Shown: in pieces, positions 1 to 39,561 of the stretch
Position numbering within the stretch: position 1 is the first letter of the stretch
Layout: every line of letters starts with the position of its first letter
Assembly: GCA_029934085.1 (NCBI GenBank)
Contig: JAOZMY010000008.1
Coordinates: 2,468-42,028 of the forward strand
Origin: a bacterium
Lineage (GTDB): Bacteria > Desulfobacterota > S145-22
Length of the DNA: 39,561 bases
Direction of reading: 5' to 3'
Position numbers and translations under genes: made by a program
The notes under the pieces: generated by a model
Told to the model about the DNA's origin: nothing
Databases searched by the model: none
Seen by the model: only the letters and a program-made list of their open reading frames with translations

Positions 1-19
1 CTTCAACCTTCAGACTGAT

Positions 20-1096
20 TTATGGAATCTCTTCCCCCGTCAAGGTACGGATCGCCTCAATCAGGGGTTCTTCCAGATCATCCGGTTTGAGCCTTTGTAC
101 GATTTCCCCTTTTTTGAAGAGGAGGCCCACATTTTTCCCTCCGGCCACACCGACGTCAGCCTCCTTCGCCTCGCCGGGACCGTTGACCACGCACCCCATG
201 ACGGCGACCTTCAGGTAGCTCTTGACGGAGAGGAGCCGCCGTTCGATCCTCTCCGCCAGGGGAATGACATCGATCTCCGCCCTCCCACAGGTGGGGCAGG
301 CAATCATCTCCACACCCTGTTTCCGAAGCCCCAGATCCCGGAGGATTGTGTAGGCCACGCGGATTTCCTCTACCGGGTCAGCCGAAAGGGAAACGCGCAG
401 GGTATCCCCTATCCCTTCCGCCAGGAGGATGCCCAGGCCGATGGCGGAGCGGACGGTTCCAGAGAAAAGAGTCCCTGCCTCCGTGACGCCGATGTGAAAG
501 GGATAGTCTACCTTCTCTGCCAAAAGTCGGTAGGCTACCACGGTTCGAGGTACGTCCGAGGCTTTCAGGGAAACCTTGATCAGGTCGAATCCCTCCTTTT
601 CCAGGAGATGGATGTGCCGCAGGGCACTCTCCACCATAGCCTCGGGGGTTCGTCCGTATTCCTCCAGGAGATCCTTTTCGAGGGATCCCGCATTAACTCC
701 GATCCGGATGGGGATCTTTCGCTCCTTCGCGGCCCGAACGACCTCCCGCACTTTCTGCTGTCCGCCGATGTTCCCTGGATTCAGCCGCAATCCATCCACA
801 CCTGCCTCAATGGATGTGATCGCAAGGGTGTGATCGAAGTGGATGTCCGCGATGAGGGGAACAGGTGAACTGGCCTTGATTTGCGGAAGAGCCTCGGCGG
901 CTTCTCTCGAGTTAACCGTTAAGCGGATGATCTCGCATCCGGCCAGGGCCAGGGCCCGAATCTGCTTCAGGGTCGCCTGAACATCGCGGGTGTCTGTGGT
1001 GGTCATGGACTGGACGGAAATGGGGGCGTTTCCACCGATCTTGACGGGACCGATGAACAGGGATCTGGTTTTACGCCGGGGAACGGGAAATTCCAT
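20..1096 (-). CDS. ispG: 4-hydroxy-3-methylbut-2-en-1-yl diphosphate synthase (IspG/GcpE, MEP pathway)
   Basis: 358-aa ORF. N-terminal half has KIGGNAPISVQSMTTT and IIRLTVNS; C-terminal Fe-S ligand motifs ACPTCGR and GCVVNGPGE are typical of GcpE. Its ATG overlaps the stop of the upstream gene by 1 nt (TAATG on the minus strand, 1094-1098). Confidence 0.93.
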   Translation of the reverse strand: MEFPVPRRKTRSLFIGPVKIGGNAPISVQSMTTTDTRDVQATLKQIRALALAGCEIIRLTVNSREAAEALPQIKASSPVPLIADIHFDHTLAITSIEAGVDGLRLNPGNIGGQQKVREVVRAAKERKIPIRIGVNAGSLEKDLLEEYGRTPEAMVESALRHIHLLEKEGFDLIKVSLKASDVPRTVVAYRLLAEKVDYPFHIGVTEAGTLFSGTVRSAIGLGILLAEGIGDTLRVSLSADPVEEIRVAYTILRDLGLRKQGVEMIACPTCGRAEIDVIPLAERIERRLLSVKSYLKVAVMGCVVNGPGEAKEADVGVAGGKNVGLLFKKGEIVQRLKPDDLEEPLIEAIRTLTGEEIP

Positions 1097-1839
1097 TACC
1101 AGCCACGATAAAGGCGCTCGGCAAGACTCCGCGGCAGCCCCGCCTTCATAACCTTTTCCGCCGCCTTTCTGACATCATACACCACCCGATGAAATGTGAT
1201 CTGCCTTTCATCCTCATCAAATACCAGGTAAGAAGCCAATGGGCTGTGATCCCGAGGTTGTCCTACGCTTCCCGGATTGATAAAGTAACGTTTGAGGGGT
1301 TCGAGACGAAAATCTTCCGGCATACCGGAGAAAACGGTTTCCCGATAATACGAGTAAACTTTTCTTTGGTGAGTATGGCCAAAGAATGCGATAAAATTCT
1401 TGGGATACGTTCTTAACATCTCCTCGAAATCCTTTTCAACGTCTTCTTGAAAGAAGATATAGCGATCCGGGTCGATCAGGGACCCGTGAACCAATAGATA
1501 CTTATCGTATTCCCTATGAAATCGCGGGAGTCTGTTCAAGAACAGAAGGTCTTCTTTTGACAGATGAATTCGCGTCCACTGGATGGCCTTGAGGGCCGCA
1601 TCATTGAAGTCGGCCAGGGAAATCTTTCCACACACGGCGGCGTCGTGATTCCCCATGAGGCAAAAGACCCCCCATTCACGGCAAAGATTCACGCACGCCG
1701 AGGGGTCCGCATTGTATCCAACAATATCTCCCAGACAAACAACCCCATCAACCGACTGATTCCCGATATGGGTCAATACCTCTTGAAGGGCCTCAAGGTT
1801 TGCATGGATATCAGAGATAACGGCAATCCGATTTCCCAT
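1096..1839 (-). CDS. Calcineurin-like metallophosphoesterase (YfcE/MJ0936-like)
   Basis: 247-aa ORF with the ordered metallophosphoesterase motifs DIHAN, GDIVGY, GNHD, GHTH and NPGSVGQPRD. Translationally coupled to ispG. Confidence 0.8.
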   Translation of the reverse strand: MGNRIAVISDIHANLEALQEVLTHIGNQSVDGVVCLGDIVGYNADPSACVNLCREWGVFCLMGNHDAAVCGKISLADFNDAALKAIQWTRIHLSKEDLLFLNRLPRFHREYDKYLLVHGSLIDPDRYIFFQEDVEKDFEEMLRTYPKNFIAFFGHTHQRKVYSYYRETVFSGMPEDFRLEPLKRYFINPGSVGQPRDHSPLASYLVFDEDERQITFHRVVYDVRKAAEKVMKAGLPRSLAERLYRGW

Positions 1840-2021
1840 TTCCTACTCTTCCCTTGCCTTAGTCGTTTCTCCACTCAATCTTCAACTATACAAATGGCCA
1901 CCTTTGCTATCCCTGAAAAACATTCCCACTTAAAAGGCTGCTTGTCAAGAGAATCCTACGGAAAAACCCTCGCGTAGATAATCAAAGGAAGACTCCCCAA
2001 CGCCCTCCATCGCGACTTACC

Positions 2022-2846
2022 TCAAGGGGCCTTGAACAGCTCGTGGAAAAGCAGTTCTTTTTTTAGTCCATAAACAAAGATGTGAAACTCAGAAAAACGG
2101 GAGACTCCATCCGGATGGGGCAGTTTCGCCTCTACTGGCAAAAATTGTTTTTCTATCCTGAAATAGCGACCATAGACGGGCCGAAGCTTGAATGAAACCA
2201 CACCCCGCCGGGGATACGCGACAACCTTCCCTGGCGTTTCCCCATCCTCCGGCTTGTAAATCCCTGCAAGGATAAACCGCCCGGTCGTCTTTTTCAGGGT
2301 ATCTTTATATAGTTTGAACGACACGACCGTCTCATTTTTGGAAACAACGATCTTGGGATCCCGGATATGAAACTTCGCGGGGACTTGGGCCTTCATATCA
2401 TTGATCTGAGAGAGGAACTTCCGGTATGCGACCAAGTCCTTGCTCAATTGCGGCTTGGCCGGCGGGGGCTCTTCCCTTTTCAAGGCACCCTTTCTGGAAA
2501 TGATATGTTGTTTGAGGTCCTGGTTCTTCCTGTTTAGGCGTTCAATCATCCCCTGAAGACGTTTGATCTCCAGGGCCTGCTCTTCTACCTTACTGCGCAG
2601 GGTATCGATCTCCCTCGCCCGATCTGCGGTGGCACTTTTCATGAAACGGTGGGCTTTCAAATCCTTCAGGTAGAGATAGGAGAAAACGGAGGTCAGAGCG
2701 AAGAGAAAGAGAAAGATGCCGATCACCCACTTGACGAAACGGAGGGAAACCTTCCTTGATTTGACCTTCCCCTTCTCACTGATGATCAGGAGGTGGACCT
2801 TATGACGTTTAGTTTGTCTTGCTTGTTTGGACTCCATTATCACCAA
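2022..2846 (-). CDS. Hypothetical membrane-anchored coiled-coil protein
   Basis: 274-aa ORF with a basic N-terminus and one hydrophobic helix (WVIGIFLFLFALTSVFSYLYL). It has a heptad-like segment (IDTLRSKVEEQALEIKRLQGMIERLNRKNQDLK) and a beta-rich C-terminal half. No family recognised. Start may be M1 (2846) or M4 (2837). It abuts the stop of the upstream L,D-transpeptidase gene. Confidence 0.5.
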   Translation of the reverse strand: MVIMESKQARQTKRHKVHLLIISEKGKVKSRKVSLRFVKWVIGIFLFLFALTSVFSYLYLKDLKAHRFMKSATADRAREIDTLRSKVEEQALEIKRLQGMIERLNRKNQDLKQHIISRKGALKREEPPPAKPQLSKDLVAYRKFLSQINDMKAQVPAKFHIRDPKIVVSKNETVVSFKLYKDTLKKTTGRFILAGIYKPEDGETPGKVVAYPRRGVVSFKLRPVYGRYFRIEKQFLPVEAKLPHPDGVSRFSEFHIFVYGLKKELLFHELFKAP

Positions 2847-4201
2847 TTCCTGGTCCAGGTCTCCCTTACAATCTTCCAGGTCCCCGATTTCCGGCTGAGA
2901 ACCAACTCCTTGATCCCTCTATCCCAAAAGTCTCCCTGCCGATAAATCTGGAGGAATCGCACCGAAACCCGTTCGCCGTCAGTATGGATCATCACATTCT
3001 TCAATGTTACATGAATAATATCATTCTTCATAAATATCTTTGATTTATACCGCTTCCATTCCTCCAAATCCATGGATCCACTGTTAAATCGATTCGAATA
3101 GAACGACGCATATCGATCCAGGTCCCCTTCCTCCCACGCGTTTTTCCACTCCTCAAGAAATTTCCACAGCTCCTCATAGCGGCCTTCCTTAGGAAGCGGG
3201 TAAAAGATACGGTATCTCTTTTCGGGGAGAGACAAACGGCTAAGTGTCTCCTCGTAATACGTCCATTTCTCTCTCATCAAAGGGGCGGGAATCCATTCCT
3301 CCCCCACAATTTTCCTCTCTCCATTATTTCTGCTCAGGTAGAGTCGCCTGAAACCTTCCGCCTTGAAGTCACCATGTCGAAATACCTCTGAGAACGCAAT
3401 CACCTCATATGCGTCCGTCCGCAAGATCATCGGATCCTTGATCTCCACCTCCATCTGCAGACGATACCTCTTGAACAACTCAAATTGATGGGACCGCCAT
3501 TTAGAAAGTTTCCTCCCTTTGGAAAAGAAAAACGGGGTATAACAAGCTTTATACGTATCCATATCCCCGGTTTCCCGAGCGAATCGCCACCTCTCAAGAA
3601 ACGCGAGGGCAAGATCCTTCTCGCTTTTTAGCTGATCCTGAGAAAGAAGCTGTATTTTTCGATCAATAATAATCGGCGTGACAAAGAGCTTGATACGCTG
3701 CGCAAGGGAAAACAGGTCTTCATTCTCCAGAACAATACACCCCCTGCTACTTCTCACCGTCCTGTCCTCACGGATCCCGTGAATCCAGATGCCACCCCCG
3801 TTTCGATGTCTCTGCTTGTCCATAGGATTCGGATAGTTCAAAGGCAGGGCACATACGCCATACTTCCTCCCGAGGTTAGGAGGAACCAGAATGGTCCTGC
3901 AAAAATAGACGCCTTCCGGGGTTCTTTTATCCCCCAATACCGCTTTATCCCCGAGCGCCTCTCCCGTGGCGCAAACCATCGTTCTCTCAATCGTTAAATC
4001 ACCCGTTCCCGCACCCGTAATAAGATAAAGACGCTGCCGGGACTTGTCCACCAACACCGCCTGCATTCCCTGAGGCAAGCGGAGTATATTGGAGGGATAC
4101 CAGTCCTTCTTTGCCGAGCCCTCGTATGCAGACACAACAGGTCCAAGCGCCAAAAAAAACAACAGGCCCCACACAACATACCTTTTAGGCCCTCGACGCA
4201 T
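2840..4201 (-). CDS. L,D-transpeptidase (YkuD) domain protein with two C-terminal NTF2/SnoaL-like repeats
   Basis: YkuD catalytic His/Cys block GIWIHGIREDRTVRSSRGCIVLEN. Two internal repeats (ERWRFARETGDMDTYKACY... and EEWKNAWEEGDLDRYASFY...). I chose the start at M33 of the tracked ORF (ATG 4199-4201), which gives a signal/anchor-like N-terminus MRRGPKRYVVWGLLFFLALGPVVSAYEG. The tracked start at 4297 would overlap the upstream gene. Confidence 0.8.
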   Translation of the reverse strand: MRRGPKRYVVWGLLFFLALGPVVSAYEGSAKKDWYPSNILRLPQGMQAVLVDKSRQRLYLITGAGTGDLTIERTMVCATGEALGDKAVLGDKRTPEGVYFCRTILVPPNLGRKYGVCALPLNYPNPMDKQRHRNGGGIWIHGIREDRTVRSSRGCIVLENEDLFSLAQRIKLFVTPIIIDRKIQLLSQDQLKSEKDLALAFLERWRFARETGDMDTYKACYTPFFFSKGRKLSKWRSHQFELFKRYRLQMEVEIKDPMILRTDAYEVIAFSEVFRHGDFKAEGFRRLYLSRNNGERKIVGEEWIPAPLMREKWTYYEETLSRLSLPEKRYRIFYPLPKEGRYEELWKFLEEWKNAWEEGDLDRYASFYSNRFNSGSMDLEEWKRYKSKIFMKNDIIHVTLKNVMIHTDGERVSVRFLQIYRQGDFWDRGIKELVLSRKSGTWKIVRETWTRNW

Positions 4202-4283
4202 TTCGACATAGAAAAGAAAATCTATAAGACGGAGGTAAAAGTAGTTGGGCTCTCCTGTGGCCTCAACAACCGGCTTCCCCCCC

Positions 4284-4484
4284 CTACCCAGACACATGTC
4301 CTTCCAAAATAATCCTGTGATTCAGAAGATCCATGGAGATGATTCGCCCTTCGACGGTCTTCGACTTTCCGATAATATCCTCCAGGACGAATTTGTTCGG
4401 CCCTTCCCACACGATCGATTGTATATCTTCCATCACGAGAATCTCGTCTTCACCTTTTTTTATAAACGCCTTCGGGGTACACAT
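4284..4484 (-). CDS. CooT-family small protein (putative nickel-binding, Cys2)
   Basis: 66-aa product MCTPKAFIKKGEDEILVMEDIQSIVWEGPNKFVLEDIIGKSKTVEGRIISMDLLNHRIILEG follows the CooT pattern as I recall it from Rhodospirillum CooT (Met-Cys start, ~65 aa, conserved G/D/L spacing). GGAGAG Shine-Dalgarno ~10 nt upstream of this ATG. The tracked ORF starts 27 nt further upstream (4511). Confidence 0.55.
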   Translation of the reverse strand: MCTPKAFIKKGEDEILVMEDIQSIVWEGPNKFVLEDIIGKSKTVEGRIISMDLLNHRIILEGHVSG

Positions 4485-4611
4485 GGCCTTGTTCTCTCCG
4501 GGATCTTCCAATCACTTATTTTTAGACTGTCCTTATCGAAACCCACGCGTTTTGTCAATACGCCGCCGTCCCCCTACATAAACATGTTTTCAAACAAGAC
4601 GCCTCTCCCCT

Positions 4612-4639
4612 TTGATTTTTTAGATCCCTGAATTATACT
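4612..4639 (+). promoter_or_regulatory. Candidate sigma70-type promoter for the malic-enzyme gene
   Basis: TTGATT (4612-4617), 16-nt spacer, TATACT (4634-4639), ~57 nt upstream of ATG 4696, which is preceded by AAGGAGG (4684-4690). Motif match only. Confidence 0.35.
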
Positions 4640-4695
4640 GGAAATTAAGAGATTGCCCCCTTAAAAATGGCCGTCTCTCAGTCAAGGAGGTTTTC

Positions 4696-7215
4696 ATGAA
4701 AGAGAAAGAAAAATCCCTCTGGTACAGGGAAAAATATAACGGCTTGATCGGGGTTCAGAGCAAGGTTCCCATCCGGGACAGTTCGGTGTTAAGCCTTGTC
4801 TACACCCCCGGGGTCGCGGAACCCTGCCGCGCCATCGAGAAAGATCCCTCCACCTCGTTCGATTACACCTGCCGGGGCAATACTGTTGCGCTCATCACGG
4901 ACGGGTCCCGGGTCCTGGGGTTGGGCAACAAGGGACCCTTGGCCGCCATGCCGATCCTGGAAGGGAAATCAGTCATCTTCAAGACCTTCGCCAACGTGGA
5001 TGCCTTTCCCATCTGCCTCAAGACGCAGGACGTGAACGAAATCGTCCAGATCGTCAGCCTGCTGGCCCCCACCTTCGGGGCCGTCTGCATCGAGGACATG
5101 GACGCCCCGAAGTGTTTCCAGGTGGAAAACATGCTGGCCCGAAGTTTGAACATCCCCGTTTTCCACAATGACCAGCACGGCGCGGCTATTATGGTCCTGG
5201 CCGCCCTCATCAACGCCGGCAAGATCGTTGGAAAGAAGCTCCGGAAGATGCGCGTTGTCATCGCGGGCGCGGGGGCGGCAGGCATCGCCATCGCCAAGCT
5301 TTTGCGTTCCATCGGAATCACCCAAATCATCCTCTGCGACACCCACGGTGCCGTCTACAAATACCGAACCCAGGGAATGAACTGGGCCAAGTTCGAGATC
5401 GCCAAAACGACCAACGAGGATACGGAAAAGGGCCCCCTGGAAGAGATAATTAAAAAGGCGGACGTTTTCATTGGGGTGTCCGGGAAGGGGTCCCTGACAC
5501 CGGAAATGATTCGGTCCATGAATCCAGATCCCATCGTCTTCGCTCTTTCCACTCCTAAACCGGAGATTACCCCTGCAGAGGCGAAGGAAGCGGGGGCTCG
5601 GATCGTGGGAACGAGTCTGCCGGAATCCCTCAACGAGATGAACGTGGCCATGGTCTTTCCGGGGATCTTCCGGGGAATTCTCGACGTCTTCGCCCGGGAG
5701 ATCAACACGGAGATGAAACTGGCCGCGGCCCATGCCCTCGCCTCAACCGTGGAAAAGGAACGACTCAACGAAGGAATCGTTCTGCCCCGCATCTTCGATT
5801 TCCGGGTGGCGCCCGTAATCGCCGGTGCGGTGGCCAAGACCGCCATCGAGACCGGCGCGGCGCGAAGGTCCGTCGACCCGGAGGAGATCGTCAAGCGGAC
5901 GGAGAGCTACGTTTACGAAGGATTCCAAGTCCCTCCGACCACGTCGCCGAAAAATGACCTGAAATCCCAGTCCCTCGATCTCCACAAACGCTACCGAGGT
6001 GTCGTTGAGGTCAAGGCCAAGATCCCTGTGAAAGATCACTATATCCTGGATCTCCTCTATCTCCCCCCGCGAAGTGCTGATCCGGTTCTTCAGATCATCA
6101 AGCATCCGGAGAAGGTGTATGACTACACCTGTAAAGGAAACCTCATCTCCGTCATCAGCGACGGAAGTGCCGTCCTGGGCCTGGGAAACATCGGAGCCCG
6201 TGCCGCTCTCCCCGTGATGGAGGGGAAATGTATCCTCTTCCACACCTTCGGCGGCGTCGAGGCCTTTCCCATCTGCCTGGGAACCCAGGACCCGGACGAA
6301 CTCATCCGTGTCATCGCCAGCATCTCCACGCCGTTCGGCGGGATCAACCTGGAGGACATCTCCGCTCCCCGGTGTTTCTATGTGGAGCGACGGCTTTCAG
6401 AAATCCTCGACATTCCCGTTTTCCATGACGACCAGCACGGAACCGCCGTTGTCCTCCTCGCCGGGCTGACCAACGCCCTAAAGATCGTAGGGAAAAAATT
6501 CAAGGATATCCGCGTGGTCATCAGCGGCGCGGGGGCGGCGGCCATCGCCGTGGCCAAGATCCTCCTCTCCGCGGGGGCGAAAAACATCATCCTCTGTGAC
6601 CGGCACGGCGCCATCTACGCAGGCCGTAAGGAGGGAATGAACTGGATCAAGGAGGAGATGGCCAAACTCACCAATCCGGAAAAGCTCAAAGGGGAACTGA
6701 AGGACGTCCTCAAGGGAAGCGATGTCTTTCTCGGTTTCTCCGTCCCGGGGGTCATCACCAGCGCCATGGTCAAAACCATGGCAAAGGATCCCATCGTCTT
6801 CGCCATGGCCAATCCCGTTCCGGAAATCATGCCGGAGGAGGCAAAGGCGGGCGGGGCCCGCATCGTGGGAACGGGCCGCTCCGACTTCCCCAACCAGATC
6901 AACAACTCCCTCGGGTTTCCCGGCATCTTCCGTGGGGCGCTGGGAGTCCAGGCCAAGACCATCAACGAGACAATGAAGCTCGCCGCCGCCCAGGCCCTGG
7001 CCGACGCCGTTCCGGAGGAAGAACTCTCCGAGGAAAAGGTCATTCCCGAAATGATGGATTTCCGGGTCCCCCCCAAGGTCTCCGCCGCCGTGGCGGCGGC
7101 CGCCATCAAAACCGATGTGGCGAGAAAAATCGTTGATCCAGCGGAGATTGAAGAGGTGCATCTTGCCTTTCTCTATGAGGGACACCTCCCGAAGATTGGG
7201 GAAGTGGGGGGATAG
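4696..7215 (+). CDS. Tandem double malic enzyme (two complete malic-enzyme modules fused in one 839-aa polypeptide)
   Basis: Module 1 (about 4696-5930): YTPGVAE, LGLGNKGP, EGKSVIFK, IEDMDAP, FHNDQHG, AGAGAAG. Module 2 (about 5981-7212): LGLGNIGA, EGKCILFH, NLEDISAP, FHDDQHG, SGAGAAA, GTGRSDFPNQINNSLGFPGIFRG. Both modules end with a YEG-containing tail. No PTA-like domain. Confidence 0.9.
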   Translation: MKEKEKSLWYREKYNGLIGVQSKVPIRDSSVLSLVYTPGVAEPCRAIEKDPSTSFDYTCRGNTVALITDGSRVLGLGNKGPLAAMPILEGKSVIFKTFANVDAFPICLKTQDVNEIVQIVSLLAPTFGAVCIEDMDAPKCFQVENMLARSLNIPVFHNDQHGAAIMVLAALINAGKIVGKKLRKMRVVIAGAGAAGIAIAKLLRSIGITQIILCDTHGAVYKYRTQGMNWAKFEIAKTTNEDTEKGPLEEIIKKADVFIGVSGKGSLTPEMIRSMNPDPIVFALSTPKPEITPAEAKEAGARIVGTSLPESLNEMNVAMVFPGIFRGILDVFAREINTEMKLAAAHALASTVEKERLNEGIVLPRIFDFRVAPVIAGAVAKTAIETGAARRSVDPEEIVKRTESYVYEGFQVPPTTSPKNDLKSQSLDLHKRYRGVVEVKAKIPVKDHYILDLLYLPPRSADPVLQIIKHPEKVYDYTCKGNLISVISDGSAVLGLGNIGARAALPVMEGKCILFHTFGGVEAFPICLGTQDPDELIRVIASISTPFGGINLEDISAPRCFYVERRLSEILDIPVFHDDQHGTAVVLLAGLTNALKIVGKKFKDIRVVISGAGAAAIAVAKILLSAGAKNIILCDRHGAIYAGRKEGMNWIKEEMAKLTNPEKLKGELKDVLKGSDVFLGFSVPGVITSAMVKTMAKDPIVFAMANPVPEIMPEEAKAGGARIVGTGRSDFPNQINNSLGFPGIFRGALGVQAKTINETMKLAAAQALADAVPEEELSEEKVIPEMMDFRVPPKVSAAVAAAAIKTDVARKIVDPAEIEEVHLAFLYEGHLPKIGEVGG

Positions 7216-7327
7216 ATATTCTTCCCCGTTATGCCTGGAGAAAAGTACCGGGACCCAGGTAACGAAGATCAGTCGCCGTTACCCCTGAAACCTGAAAATC
7301 AAGTTTAACCTCGCGCAACTTTCTCCC

Positions 7328-7356
7328 TTGACAATGGCATAAACGGGCGTTATGGG
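7328..7356 (+). promoter_or_regulatory. Candidate internal promoter upstream of mdh paralog 1
   Basis: TTGACA (7328-7333), 17-nt spacer, TATGGG (7351-7356) in the 182-nt gap between the malic-enzyme gene and mdh paralog 1. The -10 element is weak. Confidence 0.25.
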
Positions 7357-7397
7357 TTAAGGGAATCGCGAAAATCATCAACTAAAGGGGAGCGAGA

Positions 7398-8342
7398 ATG
7401 AAGAAAGTAACCGTTTTGGGGGCAGGGAATGTAGGAACCAACTGCGCCCTCTTTATCGCAGAAAAGAACGTGGCGGATGTGACCCTCATCGACGTGAAGC
7501 CGGGCTACGCCGCGGGCAAGGCCCTGGATTTGATGGAATCGGGCCCCATCCGCGATTACGACGTGGTCGTGAAGGGGAGCGACGATCTCTACGACCTGGT
7601 CTATTCCGACGTGGTGGTGGTCGCTGCCGGCAAGGTCCGGGAACCGGGCATGTCCCGGGAGGACGTCCTGGAGGACAACCTGAGCACGGCTGATACCTTC
7701 GTGAAGGAGATCGCCAAACTCGCCCCGAACGCCGTGGTCATCGTGGTCACCGAGCCGGTGGACGCCATGACCTACTATATCCTGAAAAGGACGGGACTGC
7801 CCGCCCATCGGGTTTTAGGCATGGCGGGGGCCCTCGATGCCACCCGGGCGGCGGAAATCATCGCGGAGAAGCTCAACGTGGCCGCTATGGATGTGGAGGC
7901 CGCCTTCATCGGCGGACACCACGACCAGATGATCTTCCTTCCCCAATACAGCCGGGTCAGCGGTATTCCCATGACAGAGCTTCTCTCACCGGAGGAAATC
8001 GCCGACGTGGCGGAAAGGGTCAAGAACGCCGGGCACGAGATCCTGGAGAAGATGAAGCGGGCTACCGCCTTCTACGCCCCGGCAGCGGCGACGGCGCGGA
8101 TGGTGGAGACCATCATTCGGGAGCGGCACCGCATCCTCTCCGCGCCCGTCTACGTCATGGGAGAATACGGCTTGACGGACCTCTGTATCGGGCTGCCTAT
8201 CCTGCTGGACAAGACGGGCGTCCGGAGGATCATCGAGTTGAAGCTGACCGACGAGCAGAAAAAGGCCCTACAAACATCCGCGGAGGTTCTACGGAAAACC
8301 CAGGCAACCATAGCCTCCAGGTTAGAGGAGGTGGCATCATGA
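7398..8342 (+). CDS. LDH-like malate dehydrogenase paralog 1 (divergent)
   Basis: 314 aa. Rossmann GAGNVG; substrate loop GKVREPGMSR with Arg at the MDH/LDH discriminating position; LDATR; catalytic GGHHD. Deviates from the usual VTNPxD (here VTEPVD) and PRKPG (here VREPG). Confidence 0.85.
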   Translation: MKKVTVLGAGNVGTNCALFIAEKNVADVTLIDVKPGYAAGKALDLMESGPIRDYDVVVKGSDDLYDLVYSDVVVVAAGKVREPGMSREDVLEDNLSTADTFVKEIAKLAPNAVVIVVTEPVDAMTYYILKRTGLPAHRVLGMAGALDATRAAEIIAEKLNVAAMDVEAAFIGGHHDQMIFLPQYSRVSGIPMTELLSPEEIADVAERVKNAGHEILEKMKRATAFYAPAAATARMVETIIRERHRILSAPVYVMGEYGLTDLCIGLPILLDKTGVRRIIELKLTDEQKKALQTSAEVLRKTQATIASRLEEVAS

Positions 8343-9286
8343 AAAAGGTGAGCATCATAGGAGCAGGCCATGTGGGAGCAACGGCGGGGCTCTACCTGCT
8401 GGAAAAGCGAATCGCCGACGTCGTGCTGGTCGACATCGTAGAGGGCATGCCCCAGGGAAAGGCCATGGACCTCTCCCACGCGGCGCCCCTACGGAAATAT
8501 CTCAACGCCATCGTAGGAACGAACGATTACAAGGACATCGAGGGATCGGACGTGGTGATCATCACCGCGGGGCTGCCCCGTAAGCCGGGGATGTCACGGT
8601 CCGACCTCCTCGGGATCAACGCCAAGATCGTGGGAGGTGTGGCGGAGCAGGTCAAGACCTACGCGCCCGACGCCGTGGTCATCGTGGTGACCAACCCACT
8701 GGATGTCATGTGCCACGTGGTCAAGGAAACCACGGGCTTTCCGAAAAACCGCGTCATGGGCATGGCGGGGGTTCTCGACTCCACCCGTTTCCGGCTCTTC
8801 ATCGCCACGGAGCTGGGGGTGCATCTGAACGACGTGGTAGCCCTCGTCCTGGGAGGACACGGCGACGACATGGTGCCGCTTCCCCGGTACACCTCCGTCT
8901 CCGGCATCCCCATCACGGAACTCCTCTCCGCCGAGACCATCGAGCGTCTCGTGGCGCGGACCCGCACAGGGGGCGGGGAGATCGTGGGGCTCCTCAAGGA
9001 GGGCAGCGCTTTCTACGCCCCGGCCTCGTCCATTACGGAGATGACAGAGGCCATCATCCTGAACATCCGGAGAATCCTCCCTGTGTCCGCCTACCTGGAG
9101 GGGGAATACGGCCTGCATGACGTCTACGTGGGTGTGCCGGCCGTCCTGGGGGCCAACGGGATCGAGGAGGTGCTGGAGCTGGCCCTGACAGACGAGGAGA
9201 AAGAGGCGCTCAAATCCTCGGCCGGCTCCGTGGCGAAGAACGTGGCCCTCTGGAAGGAAATGCGCGAAAAGGAAGCAAAATCATGA
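8339..9286 (+). CDS. mdh: Malate dehydrogenase (LDH-like MDH, canonical motifs)
   Basis: 315 aa with GAGHVG, GLPRKPGMSRSDL, VTNPLD, LDSTR and GGHGD. ATGA overlap with the upstream paralog. Confidence 0.9.
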   Translation: MKKVSIIGAGHVGATAGLYLLEKRIADVVLVDIVEGMPQGKAMDLSHAAPLRKYLNAIVGTNDYKDIEGSDVVIITAGLPRKPGMSRSDLLGINAKIVGGVAEQVKTYAPDAVVIVVTNPLDVMCHVVKETTGFPKNRVMGMAGVLDSTRFRLFIATELGVHLNDVVALVLGGHGDDMVPLPRYTSVSGIPITELLSAETIERLVARTRTGGGEIVGLLKEGSAFYAPASSITEMTEAIILNIRRILPVSAYLEGEYGLHDVYVGVPAVLGANGIEEVLELALTDEEKEALKSSAGSVAKNVALWKEMREKEAKS

Positions 9287-10122
9287 GAGAAATTCCCGTC
9301 AGCGAAATCACCGAAACCGTCGCCCGTCTCTGCATCGAGGCCAACATCGACCTGGGCGCCGATGTGGAGGAGGCCTTCCGGAGGATGAAAGAGACCGAGG
9401 ACTCCCCCACCGGGAAGGAGGTGCTCGATCTCCTCCTCAAGAACGCGCAGATCGCCCGGGAGGAACGGATGCCCATCTGCCAGGACACGGGCCTGGCCGT
9501 CGTCTTCATCGACGTGGGGCAGGACGTCCATTTCACGGGCGGTTCCCTGGAGGAGGCCATTCACGAGGGGGTCCGCCAGGGCTACGAGAAAGGATACCTG
9601 AGGAAATCGACCTGCCATCCCTTCACCCGGAAGAACCTGGGAGACAACACCCCCGCCATCATCCACACCCGCATCGTTCCCGGCGACAAGGTGCGGATCG
9701 TCGTGGAGCCGAAGGGGGGAGGCAGCGAGAATATGAGCCGCGTGGTGATGCTCGCTCCCGCCGAGGGGATTGAGGGGATCAAGGCCTATATCCTCCAGCG
9801 GGTCAAGGAATCGGGGTCGAACCCTTGTCCACCCATCGTCGTGGGGGTGGGGATCGGCGGGACCTTCGAACGGGCCGCCTTCCTCGCCAAAAAGGCCACG
9901 CTCCGGCCCATCGGAACGAAAAACCCCGATCCCGAACTGGACGCGCTGGAGCAGGAGCTCCTTGAAAAGATCAACAAAATCGGCATCGGCCCGGGGGGAC
10001 TGGGAGGCCGAACCACGGCTCTGTCCGTCCACATCGAGATGATGCCCTGCCACATCGCCTCGTTGCCGCTTGCCGTCAACATCCAATGCCACGCCGGCCG
10101 TCACAAAGAGGCCATCCTTTAG
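9283..10122 (+). CDS. Class I (Fe-S) fumarate hydratase, alpha-type subunit (fumarate/tartrate hydro-lyase family)
   Basis: 279 aa with the PICQDTG motif and further Cys ligands (NPCPP, IQCHAG) typical of the N-terminal domain/subunit of Fe-S hydro-lyases. ATGA overlap with mdh. Confidence 0.87.
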   Translation: MREIPVSEITETVARLCIEANIDLGADVEEAFRRMKETEDSPTGKEVLDLLLKNAQIAREERMPICQDTGLAVVFIDVGQDVHFTGGSLEEAIHEGVRQGYEKGYLRKSTCHPFTRKNLGDNTPAIIHTRIVPGDKVRIVVEPKGGGSENMSRVVMLAPAEGIEGIKAYILQRVKESGSNPCPPIVVGVGIGGTFERAAFLAKKATLRPIGTKNPDPELDALEQELLEKINKIGIGPGGLGGRTTALSVHIEMMPCHIASLPLAVNIQCHAGRHKEAIL

Positions 10123-10131
10123 GGGGAACCC

Positions 10132-10692
10132 ATGAGCCGTGAAATCAGACTTGAAACCCCGTTGACCGACGCCGACGTCATCCCGCTTCGGATCGGCGAC
10201 CGGGTCTTGCTTTCCGGGATCATCTATACCGCCCGAGACGCCGCCCACAAGCGGCTCATTGACCTGATGGACAATAACCAGCCCCTTCCCTTCGATATCC
10301 AGGGGGCGGTCATCTACTACGTGGGCCCGGCCCCAGCCCCGCCAGGAAAACCGATCGGGTCGGCGGGCCCCACCACCAGCTACCGAATGGATCCCTTCGC
10401 GCCACGCCTCATGGCAGCGGGCCTGAAGGGCATGATCGGTAAAGGAAACCGCTCCCAAGAGGTCATCGAGGCCATCCAGAAGCATAAGGCCATCTATTTC
10501 GGGGCCATCGGCGGCGCCGGCGCCCTCATCGCCAAGAGCATCGTCTCCAGTGAGATCATTGCCTACGAGGACCTGGGCCCGGAAGCCATCCGAAGGCTCG
10601 AGGTTCGGGACTTGCCTCTTTTCGTGATAAATGATACCGTCGGCGGCGATCTTTATCAGGAAGGGATGAAGCGGTATGCACAGGCCCCATGA
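10132..10692 (+). CDS. Class I (Fe-S) fumarate hydratase, beta-type subunit
   Basis: 186 aa with GIIYTARDAAHKRL and GKGNRS blocks typical of the Fe-S hydro-lyase beta-type domain. Lies 9 nt after the alpha subunit. Confidence 0.87.
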   Translation: MSREIRLETPLTDADVIPLRIGDRVLLSGIIYTARDAAHKRLIDLMDNNQPLPFDIQGAVIYYVGPAPAPPGKPIGSAGPTTSYRMDPFAPRLMAAGLKGMIGKGNRSQEVIEAIQKHKAIYFGAIGGAGALIAKSIVSSEIIAYEDLGPEAIRRLEVRDLPLFVINDTVGGDLYQEGMKRYAQAP

Positions 10693-10757
10693 ACGAGGCT
10701 TTTTTCTTTCAGGCATCGGCCTGAGCACCCCATAAAAAACGACCACCGAGGTTAGGG

Positions 10758-11168
10758 ATGAAGATACGGTTATCACGCGAAAATGTCAGAGGCGAATTTG
10801 TCAAAAAAGTGGAAATGATTAGTGGTGAGGACCTGCTTAAGTGCTACCAGTGCGGAAAGTGCTCCGCGGGATGCCCCGCGGCCTTCGAGATGGATATCCT
10901 TCCCTCCCACGTCATCCGGCTGGCCCAGATGGGGCAGGAGGAGGAACTCTCCAAGGTCAACAGCTACTGGATCTGCCTCTCCTGCCAAACCTGCACCGTC
11001 CGGTGCCCCCGCGGGGTGGACATCGCCAAGATCATGGAGGCCTTGCGCCTGGTCACCCTGCGTCAGAAGAACCAAAACAAGGTGGAAGCCACCGCCCTGC
11101 CCACGGAACTGCTGGCCGAGCTTCCCCAGATCGCCATTGTCAGCAACCTGCGCAAGATGAGCGGGTAA
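10758..11168 (+). CDS. hdrC: Heterodisulfide reductase subunit C-like 2x[4Fe-4S] protein (HdrC-1)
   Basis: 136 aa with two CxxCxxCxxxCP motifs (CYQCGKCSAGCP, CLSCQTCTVRCP) at HdrC-like spacing. Confidence 0.85.
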   Translation: MKIRLSRENVRGEFVKKVEMISGEDLLKCYQCGKCSAGCPAAFEMDILPSHVIRLAQMGQEEELSKVNSYWICLSCQTCTVRCPRGVDIAKIMEALRLVTLRQKNQNKVEATALPTELLAELPQIAIVSNLRKMSG

Positions 11169-11180
11169 GAGGGGATATTT

Positions 11181-12059
11181 ATGAAAATTCCTTACTATCC
11201 AGGATGCACGTTGAAAACCAAGGCCAAGGACCTGGAGGACTCCGCCATCGCGGCCGCCAAGGTCCTGGACATCGAGATGGAGGAACTCCCGCGCTGGAAC
11301 TGCTGCGGGACCGTTTACTCCCTGGCCTCGGACGACCTCATCCATCAGGTCGGCTCTATCCGGAACCTGGTGCGGGTCAAGGAACAGGGAGCCAACCAGG
11401 TCGTGACCCTCTGCTCCATGTGCTACAACACCCTGAAGCGGGCCAACGAGTTCTTTCTCGCCGACGAGGAGAAACAGGACCGCATCAACCGCTACATGGA
11501 CGAGGAGATCGACTACACGGGAGACGTCGCCGTGGTGCACCTCCTGGAGATCCTGCGGGACGAAGTGGGCATGGAGAAGATTAAGGCGGCCGTCAAGAAA
11601 CCGTTGACGGGCTTGAAGGTCTCTCCCTACTACGGGTGCATGTTGCTGCGGCCCGCCTCCATCGGGATCGACAACACGGAACGGCCCACGGTGATGGAGG
11701 ACCTCCTGCGAGCCCTGGGGGCGGAGGTTATCGACGACCCCTACAAGACCGAGTGCTGCGGTGCCTATCAGACCGTCAACCGCAAGGACGTGGTGGTCAC
11801 CTGCGTCCACAGCATCCTCACCTCGGCCCAGCGAAACGGGGCGGAGGTCATCGCCTTGAGCTGTCCCCTTTGTGACTTCAACCTGGACAACCGGCAGAAG
11901 GACATCCTCCAGACCTACAAAGGGTTCCATCCCATACCGGTCCTCTACTTCACCCAGTTGATGGCCATCGCCTTCGGCCTGGACGAATCGGTCTGCCGAT
12001 TCGAGCTGTCCTACAACGATCCCAGGCCGCTACTCAAATCCAAGGGGCTGATCGAATGA
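11181..12059 (+). CDS. hdrB: Heterodisulfide reductase subunit B-like protein, two CCG domains (HdrB-1)
   Basis: 292 aa with two complete C-Xn-CCG-Xm-CxxC units (YPGC/NCCGT/LCSMC and YYGC/ECCGAY/SCPLC). Confidence 0.88.
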   Translation: MKIPYYPGCTLKTKAKDLEDSAIAAAKVLDIEMEELPRWNCCGTVYSLASDDLIHQVGSIRNLVRVKEQGANQVVTLCSMCYNTLKRANEFFLADEEKQDRINRYMDEEIDYTGDVAVVHLLEILRDEVGMEKIKAAVKKPLTGLKVSPYYGCMLLRPASIGIDNTERPTVMEDLLRALGAEVIDDPYKTECCGAYQTVNRKDVVVTCVHSILTSAQRNGAEVIALSCPLCDFNLDNRQKDILQTYKGFHPIPVLYFTQLMAIAFGLDESVCRFELSYNDPRPLLKSKGLIE

Positions 12060-13399
12060 GCGAGACCTTCGAGAAAAAGGCCCTCATCGTGGGCGGCGGC
12101 GTGGCGGGGATCCAGGCAGCCCTGGACATCGCCGACGGCGGCTACCAGGTCATCCTGGTGGAGCGAACCCCGTCCATCGGCGGCCACATGGTCCAGCTCT
12201 CCGAGGTTTTCCCCACCCTGGACTGTCCCCAGTGTATCCTGACCCCCAAGATGGTCATGTGCGGGCAGCACCCCAACATCGACATCAAGGCCTACTGCGA
12301 GGTGGAATCGGTCACGGGAGAAGTAGGCAACTTCACCGTCAAGATCCGCCACAAGGCTACCTACGTGGACTGGGACGCCTGCACCGGCTGCGGCCAGTGC
12401 GAGCAGAAATGTCCCACCAAGGCCCCCTCCGAGTTTAACCGTGAACTCGCCTTCGGACCCCGGAAGGCCATCTACAGCCCCTTCGCCCAGGCGGTCCCCA
12501 ACAAGCGGGTCATCGATCCGGACCACTGCCTGAAGCTCACCAAGGACAAGTGCGGGATCTGCGCCAAGGTCTGCCCCACCCAGGCCATCCGCTACGACCA
12601 GAAGGACTGGTTTGAAGAAATCAAAGTGGGGGCCATCATCGTGGCCACCGGTTACGAGCTCTACAAGAAGGAGAACCTCACCGAATATGCCACCGATCCG
12701 GACGTCATCGACGGCTTGGAGTTCGAGCGGATCCTCTGTCCCTCCGGGCCCACCGCGGGGGTCATCCGGCGCCCCTCGGACGAGAAAGAGCCGAAGGAGG
12801 TGGTCTTCGTCCAGTGCGCCGGCTCCCGGGACCCCGACAAGCACCTCCCCTACTGTAGCCGGGTCTGCTGCATGTACTGCTGCAAGATGGCCATGCTCTA
12901 CAAGCACGCCGTGCCCGACGGGCAGGCCTACATCTTTTACATCGACGTGCGCACCGACGGGAAGATGTACGAGGAGTTCTACCAGCGGGGGGTGGAGGAG
13001 GATCGGATTGTCTATCTCCGGGGCAAGGTCTCCAAGATCTTCCGTCAGGGCGACAAAATCGTCGTCTTCGGTATGGACACCCTCACGGGAAAACGGGTGG
13101 AGGTGGAAGCGGATCTGGTGGTCCTGGCCATGGCCATGATCCCCAACCCCGCCGGGGAGAAAGTGAAAAAGGTCCTCAACCTGAAAACCGATCAGTTCGG
13201 GTTCATCACCGAGGCCCACGCCAAGCTGCACCCCGTGGAGACGGGCATCGACGGCATCTTCGTGGCGGGAACCGCCCAAGCCCCCAAGGACATTCCTGAG
13301 ACGGTGGCCCAGGCGGGCGGTGCCGCCAGCAAGGTCCTCTCCCTCTTCTCCGGGGTTGAAAAGGGACAAGAAGCCGTGTTGAAGGAGCTGACAGGATGA
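12056..13399 (+). CDS. hdrA: HdrA-type flavoprotein, short form (FAD domain plus inserted ferredoxin domain; no N-terminal or C-terminal domains)
   Basis: 447 aa with GGGVAGIQAALD dinucleotide motif, FPTLDCPQC, inserted Cys motifs CTGCGQCEQKCP and CLKLTKDKCGICAKVCP, and VFVQCAGSRDPDKHLPYCSRVCC. ATGA overlaps at both ends. Confidence 0.85.
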   Translation: MSETFEKKALIVGGGVAGIQAALDIADGGYQVILVERTPSIGGHMVQLSEVFPTLDCPQCILTPKMVMCGQHPNIDIKAYCEVESVTGEVGNFTVKIRHKATYVDWDACTGCGQCEQKCPTKAPSEFNRELAFGPRKAIYSPFAQAVPNKRVIDPDHCLKLTKDKCGICAKVCPTQAIRYDQKDWFEEIKVGAIIVATGYELYKKENLTEYATDPDVIDGLEFERILCPSGPTAGVIRRPSDEKEPKEVVFVQCAGSRDPDKHLPYCSRVCCMYCCKMAMLYKHAVPDGQAYIFYIDVRTDGKMYEEFYQRGVEEDRIVYLRGKVSKIFRQGDKIVVFGMDTLTGKRVEVEADLVVLAMAMIPNPAGEKVKKVLNLKTDQFGFITEAHAKLHPVETGIDGIFVAGTAQAPKDIPETVAQAGGAASKVLSLFSGVEKGQEAVLKELTG

Positions 13400-15366
13400 A
13401 GCCCCGCATCGGTGTGTTCGTCTGCCATTGCGGTCTGAACATTGCGGCGACCGTAGAGGTCAGCGAGGTCGTCAAGGCCATCAAGGACTATCCGGGCGTG
13501 GTCCACGCTCAGGACTACATCTACATGTGCTCCGATCCCGGCCAGGAGCTGGTCCGCAAGGCCATCCGGGAAAAGAATCTGACCGGTCTGGTCATGAGCA
13601 ACTGTTCTCCCTCCCTTCATGAACGGACCTTCCGGAATTTGGCCGCCTCCGAGGGGTTGAACCCCTACCTCGTGGAGGTGGCCAACATCCGGGAATACTG
13701 TAGCTGGCCCCACCAAGGCGATAAGGAGACCGCCACCAAGAAGGCCCTCACCATCATCAAGGCCACCATCGAACGGGTCAAGCGGAACCAGGCCCTCGTT
13801 CCCCTCATCGTGCCCCTCCAGAAGCGGGTCCTCGTCCTGGGCGGCGGCGTGGCGGGGATGCAGACGGCCCTGGATATCGCCGAGGGGGGCTATCCCGTCA
13901 CCATCCTGGAGAAGGAGGCCTACCTGGGCGGGCGGGTGCGCCAGCTGGACCGCACCTTCATTTCCCTGGAATCGGCCCCCGATCTCGTCAACGAGATGAT
14001 CGACCGCACCCTGAAACAGCCGAACATCGAGGTGTTGACCACCGCGCAGATCGAGAATCTCAGCGGCTACGTGGGAAATTTCGAGGTACGGATTCGCCAG
14101 CAGATTCCCTGGGTCGATCCCGACAAGTGCAACGGCTGCGAGGCCTGTATTACCGCCTGTCCGGCGGAGGTGCCCTCGGCCTTCGACCGGGGGTTGGTCA
14201 CGCGGAAGGCTATCGACTGGACGCCAGGGGAACGGTCCGGCGACAAGAGCATCTTCCTCGACCACCAGGTGTGCCGGCGCGTCACCCACCAGGAGAACTG
14301 CACCGCCTGCCAAGAGGCCTGCAAGGAAGGAGCCATCGCTTATCCGGAAGATCGGTTTATCGAACAAACCTACGGGGCCATCGTAGTAGCCACGGGACAC
14401 GACCTCTACCGGAAGTCCGCTTTGACGGAATACGCGGAGGACCCCGATGTCCTGGATGCCCTTCAGTTCGAGCGGATGCTGGCAGAGGACGGACCCACGG
14501 GCGGCAAGGTGATGCGTCCCTCCGACGGCAAGGTCCCCAAGGAGGTGGTCTTCGTCCAGTGCGCCGGGTCCCGGGACCCTGACAAGCATTTCCCCTACTG
14601 TTCCAAGGTCTGCTGCATGTACACCTGTAAGGAGGCCCGCCGTTACAAAGAGAAGGTTCCCGACGGCCAGGCCTATCTTTTCTACATCGACATCCGTTCC
14701 ACGGGGAAGGGCTACGAGGAGTTCGTCAAGGAGAGCGTGGAGAAAGAGCGTCTCCTCTACCTCAAAGGAAAGGTCTCCAAGATCGCCCGGCAGGGGGATA
14801 AACTCCTTGTTCTGGGGGGCGACACCATCACGGGGGTGCAGGTGGAGATCGAGGCCGATCTGGTAGTCTTGGCTATGGCCACGGTTCCTAATCCGGGGGC
14901 CAAGGAACTGGCCCGGCTCCTGAACATCAATACCGATCCCTACGGGTTCATTCAGGAAGCCCACCCCAAGCTGGCGCCGGTGGAGACCCTGACGGCGGGG
15001 ATCTATCTCGCCGGGACCTCCCAGGCCCCTAAGGATATCCCCCACACCATCTACCAGGCGGGCGGGGCCGCGTCAAAGATTCTCTCCCTCTTCTCCAGGA
15101 AGGAGCTGGTTCACGAGCCCCTCGTGGCGCGCGTGGACACGGAGATCTGCGCGGGCTGCGGCTACTGCCGCGACAACTGCGCCTTCCAAGCGGTGGATGT
15201 GGATCCCATTCGGAAGAAGGCGGTCGTTAACGAGGCCCTCTGCGAGGGGTGTGGCGCCTGCGCAACGGCCTGTCCCTCGGGGGCCATTCAGGTTAAGAAT
15301 TTGGATTCCAAGCAGGTTTTTGATATGATTTCCATCGTAACACAAGACTACTCATTGCAGCCGTAA
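13396..15366 (+). CDS. hdrA: HdrA-type flavoprotein, full-length architecture
   Basis: 656 aa. HdrA N-terminal domain (IGVFVCHCGLNIA), GGGVAGMQTALD, inserted ferredoxin (CNGCEACITACP), VFVQCAGSRDPDKHFPYCSKVCC, and C-terminal 2x[4Fe-4S] ferredoxin (CAGCGYCRDNC, CEGCGACATACP). Lacks the TLDCxxC motif (has SLESAPD). Confidence 0.9.
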   Translation: MKPRIGVFVCHCGLNIAATVEVSEVVKAIKDYPGVVHAQDYIYMCSDPGQELVRKAIREKNLTGLVMSNCSPSLHERTFRNLAASEGLNPYLVEVANIREYCSWPHQGDKETATKKALTIIKATIERVKRNQALVPLIVPLQKRVLVLGGGVAGMQTALDIAEGGYPVTILEKEAYLGGRVRQLDRTFISLESAPDLVNEMIDRTLKQPNIEVLTTAQIENLSGYVGNFEVRIRQQIPWVDPDKCNGCEACITACPAEVPSAFDRGLVTRKAIDWTPGERSGDKSIFLDHQVCRRVTHQENCTACQEACKEGAIAYPEDRFIEQTYGAIVVATGHDLYRKSALTEYAEDPDVLDALQFERMLAEDGPTGGKVMRPSDGKVPKEVVFVQCAGSRDPDKHFPYCSKVCCMYTCKEARRYKEKVPDGQAYLFYIDIRSTGKGYEEFVKESVEKERLLYLKGKVSKIARQGDKLLVLGGDTITGVQVEIEADLVVLAMATVPNPGAKELARLLNINTDPYGFIQEAHPKLAPVETLTAGIYLAGTSQAPKDIPHTIYQAGGAASKILSLFSRKELVHEPLVARVDTEICAGCGYCRDNCAFQAVDVDPIRKKAVVNEALCEGCGACATACPSGAIQVKNLDSKQVFDMISIVTQDYSLQP

Positions 15367-15376
15367 GGAGAAGGGA

Positions 15377-18300
15377 ATGGCAAACAATCGGGTTTTGGTG
15401 GTCGGAAGCGGCGTCAGTGGTTGGGCGGCTGCGCTGAATCTTGCCTCGTCCGGTGTCCAGGTTTCCCTCATCGAGCAGGCCCCGTTCTTAGGGGGAACCC
15501 TCACGCAGGTGGAACGCCAGTTTCCCACGAACCGCTGCCTCATGTGCACCCTGCTGCCTGTAACGGAGCGGGTGGAGGCCGCGGAATTCTGCCTCCGCAG
15601 GGACTTCTACCATCCTTTCATCGACGTGCATCTCCTCACCGCCCTCAAGAAAGTGGAGGGGGAGGCGGGGAACTTCACTGTCCAGCTGGAGACGAAACCG
15701 CGCTACGTCGTCGAGGAGGCCTGCATCGCCTGCGGCAAGTGTGAGGCGGTCTGCCCGGAGGAGGTACCCGACCCCTTCAACGGCAACCTCTCCAACCGCA
15801 AGGCCATCTACGCTCGGTCGCCCCAGGGGATCCCCCATGTTTACGTCATCGACGAGGCCGTCTGCACGAAGTGCGGCAAGTGCGTGGAGGCCTGTCCCAC
15901 GAATGCCATCGACCTCAAGCAAGAGACAAAGTCCTGGGATCTGAACGTGGCCGCCGTCGTCGTGGCCGCCGGCTTCGATCTTTTCGATCCTAACAACCTC
16001 CTCCAGTACGGCTGGGGCCGGTATCCTGACGTCCTAACCAGCCTCCAGTTGGAACGACTCCTCAGCGAGACGGGCCCCACCCAGGGGAACTGGGTGCGGC
16101 AGGCCACGGGCGAGCCGGTCAAGAAGGTCGCCTTCATCCAATGCGTCGGGTCCCGGGATGTGGACCACCCCTACTGTTCCTCCGCCTGCTGCATGATCGC
16201 TCTGAAGGAGGCCATGTTCGTCAAGGAGAAAAACCCCGAGATCGAAACGACCCTCTACTACATGGACCTGCGAGATTTCGGCAAGGGATATTACCGCTAC
16301 CGGGAACAGGCGGCGGCCATGGGTGTGAAATTCGTGGCCTCGCGGGTCCCGGATGTGAAATACAACCCCGCCACAAAGCAGTTGCTCATCCGTCATATCG
16401 GGGACAACGACGCTGTGACGGAGGAGGCAGTGGACCAGGTGATTCTCGCTGTGGGCCAGACCCCGTCGGACAAAAGCGGCACCCTGGCCGGGATGCTGGA
16501 TCTGGAGAAAGACGAGGGCGGCTATCTGGTGGCCACCGACCTGAATACCACGGCCACCCGGCGGGACGGCATCTACATCTGCGGCTCCGTCCGGGAGCCA
16601 AAGGATATCCCTGACGCCATCTGCGAAGGGGATGCCGCGGCGGCCCAGGCGATCCGCTGGGTGGAAGGTCCTCGCCTGGAAGAAGAAAAGGAAGCCCATC
16701 CCGAGGTGGAGTTGGAACCACCCAAGGTCGGTATTTTCTTGTGCCGATGTGGGGACGAGATCGCCGCGCGACTCGACCTGCCGAGCCTCGCGGAGGAACT
16801 ACGGAAACGGGGGAACGTGGCCTTCGTGCAGGAGGTGGACTACCTCTGCCTGAAGGAAACCACCGATTCCCTCGTCAAACAGATCAAGGACTCCAAGGTC
16901 AACCGAGTGGTCTTCGCCGCCTGCGTGCCCTACCGTTTCGAGCAACAGTTCCGGTCCATCCTGAAAGAGGCGGGGCTGCCGGAGAATTTCATGACCATCA
17001 CGAGCATCCGAGAGCAGGTGGCCTGGGTGCATGAGGCAGATTCTGAATCGGCCCGCCGGAAGGCGGCGGCGATGGTGGCGGCCGCCATCGACCGCGTCGC
17101 GGGGGAAATCCCCCGTACGCAGGCTACGCAGCCGGTCACCGGAAAGGTCCTTGTCATCGGCGGCGGCGTGGCAGGACTGACCGCCAGCCAGTTCCTCGCC
17201 GAACAGGGCGTGCCGGTGGATCTGGTGGAGATCGAGGAGAACCTGGGAGGGAACTTCAAGACGACCCATTTCCTCCTGGGAGGGAGCGATCCCCAGGCCT
17301 TCCTCGGGGATCTTATTGAGAAGGTCCAGACGAACGAGAACATCCGTGTCCTTACAAAGACCCGGGTGACAGCGAAGGAAGGGAGCCTGGGCCGATTCGT
17401 GATAACCCTCGAAACCCCGGAGGAAACGTTCAAAGAGGTCTATGGAGGCGTCATCCTCGCCACGGGGGCCAAAGAACACGAGGTTACCGAGTATGCCTAT
17501 GGCCAGCACCCCGCCGTCGTGACCATGCGGGAATTCGGGGAGAAGCTCTCGGATCCCTCCATGCCCGCGCCGAAGGACCTTGTCTTCATCCAGTGCGTCG
17601 GCTCCCGGGAGGGGGATCACCCCTACTGCAGCCGCTACTGCTGCTCCAAGGCCCTGGCCCACGCCTTGGAGGTCAAGCAGCGCTGGCCGGAATGTCAGGT
17701 TTCCGTCCTCTATCGGGACATCATGACCTACGGGAATAGGGAACGGGCCTACACGGAGGCGCGGGAGATGGGAATCCACTTCTTCCGTTACGGCGTGGAC
17801 GACAAACCCGCCGTGGAGGTAGGTGGAGACGTGGTGACCGTCCGGTTTACCGATCCCGTCCTGGGCGGAAAGGTGACCGTCTCGCCCGACTTTCTCGTGT
17901 TGAGCAACGGGGCCGAGGCGGATGATCGGGAGGGCATGGCCGATCTTTTCGGATTAGAGACCACGGAGGACGGTTTCTTCAAGGAGGCGGAGGTGAAATT
18001 CCGCCCGGTGGACGCCCCGGAGGCAGGAATTTGGCTCTGTGGGCTTGCCCTCGGCCCGAAGAATGTGAACGAGGTGATTATTCAAGCCGAGGCCGCTGCG
18101 GCGCGGGCCCTCACCGTCCTGAGGAAACAGGCATTGCGGCTCCCCCACGTGAAGGCGTGGGTCAGCCCACGGCGGTGTTCCGCCTGTGAGATGTGCGTGG
18201 ACGCCTGCCCCTACCATGCCCGGATCAAGGACGAAGACCTGGGCTATGTGGTGGTGCGGGAGGCCCTCTGCCAGGGCTGCGGCGTCTGCACGACCGTCTG

Positions 18301-18379
18301 CCCCAACAACGCCGTCAAACTGATTTCGTATCAGGAGAACCAGATTTTCTCCATGATCGATCGTATGGCATTAGGGTAA
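15377..18379 (+). CDS. hdrA: Double HdrA-type flavoprotein (short-form-like N-module fused to a full-form-like C-module)
   Basis: 1000 aa. The N-module has VVGSGVSGWAAALN, FPTNRCLMC, CIACGKCEAVCP, CTKCGKCVEACP and AFIQCVGSRDVDHPYCSSACC. The C-module (from about nt 16720) has VGIFLCRCGDEIA, VIGGGVAGLTASQF, VFIQCVGSREGDHPYCSRYCC and terminal CSACEMCVDACP / CQGCGVCTTVCP. Confidence 0.85.
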   Translation: MANNRVLVVGSGVSGWAAALNLASSGVQVSLIEQAPFLGGTLTQVERQFPTNRCLMCTLLPVTERVEAAEFCLRRDFYHPFIDVHLLTALKKVEGEAGNFTVQLETKPRYVVEEACIACGKCEAVCPEEVPDPFNGNLSNRKAIYARSPQGIPHVYVIDEAVCTKCGKCVEACPTNAIDLKQETKSWDLNVAAVVVAAGFDLFDPNNLLQYGWGRYPDVLTSLQLERLLSETGPTQGNWVRQATGEPVKKVAFIQCVGSRDVDHPYCSSACCMIALKEAMFVKEKNPEIETTLYYMDLRDFGKGYYRYREQAAAMGVKFVASRVPDVKYNPATKQLLIRHIGDNDAVTEEAVDQVILAVGQTPSDKSGTLAGMLDLEKDEGGYLVATDLNTTATRRDGIYICGSVREPKDIPDAICEGDAAAAQAIRWVEGPRLEEEKEAHPEVELEPPKVGIFLCRCGDEIAARLDLPSLAEELRKRGNVAFVQEVDYLCLKETTDSLVKQIKDSKVNRVVFAACVPYRFEQQFRSILKEAGLPENFMTITSIREQVAWVHEADSESARRKAAAMVAAAIDRVAGEIPRTQATQPVTGKVLVIGGGVAGLTASQFLAEQGVPVDLVEIEENLGGNFKTTHFLLGGSDPQAFLGDLIEKVQTNENIRVLTKTRVTAKEGSLGRFVITLETPEETFKEVYGGVILATGAKEHEVTEYAYGQHPAVVTMREFGEKLSDPSMPAPKDLVFIQCVGSREGDHPYCSRYCCSKALAHALEVKQRWPECQVSVLYRDIMTYGNRERAYTEAREMGIHFFRYGVDDKPAVEVGGDVVTVRFTDPVLGGKVTVSPDFLVLSNGAEADDREGMADLFGLETTEDGFFKEAEVKFRPVDAPEAGIWLCGLALGPKNVNEVIIQAEAAAARALTVLRKQALRLPHVKAWVSPRRCSACEMCVDACPYHARIKDEDLGYVVVREALCQGCGVCTTVCPNNAVKLISYQENQIFSMIDRMALG

Positions 18380-18393
18380 AGGAGAAAACAGAG

Positions 18394-18816
18394 ATGGAAG
18401 AATTCGAACCCAAGATCATCGGCTTTTTCTGCAACTGGTGCACCGCCACTGCGGCCGACTTGGCGGGGACGACCCGGCTCCAGTATCCCCCCAACCTCCG
18501 GCCCATCCGGGTCATGTGCACGGGAACGGTGGACCCGGTCTACATCCTCCGTTCGCTCCTTCTGGGGGCCGACGCCGTTTTCGTGGGCGGGTGACACCCG
18601 GGCGAATGCCACTATGTGAGTGGCAACCTCAAGGCCCGGCGGCGTGTGGCCATTCTGAAGACCATCTTCGACACCCTGGGACTGGAGAGCGAACGGGTCC
18701 ACCTGGAGTGGATCAGCGCCAGTGAGGGCAAGAAGTTTGCGGACACGGTCAAGAAGATTACAGAAGAGACCAAACAGCAAGGGCCCAACCCCTTAGCCAA
18801 GCACTGGTCCATCTAA
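18394..18816 (+). CDS. mvhD: MvhD/FlxD-family protein (methyl-viologen-reducing hydrogenase delta subunit-like), selenocysteine-containing; TGA at 18592-18594 read as Sec
   Basis: Two tracked ORF pieces (ending at 18594 and starting at 18616) are in the same frame. Joined, they give MEEFEPKIIGFFCNWC...GADAVFVGG-U-HPGECHYVSGNLKARRR...LEWISASEGKKF. This matches the MvhD pattern with Sec where the family has Cys (GC-H-x-G-x-C-H-Y). AGGAGA Shine-Dalgarno lies upstream of ATG 18394, and a hairpin follows the TGA. Confidence 0.85.
18598..18639 (+). promoter_or_regulatory. Candidate bacterial SECIS element
   Basis: Apical hairpin GCCACU-AUGUG-AGUGGC (18608-18624; 6-bp stem, GU-containing loop) starts 14 nt after the UGA. 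It is extended by an outer stem CCGGGC (18598-18603) / GCCCGG (18634-18639). Pairing checked by hand only. Confidence 0.55.
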
Positions 18817-18828
18817 CGGGAGACACCT

Positions 18829-19950
18829 ATGGCCAATAAATGGATAAAACACCCACTGGAAAACCGGGACGCCCTCATTAAGGGGTGGCTGAAGACCCTT
18901 TTGGAGAAGGAGATTGTGAAGGGGGTTGTCGTCCCCTCCCTACTTCCCTCGGGGGCGAACGCCGCCCAGAGCCTTATCACCGATCCGGCCATGCTGGAGA
19001 ACACGGATCCTTTCGCTCCGGTCATGGCGGTCAGCACAGCGAAGATCATTTCAAAAATGACCCGGCTCAAACCGATGGAGAAACCGGTGGCTGTCCTGCT
19101 CCGTCCATGCGAGCTGCGCGCCACCATCGAGCTGACGAAGCTGAAGCAGGCCAATTTGGACAACTTGCTCCTCATCGCCATGGATTGTGCAGGGACTTTT
19201 AGCGTGAAAACCTACACCTCCCTCGTCCAGGAGGGGGCGAATTTCGTAGAGATCGAGAGGAAGCTCTTCGCCGGAGAGGAGGACCCCCTCCTGCGGCCCG
19301 TCTGCCAAGGATGTGAATGGTCCGTCCCGGACAACTGTGACATCACCATCGCCTGGCACGGATTGGACGAGAGCAGTTTCGGCCTCATCGCCCACACAGA
19401 GAAGGGCGAGGCCTCCCTGGCGGAGATGGAAGGCGAGGCCTGGGAAAACGGGGAAGAGGCGCGCGCCGCCGCCGTGGAGAAATGGACGAACGACAAGATC
19501 GCCAAGCGGGACGCCCAGTTCGCCGAACTGAAGGAGCGGGTATCCGGCGTGGAAAACCTCCTGAAGACCTACGCCGCGTGCATCAACTGCCACAACTGCA
19601 TGACGGTCTGTCCCATCTGCTTCTGCAAGGAGTGTTTCTTCGACTCCGCCGTCTTCGAATTCGAGTCTGACCGGTTCATGGATTGGTCCAGCGCCCGTGG
19701 GAACCTGAGACTTCCCACCGACACGCTCCTCTTCCATATCGGCCGGATGAACCACATGTCCACCTCGTGCGTGGCCTGCGGCATGTGTCAGGACGCCTGT
19801 CCCAACGACATCCCCGTGGCCCAGATCTTCAAGATGGTGGGCTTTAACACACAGCAGCGCTTCGACTACGTTGCGGGGCGCAGCCTGGACGAACCCGTCC
19901 CCCTGGCCGACTTCCGGGAGGACGAACTCCATGAGATCGGAGGCGAATAG
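18829..19950 (+). CDS. Fe-S electron-transfer protein, FlxB/FlxC- or sulfhydrogenase-beta/AsrA-like
   Basis: 373 aa. C-terminal half has CINCHNCMTVCPICFCKEC followed ~60 aa later by CVACGMCQDACP. As I recall, this CxxCxxCxxxCPxCxC arrangement is seen in AsrA, Pyrococcus hydrogenase beta subunits and FlxB/C. The N-terminal half (LRPCELRATIEL...AMDCAGT) is FrhB/FdhB-like. Position directly after mvhD matches the flxD-flxC order. Confidence 0.6.
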   Translation: MANKWIKHPLENRDALIKGWLKTLLEKEIVKGVVVPSLLPSGANAAQSLITDPAMLENTDPFAPVMAVSTAKIISKMTRLKPMEKPVAVLLRPCELRATIELTKLKQANLDNLLLIAMDCAGTFSVKTYTSLVQEGANFVEIERKLFAGEEDPLLRPVCQGCEWSVPDNCDITIAWHGLDESSFGLIAHTEKGEASLAEMEGEAWENGEEARAAAVEKWTNDKIAKRDAQFAELKERVSGVENLLKTYAACINCHNCMTVCPICFCKECFFDSAVFEFESDRFMDWSSARGNLRLPTDTLLFHIGRMNHMSTSCVACGMCQDACPNDIPVAQIFKMVGFNTQQRFDYVAGRSLDEPVPLADFREDELHEIGGE

Positions 19951-19953
19951 ACC

Positions 19954-20532
19954 GTGGACTATCAACTAACGAACCAACCGGTCCGACAGGATCCCTCCTT
20001 CGCCAATGAGATCATCGAGGCAACAGGGGTCCGGGTGGATCGTTGCTACCAGTGCATGACCTGCACGCTGGGATGCCCCGTGGCGGATGCCATGGATTTC
20101 CCGCCCAACCAGGTCATGCGGCTCATCGACCTGGGAGCGGAGGAGATTCTTCTCTCCTCGCGCACCATCTGGATGTGCGTGACCTGCGAGACCTGCTTTG
20201 CGCGGTGCCCCAACCAGATCGATACGGCCGCCGTGATGGACTATCTGAGGGAGAAGGCTACGGCCAAGGGAATCGCGGTGCCCGAGGAGCGGATTCAGCT
20301 CCTCCATCAGGTTTTCGCGGAGAACATCAAGTCGTTCGGGAAGGTACATGAGGCCACCATGCTCATGGCCTACAAACTGAAGAGCAAGGACTTCTTCTCG
20401 GACATGGGCATCGGCCTGAAGCTCTTTCTGAAAGGGAAGATCCCTCTCTTCCCGTCCAAGGTCAAGGGGCTGGATGAGGTCAAGCGGATCTTCGAGAAGA
20501 CCTACGACCAAACCTTCGGAGGGAAGTCGTGA
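19954..20532 (+). CDS. hdrC: HdrC-like 2x[4Fe-4S] protein (HdrC-2)
   Basis: 192 aa with a GTG start 10 nt after GGAGG. Carries CYQCMTCTLGCP and CVTCETCFARCP. Longer C-terminal tail than HdrC-1. Confidence 0.8.
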   Translation: MDYQLTNQPVRQDPSFANEIIEATGVRVDRCYQCMTCTLGCPVADAMDFPPNQVMRLIDLGAEEILLSSRTIWMCVTCETCFARCPNQIDTAAVMDYLREKATAKGIAVPEERIQLLHQVFAENIKSFGKVHEATMLMAYKLKSKDFFSDMGIGLKLFLKGKIPLFPSKVKGLDEVKRIFEKTYDQTFGGKS

Positions 20533-21389
20533 AATTCTCCTACTACCCGGGGTGCACCGTTCACTCCACGGCCATCGAATACGCCCGGTCCATCGACGCC
20601 GTGGTCGCCGCGCTGGGGGTCGAACTTGCGGAGATCGAGGACTGGAACTGCTGCGGTGCCGCCGCGGCCCACAGCATTCATCGGAAGCTGGGGCTGGCCC
20701 TTCCCGCCCGAAACATCTCCCAGGCGCAGAAACAGACCCATCTCTCCCCCGACCTGGTTACCTCCTGCCCCGGTTGCTTCAATGCCCTGAAACGGGCGGA
20801 CTACGCCCTGCGCAATGACGAAGAGACCCGGAAGGAGATCGAGGAAACCGTGGGGTTTGCCTACAACGGGGAGGTTCGCATCCGCTCCCTGATGGAGGTT
20901 CTGACCCACGAACTCGGCGAGGAGGTTCTGAGCGCCAAGGTCAAACGGCCCTTGGACAGGCTGAAACTGGTCTGTTACTACGGTTGCGCCCTCGTGCGGC
21001 CCCATGCCGTCACGGGGCTCGAGAACCCGGAAAATCCCATGATGATGGATAATCTGATGAAATGGATGGGGGCGGACGTGCGTGACTGGTCCTACAAGAC
21101 CGAGTGTTGCGGGGCCGACCTGGCCCTCACCCACGGGGACATGGTCCAGAAGATCGTGGGACGCCTGATAGACCACGCCCGGGAGGCGGGCGCGGAGGCC
21201 GTCGTCACTTCTTGCGGGCTCTGCCAGGCCAACCTGGACATGCGCCAGACGGGGACAGATCCCCTGCCCGTCTTCTACTTCACCGAACTGATGGGGGTCG
21301 CCATGGATCTACCCAATCGCAAGGGTTGGTGGTCCAAGCATATCGTGAACCCGGGCCCGCTGCTCGCGCGGCTGGGATACGAATCATAA
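20529..21389 (+). CDS. hdrB: HdrB-like protein with two CCG domains (HdrB-2; SdhE/TfrB-like position)
   Basis: 286 aa with a GTGA overlap start. Two complete CCG units (YPGC/NCCGA/SCPGC and YYGC/ECCGAD/SCGLC). Confidence 0.85.
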   Translation: MKFSYYPGCTVHSTAIEYARSIDAVVAALGVELAEIEDWNCCGAAAAHSIHRKLGLALPARNISQAQKQTHLSPDLVTSCPGCFNALKRADYALRNDEETRKEIEETVGFAYNGEVRIRSLMEVLTHELGEEVLSAKVKRPLDRLKLVCYYGCALVRPHAVTGLENPENPMMMDNLMKWMGADVRDWSYKTECCGADLALTHGDMVQKIVGRLIDHAREAGAEAVVTSCGLCQANLDMRQTGTDPLPVFYFTELMGVAMDLPNRKGWWSKHIVNPGPLLARLGYES

Positions 21390-21436
21390 CAACGGCTTTT
21401 CATGAGAGGAAGACATAAATTGGGAGGAACAAGGTT

Positions 21437-22213
21437 ATGACAACCACCGTTGCCAAAGACGCCATGCGCAAAGGAGACAAGACGGTCATCGCCGAAGGAA
21501 CGCGGATGATTCCCATCTACGTGATGGGGAAACGCTACTTCGTTCCGGAGACTCTGACCATTCAGAAGGCAATGGAATACGCCGGCTACCAATTCATTCG
21601 ATCCTGCGGGTGCCGCGGGGGGATCTGTGGGGCCTGCGCCACCGTCTACCGGCTGGAAGGAGACTACAAGCTCTATTCCGGGCTTGCCTGCCAGACTGTG
21701 GTGCAACCCAACATGTATCTCGTTCAGATTCCCTTCTTTCCCGCCAACAAGGTTGCTTACGACATCGAGAAGCTTCCCTACGACGTCACGGCCATTCAGA
21801 CCACTTACCCTGAGACCTTCCGCTGCGTTCAGTGCAATGCTTGCACCAAGGTCTGTCCCATGGACCTACAGGTCATGGACTACATGGCGGCGGCCATCCG
21901 GGGAGACATCGAGGCGGTGGCGGAGATGTCCCGGAGCTGCATCATGTGCGGGCTCTGCACCTCGCGCTGTCCTGCCGAGACCAACCAGTACAACATGGCA
22001 GAGCTCTGTCGCCGGTTGTATGGCCGCTACGGGCAGAAGAAGTCCCAGCAGGTGGCCAAGCGGGTGGAGGAGATCAAGGCGGGGAAATACGATCCCATGA
22101 TCGAAGAACTCCAATCTCTCCCCTTGGAAGAGCTCAAAAAACGTTATGAAGAGAGGGAATGGGAGCCCGTCATGAGCGAGGGATGGGAACCGAAAGAAAC
22201 AAAATATCTCTAA
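21437..22213 (+). CDS. sdhB: Succinate dehydrogenase/fumarate reductase iron-sulfur subunit-like protein
   Basis: 258 aa. N-terminal 2Fe-2S pattern GCRGGICGAC...LAC (compare SdhB CREGICGSC). Then CVQCNACTKVCP and CIMCGLCTSRCP: both distal motifs are full 4-Cys, with no 3Fe-type CxxxxxC motif. GGGAGG Shine-Dalgarno. Confidence 0.82.
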   Translation: MTTTVAKDAMRKGDKTVIAEGTRMIPIYVMGKRYFVPETLTIQKAMEYAGYQFIRSCGCRGGICGACATVYRLEGDYKLYSGLACQTVVQPNMYLVQIPFFPANKVAYDIEKLPYDVTAIQTTYPETFRCVQCNACTKVCPMDLQVMDYMAAAIRGDIEAVAEMSRSCIMCGLCTSRCPAETNQYNMAELCRRLYGRYGQKKSQQVAKRVEEIKAGKYDPMIEELQSLPLEELKKRYEEREWEPVMSEGWEPKETKYL

Positions 22214-22240
22214 TAGATTGAAATACCTGGAGGATACAGC

Positions 22241-23917
22241 ATGGCTTACACCCCGGAAATGAAAGAACTAATCAAGCGGGTCGAGGCAACCCGTCCAGAA
22301 AGGGTCGAGCGGGTCAAGCAAGGGATCCAGTTCCCGAAACTCTCCCTGGAAGAGTCACAGCGGCGCCTGAAGACCTATCATCCCGACTACAAGGAAGAGG
22401 GGCGCCGGGAGTTCAAGATCGGGCCCAACAAGGGGGACGGCCACTCCTACCCGGACGAGGTGGTGGATCTCTTCGAGGCCAAGAGCCGAATCGATCCCGA
22501 GATCGTGGACCTCTCGAAACCCGACTATGAAACGGATGTCCTGATCATTGGCGGCGGTGGCGCGGGGACCACGGCCTCCCTCTTTGCCCAGGAAAACGGG
22601 ATGAAGGTCATCATCGCCACGAAACTCCGCCACGGGGATGCCAACACCATCATGGCGGAGGGCGGGATTCAGTCGGCCGACTCCACCAAGGATTCTCCCT
22701 ACTACCACTACCTGGACATCATCGGCGGAGGGCATTTTACCAACAAGCCTGAGCTGGTGAAGGTGCTGACTCTTGATGCCCCGCTCATCATCCAGTGGCT
22801 GGAGAGCCTGGGCATGAACTTCGACAAAACCCCGGACGGTGAAATGCGGCTGCTGGCTGGCGGCGGCACCTGCCGGAAACGAATGCATTCCTGCGGGGAC
22901 GTCACGGGTGCGGAGATCATGAGAACCATCCGAGATGAGGCCCGCAACCGCCGCGATGACATCACGGTGCTGGAATACCAGCCCGCGGTGGAGATCATCC
23001 TGGACGAGGACGGCAAGGCCGCCGGGGCACTCCTCTACAACATGGAAACGGAGGAGTATACCATCGTTAAGGCCAAGGCCGTCATCATCACCACCGGGGG
23101 ATGCGGGCGGCTCCACATCCAGGGGTTCGCCACCACCAACCACTACGGGGCCACCATGGACGGTATCGTCATGGCCTACCGCTGCGGTGTTCCGCACTGC
23201 TTTCTTTACGCCACCCAGTACCACCCCACCGGGGCGGCCTATCCGGAGCAGAACGTTGGACTCCTCATCACGGAAAAGATGCGCACCGCCGGGGCCCAGC
23301 CCGTCAATATTGATGGGGAGGAATTCACCTTCCCCCTGGAGCCCCGCGACGTGGAATCCGCCAACATCATCCGGGAGTGCATGGACGTGGGTAAGGGGAT
23401 CCCCACCCCCGTGGGCCGGATCGGCGTTTGGCTCGATACACCCATGATCGACATGCTGCGTGGCGAGGGCACAGTGGAACACGACTTCCCCGCCAAATAC
23501 ATCCAGTTCAAACGCTACGGGATTGACATCAGCAAGGAACCACTGCTCGTCTATCCAACACTGCACTATCAGAACGGCGGCGTGGAAGCCAATGAGTGGG
23601 GCGAGACCAAGATCCCCGGACTCTTCGTTGCCGGGGAGGTCCTGGGTGGCATCCACGGGGAGAACCGACTGATGGGCAACTCACTGCTCGACATCAACGT
23701 ATACGGCCGCCGGGCCGGGATCCGGGCCGCGGAATACGTGAAAGAGGGGATCACCCTGAAGAAGCTTACCCTTGAGCACGTCCGGGCATATCACAAGGAA
23801 CTGAAAGAAGCCGGAATCGAGACGGACCGGATCTCCCCCATGCTCCTGCCCGACTACTCCAACCCCGAGGTCCGGGCGAAGCAGCTTACCGCACGGTATT
23901 TCGGGACGCTACGGTAA
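22241..23917 (+). CDS. sdhA: Succinate dehydrogenase/fumarate reductase flavoprotein subunit-like protein
   Basis: 558 aa with DVLIIGGGGAGTTASL, TIMAEGGIQSA, YHPTG and FVAGEVLGGIHGENRLMGNSLLDINVYGRRAG. About 98 aa precede the FAD motif. Asn sits where FrdA/SdhA carry the FAD-linking His. Confidence 0.85.
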   Translation: MAYTPEMKELIKRVEATRPERVERVKQGIQFPKLSLEESQRRLKTYHPDYKEEGRREFKIGPNKGDGHSYPDEVVDLFEAKSRIDPEIVDLSKPDYETDVLIIGGGGAGTTASLFAQENGMKVIIATKLRHGDANTIMAEGGIQSADSTKDSPYYHYLDIIGGGHFTNKPELVKVLTLDAPLIIQWLESLGMNFDKTPDGEMRLLAGGGTCRKRMHSCGDVTGAEIMRTIRDEARNRRDDITVLEYQPAVEIILDEDGKAAGALLYNMETEEYTIVKAKAVIITTGGCGRLHIQGFATTNHYGATMDGIVMAYRCGVPHCFLYATQYHPTGAAYPEQNVGLLITEKMRTAGAQPVNIDGEEFTFPLEPRDVESANIIRECMDVGKGIPTPVGRIGVWLDTPMIDMLRGEGTVEHDFPAKYIQFKRYGIDISKEPLLVYPTLHYQNGGVEANEWGETKIPGLFVAGEVLGGIHGENRLMGNSLLDINVYGRRAGIRAAEYVKEGITLKKLTLEHVRAYHKELKEAGIETDRISPMLLPDYSNPEVRAKQLTARYFGTLR

Positions 23918-23936
23918 TACCGAGAAGGAAGCGGAG

Positions 23937-24824
23937 ATGAATCCACTCGAGCTTAAGGGTGTGTTGCCACCCGTGGCCACACCATTCACGGATGATGAAC
24001 TCGATACCGAGGCGCTGAAACGCAACCTCGAGAAATACAACAAAACGGGACTCTCCGGATACCTGATTCTGGGTTCCAACGGCGAGGGCGTCTATCTCAA
24101 TGAAGGTGAGAAACGTGCCGTCCTCGGAGCGGCCAGACAGGCAATCCCGCAGGACAGGATCTTCATGGCCGGGATGGGACAGGAATCCACCCGTGAGACG
24201 ATCCGATGGGTGAATATATCGGCAGAGATAGGGGCCGATTGCGCCCTGATCGTGACCCCGAATTTCTATAAGGGCCTGATGACCTTCGAAGCACTGAGAC
24301 GTCACTACCTCGCCGTGGCGGAGACTGCCAAGATTCCGATCCTCATCTACAATGTCCCTCAGTTCACCGGGGTCAATCTAACACCAGACCTTATCGAGGC
24401 CTTATCCTCTCACCCCAATATCGTAGGCATCAAGGACAGCTCCGGGAACATCGGTCAGCTCGCTGAGATTATTCGCAGGACACCAAACGATTTTGCCGTT
24501 TTCGTGGGATCCGCTCCCGTTTTCTACCCTGCCCTCTGTATCGGCGCCGTAGGAGGCATCCTGGCGGTGGCCAATGTCATCCCGGAGGTTTGTGTGGCCC
24601 TGAAGGAAAGATTCGACGCCGGCAACCACGGGGAGGCAAAAAACCTCCAGTTCAAGATCACGCCCTTAGCCCGATGGGTCACCGCGGAACACGGAATCGG
24701 CGGGCTTAAGATGGCGATGGATGAAGTGGGTTACGAAGGCGGTCTTCCCCGATCCCCCCTGTTTCCCCCGGACGAAAGCCATCGGTCAGAACTCAAGGCG
24801 CTCCTCGAACCCTTCCGGTCTTAG
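23937..24824 (+). CDS. DapA-family class I (pyruvate-dependent) aldolase, HOGA-like subgroup
   Basis: 295 aa with GSNGEG (DapA has GTTGES), YNVPQFTG and the Schiff-base Lys block NIVGIKDSSGN. The pattern resembles 4-hydroxy-2-oxoglutarate aldolase as I recall it. Last gene of the plus-strand train. Confidence 0.8.
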   Translation: MNPLELKGVLPPVATPFTDDELDTEALKRNLEKYNKTGLSGYLILGSNGEGVYLNEGEKRAVLGAARQAIPQDRIFMAGMGQESTRETIRWVNISAEIGADCALIVTPNFYKGLMTFEALRRHYLAVAETAKIPILIYNVPQFTGVNLTPDLIEALSSHPNIVGIKDSSGNIGQLAEIIRRTPNDFAVFVGSAPVFYPALCIGAVGGILAVANVIPEVCVALKERFDAGNHGEAKNLQFKITPLARWVTAEHGIGGLKMAMDEVGYEGGLPRSPLFPPDESHRSELKALLEPFRS

Positions 24825-25546
24825 TCGGTAAAACGCCTGTAACTCTTTGGGTAAGCCTTACGACTCTGCATGAGCCCCAGCTCCACGAGCATCTGCGCGG
24901 TTTTGATTGCCACAGACACCCCATCCAGGACGGGAACTCCTAGAATATTCTCTATCTCATCACGGGATCCTTCGGGCAACACGGCGAAGATAGCTGAATA
25001 ACCCGCCACGATAACCTGCGCCCCCTCCTGCTCTATCTGATACTTAGCAATCTCAGTAAACCTTCTTTTGAGTTCCCGATTCCTGTCCGCGAGAACCTGT
25101 TCATCGATGTTCAGAGGTCGCATGGAGGTCATACGGTCCGCGCAGCCCATAAGCTGGATTCGCCGTGTAAACTCGGGAATGGTCGCATCACTCTTGCTCA
25201 CGACCCCGATCCGTTCTCCCAACTGACAGGCAAGATGAAAAACAGCTGAGCCTAACCCCACGACCGGGATGTCGACGGCACCCCGGGCCGCCTCTATCCC
25301 GAAATCGCAGATCCCGTGGATCATCACTGCATCACATCCCTCCGTTTCCGCACGGATCGTCAACTTCATTGTCTCCATGGCAAGTAGAGAGACATCCCCG
25401 CCCGTCTTAATTCCCCTTACCTCCCCCTTGAAAGTAAACGGAACGACTTCCCATGGGGAGGAAATAAACGCCTCCATGTGTCGTACCCGCAATTCCACAC
25501 CTTTGGTATCCAGTTCACCAGGAATTATCACGGCCAATCGTTTCAT
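24821..25546 (-). CDS. Asp/Glu/hydantoin racemase superfamily protein
   Basis: 241 aa. Overall pattern resembles HyuE-like racemases ([43 protein letters not shown]). Convergent with the aldolase gene; the stop codons overlap (24821-24824). Confidence 0.7.
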
Positions 25547-25636
25547 CCCATCCTCCGCAAAAATAATGGCTCTATCTTAGATGCTTCGCCATCCGTTTTC
25601 AACTCTCTCCCGCGCGTTTCCCCTTCAGGCCTCTTG

Positions 25637-25665
25637 TTGCGATGGCACCTACCCTATGTTATAAG
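25637..25665 (+). promoter_or_regulatory. Candidate sigma70-type promoter for tatA-tatC
   Basis: TTGCGA (25637-25642), 17-nt spacer, TATAAG (25660-25665), 29 nt upstream of ATG 25694. Confidence 0.4.
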
Positions 25666-25693
25666 ACTTTATGAAAAAGTGAGGGTGGATACA

Positions 25694-26053
25694 ATGTTCG
25701 GCATTGGCATGACAGAATTAATCGTGATCCTGGTGATTGCCCTGATCATCTTCGGCCCGAAACGTCTTCCGGAGCTTGCGAAACACCTGGGTAAAGCTAT
25801 GCGTGAATTCAAAAAGGCCACGGATGAAGTCAAGGAAAATATCGGCCTGGATGGACTCGACTTGGACGAAATCGGTCCCACCCCCGAGGAAGAGGCTATC
25901 TCGGAAGAACCTTCCGAATCACTCGAAGAAGACGACACAGAACGTCCACCCGAAAATCTCCCTAAGAATGAAGACGCGGATGGGGAGAAAGAAGAGAAAG
26001 AAGAGAAAGAAGACACACACCCTACCTCTTCACCCCCTGACACTACCCCATGA
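25694..26053 (+). CDS. tatA: Twin-arginine translocase TatA/E-family protein with acidic C-terminal tail
   Basis: [42 protein letters not shown] is a canonical TatA N-terminus. The tracked ORF (from 25478) has an implausible upstream extension. GAGGGTGG Shine-Dalgarno. Confidence 0.88.
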
Positions 26054-26949
26054 GTCCCCTCAAAGAAGAAGAAAAACTCCCCTTTACAGATCACCTTGAA
26101 GAACTCCGACGGCGATTGATTATTTCCGTTATCGCCATCGCGGTGGGGTTTATCGTTTCTTATTTCTTCTCCAAACAACTCTTTGAGATTTTGATGAAAC
26201 CCCTCATTATCTCCCTGCCACCGAAATCAACCTTGATCTTTACTAGCCTCCCAGAGGCCTTTTTTACCTACTTGAAGGTCTCTCTCCTATCCGGAATTTT
26301 CCTGGCATCTCCCGTCGTCCTTTACGAGATGTGGGCCTTCATTTCCCCAGGTCTCTACAAACACGAAAAACGATATGTCGTTCCCTTTGTCCTTTTCTCT
26401 TCCATCTTCTTCATCGGCGGAGCGCTCTTCGGCTATTTCGTCGTTTTTCCTTTTGGTTTCAAATTCTTCCTCGGTTTTGCCACGGATTACATTCGGCCCA
26501 TGCCCACCATCAAGGAATACTTCGGTTTCTGCGCCAAGCTCCTCTTCGCCTTCGGGGTCATCTTCGAGCTCCCCCTCTTCGTGCTCTTCCTCTCTCGGAT
26601 CGGCATCGTTAACGAAAAGATGCTTCGGAAACAACGGAAATACGCCATTCTCCTCGTCTTCGTCACCTCAGCCATTCTGACTCCGCCCGACGTGATGACC
26701 CAGTTAATGATGGCGGGACCGCTTTTGGCCCTTTATGAAATCAGTATCTGGGTCGCCAAGGTATTTGGGCGGAAAAAAACGGATGAGGAACTTGAGGAGA
26801 AGGAAGAAGAAGAAAAAAAAGAAAACGGGGAATCAACACCTGAAACTGCGCCAGACAAAGAGGAAAAGGAAGTCTCAGAGGCGGATGACGTCCCGGAAGA
26901 GGATGAACTCTCTCCGGAAGAAGAGGCCGAGGAGCTCGACAAGCCCTAA
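26050..26949 (+). CDS. tatC: Twin-arginine translocase subunit TatC with ~60-aa acidic C-terminal extension
   Basis: 299 aa with the TatC N-terminus ([15 protein letters not shown]) and six hydrophobic segments. ATGA overlap with tatA. Confidence 0.92.
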
Positions 26950-26957
26950 GTTTTTCA

Positions 26958-26986
26958 TTGACTTGACTGGCCAACTTTGTTATGAG
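26958..26986 (+). promoter_or_regulatory. Candidate sigma70-type promoter for the por-nuoEF operon
   Basis: TTGACT (26958-26963; a second overlapping TTGACT at 26963-26968), 17-nt spacer, TATGAG (26981-26986), 34 nt upstream of ATG 27020. Confidence 0.35.
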
Positions 26987-27019
26987 TGTGAAAATTTTAA
27001 TTCGGAAGGTGAAAATTCT

Positions 27020-27568
27020 ATGATAGAGATTCGATTCCATGGTAGAGGAGGGCAGGGAGCTGTTACATCCGCCGAGCTGTTGGCCGTGGCTGCTATTGAG
27101 CATGGTATGTACGCCCAGGCATTTCCCAGTTTTGGGCCGGAGAGAAGAGGCGCTCCCGTCGTGGCCTTCTGCAGAATCAGCGACAGCCCCATCCGTTTGC
27201 GGGCCAATATCTACGAGCCGGATGTGGTCATCGTCCTGGATCCCTCGGTTCTGACCATCGCCCATGTTGAAAGAGGCCTCAAGCCAGATGGAACCCTTAT
27301 CTGTAACACGAAGTACGATGGGAATCACATCCGTAATCTCCTCAAAGTCAAGCAGAAGACGGCAACCGTCGATGCGAGCCACATCGCCATGGAAATTTTA
27401 GGCTTACCCATTACCAACACCACCATGTTGGGTGCCCTAATCAGGGCCACAGGCCTCTTGGAGGAAGACGCCTTGGAGGGTCCCCTGAAACGCCGGTTCG
27501 GGAAGATCGCGGAAAAGAATATCAAGGCCTACAAGACAGCCTATGAAAAAACGGTTATTTTAGACTAA
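27020..27568 (+). CDS. porG: 2-oxoacid (pyruvate-type):ferredoxin oxidoreductase gamma subunit
   Basis: 182 aa. [22 protein letters not shown]...[13 protein letters not shown] is a canonical PorG N-terminus. The tracked ORF start (26735) lies inside tatC and is rejected. Confidence 0.88.
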
Positions 27569-27667
27569 CCGAAAATATATGTATCTACAAGGACTCAAAA
27601 TAGCAAAAGCACGGTCAAGAGTTTCAAATCATTGGACTTTTGACGAAGCTGTAGAGGGAGAATAAAG

Positions 27668-27958
27668 GTGAAACCAGTAGATCAAATGACCTGGAAAGAT
27701 CTGAATATTGGGTGCGTCATCACGGAACCGGGGAATGCCGCCGAATATAAAAGCGGTGACTGGCGTTCCATGCGTCCCATTTGGGACAAGGATCGTTGCA
27801 TCCAGTGCGGCGTCTGTTATATCTTTTGCCCCGACGCGGCCATTTATAAAACCGAAGACAACTATTTCGAAGCGGACCTCTACTACTGCAAAGGCTGTGG
27901 AATCTGCGTAAAGGAATGCGTCACCGGGGCCATTCGCCTGGTCGAGGAGGAAGAATAA
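27668..27958 (+). CDS. porD: 2-oxoacid:ferredoxin oxidoreductase delta subunit (2x[4Fe-4S])
   Basis: 96 aa with a GTG start 8-9 nt after GGGAGA. Carries CIQCGVCYIFCP and CKGCGICVKEC. An ATG at 27686 is an alternative start without a Shine-Dalgarno. Confidence 0.85.
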   Translation: MKPVDQMTWKDLNIGCVITEPGNAAEYKSGDWRSMRPIWDKDRCIQCGVCYIFCPDAAIYKTEDNYFEADLYYCKGCGICVKECVTGAIRLVEEEE

Positions 27959-29133
27959 TGCCGAAACGTGTTGGAATGGAAGTTTCCATCGCCGCGAGTG
28001 AGGCCGTTCGCCTGGCGAACGTGGATGCTATCGCGGCTTATCCCATCACTCCACAAACTCATATCGTGGAACATCTCTCGGAGTTTGTCGCCAACGGGGA
28101 ACTGGATGCCGAATTCATCCCCGTGGAATCGGAACACTCCGCCATGAGTGTCTGCTGCGGAACCTCCGCGGCCGGGGCACGGACCTTTACGTGCACCAGC
28201 TCCCAGGGATTGGCACTCATGTCCGAGATCGTGTTCATTGCCTCCGCCATGCAGCTTCCCATCGTCATGATCCTGGCAAACCGGTCCCTGTCCGGCCCCC
28301 TGAGTATCTGGAACGACCACACGGACGTGATGCTGGTTCGGGACTGCGGCTGGATCCAGTGCTTTGGTGAAAACGGACAGGAGATCTTCGACCTGACCCT
28401 GTGCGCCTTCAAAATCGCGGAGGATCATCGGGTCATTCTCCCCTTCATCGTCAACATGGATGGATTCATCCTCTCCCACGTAATCGAGCCAGTGGAACTT
28501 CTGGATCAAGAAACAGTGGATAAATTTCTTCCCGTCTACAAACCGGTTTACCGTCTCGATCCGGACAACCCCGTGACCATGGGGGCCTTTGCCATGCCGG
28601 ATCTCTATACGGAAACCAAAAAGGCCCAGGACGAGCGGCTCAAGGCCTCCAAGCCCGTGATTGAAGAGATATGGAAAGAGTTCGGGGATCTGACGGGACG
28701 CTACTATTCCCCCATCGAAACCTACAAGGCAGAAGGGGCCAAAACCCTCTTCGTCACCATGGGAGGATTCAGCGAGACGGCATCCACGGCCGTGGACATG
28801 ATGCGGGAGGAAGGAGAACCCGTCGGACTGTGCAAGATCCGCCTCTGGCGTCCCTTCCCATTTGAGGACTTCTGGAAGGCCGTCAAAGGCGTGGATACCC
28901 TGATTGTCATCGACCGGGCTACATCCTATGGGGGGCCGGGAGGTCCCGTCGCGTCGGAACTTCGTTCCGCCCTCTATACCTGGGAGGATGCACCCAAGGT
29001 GGTCGACTTCATCGCAGGGCTTGCGGGTAGGGACGTCGCACCGGGGGATTATAAGAAAATGTATCAACGTGCCCAGCAGCGAATCGCCTCGGGAGACATC
29101 GCGGGCTACGAAATCTACGGAGTAAGGGAATAA
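27958..29133 (+). CDS. porA: 2-oxoacid:ferredoxin oxidoreductase alpha subunit
   Basis: 391 aa. MPKRVGMEVSIAASEAVRLANVDAIAAYPITPQTHIVE is a typical PorA N-terminus. TAATG overlap with porD. Confidence 0.9.
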   Translation: MPKRVGMEVSIAASEAVRLANVDAIAAYPITPQTHIVEHLSEFVANGELDAEFIPVESEHSAMSVCCGTSAAGARTFTCTSSQGLALMSEIVFIASAMQLPIVMILANRSLSGPLSIWNDHTDVMLVRDCGWIQCFGENGQEIFDLTLCAFKIAEDHRVILPFIVNMDGFILSHVIEPVELLDQETVDKFLPVYKPVYRLDPDNPVTMGAFAMPDLYTETKKAQDERLKASKPVIEEIWKEFGDLTGRYYSPIETYKAEGAKTLFVTMGGFSETASTAVDMMREEGEPVGLCKIRLWRPFPFEDFWKAVKGVDTLIVIDRATSYGGPGGPVASELRSALYTWEDAPKVVDFIAGLAGRDVAPGDYKKMYQRAQQRIASGDIAGYEIYGVRE

Positions 29134-30071
29134 TGGAAAATTTCAATGTTTATGCCGTAAGACTGCTGCCGAAGGGAGAGTACATCGCCCCGGGTCACCG
29201 AGCGTGCCAGGGATGCGCGGAAGTATTGGCGGTCCGCCTCGTGGGAAAGGCCCTGGGCAGAAACACCGTCATCGCCTGTGCGACGGGGTGTATGGAAATC
29301 ATCTCCTCTCCTCTTCCGACCACTTCCTGGCGTGTGCCTTGGATCCATGTGGCCTTTGAAAACGCCGCGGCCGTTGCATCGGGGGTAGAAGCGGGGCTCA
29401 AGGTCCTGATGAGGAAAGGTCGGATTCCCAAGAAGAAGATCAATGTCTTAGCCATGGCCGGAGATGGAGGAACCTCCGACATTGGGTTGCAAGCCCTTTC
29501 CGGTGCCTTGGAACGAGGTCACAACATGATCTACGTCTGTTATGACAACGAGGCCTACATGAACACGGGAATCCAGCGGTCCTCCTCAACCCCCTTCGGG
29601 GCGGCCACGACTACCTCGCCGGCCGGAAAGGTCAAACCGGGACAGGTAACCTGGAAGAAAAACATGCCGGAGATCGCGGTGGCCCATAATATTCCCTACG
29701 TGGCGACGGCGTGTCCCAGCTATCCCTTCGACCTTATGGAAAAGGTCAAAAAGGCCGCAGAGGTGGAAGGACCTGCCTACATTCACATCTTATCGGTCTG
29801 CCCCACGGGCTGGCGGCTTGCGCCGGACTTGGCCATTCGTGCTGGACGGCTCGCCGTGGAAACGGGGATCTTCCCCCTCTACGAGGTGGAAAACGGAAAA
29901 TACTCGTTGAGCGTGGAGATCCCGAAGCGGAGACCCGTCGAAGACTACCTGAAGATTCAGGGACGTTTTCGCCACCTGACTCCTGATCTCATCCAAAAGA
30001 TTCAGGAACACGTGGATAAGAAATACAACAACCTGTTAGCCAAGGTTCGTTTCAGTGAGGAAATGTCATGA
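29133..30071 (+). CDS. porB: 2-oxoacid:ferredoxin oxidoreductase beta subunit (TPP-binding)
   Basis: 312 aa with GHRACQGCAE and the TPP motif MAGDGGTSDIGLQALSGALERGHNMIYVCYDNEAYMNTG. TAATG overlap with porA. Confidence 0.9.
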   Translation: MENFNVYAVRLLPKGEYIAPGHRACQGCAEVLAVRLVGKALGRNTVIACATGCMEIISSPLPTTSWRVPWIHVAFENAAAVASGVEAGLKVLMRKGRIPKKKINVLAMAGDGGTSDIGLQALSGALERGHNMIYVCYDNEAYMNTGIQRSSSTPFGAATTTSPAGKVKPGQVTWKKNMPEIAVAHNIPYVATACPSYPFDLMEKVKKAAEVEGPAYIHILSVCPTGWRLAPDLAIRAGRLAVETGIFPLYEVENGKYSLSVEIPKRRPVEDYLKIQGRFRHLTPDLIQKIQEHVDKKYNNLLAKVRFSEEMS

Positions 30072-30532
30072 GTCCGGAAACATTAGATGCCATCCTTGAA
30101 CGTTACGACAGGAATCCCGCCCAGTTGATCCCCATTCTCCAGGACGTGCAGGCGGAGGAAAACTATCTTCCGAGGGAGGCCTTGGAAGCCATCTCCGAAA
30201 AGTTAGACATCCCCCTCGTTCGGATCTACTCGGTGGCCACCTTTTATAAGGCCTTTAGCCTGGAACCGAGAGGAAAACACATTATCCAGGTATGCATGGG
30301 AACGGCATGCCACGTGCGTGGCGCCCCCCGCATCCTCGACAAAATGGTCCGGGATCTTGGCGTCCAGCCCGGTGCAACCACAAAGGATATGGAATTTACA
30401 CTGGAAACCGTCAATTGTCTCGGTGCTTGCGCCTTGGGGCCCATCGTGGTGGTTGACGGCGAATACCACGGACAGATGACGTCCCCCAAATGGGATAAAA
30501 TCTATAAAACGCTGAAGAAGGCAGAGGGTTAA
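30068..30532 (+). CDS. nuoE: NuoE/HydC-like thioredoxin-like [2Fe-2S] protein
   Basis: 154 aa with VCMGTAC and VNCLGAC Cys pairs and the typical NuoE N-terminus (ILERYDRNPAQLIPILQDVQ). ATGA overlap with porB. Confidence 0.88.
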   Translation: MSPETLDAILERYDRNPAQLIPILQDVQAEENYLPREALEAISEKLDIPLVRIYSVATFYKAFSLEPRGKHIIQVCMGTACHVRGAPRILDKMVRDLGVQPGATTKDMEFTLETVNCLGACALGPIVVVDGEYHGQMTSPKWDKIYKTLKKAEG

Positions 30533-30535
30533 TCG

Positions 30536-32389
30536 ATGAGACGTGTGAACTCCCAGCAGGAGCTGGAGGCTTTACGAGAAGAGATCCGGAAGGCGAGGGA
30601 TCCCAACCAGATCCTTGTAACCATTTGTACCGGAACGGGATGCCATGCTTATGGCTGTATGAACATCGTTTCCGCCTTTAAACAGGAGATCGAAAAGGCG
30701 GGACTGACTGACAAGGTGGGGATCCGAACCACGGGGTGCCATGGGTTCTGCGAGAGAGGTCCCCTGGTGGTTATCTATCCCCAGAAGATCTTCTACCAAC
30801 GGGTACAGATTGACGACGTGGCTGAAATTGTTAATGAAACTTTGAAAGACAGCAAGGTCATCGATCGTCTCCTCTACGCCCATCCCCAGACGGAGAAGGT
30901 GGCAACCTACGAACATGATGTCCCCTTTTACAATCTCCAAAAGAGGATCATATTTGGCAACAACGGCCTCATCGATCCCACGAGCCTGGAAGATTATCTC
31001 GCCATTGGTGGATACGCGGCCTTCGCCAAGGCCCTCTTTGCCATGAAGCCTGAAGAGGTTTTAGAGGAGGTCAAGAAATCGGGGCTCCGCGGGAGAGGCG
31101 GCGGTGGATTCCCCACGGGACGCAAGTGGGAAAGCTGCCGAAACGCCAAAGACGACAAGAAATATGTCATCTGCAACGCGGACGAGGGCGATCCCGGCGC
31201 TTACATGGACCGGAGCCTTTTGGAAGGAAATCCTCACAGCGTCCTGGAAGGGATGCTCATTGGTGCCTACGCCATCGGTTCGGACGAAGGATACATCTAC
31301 GTGCGAAACGAGTATCCCCTGGCGGTCAAACACGCGGAGATTGCCATTGATGCCCTGAAAGAGATAGGGCTTTTGGGTGAAAACATCCTTGGCACCGATT
31401 TCTCATTCGACATCCACATCAACCGCGGCGGCGGTGCCTTCGTGTGTGGGGAATCAACCGCCCTGGTGGCCTCCATCGAGGGCCGAGTGGGGGAACCCCG
31501 TTCCAAATACATTCACTTGGCGGAAAGCGGTTTGTGGGGGAAACCCACCAACCTCAACAACGTGGAAACCTGGGCCAACGTCCCCGTTATCATCGACAGA
31601 GGAGCCGATTGGTATACCCAGATCGGAACGGAAGGCAGCAAGGGAACAAAGATCTTTTCGTTGGTCGGAAAGGTCAACAACACGGGCCTTGTCGAGGTCC
31701 CCATGGGGATTACCCTCCGAGAGATCATCTTTGACATCGGCGGAGGTATTCCCAACGGGAAGAAGTTCAAGGCCGTCCAGACGGGAGGTCCCTCCGGCGG
31801 CTGTATCCCGGAATCCCTTATCGACATCCCCGTCGATTTCGATAAGTTGACGGAGGTGGGCTCCATGATGGGATCCGGCGGCATGATCGTCATGGACGAG
31901 TCCACCTGCATGGTGGATGTGGCCAAATACTTCGTCAACTTCCTGAAAGGTGAGTCGTGCGGGAAGTGCACCCCCTGCCGTGAAGGGCTGCTACGCATGT
32001 CCCAGATCCTCGAAGACATCACAGAGGGGCGCGGGGAAGAGGGAGATATCGAGCTGCTCGAAGAGCTGGGCGAGGTTATGAAAGACGCCTCTCTCTGCGG
32101 GCTCGGTCAGACCGCCCCCAACCCAGTGCTCAGCACGATCAAGTATTTCCGGGATGAATACGAGGCCCACATCAAGGAAAAGCGCTGTCCGGCGGGAGTC
32201 TGCAAGGCCCTCATCACCTATGAGATCGACCCGGATAAGTGTACCGGTTGTGGGGCATGCAAGCGTAACTGCCCCGTGGAATGTATCTCCGGTGAGAAAA
32301 AAGAGCCTCATACCATTGATCAATCGAAGTGCATCAAGTGCGGCACCTGTAAAGACGTCTGTAAATTTGATGCCATAACCGTGAAATAG
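30536..32389 (+). CDS. nuoF: NuoF/HydB-like NAD(P)H-binding FMN Fe-S flavoprotein
   Basis: 617 aa. N-terminal 2Fe-2S thioredoxin-like domain ([11 protein letters not shown]...[10 protein letters not shown]), [29 protein letters not shown], and a C-terminal ferredoxin domain ([23 protein letters not shown]). This is the architecture of HydB-type subunits of NAD-linked hydrogenases and formate dehydrogenases. Confidence 0.9.
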
Positions 32390-32401
32390 AAGGAAACAAC
32401 C

Positions 32402-33124
32402 ATGGCAAAGGTTCAACTAACCATTGACGGAAGAACGGTCGAAGCGGAAGAGGGCGCCATGCTGCTGCAGGTCGCCAGAGACGCGGGTGCAGATATCCCT
32501 TCCCTCTGTCACAACGACGAAATAAAACCTTACGGCGCCTGCCGGATGTGTATGGTCGAGGTGGAGGAACACGGAAGAAAACGCCTGGTCACCTCCTGCA
32601 CCTACCCCGTTAAGGAAGGCATCTCCGTGACCACTCAATCCGACCGTATCTTCAGAAACCGAAAGATGATCGTAGAGCTTCTCCTCGCGCGGTGTTACAA
32701 GGTCCCCGAAGTGCGGGAAATGGCGCGCAACTACGGCATCGAGGTGGAAAACCCGCGGTTTGAAACCCGTGAAGACACCTGTATCCTCTGCGGCATGTGT
32801 GTCCGCGTATGCGACGAGGTCGTCGGAGTTCACGCCATTGGTTTCGCGGGAAGGGGTCCTGACCGTGTACCGACACCTCCCTTCAAAGAACCATCCGAAC
32901 TATGCATCGCGTGTGGCGCCTGCGTCTACGTCTGCCCGGTCGACGCCATCAAGATGGTGCAAACACCGGAGGCAAGAACCATCAAGCGTTGGCAGCGGAC
33001 CCTTCCCATGAAGGTATGCAAAATCTGCGGAGAACCCTTCATGCCGGAATATCAGATCGAATACTTCACCAAACGTGCGAAGATACCGGAGGACTTCTTT
33101 GAAGTTTGTCCCAATTGCCGCTAA
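32402..33124 (+). CDS. Truncated NuoG/HydA-N-terminal-like Fe-S protein (2Fe-2S plus 2x[4Fe-4S]; no catalytic domain)
   Basis: 240 aa. 2Fe-2S pattern SLC...GACRMC...TSC, then CILCGMCVRVC and CIACGACVYVCP, then a terminal CKIC...CPNC pair. Ends well before any H-cluster or molybdopterin domain. Confidence 0.8.
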   Translation: MAKVQLTIDGRTVEAEEGAMLLQVARDAGADIPSLCHNDEIKPYGACRMCMVEVEEHGRKRLVTSCTYPVKEGISVTTQSDRIFRNRKMIVELLLARCYKVPEVREMARNYGIEVENPRFETREDTCILCGMCVRVCDEVVGVHAIGFAGRGPDRVPTPPFKEPSELCIACGACVYVCPVDAIKMVQTPEARTIKRWQRTLPMKVCKICGEPFMPEYQIEYFTKRAKIPEDFFEVCPNCR

Positions 33125-33154
33125 TTTTATCACAAAAAAGGCCATGCTTTCCCA

Positions 33155-33182
33155 GGGCGAGGGTTCCTCGCCCTTTTCTTTT
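33155..33182 (+). terminator. Rho-independent terminator closing the por-nuoEFG' operon
   Basis: GGGCGAGG-GUU-CCUCGCCC (8-bp GC-rich stem) followed by TTTTCTTTT, 31 nt after the stop at 33124. Confidence 0.75.
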
Positions 33183-33329
33183 AGGAAACTCTTCCGGCCA
33201 AAAAATGGATAAATTACGCATAAAACCTATCCCGCCCAACAATTCACATAAATGCTTGACATTCCCTCCTTCATGGATGAAATTTACCCCTAAAATATAT
33301 TCAACCCATAGCAACAAGGAGGTGCAACG

Positions 33330-33812
33330 ATGAAAGCATTGGTTGTCTATTCGAGTCAGTCCGGCAACACGAAAAAGCTGGCGGAGGCCGTTTACGAGGT
33401 GCTTCCGGACGAAAAGGAAATCCATCCTGTCGACGAAGCCCCGGAGCCCTCGGGATACGACCTCGTCGCCGTGGGGTTCTGGTTCAAATCGGGCGATCCA
33501 GACCCCAAGTCCGCAGAATATCTGAAGAAGATCAGCGGAACGAAGCTCTTCCTCTTCGCAACACACGGAGCGGCCCCCGATTCGGACCACGCTCGGAAGG
33601 GTATGGAGGCGGCAAAGGCCCTTGCGAAGGGGGCTGAAATCGTAGGAACCTTCAATTGTCAAGGGGTTGTCAATCCGGGGCTTCTGGAAAAGGTCAAGGC
33701 CCGCCCCAATCCCCCGGAGTGGATCGGGGACGCGGACAGCGCCGTCGGCCACCCGGATGAGAACGACCTCAACGCCTTGAAAGAAAAGGTAAGAGAGATC
33801 CTTTCAGCCTAA
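33330..33812 (+). CDS. Flavodoxin-family protein
   Basis: 160 aa. MKALVVYSSQSGNTKKLAEAV is the flavodoxin FMN phosphate loop. AAGGAGG Shine-Dalgarno. Confidence 0.8.
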   Translation: MKALVVYSSQSGNTKKLAEAVYEVLPDEKEIHPVDEAPEPSGYDLVAVGFWFKSGDPDPKSAEYLKKISGTKLFLFATHGAAPDSDHARKGMEAAKALAKGAEIVGTFNCQGVVNPGLLEKVKARPNPPEWIGDADSAVGHPDENDLNALKEKVREILSA

Positions 33813-33838
33813 CTAAGCGGTGTCAAGAAAGGAAGCTT

Positions 33839-35713
33839 ATGAAAGCGAACGTCCAGGTAGTGAAAAAGGGGTATCGGAAGGTCCTTCACAAGACCGAGCT
33901 TGATTACACCCTTCCCCTCCTCTCCATTCCGGAAGTCAGCAAGAAACGGATTTTCAACCGTCTCTCCCTCCTCTACGGGGAAGGAGAGGCCAGAAAAATC
34001 ATGCCGGAGTTGGAGAGAATCCTGAAGGTTTACTATGCCTTTAAGCCCCCGGAGATGATCGAGAACGAGAAGGTGTTCAATCCGGGGGAACGCTTTACCG
34101 AAAAGGATATCATCCTCATCACCTACGGGGATCTCCTTAGGGGGAAGGAGCGCTCGCCCCTGGCAACCCTGGCAAAATTCTGTGACACGTATCTGGGGGG
34201 TGCCATCAACACCCTCCATATTCTTCCCTTTTTCCCATACTCATCAGATCGGGGGTTCGCGGTCATCGATTTTGAGACCGTGGACCCCCATCTGGGAAGC
34301 TGGCAGGACATTGAAGAGTTAGGAAAGCACTACCAACTCATGTTCGACGGAGTTATCAACCACGTCTCTTCCAAAAGCCGCTGGTTCCAGGAATTCCTGA
34401 ACGGGAATCCAGATTACAAGGATTTCTTCATCACTTTCAATTCCCCGGAGGAGTTGACTCCCGAACAGCGGAAAATCATCTTCAGACCACGTACCAACGA
34501 TATCCTAACAGAATATACGGGAATCAATGGCCCGGTCTATGTCTGGACCACATTCTCTCCGGACCAGATCGACCTGAACTACAAGAATTTTCGGGTTCTC
34601 CTCCGTGTCATCAAGATCCTTCTGCTGTATGTCCAGCGTGGGGCCAACATCATCCGCCTGGATGCCGTCACTTATCTCTGGAGGGAGCCAGGAACCCGAT
34701 GTATCCACCTACGGCAGACCCACGAGATCGTTAAGCTCTTCCGGGATGTCCTCGATATCGTGGCCCCCTACGTGGCCCTGATCACAGAGACCAATGTCCC
34801 GCACGAAGAAAACATCTCCTACTTCGGAAACGGCTCCGACGAAGCCCAGATGGTCTATAACTTTGCTCTTCCGCCACTCGTCCTTTATACTTTCTACAAA
34901 GAGGATGTAACGGTCCTTAACGAATGGGCAAAGACGCTGGAACCGCCTTCAAAGTCCACGACCTTTTTCAATTTCCTCGATTCCCACGACGGGATCGGTC
35001 TCATGGCCGTGAAAAACATCCTACCGGAGGACGAGATCGACCTGATCGTCGAGATCGCCACGGAACGCGGCGGTCTCGTCTCGTATAAGACGGGCAAGGA
35101 CGGACAGGAGGAACCCTATGAGATCAATATCACCTGGTTCAGCGCCCTTAACCAGGTGGAAAGCGACGAGGATCCCGTCCTACAAGTGAAGCGATTCGTG
35201 GCTTCCCGCTTGATCGCGCTGGTCCTCAAGGGAGTTCCCGGCATCTACCTCCATAGTCTCATTGGAACCCAAAACGATATCCTCGCCGTCCGTGCCACTC
35301 GGTCAAACCGCGAGATCAACCGAACCGTGCTTGACCACGAGGCCATCGAAGCGGCCATGAAGGATCCCTCTTCCAGGATCTCCCTCATCAACAGGGAATT
35401 AGGGCGATTCATCTCGCTTCGATCGAATCAGCGTCCCTTCCATCCCAACGGGGCACAGCACATCTTAAACCTTTCACCGGAGGTTTTCTCCGTACTTCGA
35501 ACTTCACCGGAAAAGGACCGACACCTCCTTAGCCTCATCAACATCACGGCACATCCGGTTAGTCTAAGCATCCCCCTCTCCGAGATTCAAACCGGTGCCA
35601 CGCGATGGTATGACATCGTAAGGGAAAAAGAACTGAAGACACAAGGTGACATTCTTTCCATCGACATCCTTCCCTACGAGGCATTTTGGCTCATCCCCTC
35701 AGATGAAATTTAA
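33839..35713 (+). CDS. GH13 subfamily-18-like sugar phosphorylase (sucrose phosphorylase family)
   Basis: 624 aa with HILPFFPYSSDRGFAVIDF, GVINHVS, nucleophile block IIRLDAVTYLW, acid/base block ITETNVPHEEN and FLDSHDGIG. Confidence 0.85.
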   Translation: MKANVQVVKKGYRKVLHKTELDYTLPLLSIPEVSKKRIFNRLSLLYGEGEARKIMPELERILKVYYAFKPPEMIENEKVFNPGERFTEKDIILITYGDLLRGKERSPLATLAKFCDTYLGGAINTLHILPFFPYSSDRGFAVIDFETVDPHLGSWQDIEELGKHYQLMFDGVINHVSSKSRWFQEFLNGNPDYKDFFITFNSPEELTPEQRKIIFRPRTNDILTEYTGINGPVYVWTTFSPDQIDLNYKNFRVLLRVIKILLLYVQRGANIIRLDAVTYLWREPGTRCIHLRQTHEIVKLFRDVLDIVAPYVALITETNVPHEENISYFGNGSDEAQMVYNFALPPLVLYTFYKEDVTVLNEWAKTLEPPSKSTTFFNFLDSHDGIGLMAVKNILPEDEIDLIVEIATERGGLVSYKTGKDGQEEPYEINITWFSALNQVESDEDPVLQVKRFVASRLIALVLKGVPGIYLHSLIGTQNDILAVRATRSNREINRTVLDHEAIEAAMKDPSSRISLINRELGRFISLRSNQRPFHPNGAQHILNLSPEVFSVLRTSPEKDRHLLSLINITAHPVSLSIPLSEIQTGATRWYDIVREKELKTQGDILSIDILPYEAFWLIPSDEI

Positions 35714-35928
35714 GTAGACAGTTTAGACAGTCCGTAATTCACGGGCTCACCACTCAGGACGAATAAGAGACAAAGGCAATATCAATGTCTCTTAAAAAAC
35801 TCTTGAAACGTTATCCCTTTGAAATCAAAACGGATATACGTATCTTGACTCATCTTCGACGGTATGCTAATCCGTTCTGAAAGATTACCGTTACTATAAA
35901 TGTTAAACCACCTCATGAGGAGACAGAA

Positions 35929-37215
35929 ATGGGTGCAAAAAAGCAAGATCCCGACTTCTACAACCGAACCCTCGAAACCATGCCAAAAGAGAAACGTATC
36001 GAGACCCTGACCAAGAAGCTCAAAGAGATCGTAGCCTACGCTTACAAGCATTCCATCGCCTTTCAGAAGAAGATGAAGGAAGCCGGGTGCGTCCCAGAGG
36101 ACATCAAGTCCATAGACGATCTGGAAAAACTCCCCATCACCCGACGGGAAGACCTGATTGAGGCACAGAAGAAACTTCCACCATTCGGGGGATTCGAAGC
36201 GGTCAACACCAAAAAGATGCGCCGCATCTATGTCTCCCCGGGTCCCATCTATGAGCCTGGCCCTTGGGAGTATTCCGAAATCGGCTGGACCCAGGCCCTC
36301 TACGCCGCGGGATTCCGCAAGGGAGACATCGTTCAAAACACCTTCAACTACCACATGTGGCCGTTTTCTTTCATCCTGGATGACTCTTTGAAGATGATCG
36401 GATGCTCCGTCGTCCCCGCTGGCCCCGGCAACTCCCTTGTGCAGCTCACCATCATGCGAAAACTCAAAGTCACCGGAGTGGTGGGAACCCCCAGCTTTCT
36501 CATGACTCTTGCTCAGAGGGCGGAAAGCGAGGGACTCCGCCCCCAGAAAGATCTGTCTCTCAAGGCAGGTTTCGTCTCAGCGGAAATGCTTCCCGAGACC
36601 ATGAGGAATCTCCTGGAAACAAAATTGGGCATCCGTGTCTCTCAGGCTTATGGCACAGTTACCACCGGATGTCTCGCCTATGAATGCCCCAAGAGAGGAG
36701 GTATGCATCTCTGTGATGACGTAATCGTCGAGATTGTCGATCCCGACACGGGGAAGAAGATGCCGGATGGTTCGACCGGAGAGATCGTCGCCACCAATTT
36801 CAACAGGACCTATCCAATAATCCGCTACGCCACGGGAGACCTCTCCTACTTCATTGGCAATGCCTGCCCTTGCGGGAGAACGGCCCCGAAACTTGGAAGA
36901 ATCCTCGGGAGGACTGACCAGGTCACCAAGGTCAAGGGAACTTTCATCCATCCCTGGCAAACAGACGACATTATCGCCAAGTTTCCTGAAATCGAAAAAT
37001 ATCAGGTGGTCATCACCCGTCAGGGCCATATGGACCAGATGACCTTCAAGATCGAGCTCCGTGACGAATCAGTCAACAAGGACATCCTCCGGGCGAAACT
37101 GCAACGAGCCATCAAGGAGATTCTGAACGTTCGAGGCGAGGTCGATTTTGTCGTTAGGGGCGCCATCTACGAACGCCACAAGAAAATAGACGATCAAAGG
37201 ACTTGGGATGATTAG
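35929..37215 (+). CDS. PaaK-like (phenylacetate-CoA ligase family) adenylate-forming-enzyme homolog with degenerate P-loop
   Basis: 428 aa, collinear with PaaK as I recall it (LPITRREDL, IRYATGDL, GRTDQVTKVKG). Where PaaK has SSGTTGKPT this ORF reads SPGPIYEPG. Confidence 0.8.
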   Translation: MGAKKQDPDFYNRTLETMPKEKRIETLTKKLKEIVAYAYKHSIAFQKKMKEAGCVPEDIKSIDDLEKLPITRREDLIEAQKKLPPFGGFEAVNTKKMRRIYVSPGPIYEPGPWEYSEIGWTQALYAAGFRKGDIVQNTFNYHMWPFSFILDDSLKMIGCSVVPAGPGNSLVQLTIMRKLKVTGVVGTPSFLMTLAQRAESEGLRPQKDLSLKAGFVSAEMLPETMRNLLETKLGIRVSQAYGTVTTGCLAYECPKRGGMHLCDDVIVEIVDPDTGKKMPDGSTGEIVATNFNRTYPIIRYATGDLSYFIGNACPCGRTAPKLGRILGRTDQVTKVKGTFIHPWQTDDIIAKFPEIEKYQVVITRQGHMDQMTFKIELRDESVNKDILRAKLQRAIKEILNVRGEVDFVVRGAIYERHKKIDDQRTWDD

Positions 37216-37238
37216 CGCTTGGATTAGGGGATAAAAGG

Positions 37239-37745
37239 ATGGAAGAAAAGATAAAAGTTGGCGGCATCATGCAAAGCGACGGGAGAGCGATCGTGAAGCT
37301 CCTCTCCGTCCCCGATAGGATTGACACGCCGGGCCTCATCCTTGGAGCCCTGGGGAATAACAACGTCAACATCGAGTTCCTCGTGGAAAGCACCGATCTC
37401 GACGGTTTCGCTAACTTCACCTTCTGCATCGACGAAGGTGACCTGGAACGGGCTGTTGCCGCCTTGGAGATGGTCAAGTCCGAGGTGGATGCCAAGGTGG
37501 TCACCTACATCCCGGACGTCTCCGTCGTCAGCGTCTTCGGCCCCCACTTCAGGGAAAGGCCCCGTATTTCAGGCGTAATGTTTTCGGCACTTGCCTCGGT
37601 AGGCGTCAACACCCTGGCAATCAGCACCTCCATCTCCAGCGTCTCCTGCGTCGTGGAATCAAGAAACGTCGATACCGCCATCGACGCCCTGTACGATGCC
37701 TTTGACGCCCCCCACCGGGTCCGGCAGAGGGCAAAAACCTATTAG
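37239..37745 (+). CDS. Tandem ACT-domain protein (aspartate-kinase C-terminal-like)
   Basis: 168 aa with two ACT-like repeats (AIVKLLSVPDRIDTPGLILGALG... and SVVSVFGPHFRERPRISGVMFSALA...). Lies 23 nt after the ligase gene. Confidence 0.72.
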   Translation: MEEKIKVGGIMQSDGRAIVKLLSVPDRIDTPGLILGALGNNNVNIEFLVESTDLDGFANFTFCIDEGDLERAVAALEMVKSEVDAKVVTYIPDVSVVSVFGPHFRERPRISGVMFSALASVGVNTLAISTSISSVSCVVESRNVDTAIDALYDAFDAPHRVRQRAKTY

Positions 37746-37775
37746 CAACTCGCTCTCCCCAATTCGTTTATACTA

Positions 37776-37784
37776 TGGTATAAT
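37776..37784 (+). promoter_or_regulatory. Candidate extended -10 promoter for ftsB
   Basis: TGGTATAAT (TG-n-TATAAT) at 37776-37784, 32 nt upstream of ATG 37817. No convincing -35 element. Confidence 0.35.
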
Positions 37785-37816
37785 AAATTAAAATATGAGC
37801 AATCGGACAAGGAAAA

Positions 37817-38107
37817 ATGAAGCCATCCAGCTTTAAAATCATCACTGCTGTTCTGATTCTTGTGATCGGCCTGGTGGGATGGGTTACGCTCTTCGGTGAC
37901 AAGGGATGGCTGGCATACCGGCATCTTGTGCAAACGAAGGTTGAAATGCAGGAAAAAATCACAGCGTTAGAAACGGAAAATCACCAAATGGCCCACGAGA
38001 TCTATCGCTTGAAGCACGACAAAGATTATCTCGAACGTGTTGTTCGTCAGCAGTTGGACATGGGCAAACCTAATGAGCTGGTTTTCAAATTCAAATCCCA
38101 TCGTTAA
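37817..38107 (+). CDS. ftsB: Cell division protein FtsB/DivIC family (septum formation initiator)
   Basis: 96 aa with an N-terminal TM helix (IITAVLILVIGLVGWVTLF), a coiled coil (QEKITALETENHQMAHEIYRLK) and the DKDYLERVVRQQLDMGKPNELVFKF tail typical of FtsB. Confidence 0.8.
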   Translation: MKPSSFKIITAVLILVIGLVGWVTLFGDKGWLAYRHLVQTKVEMQEKITALETENHQMAHEIYRLKHDKDYLERVVRQQLDMGKPNELVFKFKSHR

Positions 38108-38125
38108 TTCCGGAGGTCAACGTCT

Positions 38126-39001
38126 ATGCCGTATGTTGGGGCGATTTACCGACCCCCCAGTGAAGCCCGAAGCTTTATTCTTCAGGTTACTGTGGGGTGT
38201 TCTCACAATAAATGCACCTTCTGTTCCGTTTACAAGGATAAAAAATTCCAGATAAAATCCCTCGAGGAGATCGAGGAAGACCTGAAAGAAGCCGAACCTT
38301 TCGCTCAGCACATCCGCAGGGTCTTTCTCGCCGACGGAGACGCCCTGATTATCCCCCAGAGAAAACTCATCCCTATAATGGAAATGGTGAACAAGACTTT
38401 TCCCAATCTCGAGCGGATCGGGATATACGGCAACGCCAAATCGATTTTAAAGAAATCCGTCGATGACCTTAAGGCCTTGAAAGACCTGAAGCTGGGAATC
38501 GTCTATATCGGCCTCGAATCGGGAAACGACGAGATCCTCAGGAAAGTTAAGAAAGGCGACACCACGGCCAACATGATCGATGCGGCTGCCCGAATCCACG
38601 CCGCGGGAATCACACTTTCCGTCACCGTCATCCTGGGTTTGGGCGGAAAAGAGATGTCACGGATTCACGCCATCGACACGGGAAAGGTCTTGAGTCAGAT
38701 GGATCCGGAATTTGCCGCGGCCCTTTCGCTCATGCTAGTTCCTCCCGCACCGCTTTGCAAGGAGTATGAGGAGGGACGCTTTCATCTACCCGGTCCCTTC
38801 GAGATGCTCGAGGAGTTGGCCCTCATCATCGCGCACATGGACGTTACCCACTGCTTCTTCTCCTCCAACCATGCCTCTAACTACCTCCCCGTCCAGGTCT
38901 GGTTGCCGGAAGGAAAGGAAGAGATTCTCGCCCTCATCCGCGAGGTCATTCAGAGACACGATCGGAACATCCTCAGACCCGAGGCCTACAGGGGTTTGTA
39001 A
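38126..39001 (+). CDS. Radical SAM superfamily protein (non-canonical Cx4Cx2C cluster motif)
   Basis: 291 aa. Contains YRPPSEARSFILQVTVGCSHNKCTFCSVY followed by a GGE-like LADGDAL block and TIM-barrel-like alternating pattern. Subfamily not recognised. Confidence 0.78.
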   Translation: MPYVGAIYRPPSEARSFILQVTVGCSHNKCTFCSVYKDKKFQIKSLEEIEEDLKEAEPFAQHIRRVFLADGDALIIPQRKLIPIMEMVNKTFPNLERIGIYGNAKSILKKSVDDLKALKDLKLGIVYIGLESGNDEILRKVKKGDTTANMIDAAARIHAAGITLSVTVILGLGGKEMSRIHAIDTGKVLSQMDPEFAAALSLMLVPPAPLCKEYEEGRFHLPGPFEMLEELALIIAHMDVTHCFFSSNHASNYLPVQVWLPEGKEEILALIREVIQRHDRNILRPEAYRGL

Positions 39002-39426
39002 TGTCTGCCTCTCCTGTCACGCTACGAGTTCGGGTGAGATACGCAGAAACTGACCAGATGGGAGTCGTCTACTATGCCAACTACCTTATCTGGTTTGAAA
39101 TGGGCCGGGCTGAATACTGCCGGCAGATGGGTTTTAGCTATGCCAACTTGGAATCAAACGGTTTTCGTCTCATGGTAGCCGACGCCCATTGTCGCTATAA
39201 GGCCCCCGCACGCTACGATGAAGTTGTTCGGATTGAAACATCCATCCAGGAACTGAAGAAAAAAACACTGGTTTTCGGATACAAAATCTTCAACGATACA
39301 ACCAATCAACTCCTGGCTCAGGGCTATACAAAACACGTCTGCACGGACCTTCAGGGGAAACTCGTTCGCCTTCCCGAATCCTTTATGGCCTGCCTGCTTC
39401 CGTCCTCGCCGGGAGCCCACGCCTGA
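39001..39426 (+). CDS. ybgC: YbgC/4HBT-family acyl-CoA thioesterase
   Basis: 141 aa. VRVRYAETDQMGVVYYANYLIWFEMGRAEY is the hotdog-fold 4HBT signature with catalytic Asp. TAATG overlap with the radical SAM gene. Confidence 0.85.
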   Translation: MSASPVTLRVRVRYAETDQMGVVYYANYLIWFEMGRAEYCRQMGFSYANLESNGFRLMVADAHCRYKAPARYDEVVRIETSIQELKKKTLVFGYKIFNDTTNQLLAQGYTKHVCTDLQGKLVRLPESFMACLLPSSPGAHA

Positions 39427-39502
39427 AAGGATCTCGAATGATTGACCTTGACAAGCCCTCTCGAGATGTGTACCCAATAGGCAAATTCCCGGTGGAGAAC
39501 CT

Positions 39503-39561
39503 ATGACGCCTGGCACAATAAAACGCTACGAAAAAATTATCTCTCAATTTTCCGGGGCCCA
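39503..39561 (+). CDS. Possible 5' end of an unidentified ORF running off the window
   Basis: ATG at 39503 preceded by GGTGGAG. Open to the window end (MTPGTIKRYEKIISQFSGA...). Too short to assign. Confidence 0.2.
   Translation, partial: MTPGTIKRYEKIISQFSGA

Follow-up and report, generated by a model that had tools for sequence, protein, structure and literature searches.

A probable electron-bifurcating, Hdr-coupled cytoplasmic fumarate reductase encoded in a Desulfobacterota genome

Introduction

A fumarate reductase linked to Hdr proteins is already a genomic hypothesis, put forward in Flx-Hdr and Mvh-Hdr versions in several publications (PMC7282089, citing a 2019 preprint; PMC6315080; PMC11636981; PMC8542988; PMC13147460). 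Proposals of this kind concern Pseudoclostridium thermosuccinogenes (2019-2020), tubeworm symbionts (2019, 2024), and Cloacimonadota (2021); the literature searched contains no experiment showing that such a complex reduces ferredoxin in a fumarate-dependent manner. Some loci are, going by their descriptions, organized similarly to the one analyzed here. In P. thermosuccinogenes, the expression of an operon with fumarase, Flx-Hdr, and FR genes changes together (PMC7282089); FrdABEF of S. fumaroxidans reaches higher abundance with fumarate (PMC5947623); and P. thermopropionicum has NADH:fumarate oxidoreductase activity in its soluble fraction and an FrhB-like gene adjacent to SDH2 (PMC10308238). 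In the Fdh-Hdr and Elp-Hdr complexes, FdhB and ElpB oxidize F420H2 at an FAD, and HdrA is fed via MvhD or ElpC (PMC12350162). For BamE, a lysine that touches flavin N5 is described as the characteristic feature of the FAD that bifurcates (10.64898/2026.04.10.717634).

Here we analyzed a 39,561-nucleotide stretch (the window; contig JAOZMY010000008.1, positions 2,468 to 42,028) for which a first-pass annotation had proposed a candidate soluble bifurcating fumarate reductase. Of this proposal, the gene composition, the lack of a membrane anchor, and the connection with fumarate metabolism stood up; the idea itself has been in print since 2019. What seems undescribed is the architecture, which lacks Flx and Mvh and combines an ElpB-like donor arm with two HdrBC pairs and HdrA proteins that together have four flavin modules. 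The underlying gene partnership is found in hundreds of anaerobes, and the present locus is an unusually elaborate version of it.

Gene organization of the locus

Eleven co-directional genes occupy positions 10758-23917 of the + strand with intergenic gaps of -4 to +47 nt, and our ORF check recovered the coordinates and spacing first annotated. Upstream of the Hdr genes lie, in order, malic enzyme, two MDHs, and class I fumarase, as initially read and now supported by Pfam (malic, Ldh/Mdh, Fumerase, and Fumerase_C), with 65 nt between FumB and HdrC1.

4696-7215, + strand: malic enzyme, 839 aa, two complete units fused in tandem (Pfam malic and Malic_M, two matches each)
7398-8342, + strand: malate/lactate dehydrogenase family protein 1 (Ldh_1_N, Ldh_1_C)
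8339-9286, + strand: malate/lactate dehydrogenase family protein 2, a paralogue with 46% identity to the first
9283-10122, + strand: class I fumarase, alpha part (PF05681, E 5.6e-118)
10132-10692, + strand: class I fumarase, beta part (PF05683, E 1.4e-60)
10758-11168, + strand: HdrC-like protein 1 with two [4Fe-4S] motifs (Pfam, NCBIfam, motifs)
11181-12059, + strand: HdrB-like protein 1 with two complete CCG motifs (PF02754 twice)
12056-13399, + strand: HdrA1, 447 aa (HdrA model positions 138-563; CCMYxxK lysine)
13396-15366, + strand: HdrA2, full-length HdrA, 656 aa (5ODC_A residues 3-649, E 1.8e-166)
15377-18379, + strand: HdrA3, fused pseudo-dimer, 1000 aa (HdrA1-like half 3-437, HdrA2-like half 449-994)
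18394-18816, + strand: MvhD/FlpD [2Fe-2S] adaptor with selenocysteine (UGA at 18592-18594)
18829-19950, + strand: FdhB/ElpB/FrhB-like Fe-S protein, probable flavoprotein, candidate electron-input arm (PDB and Foldseek matches)
19954-20532, + strand: HdrC-like protein 2 (Pfam, NCBIfam, motifs)
20529-21389, + strand: HdrB-like protein 2 with two complete CCG motifs (Pfam, NCBIfam, motifs)
21437-22213, + strand: SdhB/TfrB-N-like Fe-S subunit, [2Fe-2S] and two [4Fe-4S], without a [3Fe-4S] motif (Pfam, NCBIfam, motifs)
22241-23917, + strand: SdhA/FrdA/TfrA-like flavoprotein, predicted catalytic fumarate reductase subunit (FAD_binding_2, TfrA family)
23937-24824, + strand: DapA-like protein (DHDPS family), co-directional, 19 nt after the SdhA-like gene

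The two halves of the malic enzyme share 51% identity. A promoter-like site (4612-4639) precedes the malic enzyme gene, and the intergenic gaps of the operon contain no terminator-like sites on the + strand. None of the eleven proteins has a membrane helix (maximum Kyte-Doolittle 19-residue mean ≤1.57), and no LbpA, DsrE, or TusA domain was detected by Pfam in the window ORFs scanned, both in line with the original reading. The DapA-like gene, which is followed in the window by an Asp/Glu racemase gene, is probably on the same transcript; judged by gene neighborhoods, it is outside the conserved module, with no homologue in 80 related loci.

Hdr subunits and MvhD

Every Hdr subunit of the locus scores far below the NCBIfam equivalog cut-offs; HdrB1, for instance, reaches 168 bits for HdrB and 164 bits for SdhE/MFR, both below cut-off. 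HdrC1 and HdrC2 carry two CxxCxxCxxxC motifs apiece, and all ten CCG cysteines are intact in both HdrB copies. In minimal four-gene clusters, an HdrC of the HdrC1 type immediately precedes SdhB.

As first annotated, the three HdrA-type flavoproteins together contain four GxGxxG FAD modules. HdrA2 aligns over its full length to M. wolfeii HdrA (5ODC), and its K412 aligns with Lys409 of that structure, which we take to be the flavin-relevant lysine. This lysine is kept in HdrA1, HdrA2, and the N-terminal half of HdrA3, which also has the inserted ferredoxin domain. The C-terminal half of HdrA3 has alanine at this position and lacks the inserted domain. The layout of HdrA3 resembles that of BamE (10.64898/2026.04.10.717634).

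The selenocysteine proposed for MvhD is likewise supported. The FlpD profile runs through the in-frame TGA, covering model positions 1-59 before and 61-121 after it, and the codon aligns with cysteine in 22 homologues and with TGA in one more. The hairpin 3' of the TGA is statistically weak (z -1.6) and had no Rfam match.

The SdhB-like and SdhA-like pair

The SdhB-like protein is weak by sequence (Fer2, E 5.6e-5; TfrB, 30 bits) and features a C-x4-C-x2-C...C motif and two full CxxCxxCxxxCP motifs, the second of which replaces the [3Fe-4S] motif. Such a replacement also occurs in Tfr and type E enzymes. A homologue of this protein is found in 65 of the 73 loci having an SdhA-like gene, at a median distance of ~0.8 kb upstream of it.

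The SdhA-like protein matches FAD_binding_2 (E 1.2e-63); among NCBIfam families, TfrA scores highest, with 306 bits against a cut-off of 718. Its predicted structure is moderately confident (pLDDT 68). Residues H328 (HPT), T344/E345/R348, R369 (EPRDVES), H442 (HYQNGG), and R476 (NRLMGNSL) are invariant in the family and align with substrate-binding and proton-transfer residues in SdhA and NadB structures. An invariant asparagine, N135, occupies the position of the covalent FAD-binding histidine of SdhA/FrdA, and the FAD is thus probably bound non-covalently, as far as the alignment tells. Covalent FAD is required for succinate oxidation and dispensable for fumarate reduction, as established with FrdA/SdhA flavinylation mutants; the asparagine therefore favors fumarate reduction.

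An FdhB/ElpB-like protein as candidate electron entry point

The product of 18829-19950 had initially been described as FlxB/C-like, and its gene directly follows MvhD, the place held by Flx genes in Flx-type loci. However, it shares only ~20-24% identity with the protein after MvhD in those loci, and PDB and Foldseek matches point instead to a homologue of methanogen FdhB/ElpB (8rvu_E, E 1.5e-27; 9t1s_M, E 2.7e-32; TM 0.65-0.66 to 7bkb_E and 8rvu_E). This reassignment changed the most probable electron entry point. The cluster contains no recognizable NAD(P)H-binding module (FlxA, NuoF, or GltD type), no hydrogenase, and no FdhA; the candidate donor, F420H2 or NAD(P)H, is proposed from the homology of this one subunit to F420-dependent proteins. 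While FdhB of methanogens is on the donor arm, the order here is MvhD, FdhB-like, HdrC2, HdrB2, SdhB, SdhA, which could place SdhBA on the MvhD arm instead of HdrB.

Distribution and conserved neighborhood

SdhA-like proteins with ~55-70% identity are present in at least 599 species-representative genomes and are common in MAGs of Syntrophobacterales, Syntrophaceae, and Syntrophorhabdus. Among the 48 informative loci (those with at least 9 kb of upstream sequence), 45 have Hdr genes, and they come from many phyla. FlxABC (FlxA/FlxB-C; FAD_binding_6 and NAD_binding_1) accompanies 16 of the 48, a NiFe MvhAG hydrogenase three, and an FdhB/ElpB-like protein seven, as at this locus; six have HdrABC with or without MvhD, and in 13 HdrBC are the sole Hdr genes with SdhBA. 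The core enzyme thus appears to work without HdrA, which makes bifurcation an add-on rather than intrinsic to the family. The Flx, MvhAG, and FdhB/ElpB-like proteins are candidate donor modules that replace one another among loci. On the SdhA tree, loci of different context types are intermixed, indicating that the Hdr link persisted while the accompanying modules were swapped.

Often adjacent across loci are genes for fumarase, 2-oxoglutarate:ferredoxin oxidoreductase, and succinyl-CoA synthetase, hence both a fumarate supplier and a consumer of reduced ferredoxin. In the flanks fetched for 80 loci, we counted fumarase homologues in 9, malic enzyme in 5, 2-oxoacid:ferredoxin oxidoreductase subunits in 20, and succinyl-CoA synthetase in 10. 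The synteny test suggested with the first-pass annotation thus came out in its favor, and conservation in different phyla puts the arrangement far beyond chance.

Proposed function and alternative readings

We moderately favor a cytoplasmic fumarate reductase as the product of the locus: its SdhA-like/SdhB-like core would be fed via HdrC/HdrB from HdrA flavoproteins, and it would be co-expressed with fumarate-making enzymes. We infer that the Sdh-like, Hdr-like, MvhD, and FdhB-like subunits form one complex that bifurcates electrons, in which the second HdrBC pair and the extra HdrA modules would also have a role, with electrons flowing as follows. Malic enzyme or MDH, then fumarase, would supply fumarate. 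A hydride donor (F420H2 or NAD(P)H) would be oxidized at the flavin of the FdhB/ElpB-like subunit, and electrons would pass through its [4Fe-4S] clusters and the [2Fe-2S] cluster of the Sec-containing MvhD to the bifurcating FAD of an HdrA module. Fumarate (about +30 mV) would take the role of CoM-S-S-CoB and receive one electron on the downhill branch, relayed by HdrC, HdrB, SdhB, and the FAD of SdhA; on the uphill branch, the ferredoxin domain inserted in HdrA would pass the second electron on to ferredoxin or flavodoxin.

In an alternative reading, Hdr, MvhD, and the FdhB-like protein would serve only as a soluble input wire of a reduced ferredoxin:, F420H2:, or NAD(P)H:fumarate oxidoreductase that reduces no ferredoxin, much like the NADH-fumarate reductase of Hydrogenobacter thermophilus, a soluble enzyme of five subunits. 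We consider this rather unlikely. One locus (L016: HdrC-HdrB-HdrA-HdrA-SdhB-SdhA) has neither MvhD nor a donor module, the C-terminal half of HdrA3 lacks the lysine, and HdrA-like proteins without bifurcation exist, such as sHdr (as cited in PMC10052474) and the second FAD of BamE. Against this, both the lysine and the inserted ferredoxin domain are conserved in three HdrA modules, the full bifurcation tool-kit of HdrABC, MvhD, and a donor arm is seen repeatedly, in the company of three different modules, ferredoxin-consuming oxidoreductase genes are often adjacent, and uncoupled operation would lose ~350 mV, presumably wasteful for energy-limited anaerobes. Real thiol/disulfide chemistry would also fit the two HdrBC pairs, whose CCG clusters are intact, and two enzymes might be joined by a thiol shuttle: a split thiol:fumarate reductase (HdrC, HdrB, SdhB, and SdhA, akin to TfrAB) would oxidize a dithiol carrier with fumarate, and a separate HdrABC-MvhD-type disulfide reductase, possibly bifurcating, would re-reduce it. 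SdhB-like, HdrC2, and HdrB2 indeed tile TfrB (model positions 19-183, 131-234, and 263-465), TfrA is the best family of the flavoprotein, the minimal HdrC-HdrB-SdhB-SdhA cluster stands alone in the 13 loci above, and relatives have been annotated as TfrAB with mention of a DsrC-like carrier (PMC6315080, PMC11636981). We nonetheless regard this arrangement as rather improbable: no thiol-carrier gene (DsrC, TusE, or LbpA) was found by Pfam among the window ORFs scanned, nor did a small carrier-like family stand out among those recurrent neighbor families of the 80 loci that were annotated; CoM and CoB are not expected in bacteria; and most large clusters have a single HdrBC pair. Moreover, the HdrBC-like BamD serves purely to conduct electrons (10.64898/2026.04.10.717634); intact CCG clusters therefore need not mean thiol chemistry.

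Reverse operation, in which succinate oxidation (e.g., in syntrophic propionate or acetate oxidation) would co-invest reduced ferredoxin (confurcation) so that succinate electrons reach an acceptor of lower potential, is very unlikely in our view. The family is common in MAGs of the groups named above, and in propionate syntrophy the energetic bottleneck lies at the oxidation of succinate (PMC5947623, PMC10308238); yet syntrophs use membrane-bound SdhABC, their soluble enzymes acting as fumarate reductases or being unexpressed in syntrophy (PMC5947623, PMC10308238, PMC10579272), confurcation with NAD+ as acceptor would cost a calculated ~ +40 kJ/mol under standard conditions, and the invariant asparagine argues against efficient succinate oxidation. 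Hardly probable at all is a flavoprotein acting on L-aspartate, as NadB does, or on another alpha,beta-unsaturated acid, with the fumarase neighborhood a coincidence. NadB models score nearly as high as Sdh/Frd models (~254-256 versus 262 and 306 bits), and the DapA-like and racemase genes lie downstream. However, NadB has no Fe-S partner, whereas the SdhB-like gene is present in 65 of the 73 loci with the flavoprotein, and the NadB-specific glutamate, presumably E121 in E. coli, aligns with Gly/Ala in 'LLAGGGT', so the aspartate-oxidase alternative raised at first annotation is indeed unlikely; the DapA-like gene lacks a homologue in the 80 loci, while genes for fumarase, malic enzyme, SucCD, and Kor reappear in different phyla.

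Organization of the gene train

The eleven genes running from HdrC1 to the SdhA-like flavoprotein form part of an uninterrupted train of plus-strand genes (4696-24824). Three of them are HdrA-type genes, with four FAD modules between them.

Genes of the train in order; identities from the malic enzyme to the SdhA-like flavoprotein are from Pfam/NCBIfam
4696-7215, +, tandem malic enzyme, 839 aa
7398-9286, +, two Ldh/Mdh-family dehydrogenases
between the Ldh/Mdh genes and HdrC1, +, class I fumarase, alpha and beta parts
10758-11168, +, HdrC1
11181-12059, +, HdrB1
12056-13399, +, HdrA1
13396-15366, +, HdrA2
15377-18379, +, HdrA3
18394-18816, +, MvhD
18829-19950, +, Fe-S protein of 373 aa (FdhB/ElpB-like)
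19954-20532, +, HdrC2
20529-21389, +, HdrB2
21437-22213, +, SdhB-like protein
22241-23917, +, SdhA-like flavoprotein
23937-24824, +, DapA-like gene, 19 nt after the SdhA-like gene

Intergenic gaps within the eleven-gene cluster range from -4 to +47 nt and, because gaps are 65 nt or less, there is no room for further genes inside it. ORF, Pfam/NCBIfam and motif analyses bore out the gene-by-gene description of the first-pass annotation with one exception, the FlxB/C-like call discussed below. Its observation that the system lacks a membrane anchor also holds: none of the eleven proteins reaches membrane-helix hydrophobicity (maximum 19-residue Kyte-Doolittle mean ≤1.57 in all of them). An Rfam scan of the whole window matched no family and no SECIS model. 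Promoter and terminator scans performed at chance level, the only datum being that the plus-strand gaps contain no obvious terminators.

The malic enzyme ORF comprises two complete tandem units (418 and 421 aa) that share 51% identity. Where malic enzymes adjoin SdhA in other phyla, they match the second unit only. The Ldh/Mdh paralogues (7398-9286, +) are immediate neighbors, overlap by 4 nt and are 46% identical. They may differ in cofactor (NADH versus NADPH) or in substrate (malate versus lactate).

The catalytic pair resembles a soluble fumarate reductase

The SdhA-like protein contains a complete FAD_binding_2 domain (E 1.2e-63) and has a shortened C-terminus, in which no Succ_DH_flav_C domain was found. 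Among NCBIfam families TfrA scores highest, although its 306 bits stay below the cut-off of 718; the Sdh/Frd and NadB models come next, and a Foldseek search with its structure model (pLDDT 68) retrieved SdhA, FrdA and NadB. Alignment to SdhA and NadB structures shows that the dicarboxylate-binding and proton-transfer residues are all intact and invariant in the family: H328 (HPT), T344/E345/R348 (T-E-x-x-R), the catalytic arginine R369 (EPRDVES), H442 (HYQNGG) and R476 (NRLMGNSL). The histidine that binds FAD covalently in SdhA and FrdA is replaced by an invariant asparagine (N135). Loss of covalent flavinylation abolishes succinate oxidation and leaves fumarate reduction in place. The residue pattern points to a fumarate reductase, an assignment based on the invariance of the catalytic residues and on the asparagine at the flavinylation site.

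The adjoining small Fe-S subunit shows weak sequence likeness to SdhB. Besides a plant-type [2Fe-2S] motif it carries two complete motifs of four cysteines, the second of which therefore predicts a [4Fe-4S] cluster where SdhB has [3Fe-4S]. The same replacement is found in Tfr and type E enzymes. The TfrB model is tiled by three proteins of the cluster, namely the SdhB-like protein (19-183), HdrC2 (131-234) and HdrB2 (263-465).

Residues 1-95 of the SdhA-like protein (22241-22525) form a strongly conserved N-terminal extension with many invariant residues and modeled helices at 5-26 and 36-46. Neither the structure model nor Foldseek explains this segment, which may be where the Hdr or Fe-S partners dock.

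Two HdrBC pairs, four HdrA modules and a probable selenocysteine MvhD

Both HdrBC pairs are complete, with two CCG motifs in each HdrB and two CxxCxxCxxxC motifs in each HdrC. HdrA2 is a full-length HdrA, with an N-terminal domain, a TrxR-FAD domain and both the inserted and the C-terminal ferredoxin domain, and aligns end to end with residues 3-649 of M. wolfeii HdrA (5ODC; E 1.8e-166, 558 bits). HdrA3 is a fused pseudo-dimer: residues 3-437 are HdrA1-like, and residues 449-994 form an HdrA2-like half without the inserted ferredoxin domain. Lys409 of 5ODC HdrA, which we take to be the flavin N5 contact, aligns with K412 of HdrA2. This CCMYxxK lysine is also present in HdrA1 and in the N-terminal half of HdrA3, and is replaced by alanine in the C-terminal half of HdrA3. 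In BamE of class II benzoyl-CoA reductase, a lysine touching flavin N5 is described as the hallmark of the FAD that bifurcates (10.64898/2026.04.10.717634). The HdrA genes therefore make up a split HdrA "dimer" and a fused one, and an HdrBC pair lies near each. All Hdr proteins score below the NCBIfam equivalog cut-offs for the CoB-CoM heterodisulfide reductase (HdrA2, 662 versus 1100 bits; HdrB1 and HdrB2, 168 and 153 versus 345; HdrC, 65 and 69 versus 160).

MvhD is complete provided that an in-frame TGA (18592-18594) is read as selenocysteine. The FlpD profile spans this codon, with profile positions 1-59 before it and 61-121 after it, and the aligned position (GG-C/U-HPG) is a cysteine in 22 homologues and a TGA in one, from related locus L013 (7560 region). 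Because the profile crosses the TGA and homologues carry an aligned cysteine, the codon likely encodes selenocysteine. A hairpin lies 3′ of the TGA, although it is not statistically strong. With a TGA in only 1 of 23 MvhD homologues, selenocysteine use at this position would therefore be sporadic and lineage-specific.

The putative electron-input subunit is related to FdhB and ElpB

The first-pass annotation described the 373-aa Fe-S protein as FlxB/C-like. This identity did not hold up, since both phmmer (8rvu_E, E 1.5e-27; 9t1s_M, E 2.7e-32) and Foldseek identify it as a homologue of methanogen FdhB and ElpB. Its AlphaFold model (pLDDT 79) has an FrhB-like domain in the N-terminal 240 residues, which are mostly above 85, and matches 7bkb_E and 8rvu_E with TM-scores of 0.65-0.66; FrhB, F420-dependent sulfite reductase and HCAR follow. 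The gene lies directly 3′ of mvhD, the placement of an Elp/Fdh donor arm. In the Elp-Hdr complex, ElpB oxidizes F420H2 at its FAD (PMC12350162).

The FdhB/ElpB-like protein takes the place of a recognized FlxABC or MvhAG donor module. Pfam and NCBIfam detected no FAD_binding_6/NAD_binding_1 protein, Fer4_22-type FlxB/C or NiFe hydrogenase in 10758-23917; the eleven genes likewise include no FlxA, NuoF, GltD, hydrogenase or FdhA, and no FdhA/ElpA-like (molybdopterin-family) gene was found among the window ORFs scanned by Pfam. A cluster member from a "Deltaproteobacteria bacterium" MAG is 83% identical to the FdhB-like protein, and the same window protein also occurs on contigs from four metagenome assemblies; the organism is uncultured.

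A stable Hdr partnership with exchangeable modules

The SdhA-like family is found in at least 599 species-representative genomes, its members being 55-70% identical with the N-terminal extension included. They are usually annotated merely as "FAD-binding protein" or "SdhA/NadB". Carriers include Thermodesulfobacteriota, Syntrophobacterales, Dehalococcoidia, Anaerolineae, Aminicenantes, Fermentibacteria, Cloacimonadota, Neomarinimicrobiota, Spirochaetota, Bacillota, Gemmatimonadota, Nitrospirales and one Theionarchaea MAG; the best 120 matches are all MAG or metagenome sequences. We retrieved 80 related loci with 10-kb flanks, mapped the window proteins onto them and clustered all neighboring ORFs. 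An SdhB-like gene accompanies the flavoprotein in 65 of 73 loci, at a median position ~0.8 kb upstream. The association of Hdr genes with SdhBA, proposed from the window alone, recurs in relatives: it is present in 45 of the 48 loci whose sequence extends 9 kb or more upstream, and trains that combine hdrA, hdrB, hdrC and mvhD/flxD recur among them. The modules that accompany the flavoprotein vary.

Gene contexts of the flavoprotein in these 48 loci
HdrABC-FlxD with FlxC/B and FlxA (FAD_binding_6 + NAD_binding_1 + Fe-S), 16 loci
HdrC-HdrB only (split Tfr-like four-gene unit), 13 loci
FdhB-like protein with HdrA1, HdrA2 and HdrA3, 7 loci
HdrABC alone, with or without MvhD, 6 loci
HdrABC-MvhD with NiFe hydrogenase small and large subunits, 3 loci
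no Hdr genes, 3 loci

Relatives of the architecture of the window are seen in seven loci (L004, L009, L010, L013, L025, L030 and L052) from Deltaproteobacteria-type and Dehalococcoidia MAGs. A cultivable carrier, Desulfopila sp. IMCC35008, has the minimal type. Across the 80 loci, neighbors include homologues of fumarase (9), malic enzyme (5) and succinyl-CoA synthetase (10), and 2-oxoacid:ferredoxin oxidoreductase subunits lie near the flavoprotein in 20. The context types are intermingled in a neighbor-joining tree of the flavoprotein; the Hdr partnership has thus been kept as the modules beside it were swapped. Methanogenic Hdr shows a comparable flexibility, in that Mvh, Fdh or Elp can serve as its arm. 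Swapped modules around a constant Hdr link are, in our view, the strongest argument that fumarate may replace the heterodisulfide.

In four loci of the Flx type (L032, L034, L036 and L039), another cluster of more canonical make-up lies ~7-10 kb downstream from the SdhA-like gene. It encodes an SdhA paralogue (~30% identical), an HdrB-like protein (~33% identical) and a 325-aa protein that combines SdhB Fer2_3 and 4Fe-4S dicluster domains with HdrC-like similarity. Two different CCG-linked Sdh/Frd-type enzymes are therefore encoded side by side in these genomes.

Relation to known and predicted systems

The concept has been proposed before, and the window is a variant of a predicted kind of enzyme. 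A 2019 preprint hypothesis, as cited in PMC7282089, concerns the "succinate operon" of Pseudoclostridium thermosuccinogenes, an operon that combines fumarase, FlxABCD-HdrABC and fumarate reductase, the expression of which shifts together by ~4-fold (PMC7282089). Rubin-Blum et al found flxABCD-hdrABC, tfrAB and korABCD interspersed in tubeworm symbionts and Thioflavicoccus (PMC6315080), and Mitchell et al reported the cluster to be co-expressed apart from tfrAB (PMC11636981), the gene set being flxABCD-hdrABC-tfrAB-korABCD (PMC6315080, PMC11636981). The reaction proposed for these systems, from a donor to fumarate and ferredoxin, is the one considered here (PMC7282089, PMC6315080, PMC11636981, PMC13147460); PMC13147460 repeats it with NADH as the donor. 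According to the published descriptions, these loci share with the window a soluble SdhAB/TfrAB-like pair, hdrABC, mvhD/flxD and fumarase, often together with OGOR. Unlike them, the window contains neither the FlxA NAD(P)H module nor FlxB/C and has the FdhB/ElpB-like protein instead, and it encodes four HdrA flavin modules (one there), two HdrBC pairs and a selenocysteine-type MvhD.

Williams et al described clusters of Mvh-Hdr, TFR, OGOR and fumarase in Cloacimonadota (PMC8542988); in Ca. Celaenobacter, Hdr/MvhD, TfrAB-like, fumarase, succinyl-CoA synthetase and OGOR genes are clustered (PMC8542988). The same layout with NiFe hydrogenase subunits occurs in related loci L067, L074, L077, L007 and L014. 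The donor module there is an H2-oxidizing MvhAG hydrogenase, whereas the window cluster has no hydrogenase. The methanogen complexes Elp-Hdr and Fdh-Hdr (8RVU, 7BKB) share with the window HdrABC, an MvhD/ElpC adaptor and an FdhB/ElpB flavo-Fe-S subunit, through which electrons of a hydride carrier enter those complexes (PMC12350162). Their acceptor is CoM-S-S-CoB at HdrB, whereas in the window SdhBA is appended and fumarate would be the acceptor. The window also lacks the ElpA/FdhA partner, and its host is a bacterium in which the use of F420 is uncertain.

A further parallel is class II benzoyl-CoA reductase, Bam[(BC)2DEFGHI]2, with its hierarchically coupled modules: BamE is a fused double HdrA with one bifurcating FAD, BamF a selenocysteine-containing MvhD-like adaptor, and BamD an HdrBC-like output wire to a non-thiol acceptor (10.64898/2026.04.10.717634). 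HdrA3 shares the two-half layout of BamE, with the lysine in the N-terminal half and none in the C-terminal half. The selenocysteine is Sec19 in BamF and would be residue 67 (GG-U-HPGECHY) in the window MvhD. In the reductase, a tungsten enzyme receives the low-potential branch and ETF the high-potential one, whereas in the window the high-potential branch would lead to fumarate.

TfrAB of Methanothermobacter resembles the window pair in being soluble, in lacking a [3Fe-4S] motif and in providing the best-matching flavoprotein family. However, the pair falls outside the TfrAB equivalog (TfrA, 306 versus 718 bits): TfrB is a single polypeptide in which an Fe-S domain is fused to two CCG domains, whereas its functions are spread over three window genes with hits of 30-44 bits against a cut-off of 385, and the flavoprotein has a ~95-aa N-terminal extension and a short C-terminus. 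Type E SQR, FrdABEF and SDH2 also combine an anchor-less SdhAB with a CCG-domain partner, as judged from their descriptions. Type E enzymes are membrane-associated and quinone-reactive. We rejected this assignment for the window cluster: MFR_anch_SdhE reached 164 bits (cut-off 500) and did not outscore HdrB, and there is no hydrophobic small subunit. The S. fumaroxidans FrdABEF (Sfum_4092-4095) has no transmembrane subunit and is commoner with fumarate (PMC3570798, PMC5947623), and SDH2 of P. thermopropionicum, which has an adjoining FrhB-like gene, has been linked to soluble NADH:fumarate oxidoreductase activity (PMC10308238). As described, both loci lack HdrA and MvhD, unlike the window. An sHdr system of sulfur oxidizers, in which lbpA, dsrE and tusA go with hdrC1B1A-hyp-C2B2, was rejected as well, since Pfam found no lbpA, dsrE or tusA domain in the window ORFs scanned, as the first-pass annotation had stated.

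Together, the ElpB-like arm in place of Flx or Mvh, the BamE-like fused HdrA beside a split one, the two HdrBC pairs and the selenocysteine-type MvhD appear to be new. In our incomplete coverage of the literature, we found no purification or bifurcation assay of an Hdr-fumarate reductase complex.

Proposed electron flow and alternative readings

The finding is real and biologically coherent, and interpretation as an Hdr-linked fumarate reductase is reasonable, with strong support from comparative genomics. In the best-supported scheme, for which we infer bifurcation, complex formation, electron direction and donor, a hydride donor would be oxidized at the flavin of the FdhB-like subunit and electrons would pass through the selenocysteine-type MvhD to a bifurcating HdrA FAD. 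For the high-potential electron, the route to fumarate would then be HdrC/HdrB, SdhB and the SdhA FAD, and the low-potential electron would reach ferredoxin or flavodoxin by way of the inserted ferredoxin domain. With NADH/F420H2 at -320 to -360 mV, fumarate at +30 mV and ferredoxin at ~-450 to -500 mV, 1:1 bifurcation is calculated to be exergonic by ~30-50 kJ per fumarate.

Among the rival readings, a thiol shuttle could connect a split Tfr with a separate Hdr; HdrC-HdrB-only units do occur in the family, and, to our knowledge, CoM-SH and CoB-SH are not to be expected as donor thiols in this organism. Alternatively, the cluster could encode a soluble oxidoreductase that does not bifurcate; the bifurcation-type lysine is retained in three of the four HdrA modules. 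Both the flavinylation-site asparagine and the physiology reported for syntrophs speak against reverse operation as a succinate-oxidizing system. A substrate other than fumarate, for instance aspartate, is also disfavored, because the flavoprotein has an obligatory Fe-S partner and TCA-branch genes recur nearby; L-aspartate oxidase itself, a stand-alone flavoprotein, was rejected at 254 bits against a cut-off of 453 and with an SdhB-like partner in 65 of 73 loci.

An elaboration of the bifurcating scheme, which we consider improbable, is that the two Hdr units act as a two-stage cascade tapping the ~350 mV drop from donor to fumarate in two steps. HdrC1-HdrB1-HdrA1-HdrA2 could be one unit, and the HdrA3 pseudo-dimer with the selenocysteine-type MvhD, the FdhB-like protein and HdrC2-HdrB2 the other; three lysine-bearing FADs are distributed across both. 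If true, more than one low-potential electron would be obtained per electron to fumarate, up to 3:1 with ferredoxin near -400 mV, in a hierarchical HdrA-type assembly exceeding that of class II benzoyl-CoA reductase.

Among the common organic couples of anaerobes, fumarate/succinate has the most positive potential. If its cytoplasmic reduction is coupled by bifurcation to that of ferredoxin, energy would be conserved in succinate fermentation, in the reductive TCA branch and in rTCA carbon fixation without membranes or quinones; alternatively, ferredoxin for 2-oxoglutarate synthase would be supplied without either. The concept would not surprise specialists. The system is widespread, so that biochemical proof would re-annotate a large block of anaerobic metabolism. 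The window offers an isolate-free, sequence-complete instance of the most elaborate architecture and indicates an ElpB-like input arm.

Downstream neighbors

The DapA-like gene scores 190 bits against the dapA cut-off of 206 and has no homologue in the 80 related loci. Its end is overlapped by 4 nt by a convergent Asp/Glu racemase gene (23937-25546 region). Further downstream (26735-33812, +), PorG, PorD, PorA and PorB of a pyruvate:ferredoxin oxidoreductase overlap by 4 nt with a NuoE-like gene, which is followed by genes for a NuoF-like protein with extra 2Fe-2S and 2x[4Fe-4S] domains, a HoxU/NuoG-N-like protein and a flavodoxin. We considered NuoE/NuoF/HoxU, 6 kb downstream, as the missing NADH input and did not count them in the system, because they are translationally coupled to the por genes, are separated from the cluster by a convergent gene and lie near SdhA in only 1 of 80 loci (L015). 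The module is of the HydBC/BamGHI NADH/ferredoxin type, without a hydrogenase or formate dehydrogenase catalytic subunit, and together with Por it may represent an NADH-linked PFOR or an electron-confurcating module.

Follow-up and report, generated by a model that had tools for sequence, protein, structure and literature searches.

Four HdrA modules on three neighbouring genes

The locus studied here lies in a window (the whole stretch of DNA analysed) of 39,561 nucleotides on contig JAOZMY010000008.1 of assembly GCA_029934085.1. Its host is an uncultured Thermodesulfobacteriota bacterium of the sulfate-reducer type, and four HdrA modules are found on three neighbouring genes. All genes described in the following are located on the forward (+) strand. 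The row begins with hdrC-1 (10758-11168), which encodes a 136-aa, HdrC-like 2x[4Fe-4S] protein (Pfam Fer4_8/Fer4_17) that is 90-98% conserved in the related loci L001-L006, and with hdrB-1 (11181-12059), which encodes a 292-aa protein with two CCG domains (two stretches matching Pfam CCG). They are followed by hdrA-S (12056-13399; 447 aa), hdrA-L (13396-15366; 656 aa) and the fused gene hdrA-F (15377-18379; 1000 aa), for which the ORF boundaries given in the initial annotation are exact. The stop codon of hdrB-1 overlaps with the start of hdrA-S in an ATGA, as do hdrA-S and hdrA-L (13396-13399), and both overlaps are predicted to bring about translational coupling. Downstream, mvhD (18394-18816; Pfam FlpD, E 4e-50) contains an in-frame TGA that becomes Sec67 in the read-through translation (nt 18592-18594). 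Its product is predicted to be the [2Fe-2S] adaptor to HdrA, and in loci L062-L066 mvhD also comes after the fused HdrA gene. The next gene (18829-19950) encodes a 373-aa Fe-S protein that matches Pfam Fer4_8 only, while the syntenic 374-376-aa genes of relatives match PF04432 (FrhB_FdhB_C). Then follow hdrC-2 (19954-20532; Pfam Fer4_8) and hdrB-2 (20529-21389; Pfam CCG), a block that is conserved in relatives, and finally a frdB/sdhB-like gene (21437-22213; Pfam Fer4 dicluster) and a frdA/sdhA-like gene (22241-23917; Pfam FAD_binding_2). Such frdB/frdA-like genes come after hdrC2B2 in four of the five distant loci, and the FrdB/FrdA-like proteins are likely the high-potential end of the system.

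A MAFFT alignment, for which HdrA of M. thermolithotrophicus (PDB 5ODC chain A) provided the reference and the residue numbering, revealed two architectures. The 447-aa protein and module 1 of the 1000-aa protein (residues 1-445; 15377-16711) consist of a FAD/TrxR core with the Cys194/Cys197 pair of the FPTxDCxxC motif (FPTLDCPQC, nt 12209-12235, in hdrA-S; FPTNRCLMC, nt 15521-15547, with Cys54/Cys57 in module 1) and of an inserted 2x[4Fe-4S] ferredoxin domain, and in the alignment with 5ODC neither an N-terminal domain nor a C-terminal ferredoxin domain was found for them. The 656-aa protein and residues 446-1000 of the fused protein (module 2; 16712-18379) possess an N-terminal cluster domain (VCHCG, nt 13420-13434, and LCRCG, nt 16739-16753, respectively) and a C-terminal 2x[4Fe-4S] domain, and Cys194/Cys197 are gone, with FISLESAPD (nt 13957-13983) or LLGGSDPQA (nt 17273-17299) standing in for them. 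HdrA-L has an inserted ferredoxin domain, and module 2 presents 5 residues only at this site. The marks of the HdrA superfamily, i.e. the GxGxxG TrxR-like FAD core and the CxGSR...CSxxCC motif (CAGSR..CSRVCC, nt 12815-12886, in hdrA-S) with Cys386, Cys399, Cys403 and Cys404, are present in all four modules. None of the four, however, unites the five elements (N-terminal domain, Cys194/197, inserted ferredoxin domain, TrxR cluster and C-terminal ferredoxin domain) in one chain.

HMM-based domain mapping of 48 modules agrees with the anatomy derived from the alignment, and neither of the two methods revealed the missing motifs at a shifted position. Coordinates, alignment and HMM mapping agree with the initial description of the locus as a split (447 + 656 aa) and a fused (1000 aa) pair with short and long architectures and complementary motifs, every detail of which was correct, including the lack of the inserted ferredoxin domain in the C-module of the fused protein and the true absence of the motifs reported as missing. 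NCBIfam HdrA/HdrA2 models match all three proteins (E 1e-113 to 1e-243), the best scores being 504.8, 661.9 and 808.6 bits, which do not reach the curated cut-offs of the models for methanogen HdrA equivalogs (NF041778 / NF041891 / NF040770; 1100-1400 bits). An AF2 model of the fused 1000-aa chain is one compact body (pLDDT 83.9 and pTM 0.84), its whole-chain pTM suggesting that the parts are placed confidently relative to each other, and its top Foldseek matches are HdrA chains, which informs on the fold and not on the geometry between modules. Elsewhere in the genome (contig C163), a canonical HdrA copy with Sec197 is encoded.

The equivalents of Glu356 and Lys409, the flavin bifurcation signature, are kept in HdrA-S, HdrA-L and module 1 of the fused protein. 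The position of Lys409 is occupied by Lys277 in module 1 and by Ala761 in module 2. For Glu356 of module 2 the result varies by alignment, with Gly in one of them and Glu, after a one-residue insertion, in the MAFFT alignment with 5ODC, and other core-conserved residues are also missing from this module. The four modules are not equivalent: module 2 of the fused protein lacks the bifurcation lysine.

Cys197 and the N-terminal domain covary between neighbouring modules

HdrA-S and HdrA-L represent a complementary tandem, in which an N-terminal domain without Cys197 occurs beside Cys197 without an N-terminal domain, and the fused protein combines two TrxR modules with a complementary Cys pair and N-terminal domain in one chain. 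Complementarity between Cys197 and the N-terminal domain is a published signature of heterodimeric HdrA (PMC9012536), and Cys/Sec197 relays to the cluster of the N-terminal domain (PMC13518236). Among the 48 modules mapped, all those devoid of an N-terminal domain keep Cys197, and all L modules whose partner is devoid of it have lost Cys197. If the first gene encodes an N-terminal domain (L062, L063 and L065), the adjacent L gene keeps Cys197; if the first gene does not (window lineage, L064 and L066), the L gene is without Cys197. This covariation between neighbours holds in six of six lineages. The relatives display a clean co-evolution signal, in which Cys197 is lost from one partner wherever the other subunit is without an N-terminal domain, and this supports the link in trans from Cys197 to the N-domain cluster that had been proposed from methanogen and BamE structures. 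A comparison of 49 fused homologues showed no variation in Cys54/57, in the four cysteines of the N-terminal domain or in any of the cluster cysteines. Most likely, short and long modules would work together in asymmetric pairs, of which the locus has a split one and a fused one, and we infer that the modules of a pair associate physically.

Origin and conservation of the split and the fused pair

Common domain architectures might suggest two ancient module families, one comprising the 447-aa gene and fused module 1, the other the 656-aa gene and fused module 2, and the initial annotation had expected short modules to group with short ones and long modules with long ones. We judge such a history to be very improbable. 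In a tree of the core, S447 and L656 form sister clades (100/97) nested within canonical 650-aa HdrA, and the fused modules belong to two other clades, module 1 to a clade of fused N-modules (100/99) and module 2 to a long-branch clade of fused C-modules (100/100). On this tree the S/L label requires at least 6 changes, and a tree constrained to the S/L grouping was rejected by the AU test (delta lnL 48, p = 0.0009). Within their type I/II/III HdrA classes, Lyu et al. likewise separate II_N and II_C as distinct clades (PMC12054007). Gene conversion as the cause of the S/L sisterhood was considered and is disfavoured, with one tract of about 90 nt only (88% versus a background of 68%) and with S and L each grouping with their own orthologues from other phyla. 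The shared short and long architectures arose convergently through separate duplications, and the split pair and the fused pair each have an independent origin. Of the pseudo-heterodimers initially proposed, the asymmetric pairing is backed by complementarity, by the covariation described above and by BamE, whereas the notion of two homologous types of equivalent modules has to be given up.

The 447/656 pair might also be what is left of a fused gene broken by a frameshift or a split, and hence a pseudogene or an assembly artefact. Although S precedes L in the fused gene too and the two genes abut, this explanation can practically be dismissed. Both ORFs are intact and of the same lengths in seven species-level relatives, dN/dS amounts to 0.02-0.04 for hdrA-S and 0.05-0.07 for hdrA-L, the tree does not derive the pair from the fused type, and split S+L pairs of a similar kind were also found in Bacillota, Zixibacteria and further families of Thermodesulfobacteriota. 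Across all four modules dN/dS ranges from 0.02 to 0.14, which points to strong purifying selection on each of them. Orthologues of S are present in 6 of 8 genomes of the same family. In seven related species, the operon is intact throughout (72-99% amino-acid identity). Another reading takes HdrA-S and HdrA-L for independent isoenzymes, each homodimeric, with the fused protein acting alone and complementarity resulting from incidental domain loss. A minimal sHdr-type HdrA without N- and C-terminal domains is a homodimer (PDB 6TJR, a match in the PDB search), and HdrA-S and HdrA-L each keep FAD, the E/K pair and the inserted ferredoxin domain. However, an HdrA-L homodimer would have two N-terminal domains and no Cys197 for either of them, a homodimer of HdrA-S would retain a strictly conserved Cys pair without a target, the covariation between neighbours would be left unexplained, and the overlap of the two genes also speaks against independent isoenzymes, so that we regard them as improbable.

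In other phyla, the orthologues that occupy the syntenic position of the 447-aa gene encode HdrL-type proteins of 906-1039 aa, which share 60-69% identity with S447 outside the insert and contain a GltD/NfnB-type NAD(P)H module (inserts of 547-553 aa) that is absent from S447, where the insert region comprises 88 aa with an intact 2x[4Fe-4S] motif. The node that bears on loss of the GltD insert in S447 versus its gain in the HdrL orthologues has a support of 81/59. The second ferredoxin motif of S447 has an enlarged loop (C-x8-C), which was considered as a scar of a deleted GltD insert; this was rejected because canonical bacterial HdrA and the L proteins show the same loop.

Comparison with known HdrA systems

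Complementary HdrA pairs have already been published for ANME archaea (Chadwick 2022), for acetogens and as type II HdrA (Lyu 2025), and the structure of the fused BamE has been solved; the finding as stated is a rediscovery of a published concept. BamE of the class II benzoyl-CoA reductase from Geobacter metallireducens was shown by cryo-EM to be a fused HdrA dimer, in which the N-terminal TrxR module contains the bifurcating FAD (Lys at 3.4 A from N5), Cys59-Cys62 and an inserted ferredoxin domain, and the C-terminal TrxR module contains a structural flavin without the lysine, off the branch point (bioRxiv 10.64898/2026.04.10.717634). Its partners are an MvhD-like, Sec-containing adaptor and an HdrBC-like protein (bioRxiv 10.64898/2026.04.10.717634). 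Set beside BamE by description only, the window is similar in Cys54/57, Lys277, Ala761 and an MvhD with Sec67, whereas its partners are HdrBC pairs and FrdAB instead of the BamBC tungsten modules. In a sequence search of a PDB copy that does not include BamE, no solved fused HdrA was found.

As in type II HdrA (Lyu, Yu and Lu 2025; PMC12054007) and in HdrA3/HdrA4 (Chadwick et al. 2022; PMC9012536), the N- and C-modules of the fused protein fall into separate clades. Those proteins, however, are archaeal; type II HdrA has K409/E356 in both halves (PMC12054007), whereas K409 is gone from the second half in the window; and according to the text of Chadwick et al. the half bearing the N-terminal domain comes first (PMC9012536), whereas it comes second in the window and in 49 bacterial homologues. 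The tandem complementary HdrA5/6 and HdrA12/13 of ANME were proposed to be obligate heterodimers (PMC9012536), from which the pair in the window differs in being bacterial and in stemming from its own duplication of canonical HdrA. Its L member keeps the inserted ferredoxin domain, which is missing from the L members of the pairs in Bacillota and Zixibacteria.

HdrA of the MetFV-HdrABC-MvhD systems of Sporomusa ovata and Moorella thermoacetica has an extra N-terminal TrxR module before a canonical-like part (PMC9430772). In S. ovata the E/K pair is confined to the N-terminal TrxR module, similar to the window, where K409 is found in module 1 only, and differences consist in the MetFV partners and, for the Moorella protein, in an additional GltD module (PMC9430772). 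HdrL ('type III') of Desulfobacterium autotrophicum and Syntrophobacter fumaroxidans is an HdrA with an inserted GltD/NfnB-type NAD(P)H module, and its clusters, like the window, also carry MvhD and an FdhB-like Fe-S protein; S447 is not an HdrL because it lacks both the GltD insert and the N-terminal domain. Fold and cofactor motifs are shared with methanogen HdrA (PDB 5ODC, 7BKB, 8RVU), to which the 656-aa protein aligns from end to end (E 2e-166). Methanogen HdrA, however, is a symmetric homodimer, each chain of which contains the full set of elements, whereas in the window the elements are split between partners, the host is bacterial and no CoM/CoB context was seen.

Proposed working of the two asymmetric HdrA units

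One of the main machines for flavin-based electron bifurcation is built around HdrA, and how HdrA comes to break its symmetry, with one working circuit per dimer, is of mechanistic interest. At this locus, split and fused asymmetric pairs that each arose independently occur side by side. In our best explanation, which we hold to be probable, they belong to a soluble flavin/iron-sulfur complex of the Hdr type, to which they contribute two asymmetric HdrA units. Unit 1 would be the heterodimer of HdrA-S and HdrA-L, and unit 2 the 1000-aa chain, whose two modules would pair within the molecule as a pseudo-dimer, as known from 'type II' HdrA and BamE. The S module of either unit would provide the flavin with the bifurcation signature (equivalents of Glu356/Lys409), the Cys194/Cys197 pair that would serve the N-terminal cluster domain of the partner in trans, the inserted di-cluster ferredoxin domain as low-potential exit and the CxGSR..CSxxCC cluster, which would be wired to HdrC/HdrB as high-potential exit. 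The L module would provide the only N-terminal cluster domain of the unit as well as its only C-terminal di-cluster domain, the presumed entry point from MvhD. Such a division would lead to one complete circuit of input, low-potential and high-potential branches per unit, whereas a homodimer has two. From the signature residues it may be proposed which flavin bifurcates: with its lysine gone, the second flavin of the fused chain probably has a structural role or serves as a simple relay, like its counterpart in BamE, and both flavins of the split pair have retained the signature. Since HdrA-L has retained both the complete E/K signature and an inserted ferredoxin domain of its own, two flavins may be active in the split unit, or a second role may fall to HdrA-L. 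Electron paths from one pair toward HdrB1C1 and from the other toward HdrB2C2-FrdAB, given as an example in the initial annotation, would be conceivable, yet relatives have the same three HdrA genes beside a single HdrBC pair, so that no wiring of one unit to one HdrBC is required.

A refinement of this explanation, possible although rather unlikely in our judgement, would be a single assembly in which MvhD(Sec), the FrhB-like protein, HdrB1C1, HdrB2C2 and FrdAB join both HdrA units, the S/L heterodimer and the fused pseudo-dimer, and in which two bifurcation-type flavin modules would act in series, as in class II benzoyl-CoA reductase. Consistent with it, [HdrL or S]-[HdrA-L]-[fused HdrA]-MvhD-FrhB-like-HdrC-HdrB is a single gene string in five of five distant loci and in 7 close ones, and one MvhD only is available for three HdrA genes at the locus. 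Furthermore, for clusters that contain both type II and type I HdrA, bifurcation in series was proposed by Lyu et al. (PMC12054007), and class II benzoyl-CoA reductase couples two bifurcation modules (bioRxiv 10.64898/2026.04.10.717634). Gene order by itself, however, does not prove one complex.

The string from HdrL/S to FrdA is found in the window and also in Chloroflexota, KSB1 and other metagenomic lineages. Gene content suggests that a link to fumarate/succinate would run through HdrB2C2-FrdAB. With the same reservation as for the single assembly, the whole string to FrdA might encode one super-complex with asymmetric HdrA units in series that ties the fumarate/succinate couple to ferredoxin. 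If this were true, the complex would act, in soluble form and independently of CoM/CoB, as an electron-bifurcating fumarate reductase or as a confurcating succinate dehydrogenase, and the window lineage would be a natural variant minus the built-in NAD(P)H port. In a literature search, no specific description of a fumarate reductase that is Hdr-coupled or bifurcating and has the same gene block was found. The Hdr-Frd gene block is widely conserved and biochemically untouched, and presents itself as a target for purification. A separate BamB/BamE-like cluster is located elsewhere in the genome, on contig C51.

Three hdrA genes encode four modules of two architectures

The plus-strand operon in the window carries genes for a double malic enzyme, two Ldh/Mdh-family proteins and fumarase alpha and beta, followed by hdrC1, hdrB1, three hdrA genes, mvhD, a gene for a 373-aa Fe-S protein, hdrC2, hdrB2 and frdB/frdA-like genes. 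The three hdrA ORFs lie on the plus strand exactly where the initial annotation had placed them: hdrA-S (12056-13399; S447, 447 aa), hdrA-L (13396-15366; L656, 656 aa) and the fused hdrA (15377-18379; 1000 aa), which comprises an S-type module 1 (residues 1-445) and an L-type module 2 (446-1000). ATGA overlaps are found at the hdrB1/hdrA-S and hdrA-S/hdrA-L junctions. The plus-strand mvhD gene (18394-18816) contains an in-frame TGA (18592-18594) in the context GG-U-HPGECHY and, when this codon is read as Sec67, encodes a full FlpD/MvhD domain; its orthologue at the distant locus L062 is annotated as two genes (101 + 56 aa) with the break at the place of this TGA. The 373-aa protein (18829-19950, plus strand) has a Pfam match to Fer4_8 only. 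Its syntenic counterparts of 374-376 aa at five distant loci also matched FrhB_FdhB_C, weakly or faintly in three cases, and these matches suggest a flavin/F420-type site, which in the 373-aa protein itself may have degenerated or diverged.

All three HdrA proteins are HdrA homologues (NCBIfam HdrA2/HdrA, E 1e-113 to 1e-243; scores under the equivalog cut-offs), and L656 can be aligned end to end with the solved methanogen HdrA (5ODC chain A, E 2e-166). The four modules were aligned with the 5ODC sequence using MAFFT, residues being numbered according to this Methanothermococcus thermolithotrophicus reference, and an HMM-based domain map served as a second route. S447 and fused module 1 possess the FAD core, the Cys194/Cys197 pair (FPTLDCPQC and FPTNRCLMC, respectively) and the inserted 2x[4Fe-4S] domain, and have neither terminal domain. 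Both terminal domains are present in L656 and fused module 2, where the Cys pair is missing (FISLESAPD and LLGGSDPQA at the site); in fused module 2 the inserted ferredoxin domain is reduced to 5 residues. Cys386/399/403/404 are kept in all four modules. Shifted copies of the 'missing' motifs were not found in any of the four modules by this alignment, and every statement on module anatomy in the initial annotation was upheld, the domain map being in agreement. Fused N-modules show a 10-residue insertion right behind the Cys pair (window 15515-15625, residues 46-83 of the 1000-aa protein), in which Cys72, Leu73, Arg74 and His79 are invariant in 49 homologues and AF2 confidence is below 60.

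The genome of origin amounts to 2.4 Mb (94% complete) and its close relatives are MAGs labelled Thermodesulfobacteriota. The whole operon occurs in seven species-level relatives with unchanged lengths of the three hdrA ORFs, at amino acid identities of 90-99% for S447, 83-97% for L656 and 72-92% for the fused protein, and S orthologues at ≥91% identity are present in six of eight same-family genomes. Pairwise dN/dS values were 0.02-0.04 for S, 0.05-0.07 for L, 0.05-0.09 for fused module 1 and 0.09-0.14 for fused module 2. The constant ORF lengths in seven relatives and the dN/dS of 0.02-0.07 rule out that the 447/656 pair is a frameshifted pseudogene, and a broken-gene reading of the hdrA genes in general was dropped in view of the intact operon and the low dN/dS for all modules. 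At the protein level, the fused gene evolves several-fold faster than hdrA-S (dN 0.036-0.055 versus 0.008 in comparison to locus L001), with module 2 being fastest.

Short and long modules complement each other

Across 48 modules from the window's own genome, close relatives and distant loci, modules without the N-terminal domain keep Cys197, L modules with an N-domain-less partner have lost it, and canonical homodimer-type proteins keep everything. Where the gene at the S position encodes an N-terminal domain (HdrL-type, 906-1039 aa; L062, L063 and L065), the adjacent L gene keeps Cys197; where this domain is missing (window lineage, L064 and L066), the adjacent L gene has lost it. Such covariation is a prediction of trans-ligation between neighbours and points to L656, and not the fused HdrA, as the partner of S447. 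Across 49 homologues of the fused protein, no variation was seen at the module 1 Cys pair, at the four cysteines of the module 2 N-domain (Cys456/458/491/516) or at any of the cluster cysteines. The AF2 model of the 1000-aa chain is a single, confidently predicted body (pLDDT 83.9, pTM 0.84) with low confidence only at the Cys-pair loop and the linker, and its Foldseek matches are HdrA chains.

The observation in the initial annotation is confirmed and its interpretation partly supported: complementarity in 48 modules and covariation between neighbours speak for asymmetric short + long pairs, but the concept had already been published. In the account of Chadwick et al. (2022; PMC9012536), HdrA can be tandem (HdrA5/6, 12/13) or fused (HdrA3/4, Moorella), with Cys197 and the N-terminal domain showing 'complementary presence/absence'. 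Lyu et al. (2025; PMC12054007) sorted HdrA into type I, which includes A6 with its S architecture, a fused type II and a type III bearing a GltD insert, and found the type II halves in separate clades. Fused duplicated HdrA has been noted in Asgard and TACK archaea as well. The heterodimer idea is thus a rediscovery, now with structural precedent, and the present locus adds a useful co-evolution signal and a conserved Hdr-Frd context.

Repeated origin of complementary pairs

The initial annotation implied a grouping of the four modules into short-type and long-type families. In a maximum likelihood tree of the shared TrxR core (349 columns, LG+C20), S447 and L656 belong to sister clades (100/97), both nested among canonical 650-aa bacterial HdrA and each holding its own syntenic orthologues of other phyla. 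Fused module 1 falls into a clade of fused N-modules (100/99) and fused module 2 into a long-branch clade of fused C-modules (100/100). At least six changes on this tree are needed to explain the S/L label, and a constraint joining the S modules of the window lineage was rejected (delta lnL 48, AU p = 0.0009). The two-family grouping is therefore rejected, and modules of one architecture, 'short' or 'long', came to resemble each other by convergence. Separate duplications have repeatedly given rise to complementary pairs: in the window, at C145 (another contig of the same genome), at L064, in Bacillota/Zixibacteria pairs and in the fused type.

Bacillota (L013, L018, L047, L054) and Zixibacteria (L009) possess split S (417-425 aa) and L (745-763 aa) pairs, again as sister clades (100/100). 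Their L member has no inserted ferredoxin domain, and such a pair corresponds to the fused architecture in unfused form. Around CxGSR..CSxxCC, hdrA-S (12794-12880) and hdrA-L (14539-14625) are identical at 77 of 87 nucleotides, including a 29-nt perfect run, compared to about 68% DNA identity in the rest of the shared core; short gene conversion or codon-level constraint are possible causes.

Flavin sites and proposed electron paths

Kremp et al. (2022; PMC9430772), studying acetogen fused HdrA, employed E356/K409 as criterion of a bifurcating flavin. Equivalents of both residues are kept in S447, L656 and fused module 1. The four modules are not equivalent, as fused module 2 alone has lost K409 (Ala761); its E356 site reads as Gly in one alignment and as a Glu shifted by one position in another, and it also lacks equivalents of R357, G363/G367, R431, K435 and D546, which are near-invariant elsewhere. 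This pattern of residue loss matches that of BamE and of S. ovata HdrA. In the cryo-EM structure of class II benzoyl-CoA reductase (2026 preprint, bioRxiv 10.64898/2026.04.10.717634), the N-terminal TrxR flavin of BamE is the bifurcating one (Lys280; Cys59-Cys62 pair) and the second, which does not bifurcate, has a mainly structural role. The M. maripaludis super-assembly structure (2026; PMC13518236) places the Cys/Sec197 pair between FAD and N-domain cluster A3, on the low-potential route.

From 5ODC/8RVU, the M. maripaludis super-assembly and BamE we infer one complete circuit per unit, each of which, S:L pair or fused chain, would be expected to contain 2 FAD and about seven [4Fe-4S] clusters. 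Electrons would enter via MvhD and the C-terminal di-cluster domain of the L module and proceed to the flavin of the S module. The high-potential electron would exit through the CxGSR..CSxxCC cluster to HdrC/HdrB, probably with onward transfer to FrdAB in the case of the second HdrBC pair, and the low-potential electron would pass from the S Cys pair to the L N-domain cluster, the inserted ferredoxin domain and finally ferredoxin. By analogy, a structural role is probable for the second flavin of the fused chain. The second flavin of the split pair retains the bifurcation signature and, because of this, may provide a second active site.

Distribution and conserved Hdr-Frd context

Fused S-then-L HdrA of about 1000 aa are very common (>1243 protein clusters at E 1e-30 or better), with full-length homologues at 42-47% identity in Chloroflexota/Dehalococcoidia, Deltaproteobacteria, KSB1 and others. 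All five distant contexts examined show the order HdrL-type HdrA, 650-660-aa HdrA-L, fused HdrA, MvhD, 374-aa FrhB_FdhB_C-like protein, HdrC and HdrB; FrdB-FrdA follow in four of the five and TCA genes are near in two. In other phyla, the genes at the hdrA-S position (L062:4950-8045, L063:821-3940, L064:5211-7967, L065:4842-7562 and L066:4830-7586) are of the HdrL (type III) kind, with a GltD/NfnB-type module of about 470 aa inserted within the second ferredoxin motif. S447 is their positional and phylogenetic counterpart (60-69% identity outside the insert), from which both this NAD(P)H module and the N-terminal domain are absent, and no recognisable NAD(P)H port was found in the window operon. 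Knowledge of HdrL dates back to the D. autotrophicum genome, and in S. fumaroxidans it occurs alongside MvhD and an FdhB-like protein. No account of the Hdr-Frd block was found in the paper library searched; this conserved context is so far uncharacterised.

Other HdrA loci of the same genome

The same genome encodes a second split pair (contig C145), two fused HdrA (C112 and C51) and a canonical Sec197 HdrA (C163). A TGA lies exactly at Cys197 in C51:4188-6512 (TFPTNECST-U-I) and C163:178-2109 (TFPTLDCSA-U-I), as in Methanococcus HdrA with Sec at 197, whereas the S modules of the window carry Cys. In C51:375-6512, three genes precede the fused Sec197 HdrA, encoding an aldehyde:ferredoxin-oxidoreductase-family protein (AFOR_N/AFOR_C), a small Fe-S protein and a protein of 398 aa, and the contig stops within this HdrA gene; the arrangement is like BamB-BamC-BamD-BamE of class II benzoyl-CoA reductase. 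The second split pair (C145:16945-28426; 438 and ~650 aa) consists of sister paralogues (97/94) and neighbours genes for an HdrD-like CCG protein, EtfB, a protein identified as EtfA by its sequence alone, and an acyl-CoA dehydrogenase. At C163:139-5426, the full-length canonical HdrA adjoins genes for a molybdopterin formate-dehydrogenase-like protein, a 272-aa Fe-S protein and a Cys-type MvhD, and this is an Fdh-Hdr-type locus.

What the first reader, a model, noticed from the sequence alone, without database searches (positions are those of the whole stretch)
27020..33182. Four-subunit 2-oxoacid:ferredoxin oxidoreductase translationally coupled to a NuoE/NuoF/truncated-NuoG module in one promoter-to-terminator unit
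Seen: porG-porD-porA-porB are followed, with an ATGA overlap (30068-30071) and 3- and 12-nt gaps, by a NuoE-like 2Fe-2S protein, a HydB-type NuoF-like FMN/NAD(P)H protein and a 240-aa NuoG-N-terminal-like Fe-S protein. The unit is bounded by a promoter-like element (26958-26986) and a strong intrinsic terminator (33155-33182). No hydrogenase, formate dehydrogenase or complex I membrane subunit is attached. Established: NuoEF/HydBC modules are the NAD(H)-binding, often bifurcating, entry points of multimeric [FeFe]-hydrogenases and NAD-dependent formate dehydrogenases. PFOR-type enzymes normally hand electrons to free ferredoxin or flavodoxin. The known pyruvate:NADP oxidoreductases of protists use a different (P450-reductase-type) fusion. 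Inference: this operon may encode a complex that links 2-oxoacid oxidation, or pyruvate synthesis, directly to NAD(P)(H). It might use ferredoxin or flavodoxin as a second partner in bifurcating or confurcating fashion. A flavodoxin gene follows immediately (33330).
Basis: partly seen in the sequence, partly recalled or inferred. Interest (0 to 1): 0.62.

Follow-up and report, generated by a model that had tools for sequence, protein, structure and literature searches.

The report
Por-Bfu pyruvate oxidoreductase operon
Seven tightly packed genes join a four-subunit pyruvate:ferredoxin oxidoreductase to an NADH/ferredoxin electron-bifurcating flavin module; the arrangement is real and widely conserved, but it was published as the predicted "Por-Bfu" enzyme in 2022 and I found no biochemical study of it.

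Summary
porG-porD-porA-porB-bfuC(NuoE-like)-bfuB(HydB-type NuoF)-bfuA(240-aa NuoG-N-like) lie at 27020-33124 with TAATG, TAATG and ATGA overlaps and 3- and 12-nt gaps, and end at a strong terminator. The proposed promoter is weak.

The NuoF-like subunit has every cofactor signature of bifurcating BfuB: an N-terminal [2Fe-2S], FMN, the B1 cluster, the His/Cys B2 site and a C-terminal 2x[4Fe-4S]. The short NuoG-like protein is not a truncation. It is the zinc-finger, catalytic-domain-less "type 2" BfuA seen in the WorABCSL structure (9MQX), without that protein's C-terminal adaptor helix.

The gene order is conserved in the window's own family and in 28 of 40 sampled loci from 22 other families of Thermodesulfobacteriota, with different flanking genes. 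OFOR-linked BfuB proteins form one well-supported clade.

I found no biochemical characterisation in the searched literature. The flavodoxin link is specific to this lineage and the flavodoxin gene lies beyond the terminator.

Verdict: a sound new member of a known, predicted enzyme class, of modest interest. The same genome also wires a VOR-like enzyme and a CODH to NAD(P)-type modules.

The parts
26958..26986 (+). Weak sigma-70-like element (TTGACT-17 nt-TATGAG) in the 70-nt tatC-porG spacer; a GAAGGTG ribosome-binding site precedes the porG ATG
   Evidence: Read by eye. Not reported by the consensus scan.
27020..27568 (+). porG, OFOR gamma subunit (182 aa)
   Evidence: Pfam POR 2.8e-43. NCBIfam NF006321 'pyruvate ferredoxin oxidoreductase subunit gamma' 228.7 bits, above its 225-bit cut-off.
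27668..27958 (+). porD, delta subunit with 2x[4Fe-4S] (96 aa)
   Evidence: Fer4 families. PorD_Arch 112 bits, just under its 120-bit cut-off; PorD_KorD subfamily 100.5 bits, above its 60-bit cut-off.
27958..29133 (+). porA, alpha subunit (391 aa)
   Evidence: POR_N 4.9e-75 and PFOR_II. Best solved relative is 9bt4_B, pyruvate:ferredoxin oxidoreductase alpha, 3.4e-100. TAATG overlap with porD.
29133..30071 (+). porB, TPP-binding beta subunit (312 aa)
   Evidence: TPP_enzyme_C. NF008819 'pyruvate synthase subunit PorB' 445.9 bits, above its 405-bit cut-off, while the VOR-beta model scores 373.6, below its cut-off. TAATG overlap with porA.
30068..30532 (+). bfuC, NuoE/HydC-like [2Fe-2S] subunit (154 aa); cluster C1 ligands Cys76, Cys81, Cys117, Cys121
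   Evidence: 2Fe-2S_thioredx 1.2e-52. The four Cys are invariant in 9 aligned homologues. ATGA overlap with porB.
30536..32389 (+). bfuB, HydB-type NuoF (617 aa). Cofactor ligands: B5 [2Fe-2S] Cys31/36/68/72; FMN/NAD(H) domain; B1 Cys475/478/481/521; B2 (FeS or Zn) site Cys458, Thr496, His545, Cys551, Cys556; B3/B4 Cys569/572/575/579 and Cys599/602/605/609
   Evidence: Pfam. Aligns end to end with the bifurcating NiFe-HydB 7t2r_B (1.6e-260) and with WorB 9mqx_B (2.1e-248). Ligand columns checked.
32402..33124 (+). bfuA, type 2 BfuA (240 aa). A1 [2Fe-2S] Cys36/47/50/66; two [4Fe-4S] (A2/A4) Cys127/130/133/137 and Cys168/171/174/178; zinc-finger Cys206/209/236/239. No His-ligated cluster, no catalytic domain, no C-terminal helix
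   Evidence: Full-length match to WorA 9mqx_A, 1e-47. Cys columns. Description of WorA and of Por-Bfu BfuA in PMC12318220.
33154..33182 (+). Intrinsic terminator that closes the operon
   Evidence: 9-bp stem with 7 GC pairs, 3-nt loop, T-rich tail.
33330..33812 (+). Flavodoxin_3 (BilS-like) gene; a possible but unproven lineage-specific redox partner, apparently a separate transcription unit
   Evidence: Flavodoxin_3 6e-38. Present downstream in all 9 genomes of the window's own family. Absent from all 40 sampled loci of other families. Lies after the terminator, with a TTGACA box upstream.

Best explanation
The operon encodes a Por-Bfu enzyme: a pyruvate-type four-subunit 2-oxoacid:ferredoxin oxidoreductase (PorGDAB) attached to a BfuABC electron-bifurcating module.

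Proposed mechanism, inferred by analogy with the solved Bfu enzymes:
1. Electrons from TPP-dependent pyruvate decarboxylation leave through the [4Fe-4S] chain of PorB and PorD.
2. They enter BfuA at its outer [4Fe-4S] cluster (A4) and run through A2 and A1 to the FMN/B1/B5/C1 site of BfuBC.
3. There four electrons from two pyruvates are split. A hydride goes to NAD+ at the FMN. Two low-potential electrons go through the C-terminal B3/B4 clusters of BfuB to ferredoxin (or possibly flavodoxin).

The reaction should be reversible. In reverse, NADH plus reduced ferredoxin would together drive pyruvate synthesis from acetyl-CoA and CO2.

Shown here: gene content, cofactor ligands, conserved order and the OFOR-specific BfuB clade. 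Inferred: the physical complex, the pyruvate substrate, obligatory coupling and the physiological direction.

In this genome it is the only pyruvate-typed OFOR, so it is probably the main link between pyruvate and acetyl-CoA.
For: 1. Domain content and tight translational coupling of the seven genes.
2. BfuB has all the features that the Bfu literature uses to separate bifurcating from non-bifurcating NuoF homologues (B2-B5 including the conserved His; PMC9304861). These are Cys458/Thr496/His545/Cys551/Cys556, the C-terminal 2x[4Fe-4S] and the N-terminal [2Fe-2S]. A second NuoF in the same genome, next to cooS, lacks them, so the long form is not a lineage default.
3. BfuA has no catalytic domain. 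It matches WorA of the solved WorABCSL over its full length, zinc finger included, and there the equivalent subunit receives electrons from partner subunits.
4. The porGDAB-bfuCBA order is conserved in relatives with different flanking genes. It holds in 28 of 40 sampled loci from 22 further GTDB families of the phylum. One variant keeps porGDAB plus bfuA alone (L147).
5. OFOR-linked BfuB sequences form one clade with 99/99 support, separate from complex-I-type sequences.
6. NCBIfam types PorB and PorG as pyruvate enzymes above their cut-offs. The genome's other four-subunit OFOR types as VOR. No monomeric PFOR-sized frame was found.
7. The same architecture was published as predicted Por-Bfu, with similar expression of all its genes across growth phases in Dehalococcoides mccartyi 195 (PMC9304861).
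Against: - No protein-level evidence exists, either here or in the literature I could search.
- PorGDAB is complete on its own and could simply reduce free ferredoxin.
- BfuA lacks the C-terminal helix that docks the partner subunit in WorABCSL, so the docking mode is unknown.
- PorA and PorD fall below their pyruvate-equivalog cut-offs, so substrate assignment rests on PorB and PorG.
- Thermodynamically, pyruvate (about -500 mV) can reduce both NAD+ and ferredoxin without bifurcation (noted in PMC9304861), so the benefit of coupling is unclear.
- NAD versus NADP specificity was not tested.
Confidence: 0.65

Rival explanations
1. Two separate enzymes share one transcript. A conventional ferredoxin-reducing POR works alongside a free-standing BfuABC that acts as a soluble ferredoxin:NAD+ oxidoreductase. 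They communicate only through the free ferredoxin pool, and co-transcription merely balances their amounts.
For: PorGDAB has every subunit of a self-sufficient POR. BfuA lacks the C-terminal adaptor helix that recruits the partner subunit in WorABCSL. There is no physical evidence for a complex.
Against: - Conservation of order and tight spacing across at least 23 families with changing flanks is stronger than expected for mere co-regulation.
- A variant keeps bfuA alone next to porB, which points to a direct Por-BfuA relationship.
- BfuB forms an OFOR-specific clade.
- In the characterised Wor-Bfu enzyme, neither NAD nor ferredoxin is reduced without the other, with a third substrate supplying the electrons (PMC9304861). 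A BfuABC with no third-substrate site therefore has no known complete reaction.
Confidence: 0.2
2. A non-bifurcating pyruvate:NAD+ oxidoreductase. The NuoEFG-like module simply passes pyruvate electrons to NAD+, as in NAD-dependent phenylglyoxylate dehydrogenase or NAD-linked formate dehydrogenases, with no ferredoxin involvement.
For: Pyruvate oxidation is low-potential enough to reduce NAD+ directly (Table 1 of PMC9304861). OFOR-family enzymes that use NAD exist: the NCBIfam PadE-I 'NADH-dependent phenylglyoxylate dehydrogenase' models hit the Por subunits below their cut-offs.
Against: BfuB keeps the C-terminal B3/B4 ferredoxin-type clusters, the B2-site His/Cys and the N-terminal B5 cluster. 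These are absent from the characterised non-bifurcating homologues (PMC9304861), and also from the short NuoF next to cooS in this same genome.
Confidence: 0.1
3. Same architecture, different substrate. The OFOR part acts mainly on another 2-oxoacid such as 2-oxoisovalerate or 2-oxobutyrate, rather than on pyruvate.
For: PorA (481.5 bits against a 550-bit cut-off) and PorD (112 against 120) do not reach their pyruvate-equivalog cut-offs. VOR and general 2-oxoacid models also score highly.
Against: PorB and PorG pass the pyruvate equivalog cut-offs, while the VOR-beta model falls below its own. The paralogous cluster on contig C169 shows the opposite pattern (VOR-beta 410 bits above its 405 cut-off; PorB 372.6 below). 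The best solved relative of PorA is a pyruvate:ferredoxin oxidoreductase.
Confidence: 0.12

Closest known systems
Por-Bfu (Por-BfuA-G), the predicted type 2 member of the BfuABC family (Schut et al. 2022, Front Microbiol 13:946711, PMC9304861; Dehalococcoides mccartyi and 'syntrophic Proteobacteria')
   Same: - Four Por subunits plus BfuC, BfuB and BfuA in one cluster.
- BfuA lacks the A3 and A5 clusters and has a zinc finger but no C-terminal helix (PMC12318220).
- BfuB has the full B1-B5 set.
- The sequence block around B1/B2 is close to the D. mccartyi Por-BfuB block printed in the paper's supplement.
   Different: - The host is an uncultured family of Thermodesulfobacteriota.
- The class is much more widespread in that phylum than the 12 sequences counted in 2022 (at least 23 families).
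- A flavodoxin gene follows the operon in this family only.
- The class is itself only a prediction; no enzyme has been purified.
WorABCSL, the electron-bifurcating tungsten aldehyde oxidoreductase of Acetomicrobium mobile (PDB 9MQX; PMC12318220)
   Same: The BfuA subunit is the closest solved relative (1e-47 over the full length; A1, A2, A4 and the zinc finger). BfuB matches at 2.1e-248. Both have external catalytic subunits feeding a catalytic-domain-less BfuA.
   Different: The catalytic partner is a TPP/Fe-S OFOR, not a tungstopterin WorSL. The C-terminal adaptor helix of WorA (13 residues beyond the zinc finger) is missing and there is no WorS homologue, so nanowire-type assembly is not expected.
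Bifurcating hydrogenases: NiFe-HydABCSL (7T2R/7T30) and FeFe-HydABC (7P5H, 8A6T, 7Q4V)
   Same: The BfuBC core is conserved end to end (7t2r_B 1.6e-260), including the B2-site His and Cys and the C-terminal ferredoxin domain.
   Different: No H-cluster, no NiFe subunits, and no A3 or A5 cluster in BfuA. The genome has no recognisable hydrogenase at all.
Respiratory complex I NuoEFG (N-module)
   Same: Homologous NuoE, NuoF and NuoG-N-terminal folds, and the FMN/NADH site.
   Different: No membrane or Q-module genes are attached. NuoF carries extra N- and C-terminal Fe-S domains. The NuoG-like protein has 240 aa against more than 800 aa in the complex-I-type loci found in Geobacter and Desulfomonilaceae.
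Other pyridine-nucleotide-linked OFOR enzymes: protist pyruvate:NADP+ oxidoreductase (PFOR-CPR fusion) and NAD-dependent phenylglyoxylate dehydrogenase PadEFGHI (both from established knowledge; the Pad models appear)
   Same: An OFOR catalytic core is coupled directly to NAD(P).
   Different: The NAD(P) modules are unrelated (P450-reductase-type or other flavoprotein) and do not bifurcate. Here the module is HydBC-type with a ferredoxin-interacting domain.

Membership tests
BfuABC family (Schut et al. 2022) | BfuB with a Nuo51 FMN-binding domain, an SLBB domain, the NuoF 4Fe-4S domain and a ferredoxin-type 4Fe-4S domain (IPR011538, IPR019554, IPR019575, IPR017896) | tested here: met
   The Pfam equivalents PF01512, PF10531, PF10589 and PF00037/Fer4 are all present in the 617-aa protein.
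BfuABC family (Schut et al. 2022) | BfuC is NuoE-like (IPR002023) with the C1 [2Fe-2S] cluster | tested here: met
   PF01257 1.2e-52. Cys76/81/117/121 are invariant.
BfuABC family (Schut et al. 2022) | Clusters B2-B5 are present in BfuB and absent from non-bifurcating homologues, including the conserved His of the B2 site | tested here: met
   Cys458, Thr496 (Cys or Thr is allowed at this position), His545, Cys551 and Cys556 align with C438/C476/H525/C531/C536 of 7t2r_B. The B3/B4 and B5 cysteines are present.
BfuABC family (Schut et al. 2022) | BfuA with at least a 2Fe-2S ferredoxin-type domain and a 4Fe-4S ferredoxin-type domain (A1 and A2 present) | tested here: met
   PF13510/PF00111 plus dicluster Fer4. 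Cys ligands conserved.
BfuABC family (Schut et al. 2022) | Tightly coupled bifurcation: the third substrate reduces NAD+ and ferredoxin only together | not testable with these tools
   Requires enzyme assays.
Por-Bfu (type 2 Bfu) | Four POR subunits encoded in the same cluster as BfuABC | tested here: met
   Conserved in relatives.
Por-Bfu (type 2 Bfu) | BfuA lacks A3 (the His-ligated cluster) and A5, carries the zinc-finger motif, and lacks the WorA-type C-terminal helix | tested here: met
   No HxxxCxxC motif between residues 80 and 125. Cys206/209/236/239 align with the WorA zinc finger. The protein ends at the last CxxC, whereas WorA continues for 13 more residues.
Por-Bfu (type 2 Bfu) | BfuB falls in the Por sub-clades of the published BfuB tree (clades 35, 44, 45) | tested here: inconclusive
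   My own tree puts all OFOR-linked BfuB in one 99/99 clade, and the B1/B2 block resembles the D. mccartyi Por-BfuB.
Por-Bfu (type 2 Bfu) | One physical seven-subunit complex | not testable with these tools
   Only genetic evidence is available: overlapping genes and conserved order.
Four-subunit pyruvate:ferredoxin oxidoreductase (PorABDG) | Alpha, beta (TPP), gamma and delta (2x[4Fe-4S]) subunits that score as pyruvate equivalogs | tested here: inconclusive
   All four subunits are present. PorB (445.9 bits, cut-off 405) and PorG (228.7, cut-off 225) pass. PorA (481.5, cut-off 550) and PorD (112, cut-off 120) do not.
Respiratory complex I | NuoEFG encoded with Q-module and membrane subunits; full-length NuoG | tested here: not met
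   No such genes flank the cluster. The NuoG-like protein has 240 aa.
[FeFe]/[NiFe] bifurcating hydrogenase or NAD-dependent formate dehydrogenase | H-cluster domain, NiFe large and small subunits, or a molybdopterin domain attached to the NuoEF module | tested here: not met
   None is present in the operon. There are no Fe_hyd_lg_C or NiFeSe_Hases hits above cut-off anywhere in the genome.

The most novel reading that the evidence does not exclude
In this family the enzyme may use the BilS-like flavodoxin encoded immediately downstream as its low-potential partner in place of ferredoxin. That gene is conserved after the operon in all nine genomes of the family and is absent next to Por-Bfu in 22 other families.

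The enzyme would also be the sole pyruvate/acetyl-CoA link of an organism that has the Wood-Ljungdahl enzyme AcsB but no hydrogenase and no DsrA. That organism hard-wires three low-potential oxidoreductases (POR, a VOR-like enzyme and a CODH) to pyridine-nucleotide modules. This would point to a metabolism built to keep its free low-potential carrier pool small.
Probability: 0.15. Interest if true: 0.5.

Novelty: new member of a known kind. Interest (0 to 1): 0.3.

Why it matters
Por-Bfu would put the central pyruvate/acetyl-CoA step of many anaerobes under flavin-based electron bifurcation. That would change how the ferredoxin and NADH budgets of syntrophs, organohalide respirers and uncultured Thermodesulfobacteriota are modelled.

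The class is still only a genomic prediction. This window adds three things:
- another clean example;
- a survey showing that the operon is common across the phylum (at least 23 families);
- an internal contrast within one genome, between a long bifurcation-type NuoF next to por and a short NuoF next to cooS.

It does not add a new idea, and the host is uncultured, so it is not the best entry point for biochemistry.

Tried and rejected
2. Promoter: the consensus scan did not recover the proposed element. I keep it only as a weak candidate.
3. Search for a PorB-BfuA 'Rosetta stone' fusion, using a concatenated PorB+BfuA query. The only longer hits (438 aa, Fer4 + TPP_enzyme_C) look like delta-beta-type fusions, not BfuA fusions. 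This was uninformative; it is not evidence against such fusions.
4. Complex I reading: rejected. The 35-39% BfuA matches in Geobacter and Desulfomonilaceae are N-termini of 820-890-aa NuoG proteins inside apparent nuo operons (inferred from ORF sizes and order), and their BfuB proteins form separate clades.
5. Hydrogenase or FDH module elsewhere in the genome serving this NuoEF: no hydrogenase hits in the genome.
6. Literature search for a biochemical characterisation of Por-Bfu or co-migration data: nothing found.
7. Whether the 83-nt porG-porD insertion is a repeat element: it is single-copy in the genome.

Full report
**Observation.**
The ORF list and the Pfam and NCBIfam scans confirm seven co-directional genes:
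- porG 27020-27568;
- porD 27668-27958;
- porA 27958-29133;
- porB 29133-30071;
- a NuoE-like gene 30068-30532;
- a 617-aa NuoF-like gene 30536-32389;
- a 240-aa NuoG-N-terminal-like gene 32402-33124.

The junctions read TAATG (porD/porA), TAATG (porA/porB), ATGA (porB/NuoE-like), a 3-nt gap and a 12-nt gap. A 9-bp, GC-rich hairpin followed by TTTTCTTTT at 33154-33182 heads the terminator list of the 9-kb scan. The promoter proposed at 26958-26986 is not recovered by the scan. By eye it is TTGACT-17-TATGAG, a weak match. Upstream lies tatC. Downstream lie a Flavodoxin_3 gene, a GH13 sucrose-phosphorylase-like gene and a PaaK-like ligase. No hydrogenase, formate dehydrogenase or complex I membrane gene is attached. 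The 99-nt porG-porD spacer holds an ~83-nt insertion that close relatives lack and that is single-copy in the genome.

**What the three Nuo-like proteins are.**
The 617-aa protein aligns end to end with BfuB/HydB subunits of structurally solved bifurcating enzymes: 7t2r_B at 1.6e-260, 9mqx_B at 2.1e-248, 8a6t_B and 7q4v_B. It has:
- the N-terminal thioredoxin-like [2Fe-2S] domain (Cys31/36/68/72);
- the FMN/NADH domain;
- the B1 cluster (Cys475/478/481/521);
- the B2-site residues Cys458, Thr496, His545, Cys551 and Cys556, which align with C438/C476/H525/C531/C536 of the NiFe enzyme;
- a C-terminal 2x[4Fe-4S] domain.

Schut et al. 2022 use exactly these features (B2-B5, including the His) to separate bifurcating BfuB from non-bifurcating NuoF homologues (PMC9304861).

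The 154-aa protein has the four NuoE/HydC cluster cysteines.

The best solved relative of the 240-aa protein is WorA of the bifurcating tungsten aldehyde oxidoreductase WorABCSL (9mqx_A, 1e-47, full length). It shares the [2Fe-2S] cluster, two [4Fe-4S] clusters and the C-terminal CxxC...CxxC, which in WorA binds zinc (PMC12318220). It lacks the His-ligated cluster and any catalytic domain. It ends at the second CxxC, without WorA's C-terminal adaptor helix. The same paper states that the BfuA of Por-Bfu has the zinc finger but lacks that helix. The protein is therefore a defined type 2 BfuA, not a truncated NuoG.

**What the OFOR is.**
NCBIfam types PorB (445.9 bits, cut-off 405) and PorG (228.7 bits, cut-off 225) as pyruvate enzymes. 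PorA and PorD score best on pyruvate models but fall below their cut-offs. The nearest solved PorA relative is a pyruvate:ferredoxin oxidoreductase (9bt4_B, 3.4e-100). The genome (2.4 Mb, 94% complete) has nine POR_N hits and no frame of monomeric-PFOR size. Its only other four-subunit OFOR, on contig C169, types as VOR-like (VOR-beta 410 bits above its 405 cut-off; PorB model 372.6 below). The window's enzyme is thus the only pyruvate-typed OFOR found.

**Conservation.**
- The same seven-gene order occurs in eight close relatives labelled Thermodesulfobacteriota or unclassified (83-98% BfuA identity). It also occurs in a Zymogenaceae MAG and a Syntrophales MAG (47-68% identity). A further MAG has bfuCBA upstream of porGDAB.
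- Two metagenomic contigs carrying 56-59%-identical BfuA have the same operon between entirely different neighbours: dnaX-ybaB-recR upstream and HSP20 downstream.
- In a sample of 401 genomes of the phylum, 203 have a full-length BfuA-type match at E <= 1e-40.
- I fetched 40 of these loci from about 30 families. Twenty-eight of them, from 22 families other than the window's own, carry complete porGDAB-bfuCBA in the same order. The remaining 12 include short contigs, lone bfuA genes, bfuCBA without por, and modules with about 40%-identical BfuB in other contexts.
- One locus has porGDAB followed by bfuA alone (L147).
- In a maximum-likelihood tree of 35 BfuB sequences, all 14 por-linked sequences cluster in one clade with 99/99 support. 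The clade also holds one sequence that sits next to a two-subunit OFOR. It is separate from the Geobacter and Desulfomonilaceae sequences, whose loci carry full-length NuoG in apparent nuo operons.

The refutation criterion 'the gene adjacency is not conserved' is therefore clearly not met.

**Prior knowledge.**
Schut et al. 2022 (PMC9304861) already describe this cluster as 'Por-Bfu (A-G)'. [quoted passage not shown] They note similar expression of all its genes in D. mccartyi 195. They propose either pyruvate synthesis from NADH plus reduced ferredoxin, or pyruvate oxidation strictly coupled to simultaneous NAD+ and ferredoxin reduction. Searches for later biochemical work found none. Earlier notes of this scan reached the same identification for similar operons in other genomes. 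I treat those as leads, not evidence.

**Mechanism (inference).**
By analogy with WorABCSL and the hydrogenases, electrons from TPP-bound pyruvate would pass through the PorB and PorD clusters to BfuA, along A4, A2 and A1. From there they reach the FMN/B1/B5/C1 site. Four electrons from two pyruvates would yield one NADH and two low-potential electrons delivered through B3/B4 to ferredoxin. With the potentials tabulated in PMC9304861 (pyruvate -500 mV, ferredoxin about -500 mV, NAD about -280 mV in vivo), the oxidative direction is exergonic overall. It could push ferredoxin reduction even at low pyruvate or with a highly reduced ferredoxin pool. The reverse direction would halve the ferredoxin cost of pyruvate synthesis but needs favourable metabolite ratios.

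The genome has AcsB (Wood-Ljungdahl pathway), no DsrA and no [NiFe] or [FeFe] hydrogenase. Either direction is physiologically conceivable and I cannot decide between them.

**Flavodoxin.**
The Flavodoxin_3/BilS-like gene follows the operon in all nine genomes of the window's family. It appears in none of the 40 loci from other families. It sits after the terminator, with its own TTGACA box. It is a possible lineage-specific partner and nothing more.

**Rivals.**
1. Separate POR and BfuABC communicating through free ferredoxin. This is plausible a priori. It fits poorly with the depth of conservation, the por+bfuA-only variant and the lack of a third-substrate site in BfuABC.
2. A non-bifurcating pyruvate:NAD+ oxidoreductase. 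This is disfavoured by the retained ferredoxin-side clusters, especially as the same genome uses a short NuoF without them next to cooS.
3. A different 2-oxoacid substrate. This is possible but not favoured by the family scores.

**Verdict.**
This is a new member of a known, predicted kind, and interest is modest (0.3). The untested points are the physical complex, obligatory coupling, nucleotide and carrier specificity, and physiological direction.

Noticed in passing
own genome, contig C150:54-5557 (minus strand) = L154: A cooF-cooS-nuoE-nuoF-bfuA cluster. An anaerobic CODH (TIGR01702, 692.9 bits) is followed by a NuoE-like gene, then a short 535-aa NuoF, then a 261-aa zinc-finger BfuA. The NuoF has only Complex1_51K and NADH_4Fe-4S; it has no N-terminal 2Fe-2S and no C-terminal 2x[4Fe-4S], and it has Ser and Tyr at the B2-site Cys458 and His545 positions. 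It looks like a CODH wired to a non-bifurcating NAD(H) module. The published 'Codh-Bfu' was reported only in Firmicutes.
   Followed up: partly
own genome, contig C169:17181-21492 (plus strand) = L155: A second four-subunit OFOR that types as VOR-like. Its delta subunit is the C-terminal end of a 570-aa GltD/NfnB-like flavoprotein (Fer4_20 + Pyr_redox_2 + Fer4; NF009410, 537 bits). This is a different way of wiring an OFOR to NAD(P)H in the same genome.
   Followed up: partly
L147 (G028:C75:900-12700), 3031-6946 minus strand: porGDAB is followed directly by a 254-aa BfuA-type gene, with no bfuC or bfuB in the 11.8-kb stretch. Beyond an unassigned 180-aa ORF downstream lies a HEPN/nucleotidyltransferase pair. 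Either this is a five-subunit POR with an extra Fe-S wire, or it is a remnant after loss of bfuCB.
   Followed up: partly
L011:3855-13209: A bfuCBA module in the same BfuB clade lies between a molybdopterin oxidoreductase with its Fe-S subunit (upstream) and a two-subunit OFOR (577-aa gamma-alpha fusion plus 343-aa beta) with a small ferredoxin (downstream).
   Followed up: partly
window 27569-27651: An ~83-nt insertion in the porG-porD spacer is absent from the 92-98% identical relatives L001, L002 and L003. It is single-copy in the genome and its function is unknown.
   Followed up: partly
L010 and L082, BfuB N-terminus: Two por-linked BfuB homologues (from a Syntrophales MAG and GCA_037441725.1) show Gly at the positions of Cys31 and Cys36 of the N-terminal [2Fe-2S] domain in my alignment. 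The precomputed Pfam list for the L082 protein lacks 2Fe-2S_thioredx. This could be a real loss of cluster B5, or an artefact of alignment or start-codon choice.
   Followed up: no
own genome, whole: AcsB is present, but no DsrA and no [NiFe] or [FeFe] hydrogenase were detected in a 94%-complete MAG of a Thermodesulfobacteriota family. The genome holds nine POR_N-containing OFOR genes, three of them with IOR-sized frames.
   Followed up: partly
window 33240-33330: A perfect TTGACA box and an AAGGAGG ribosome-binding site precede the flavodoxin gene, downstream of the por-bfu terminator. This suggests an independent transcription unit.
   Followed up: no
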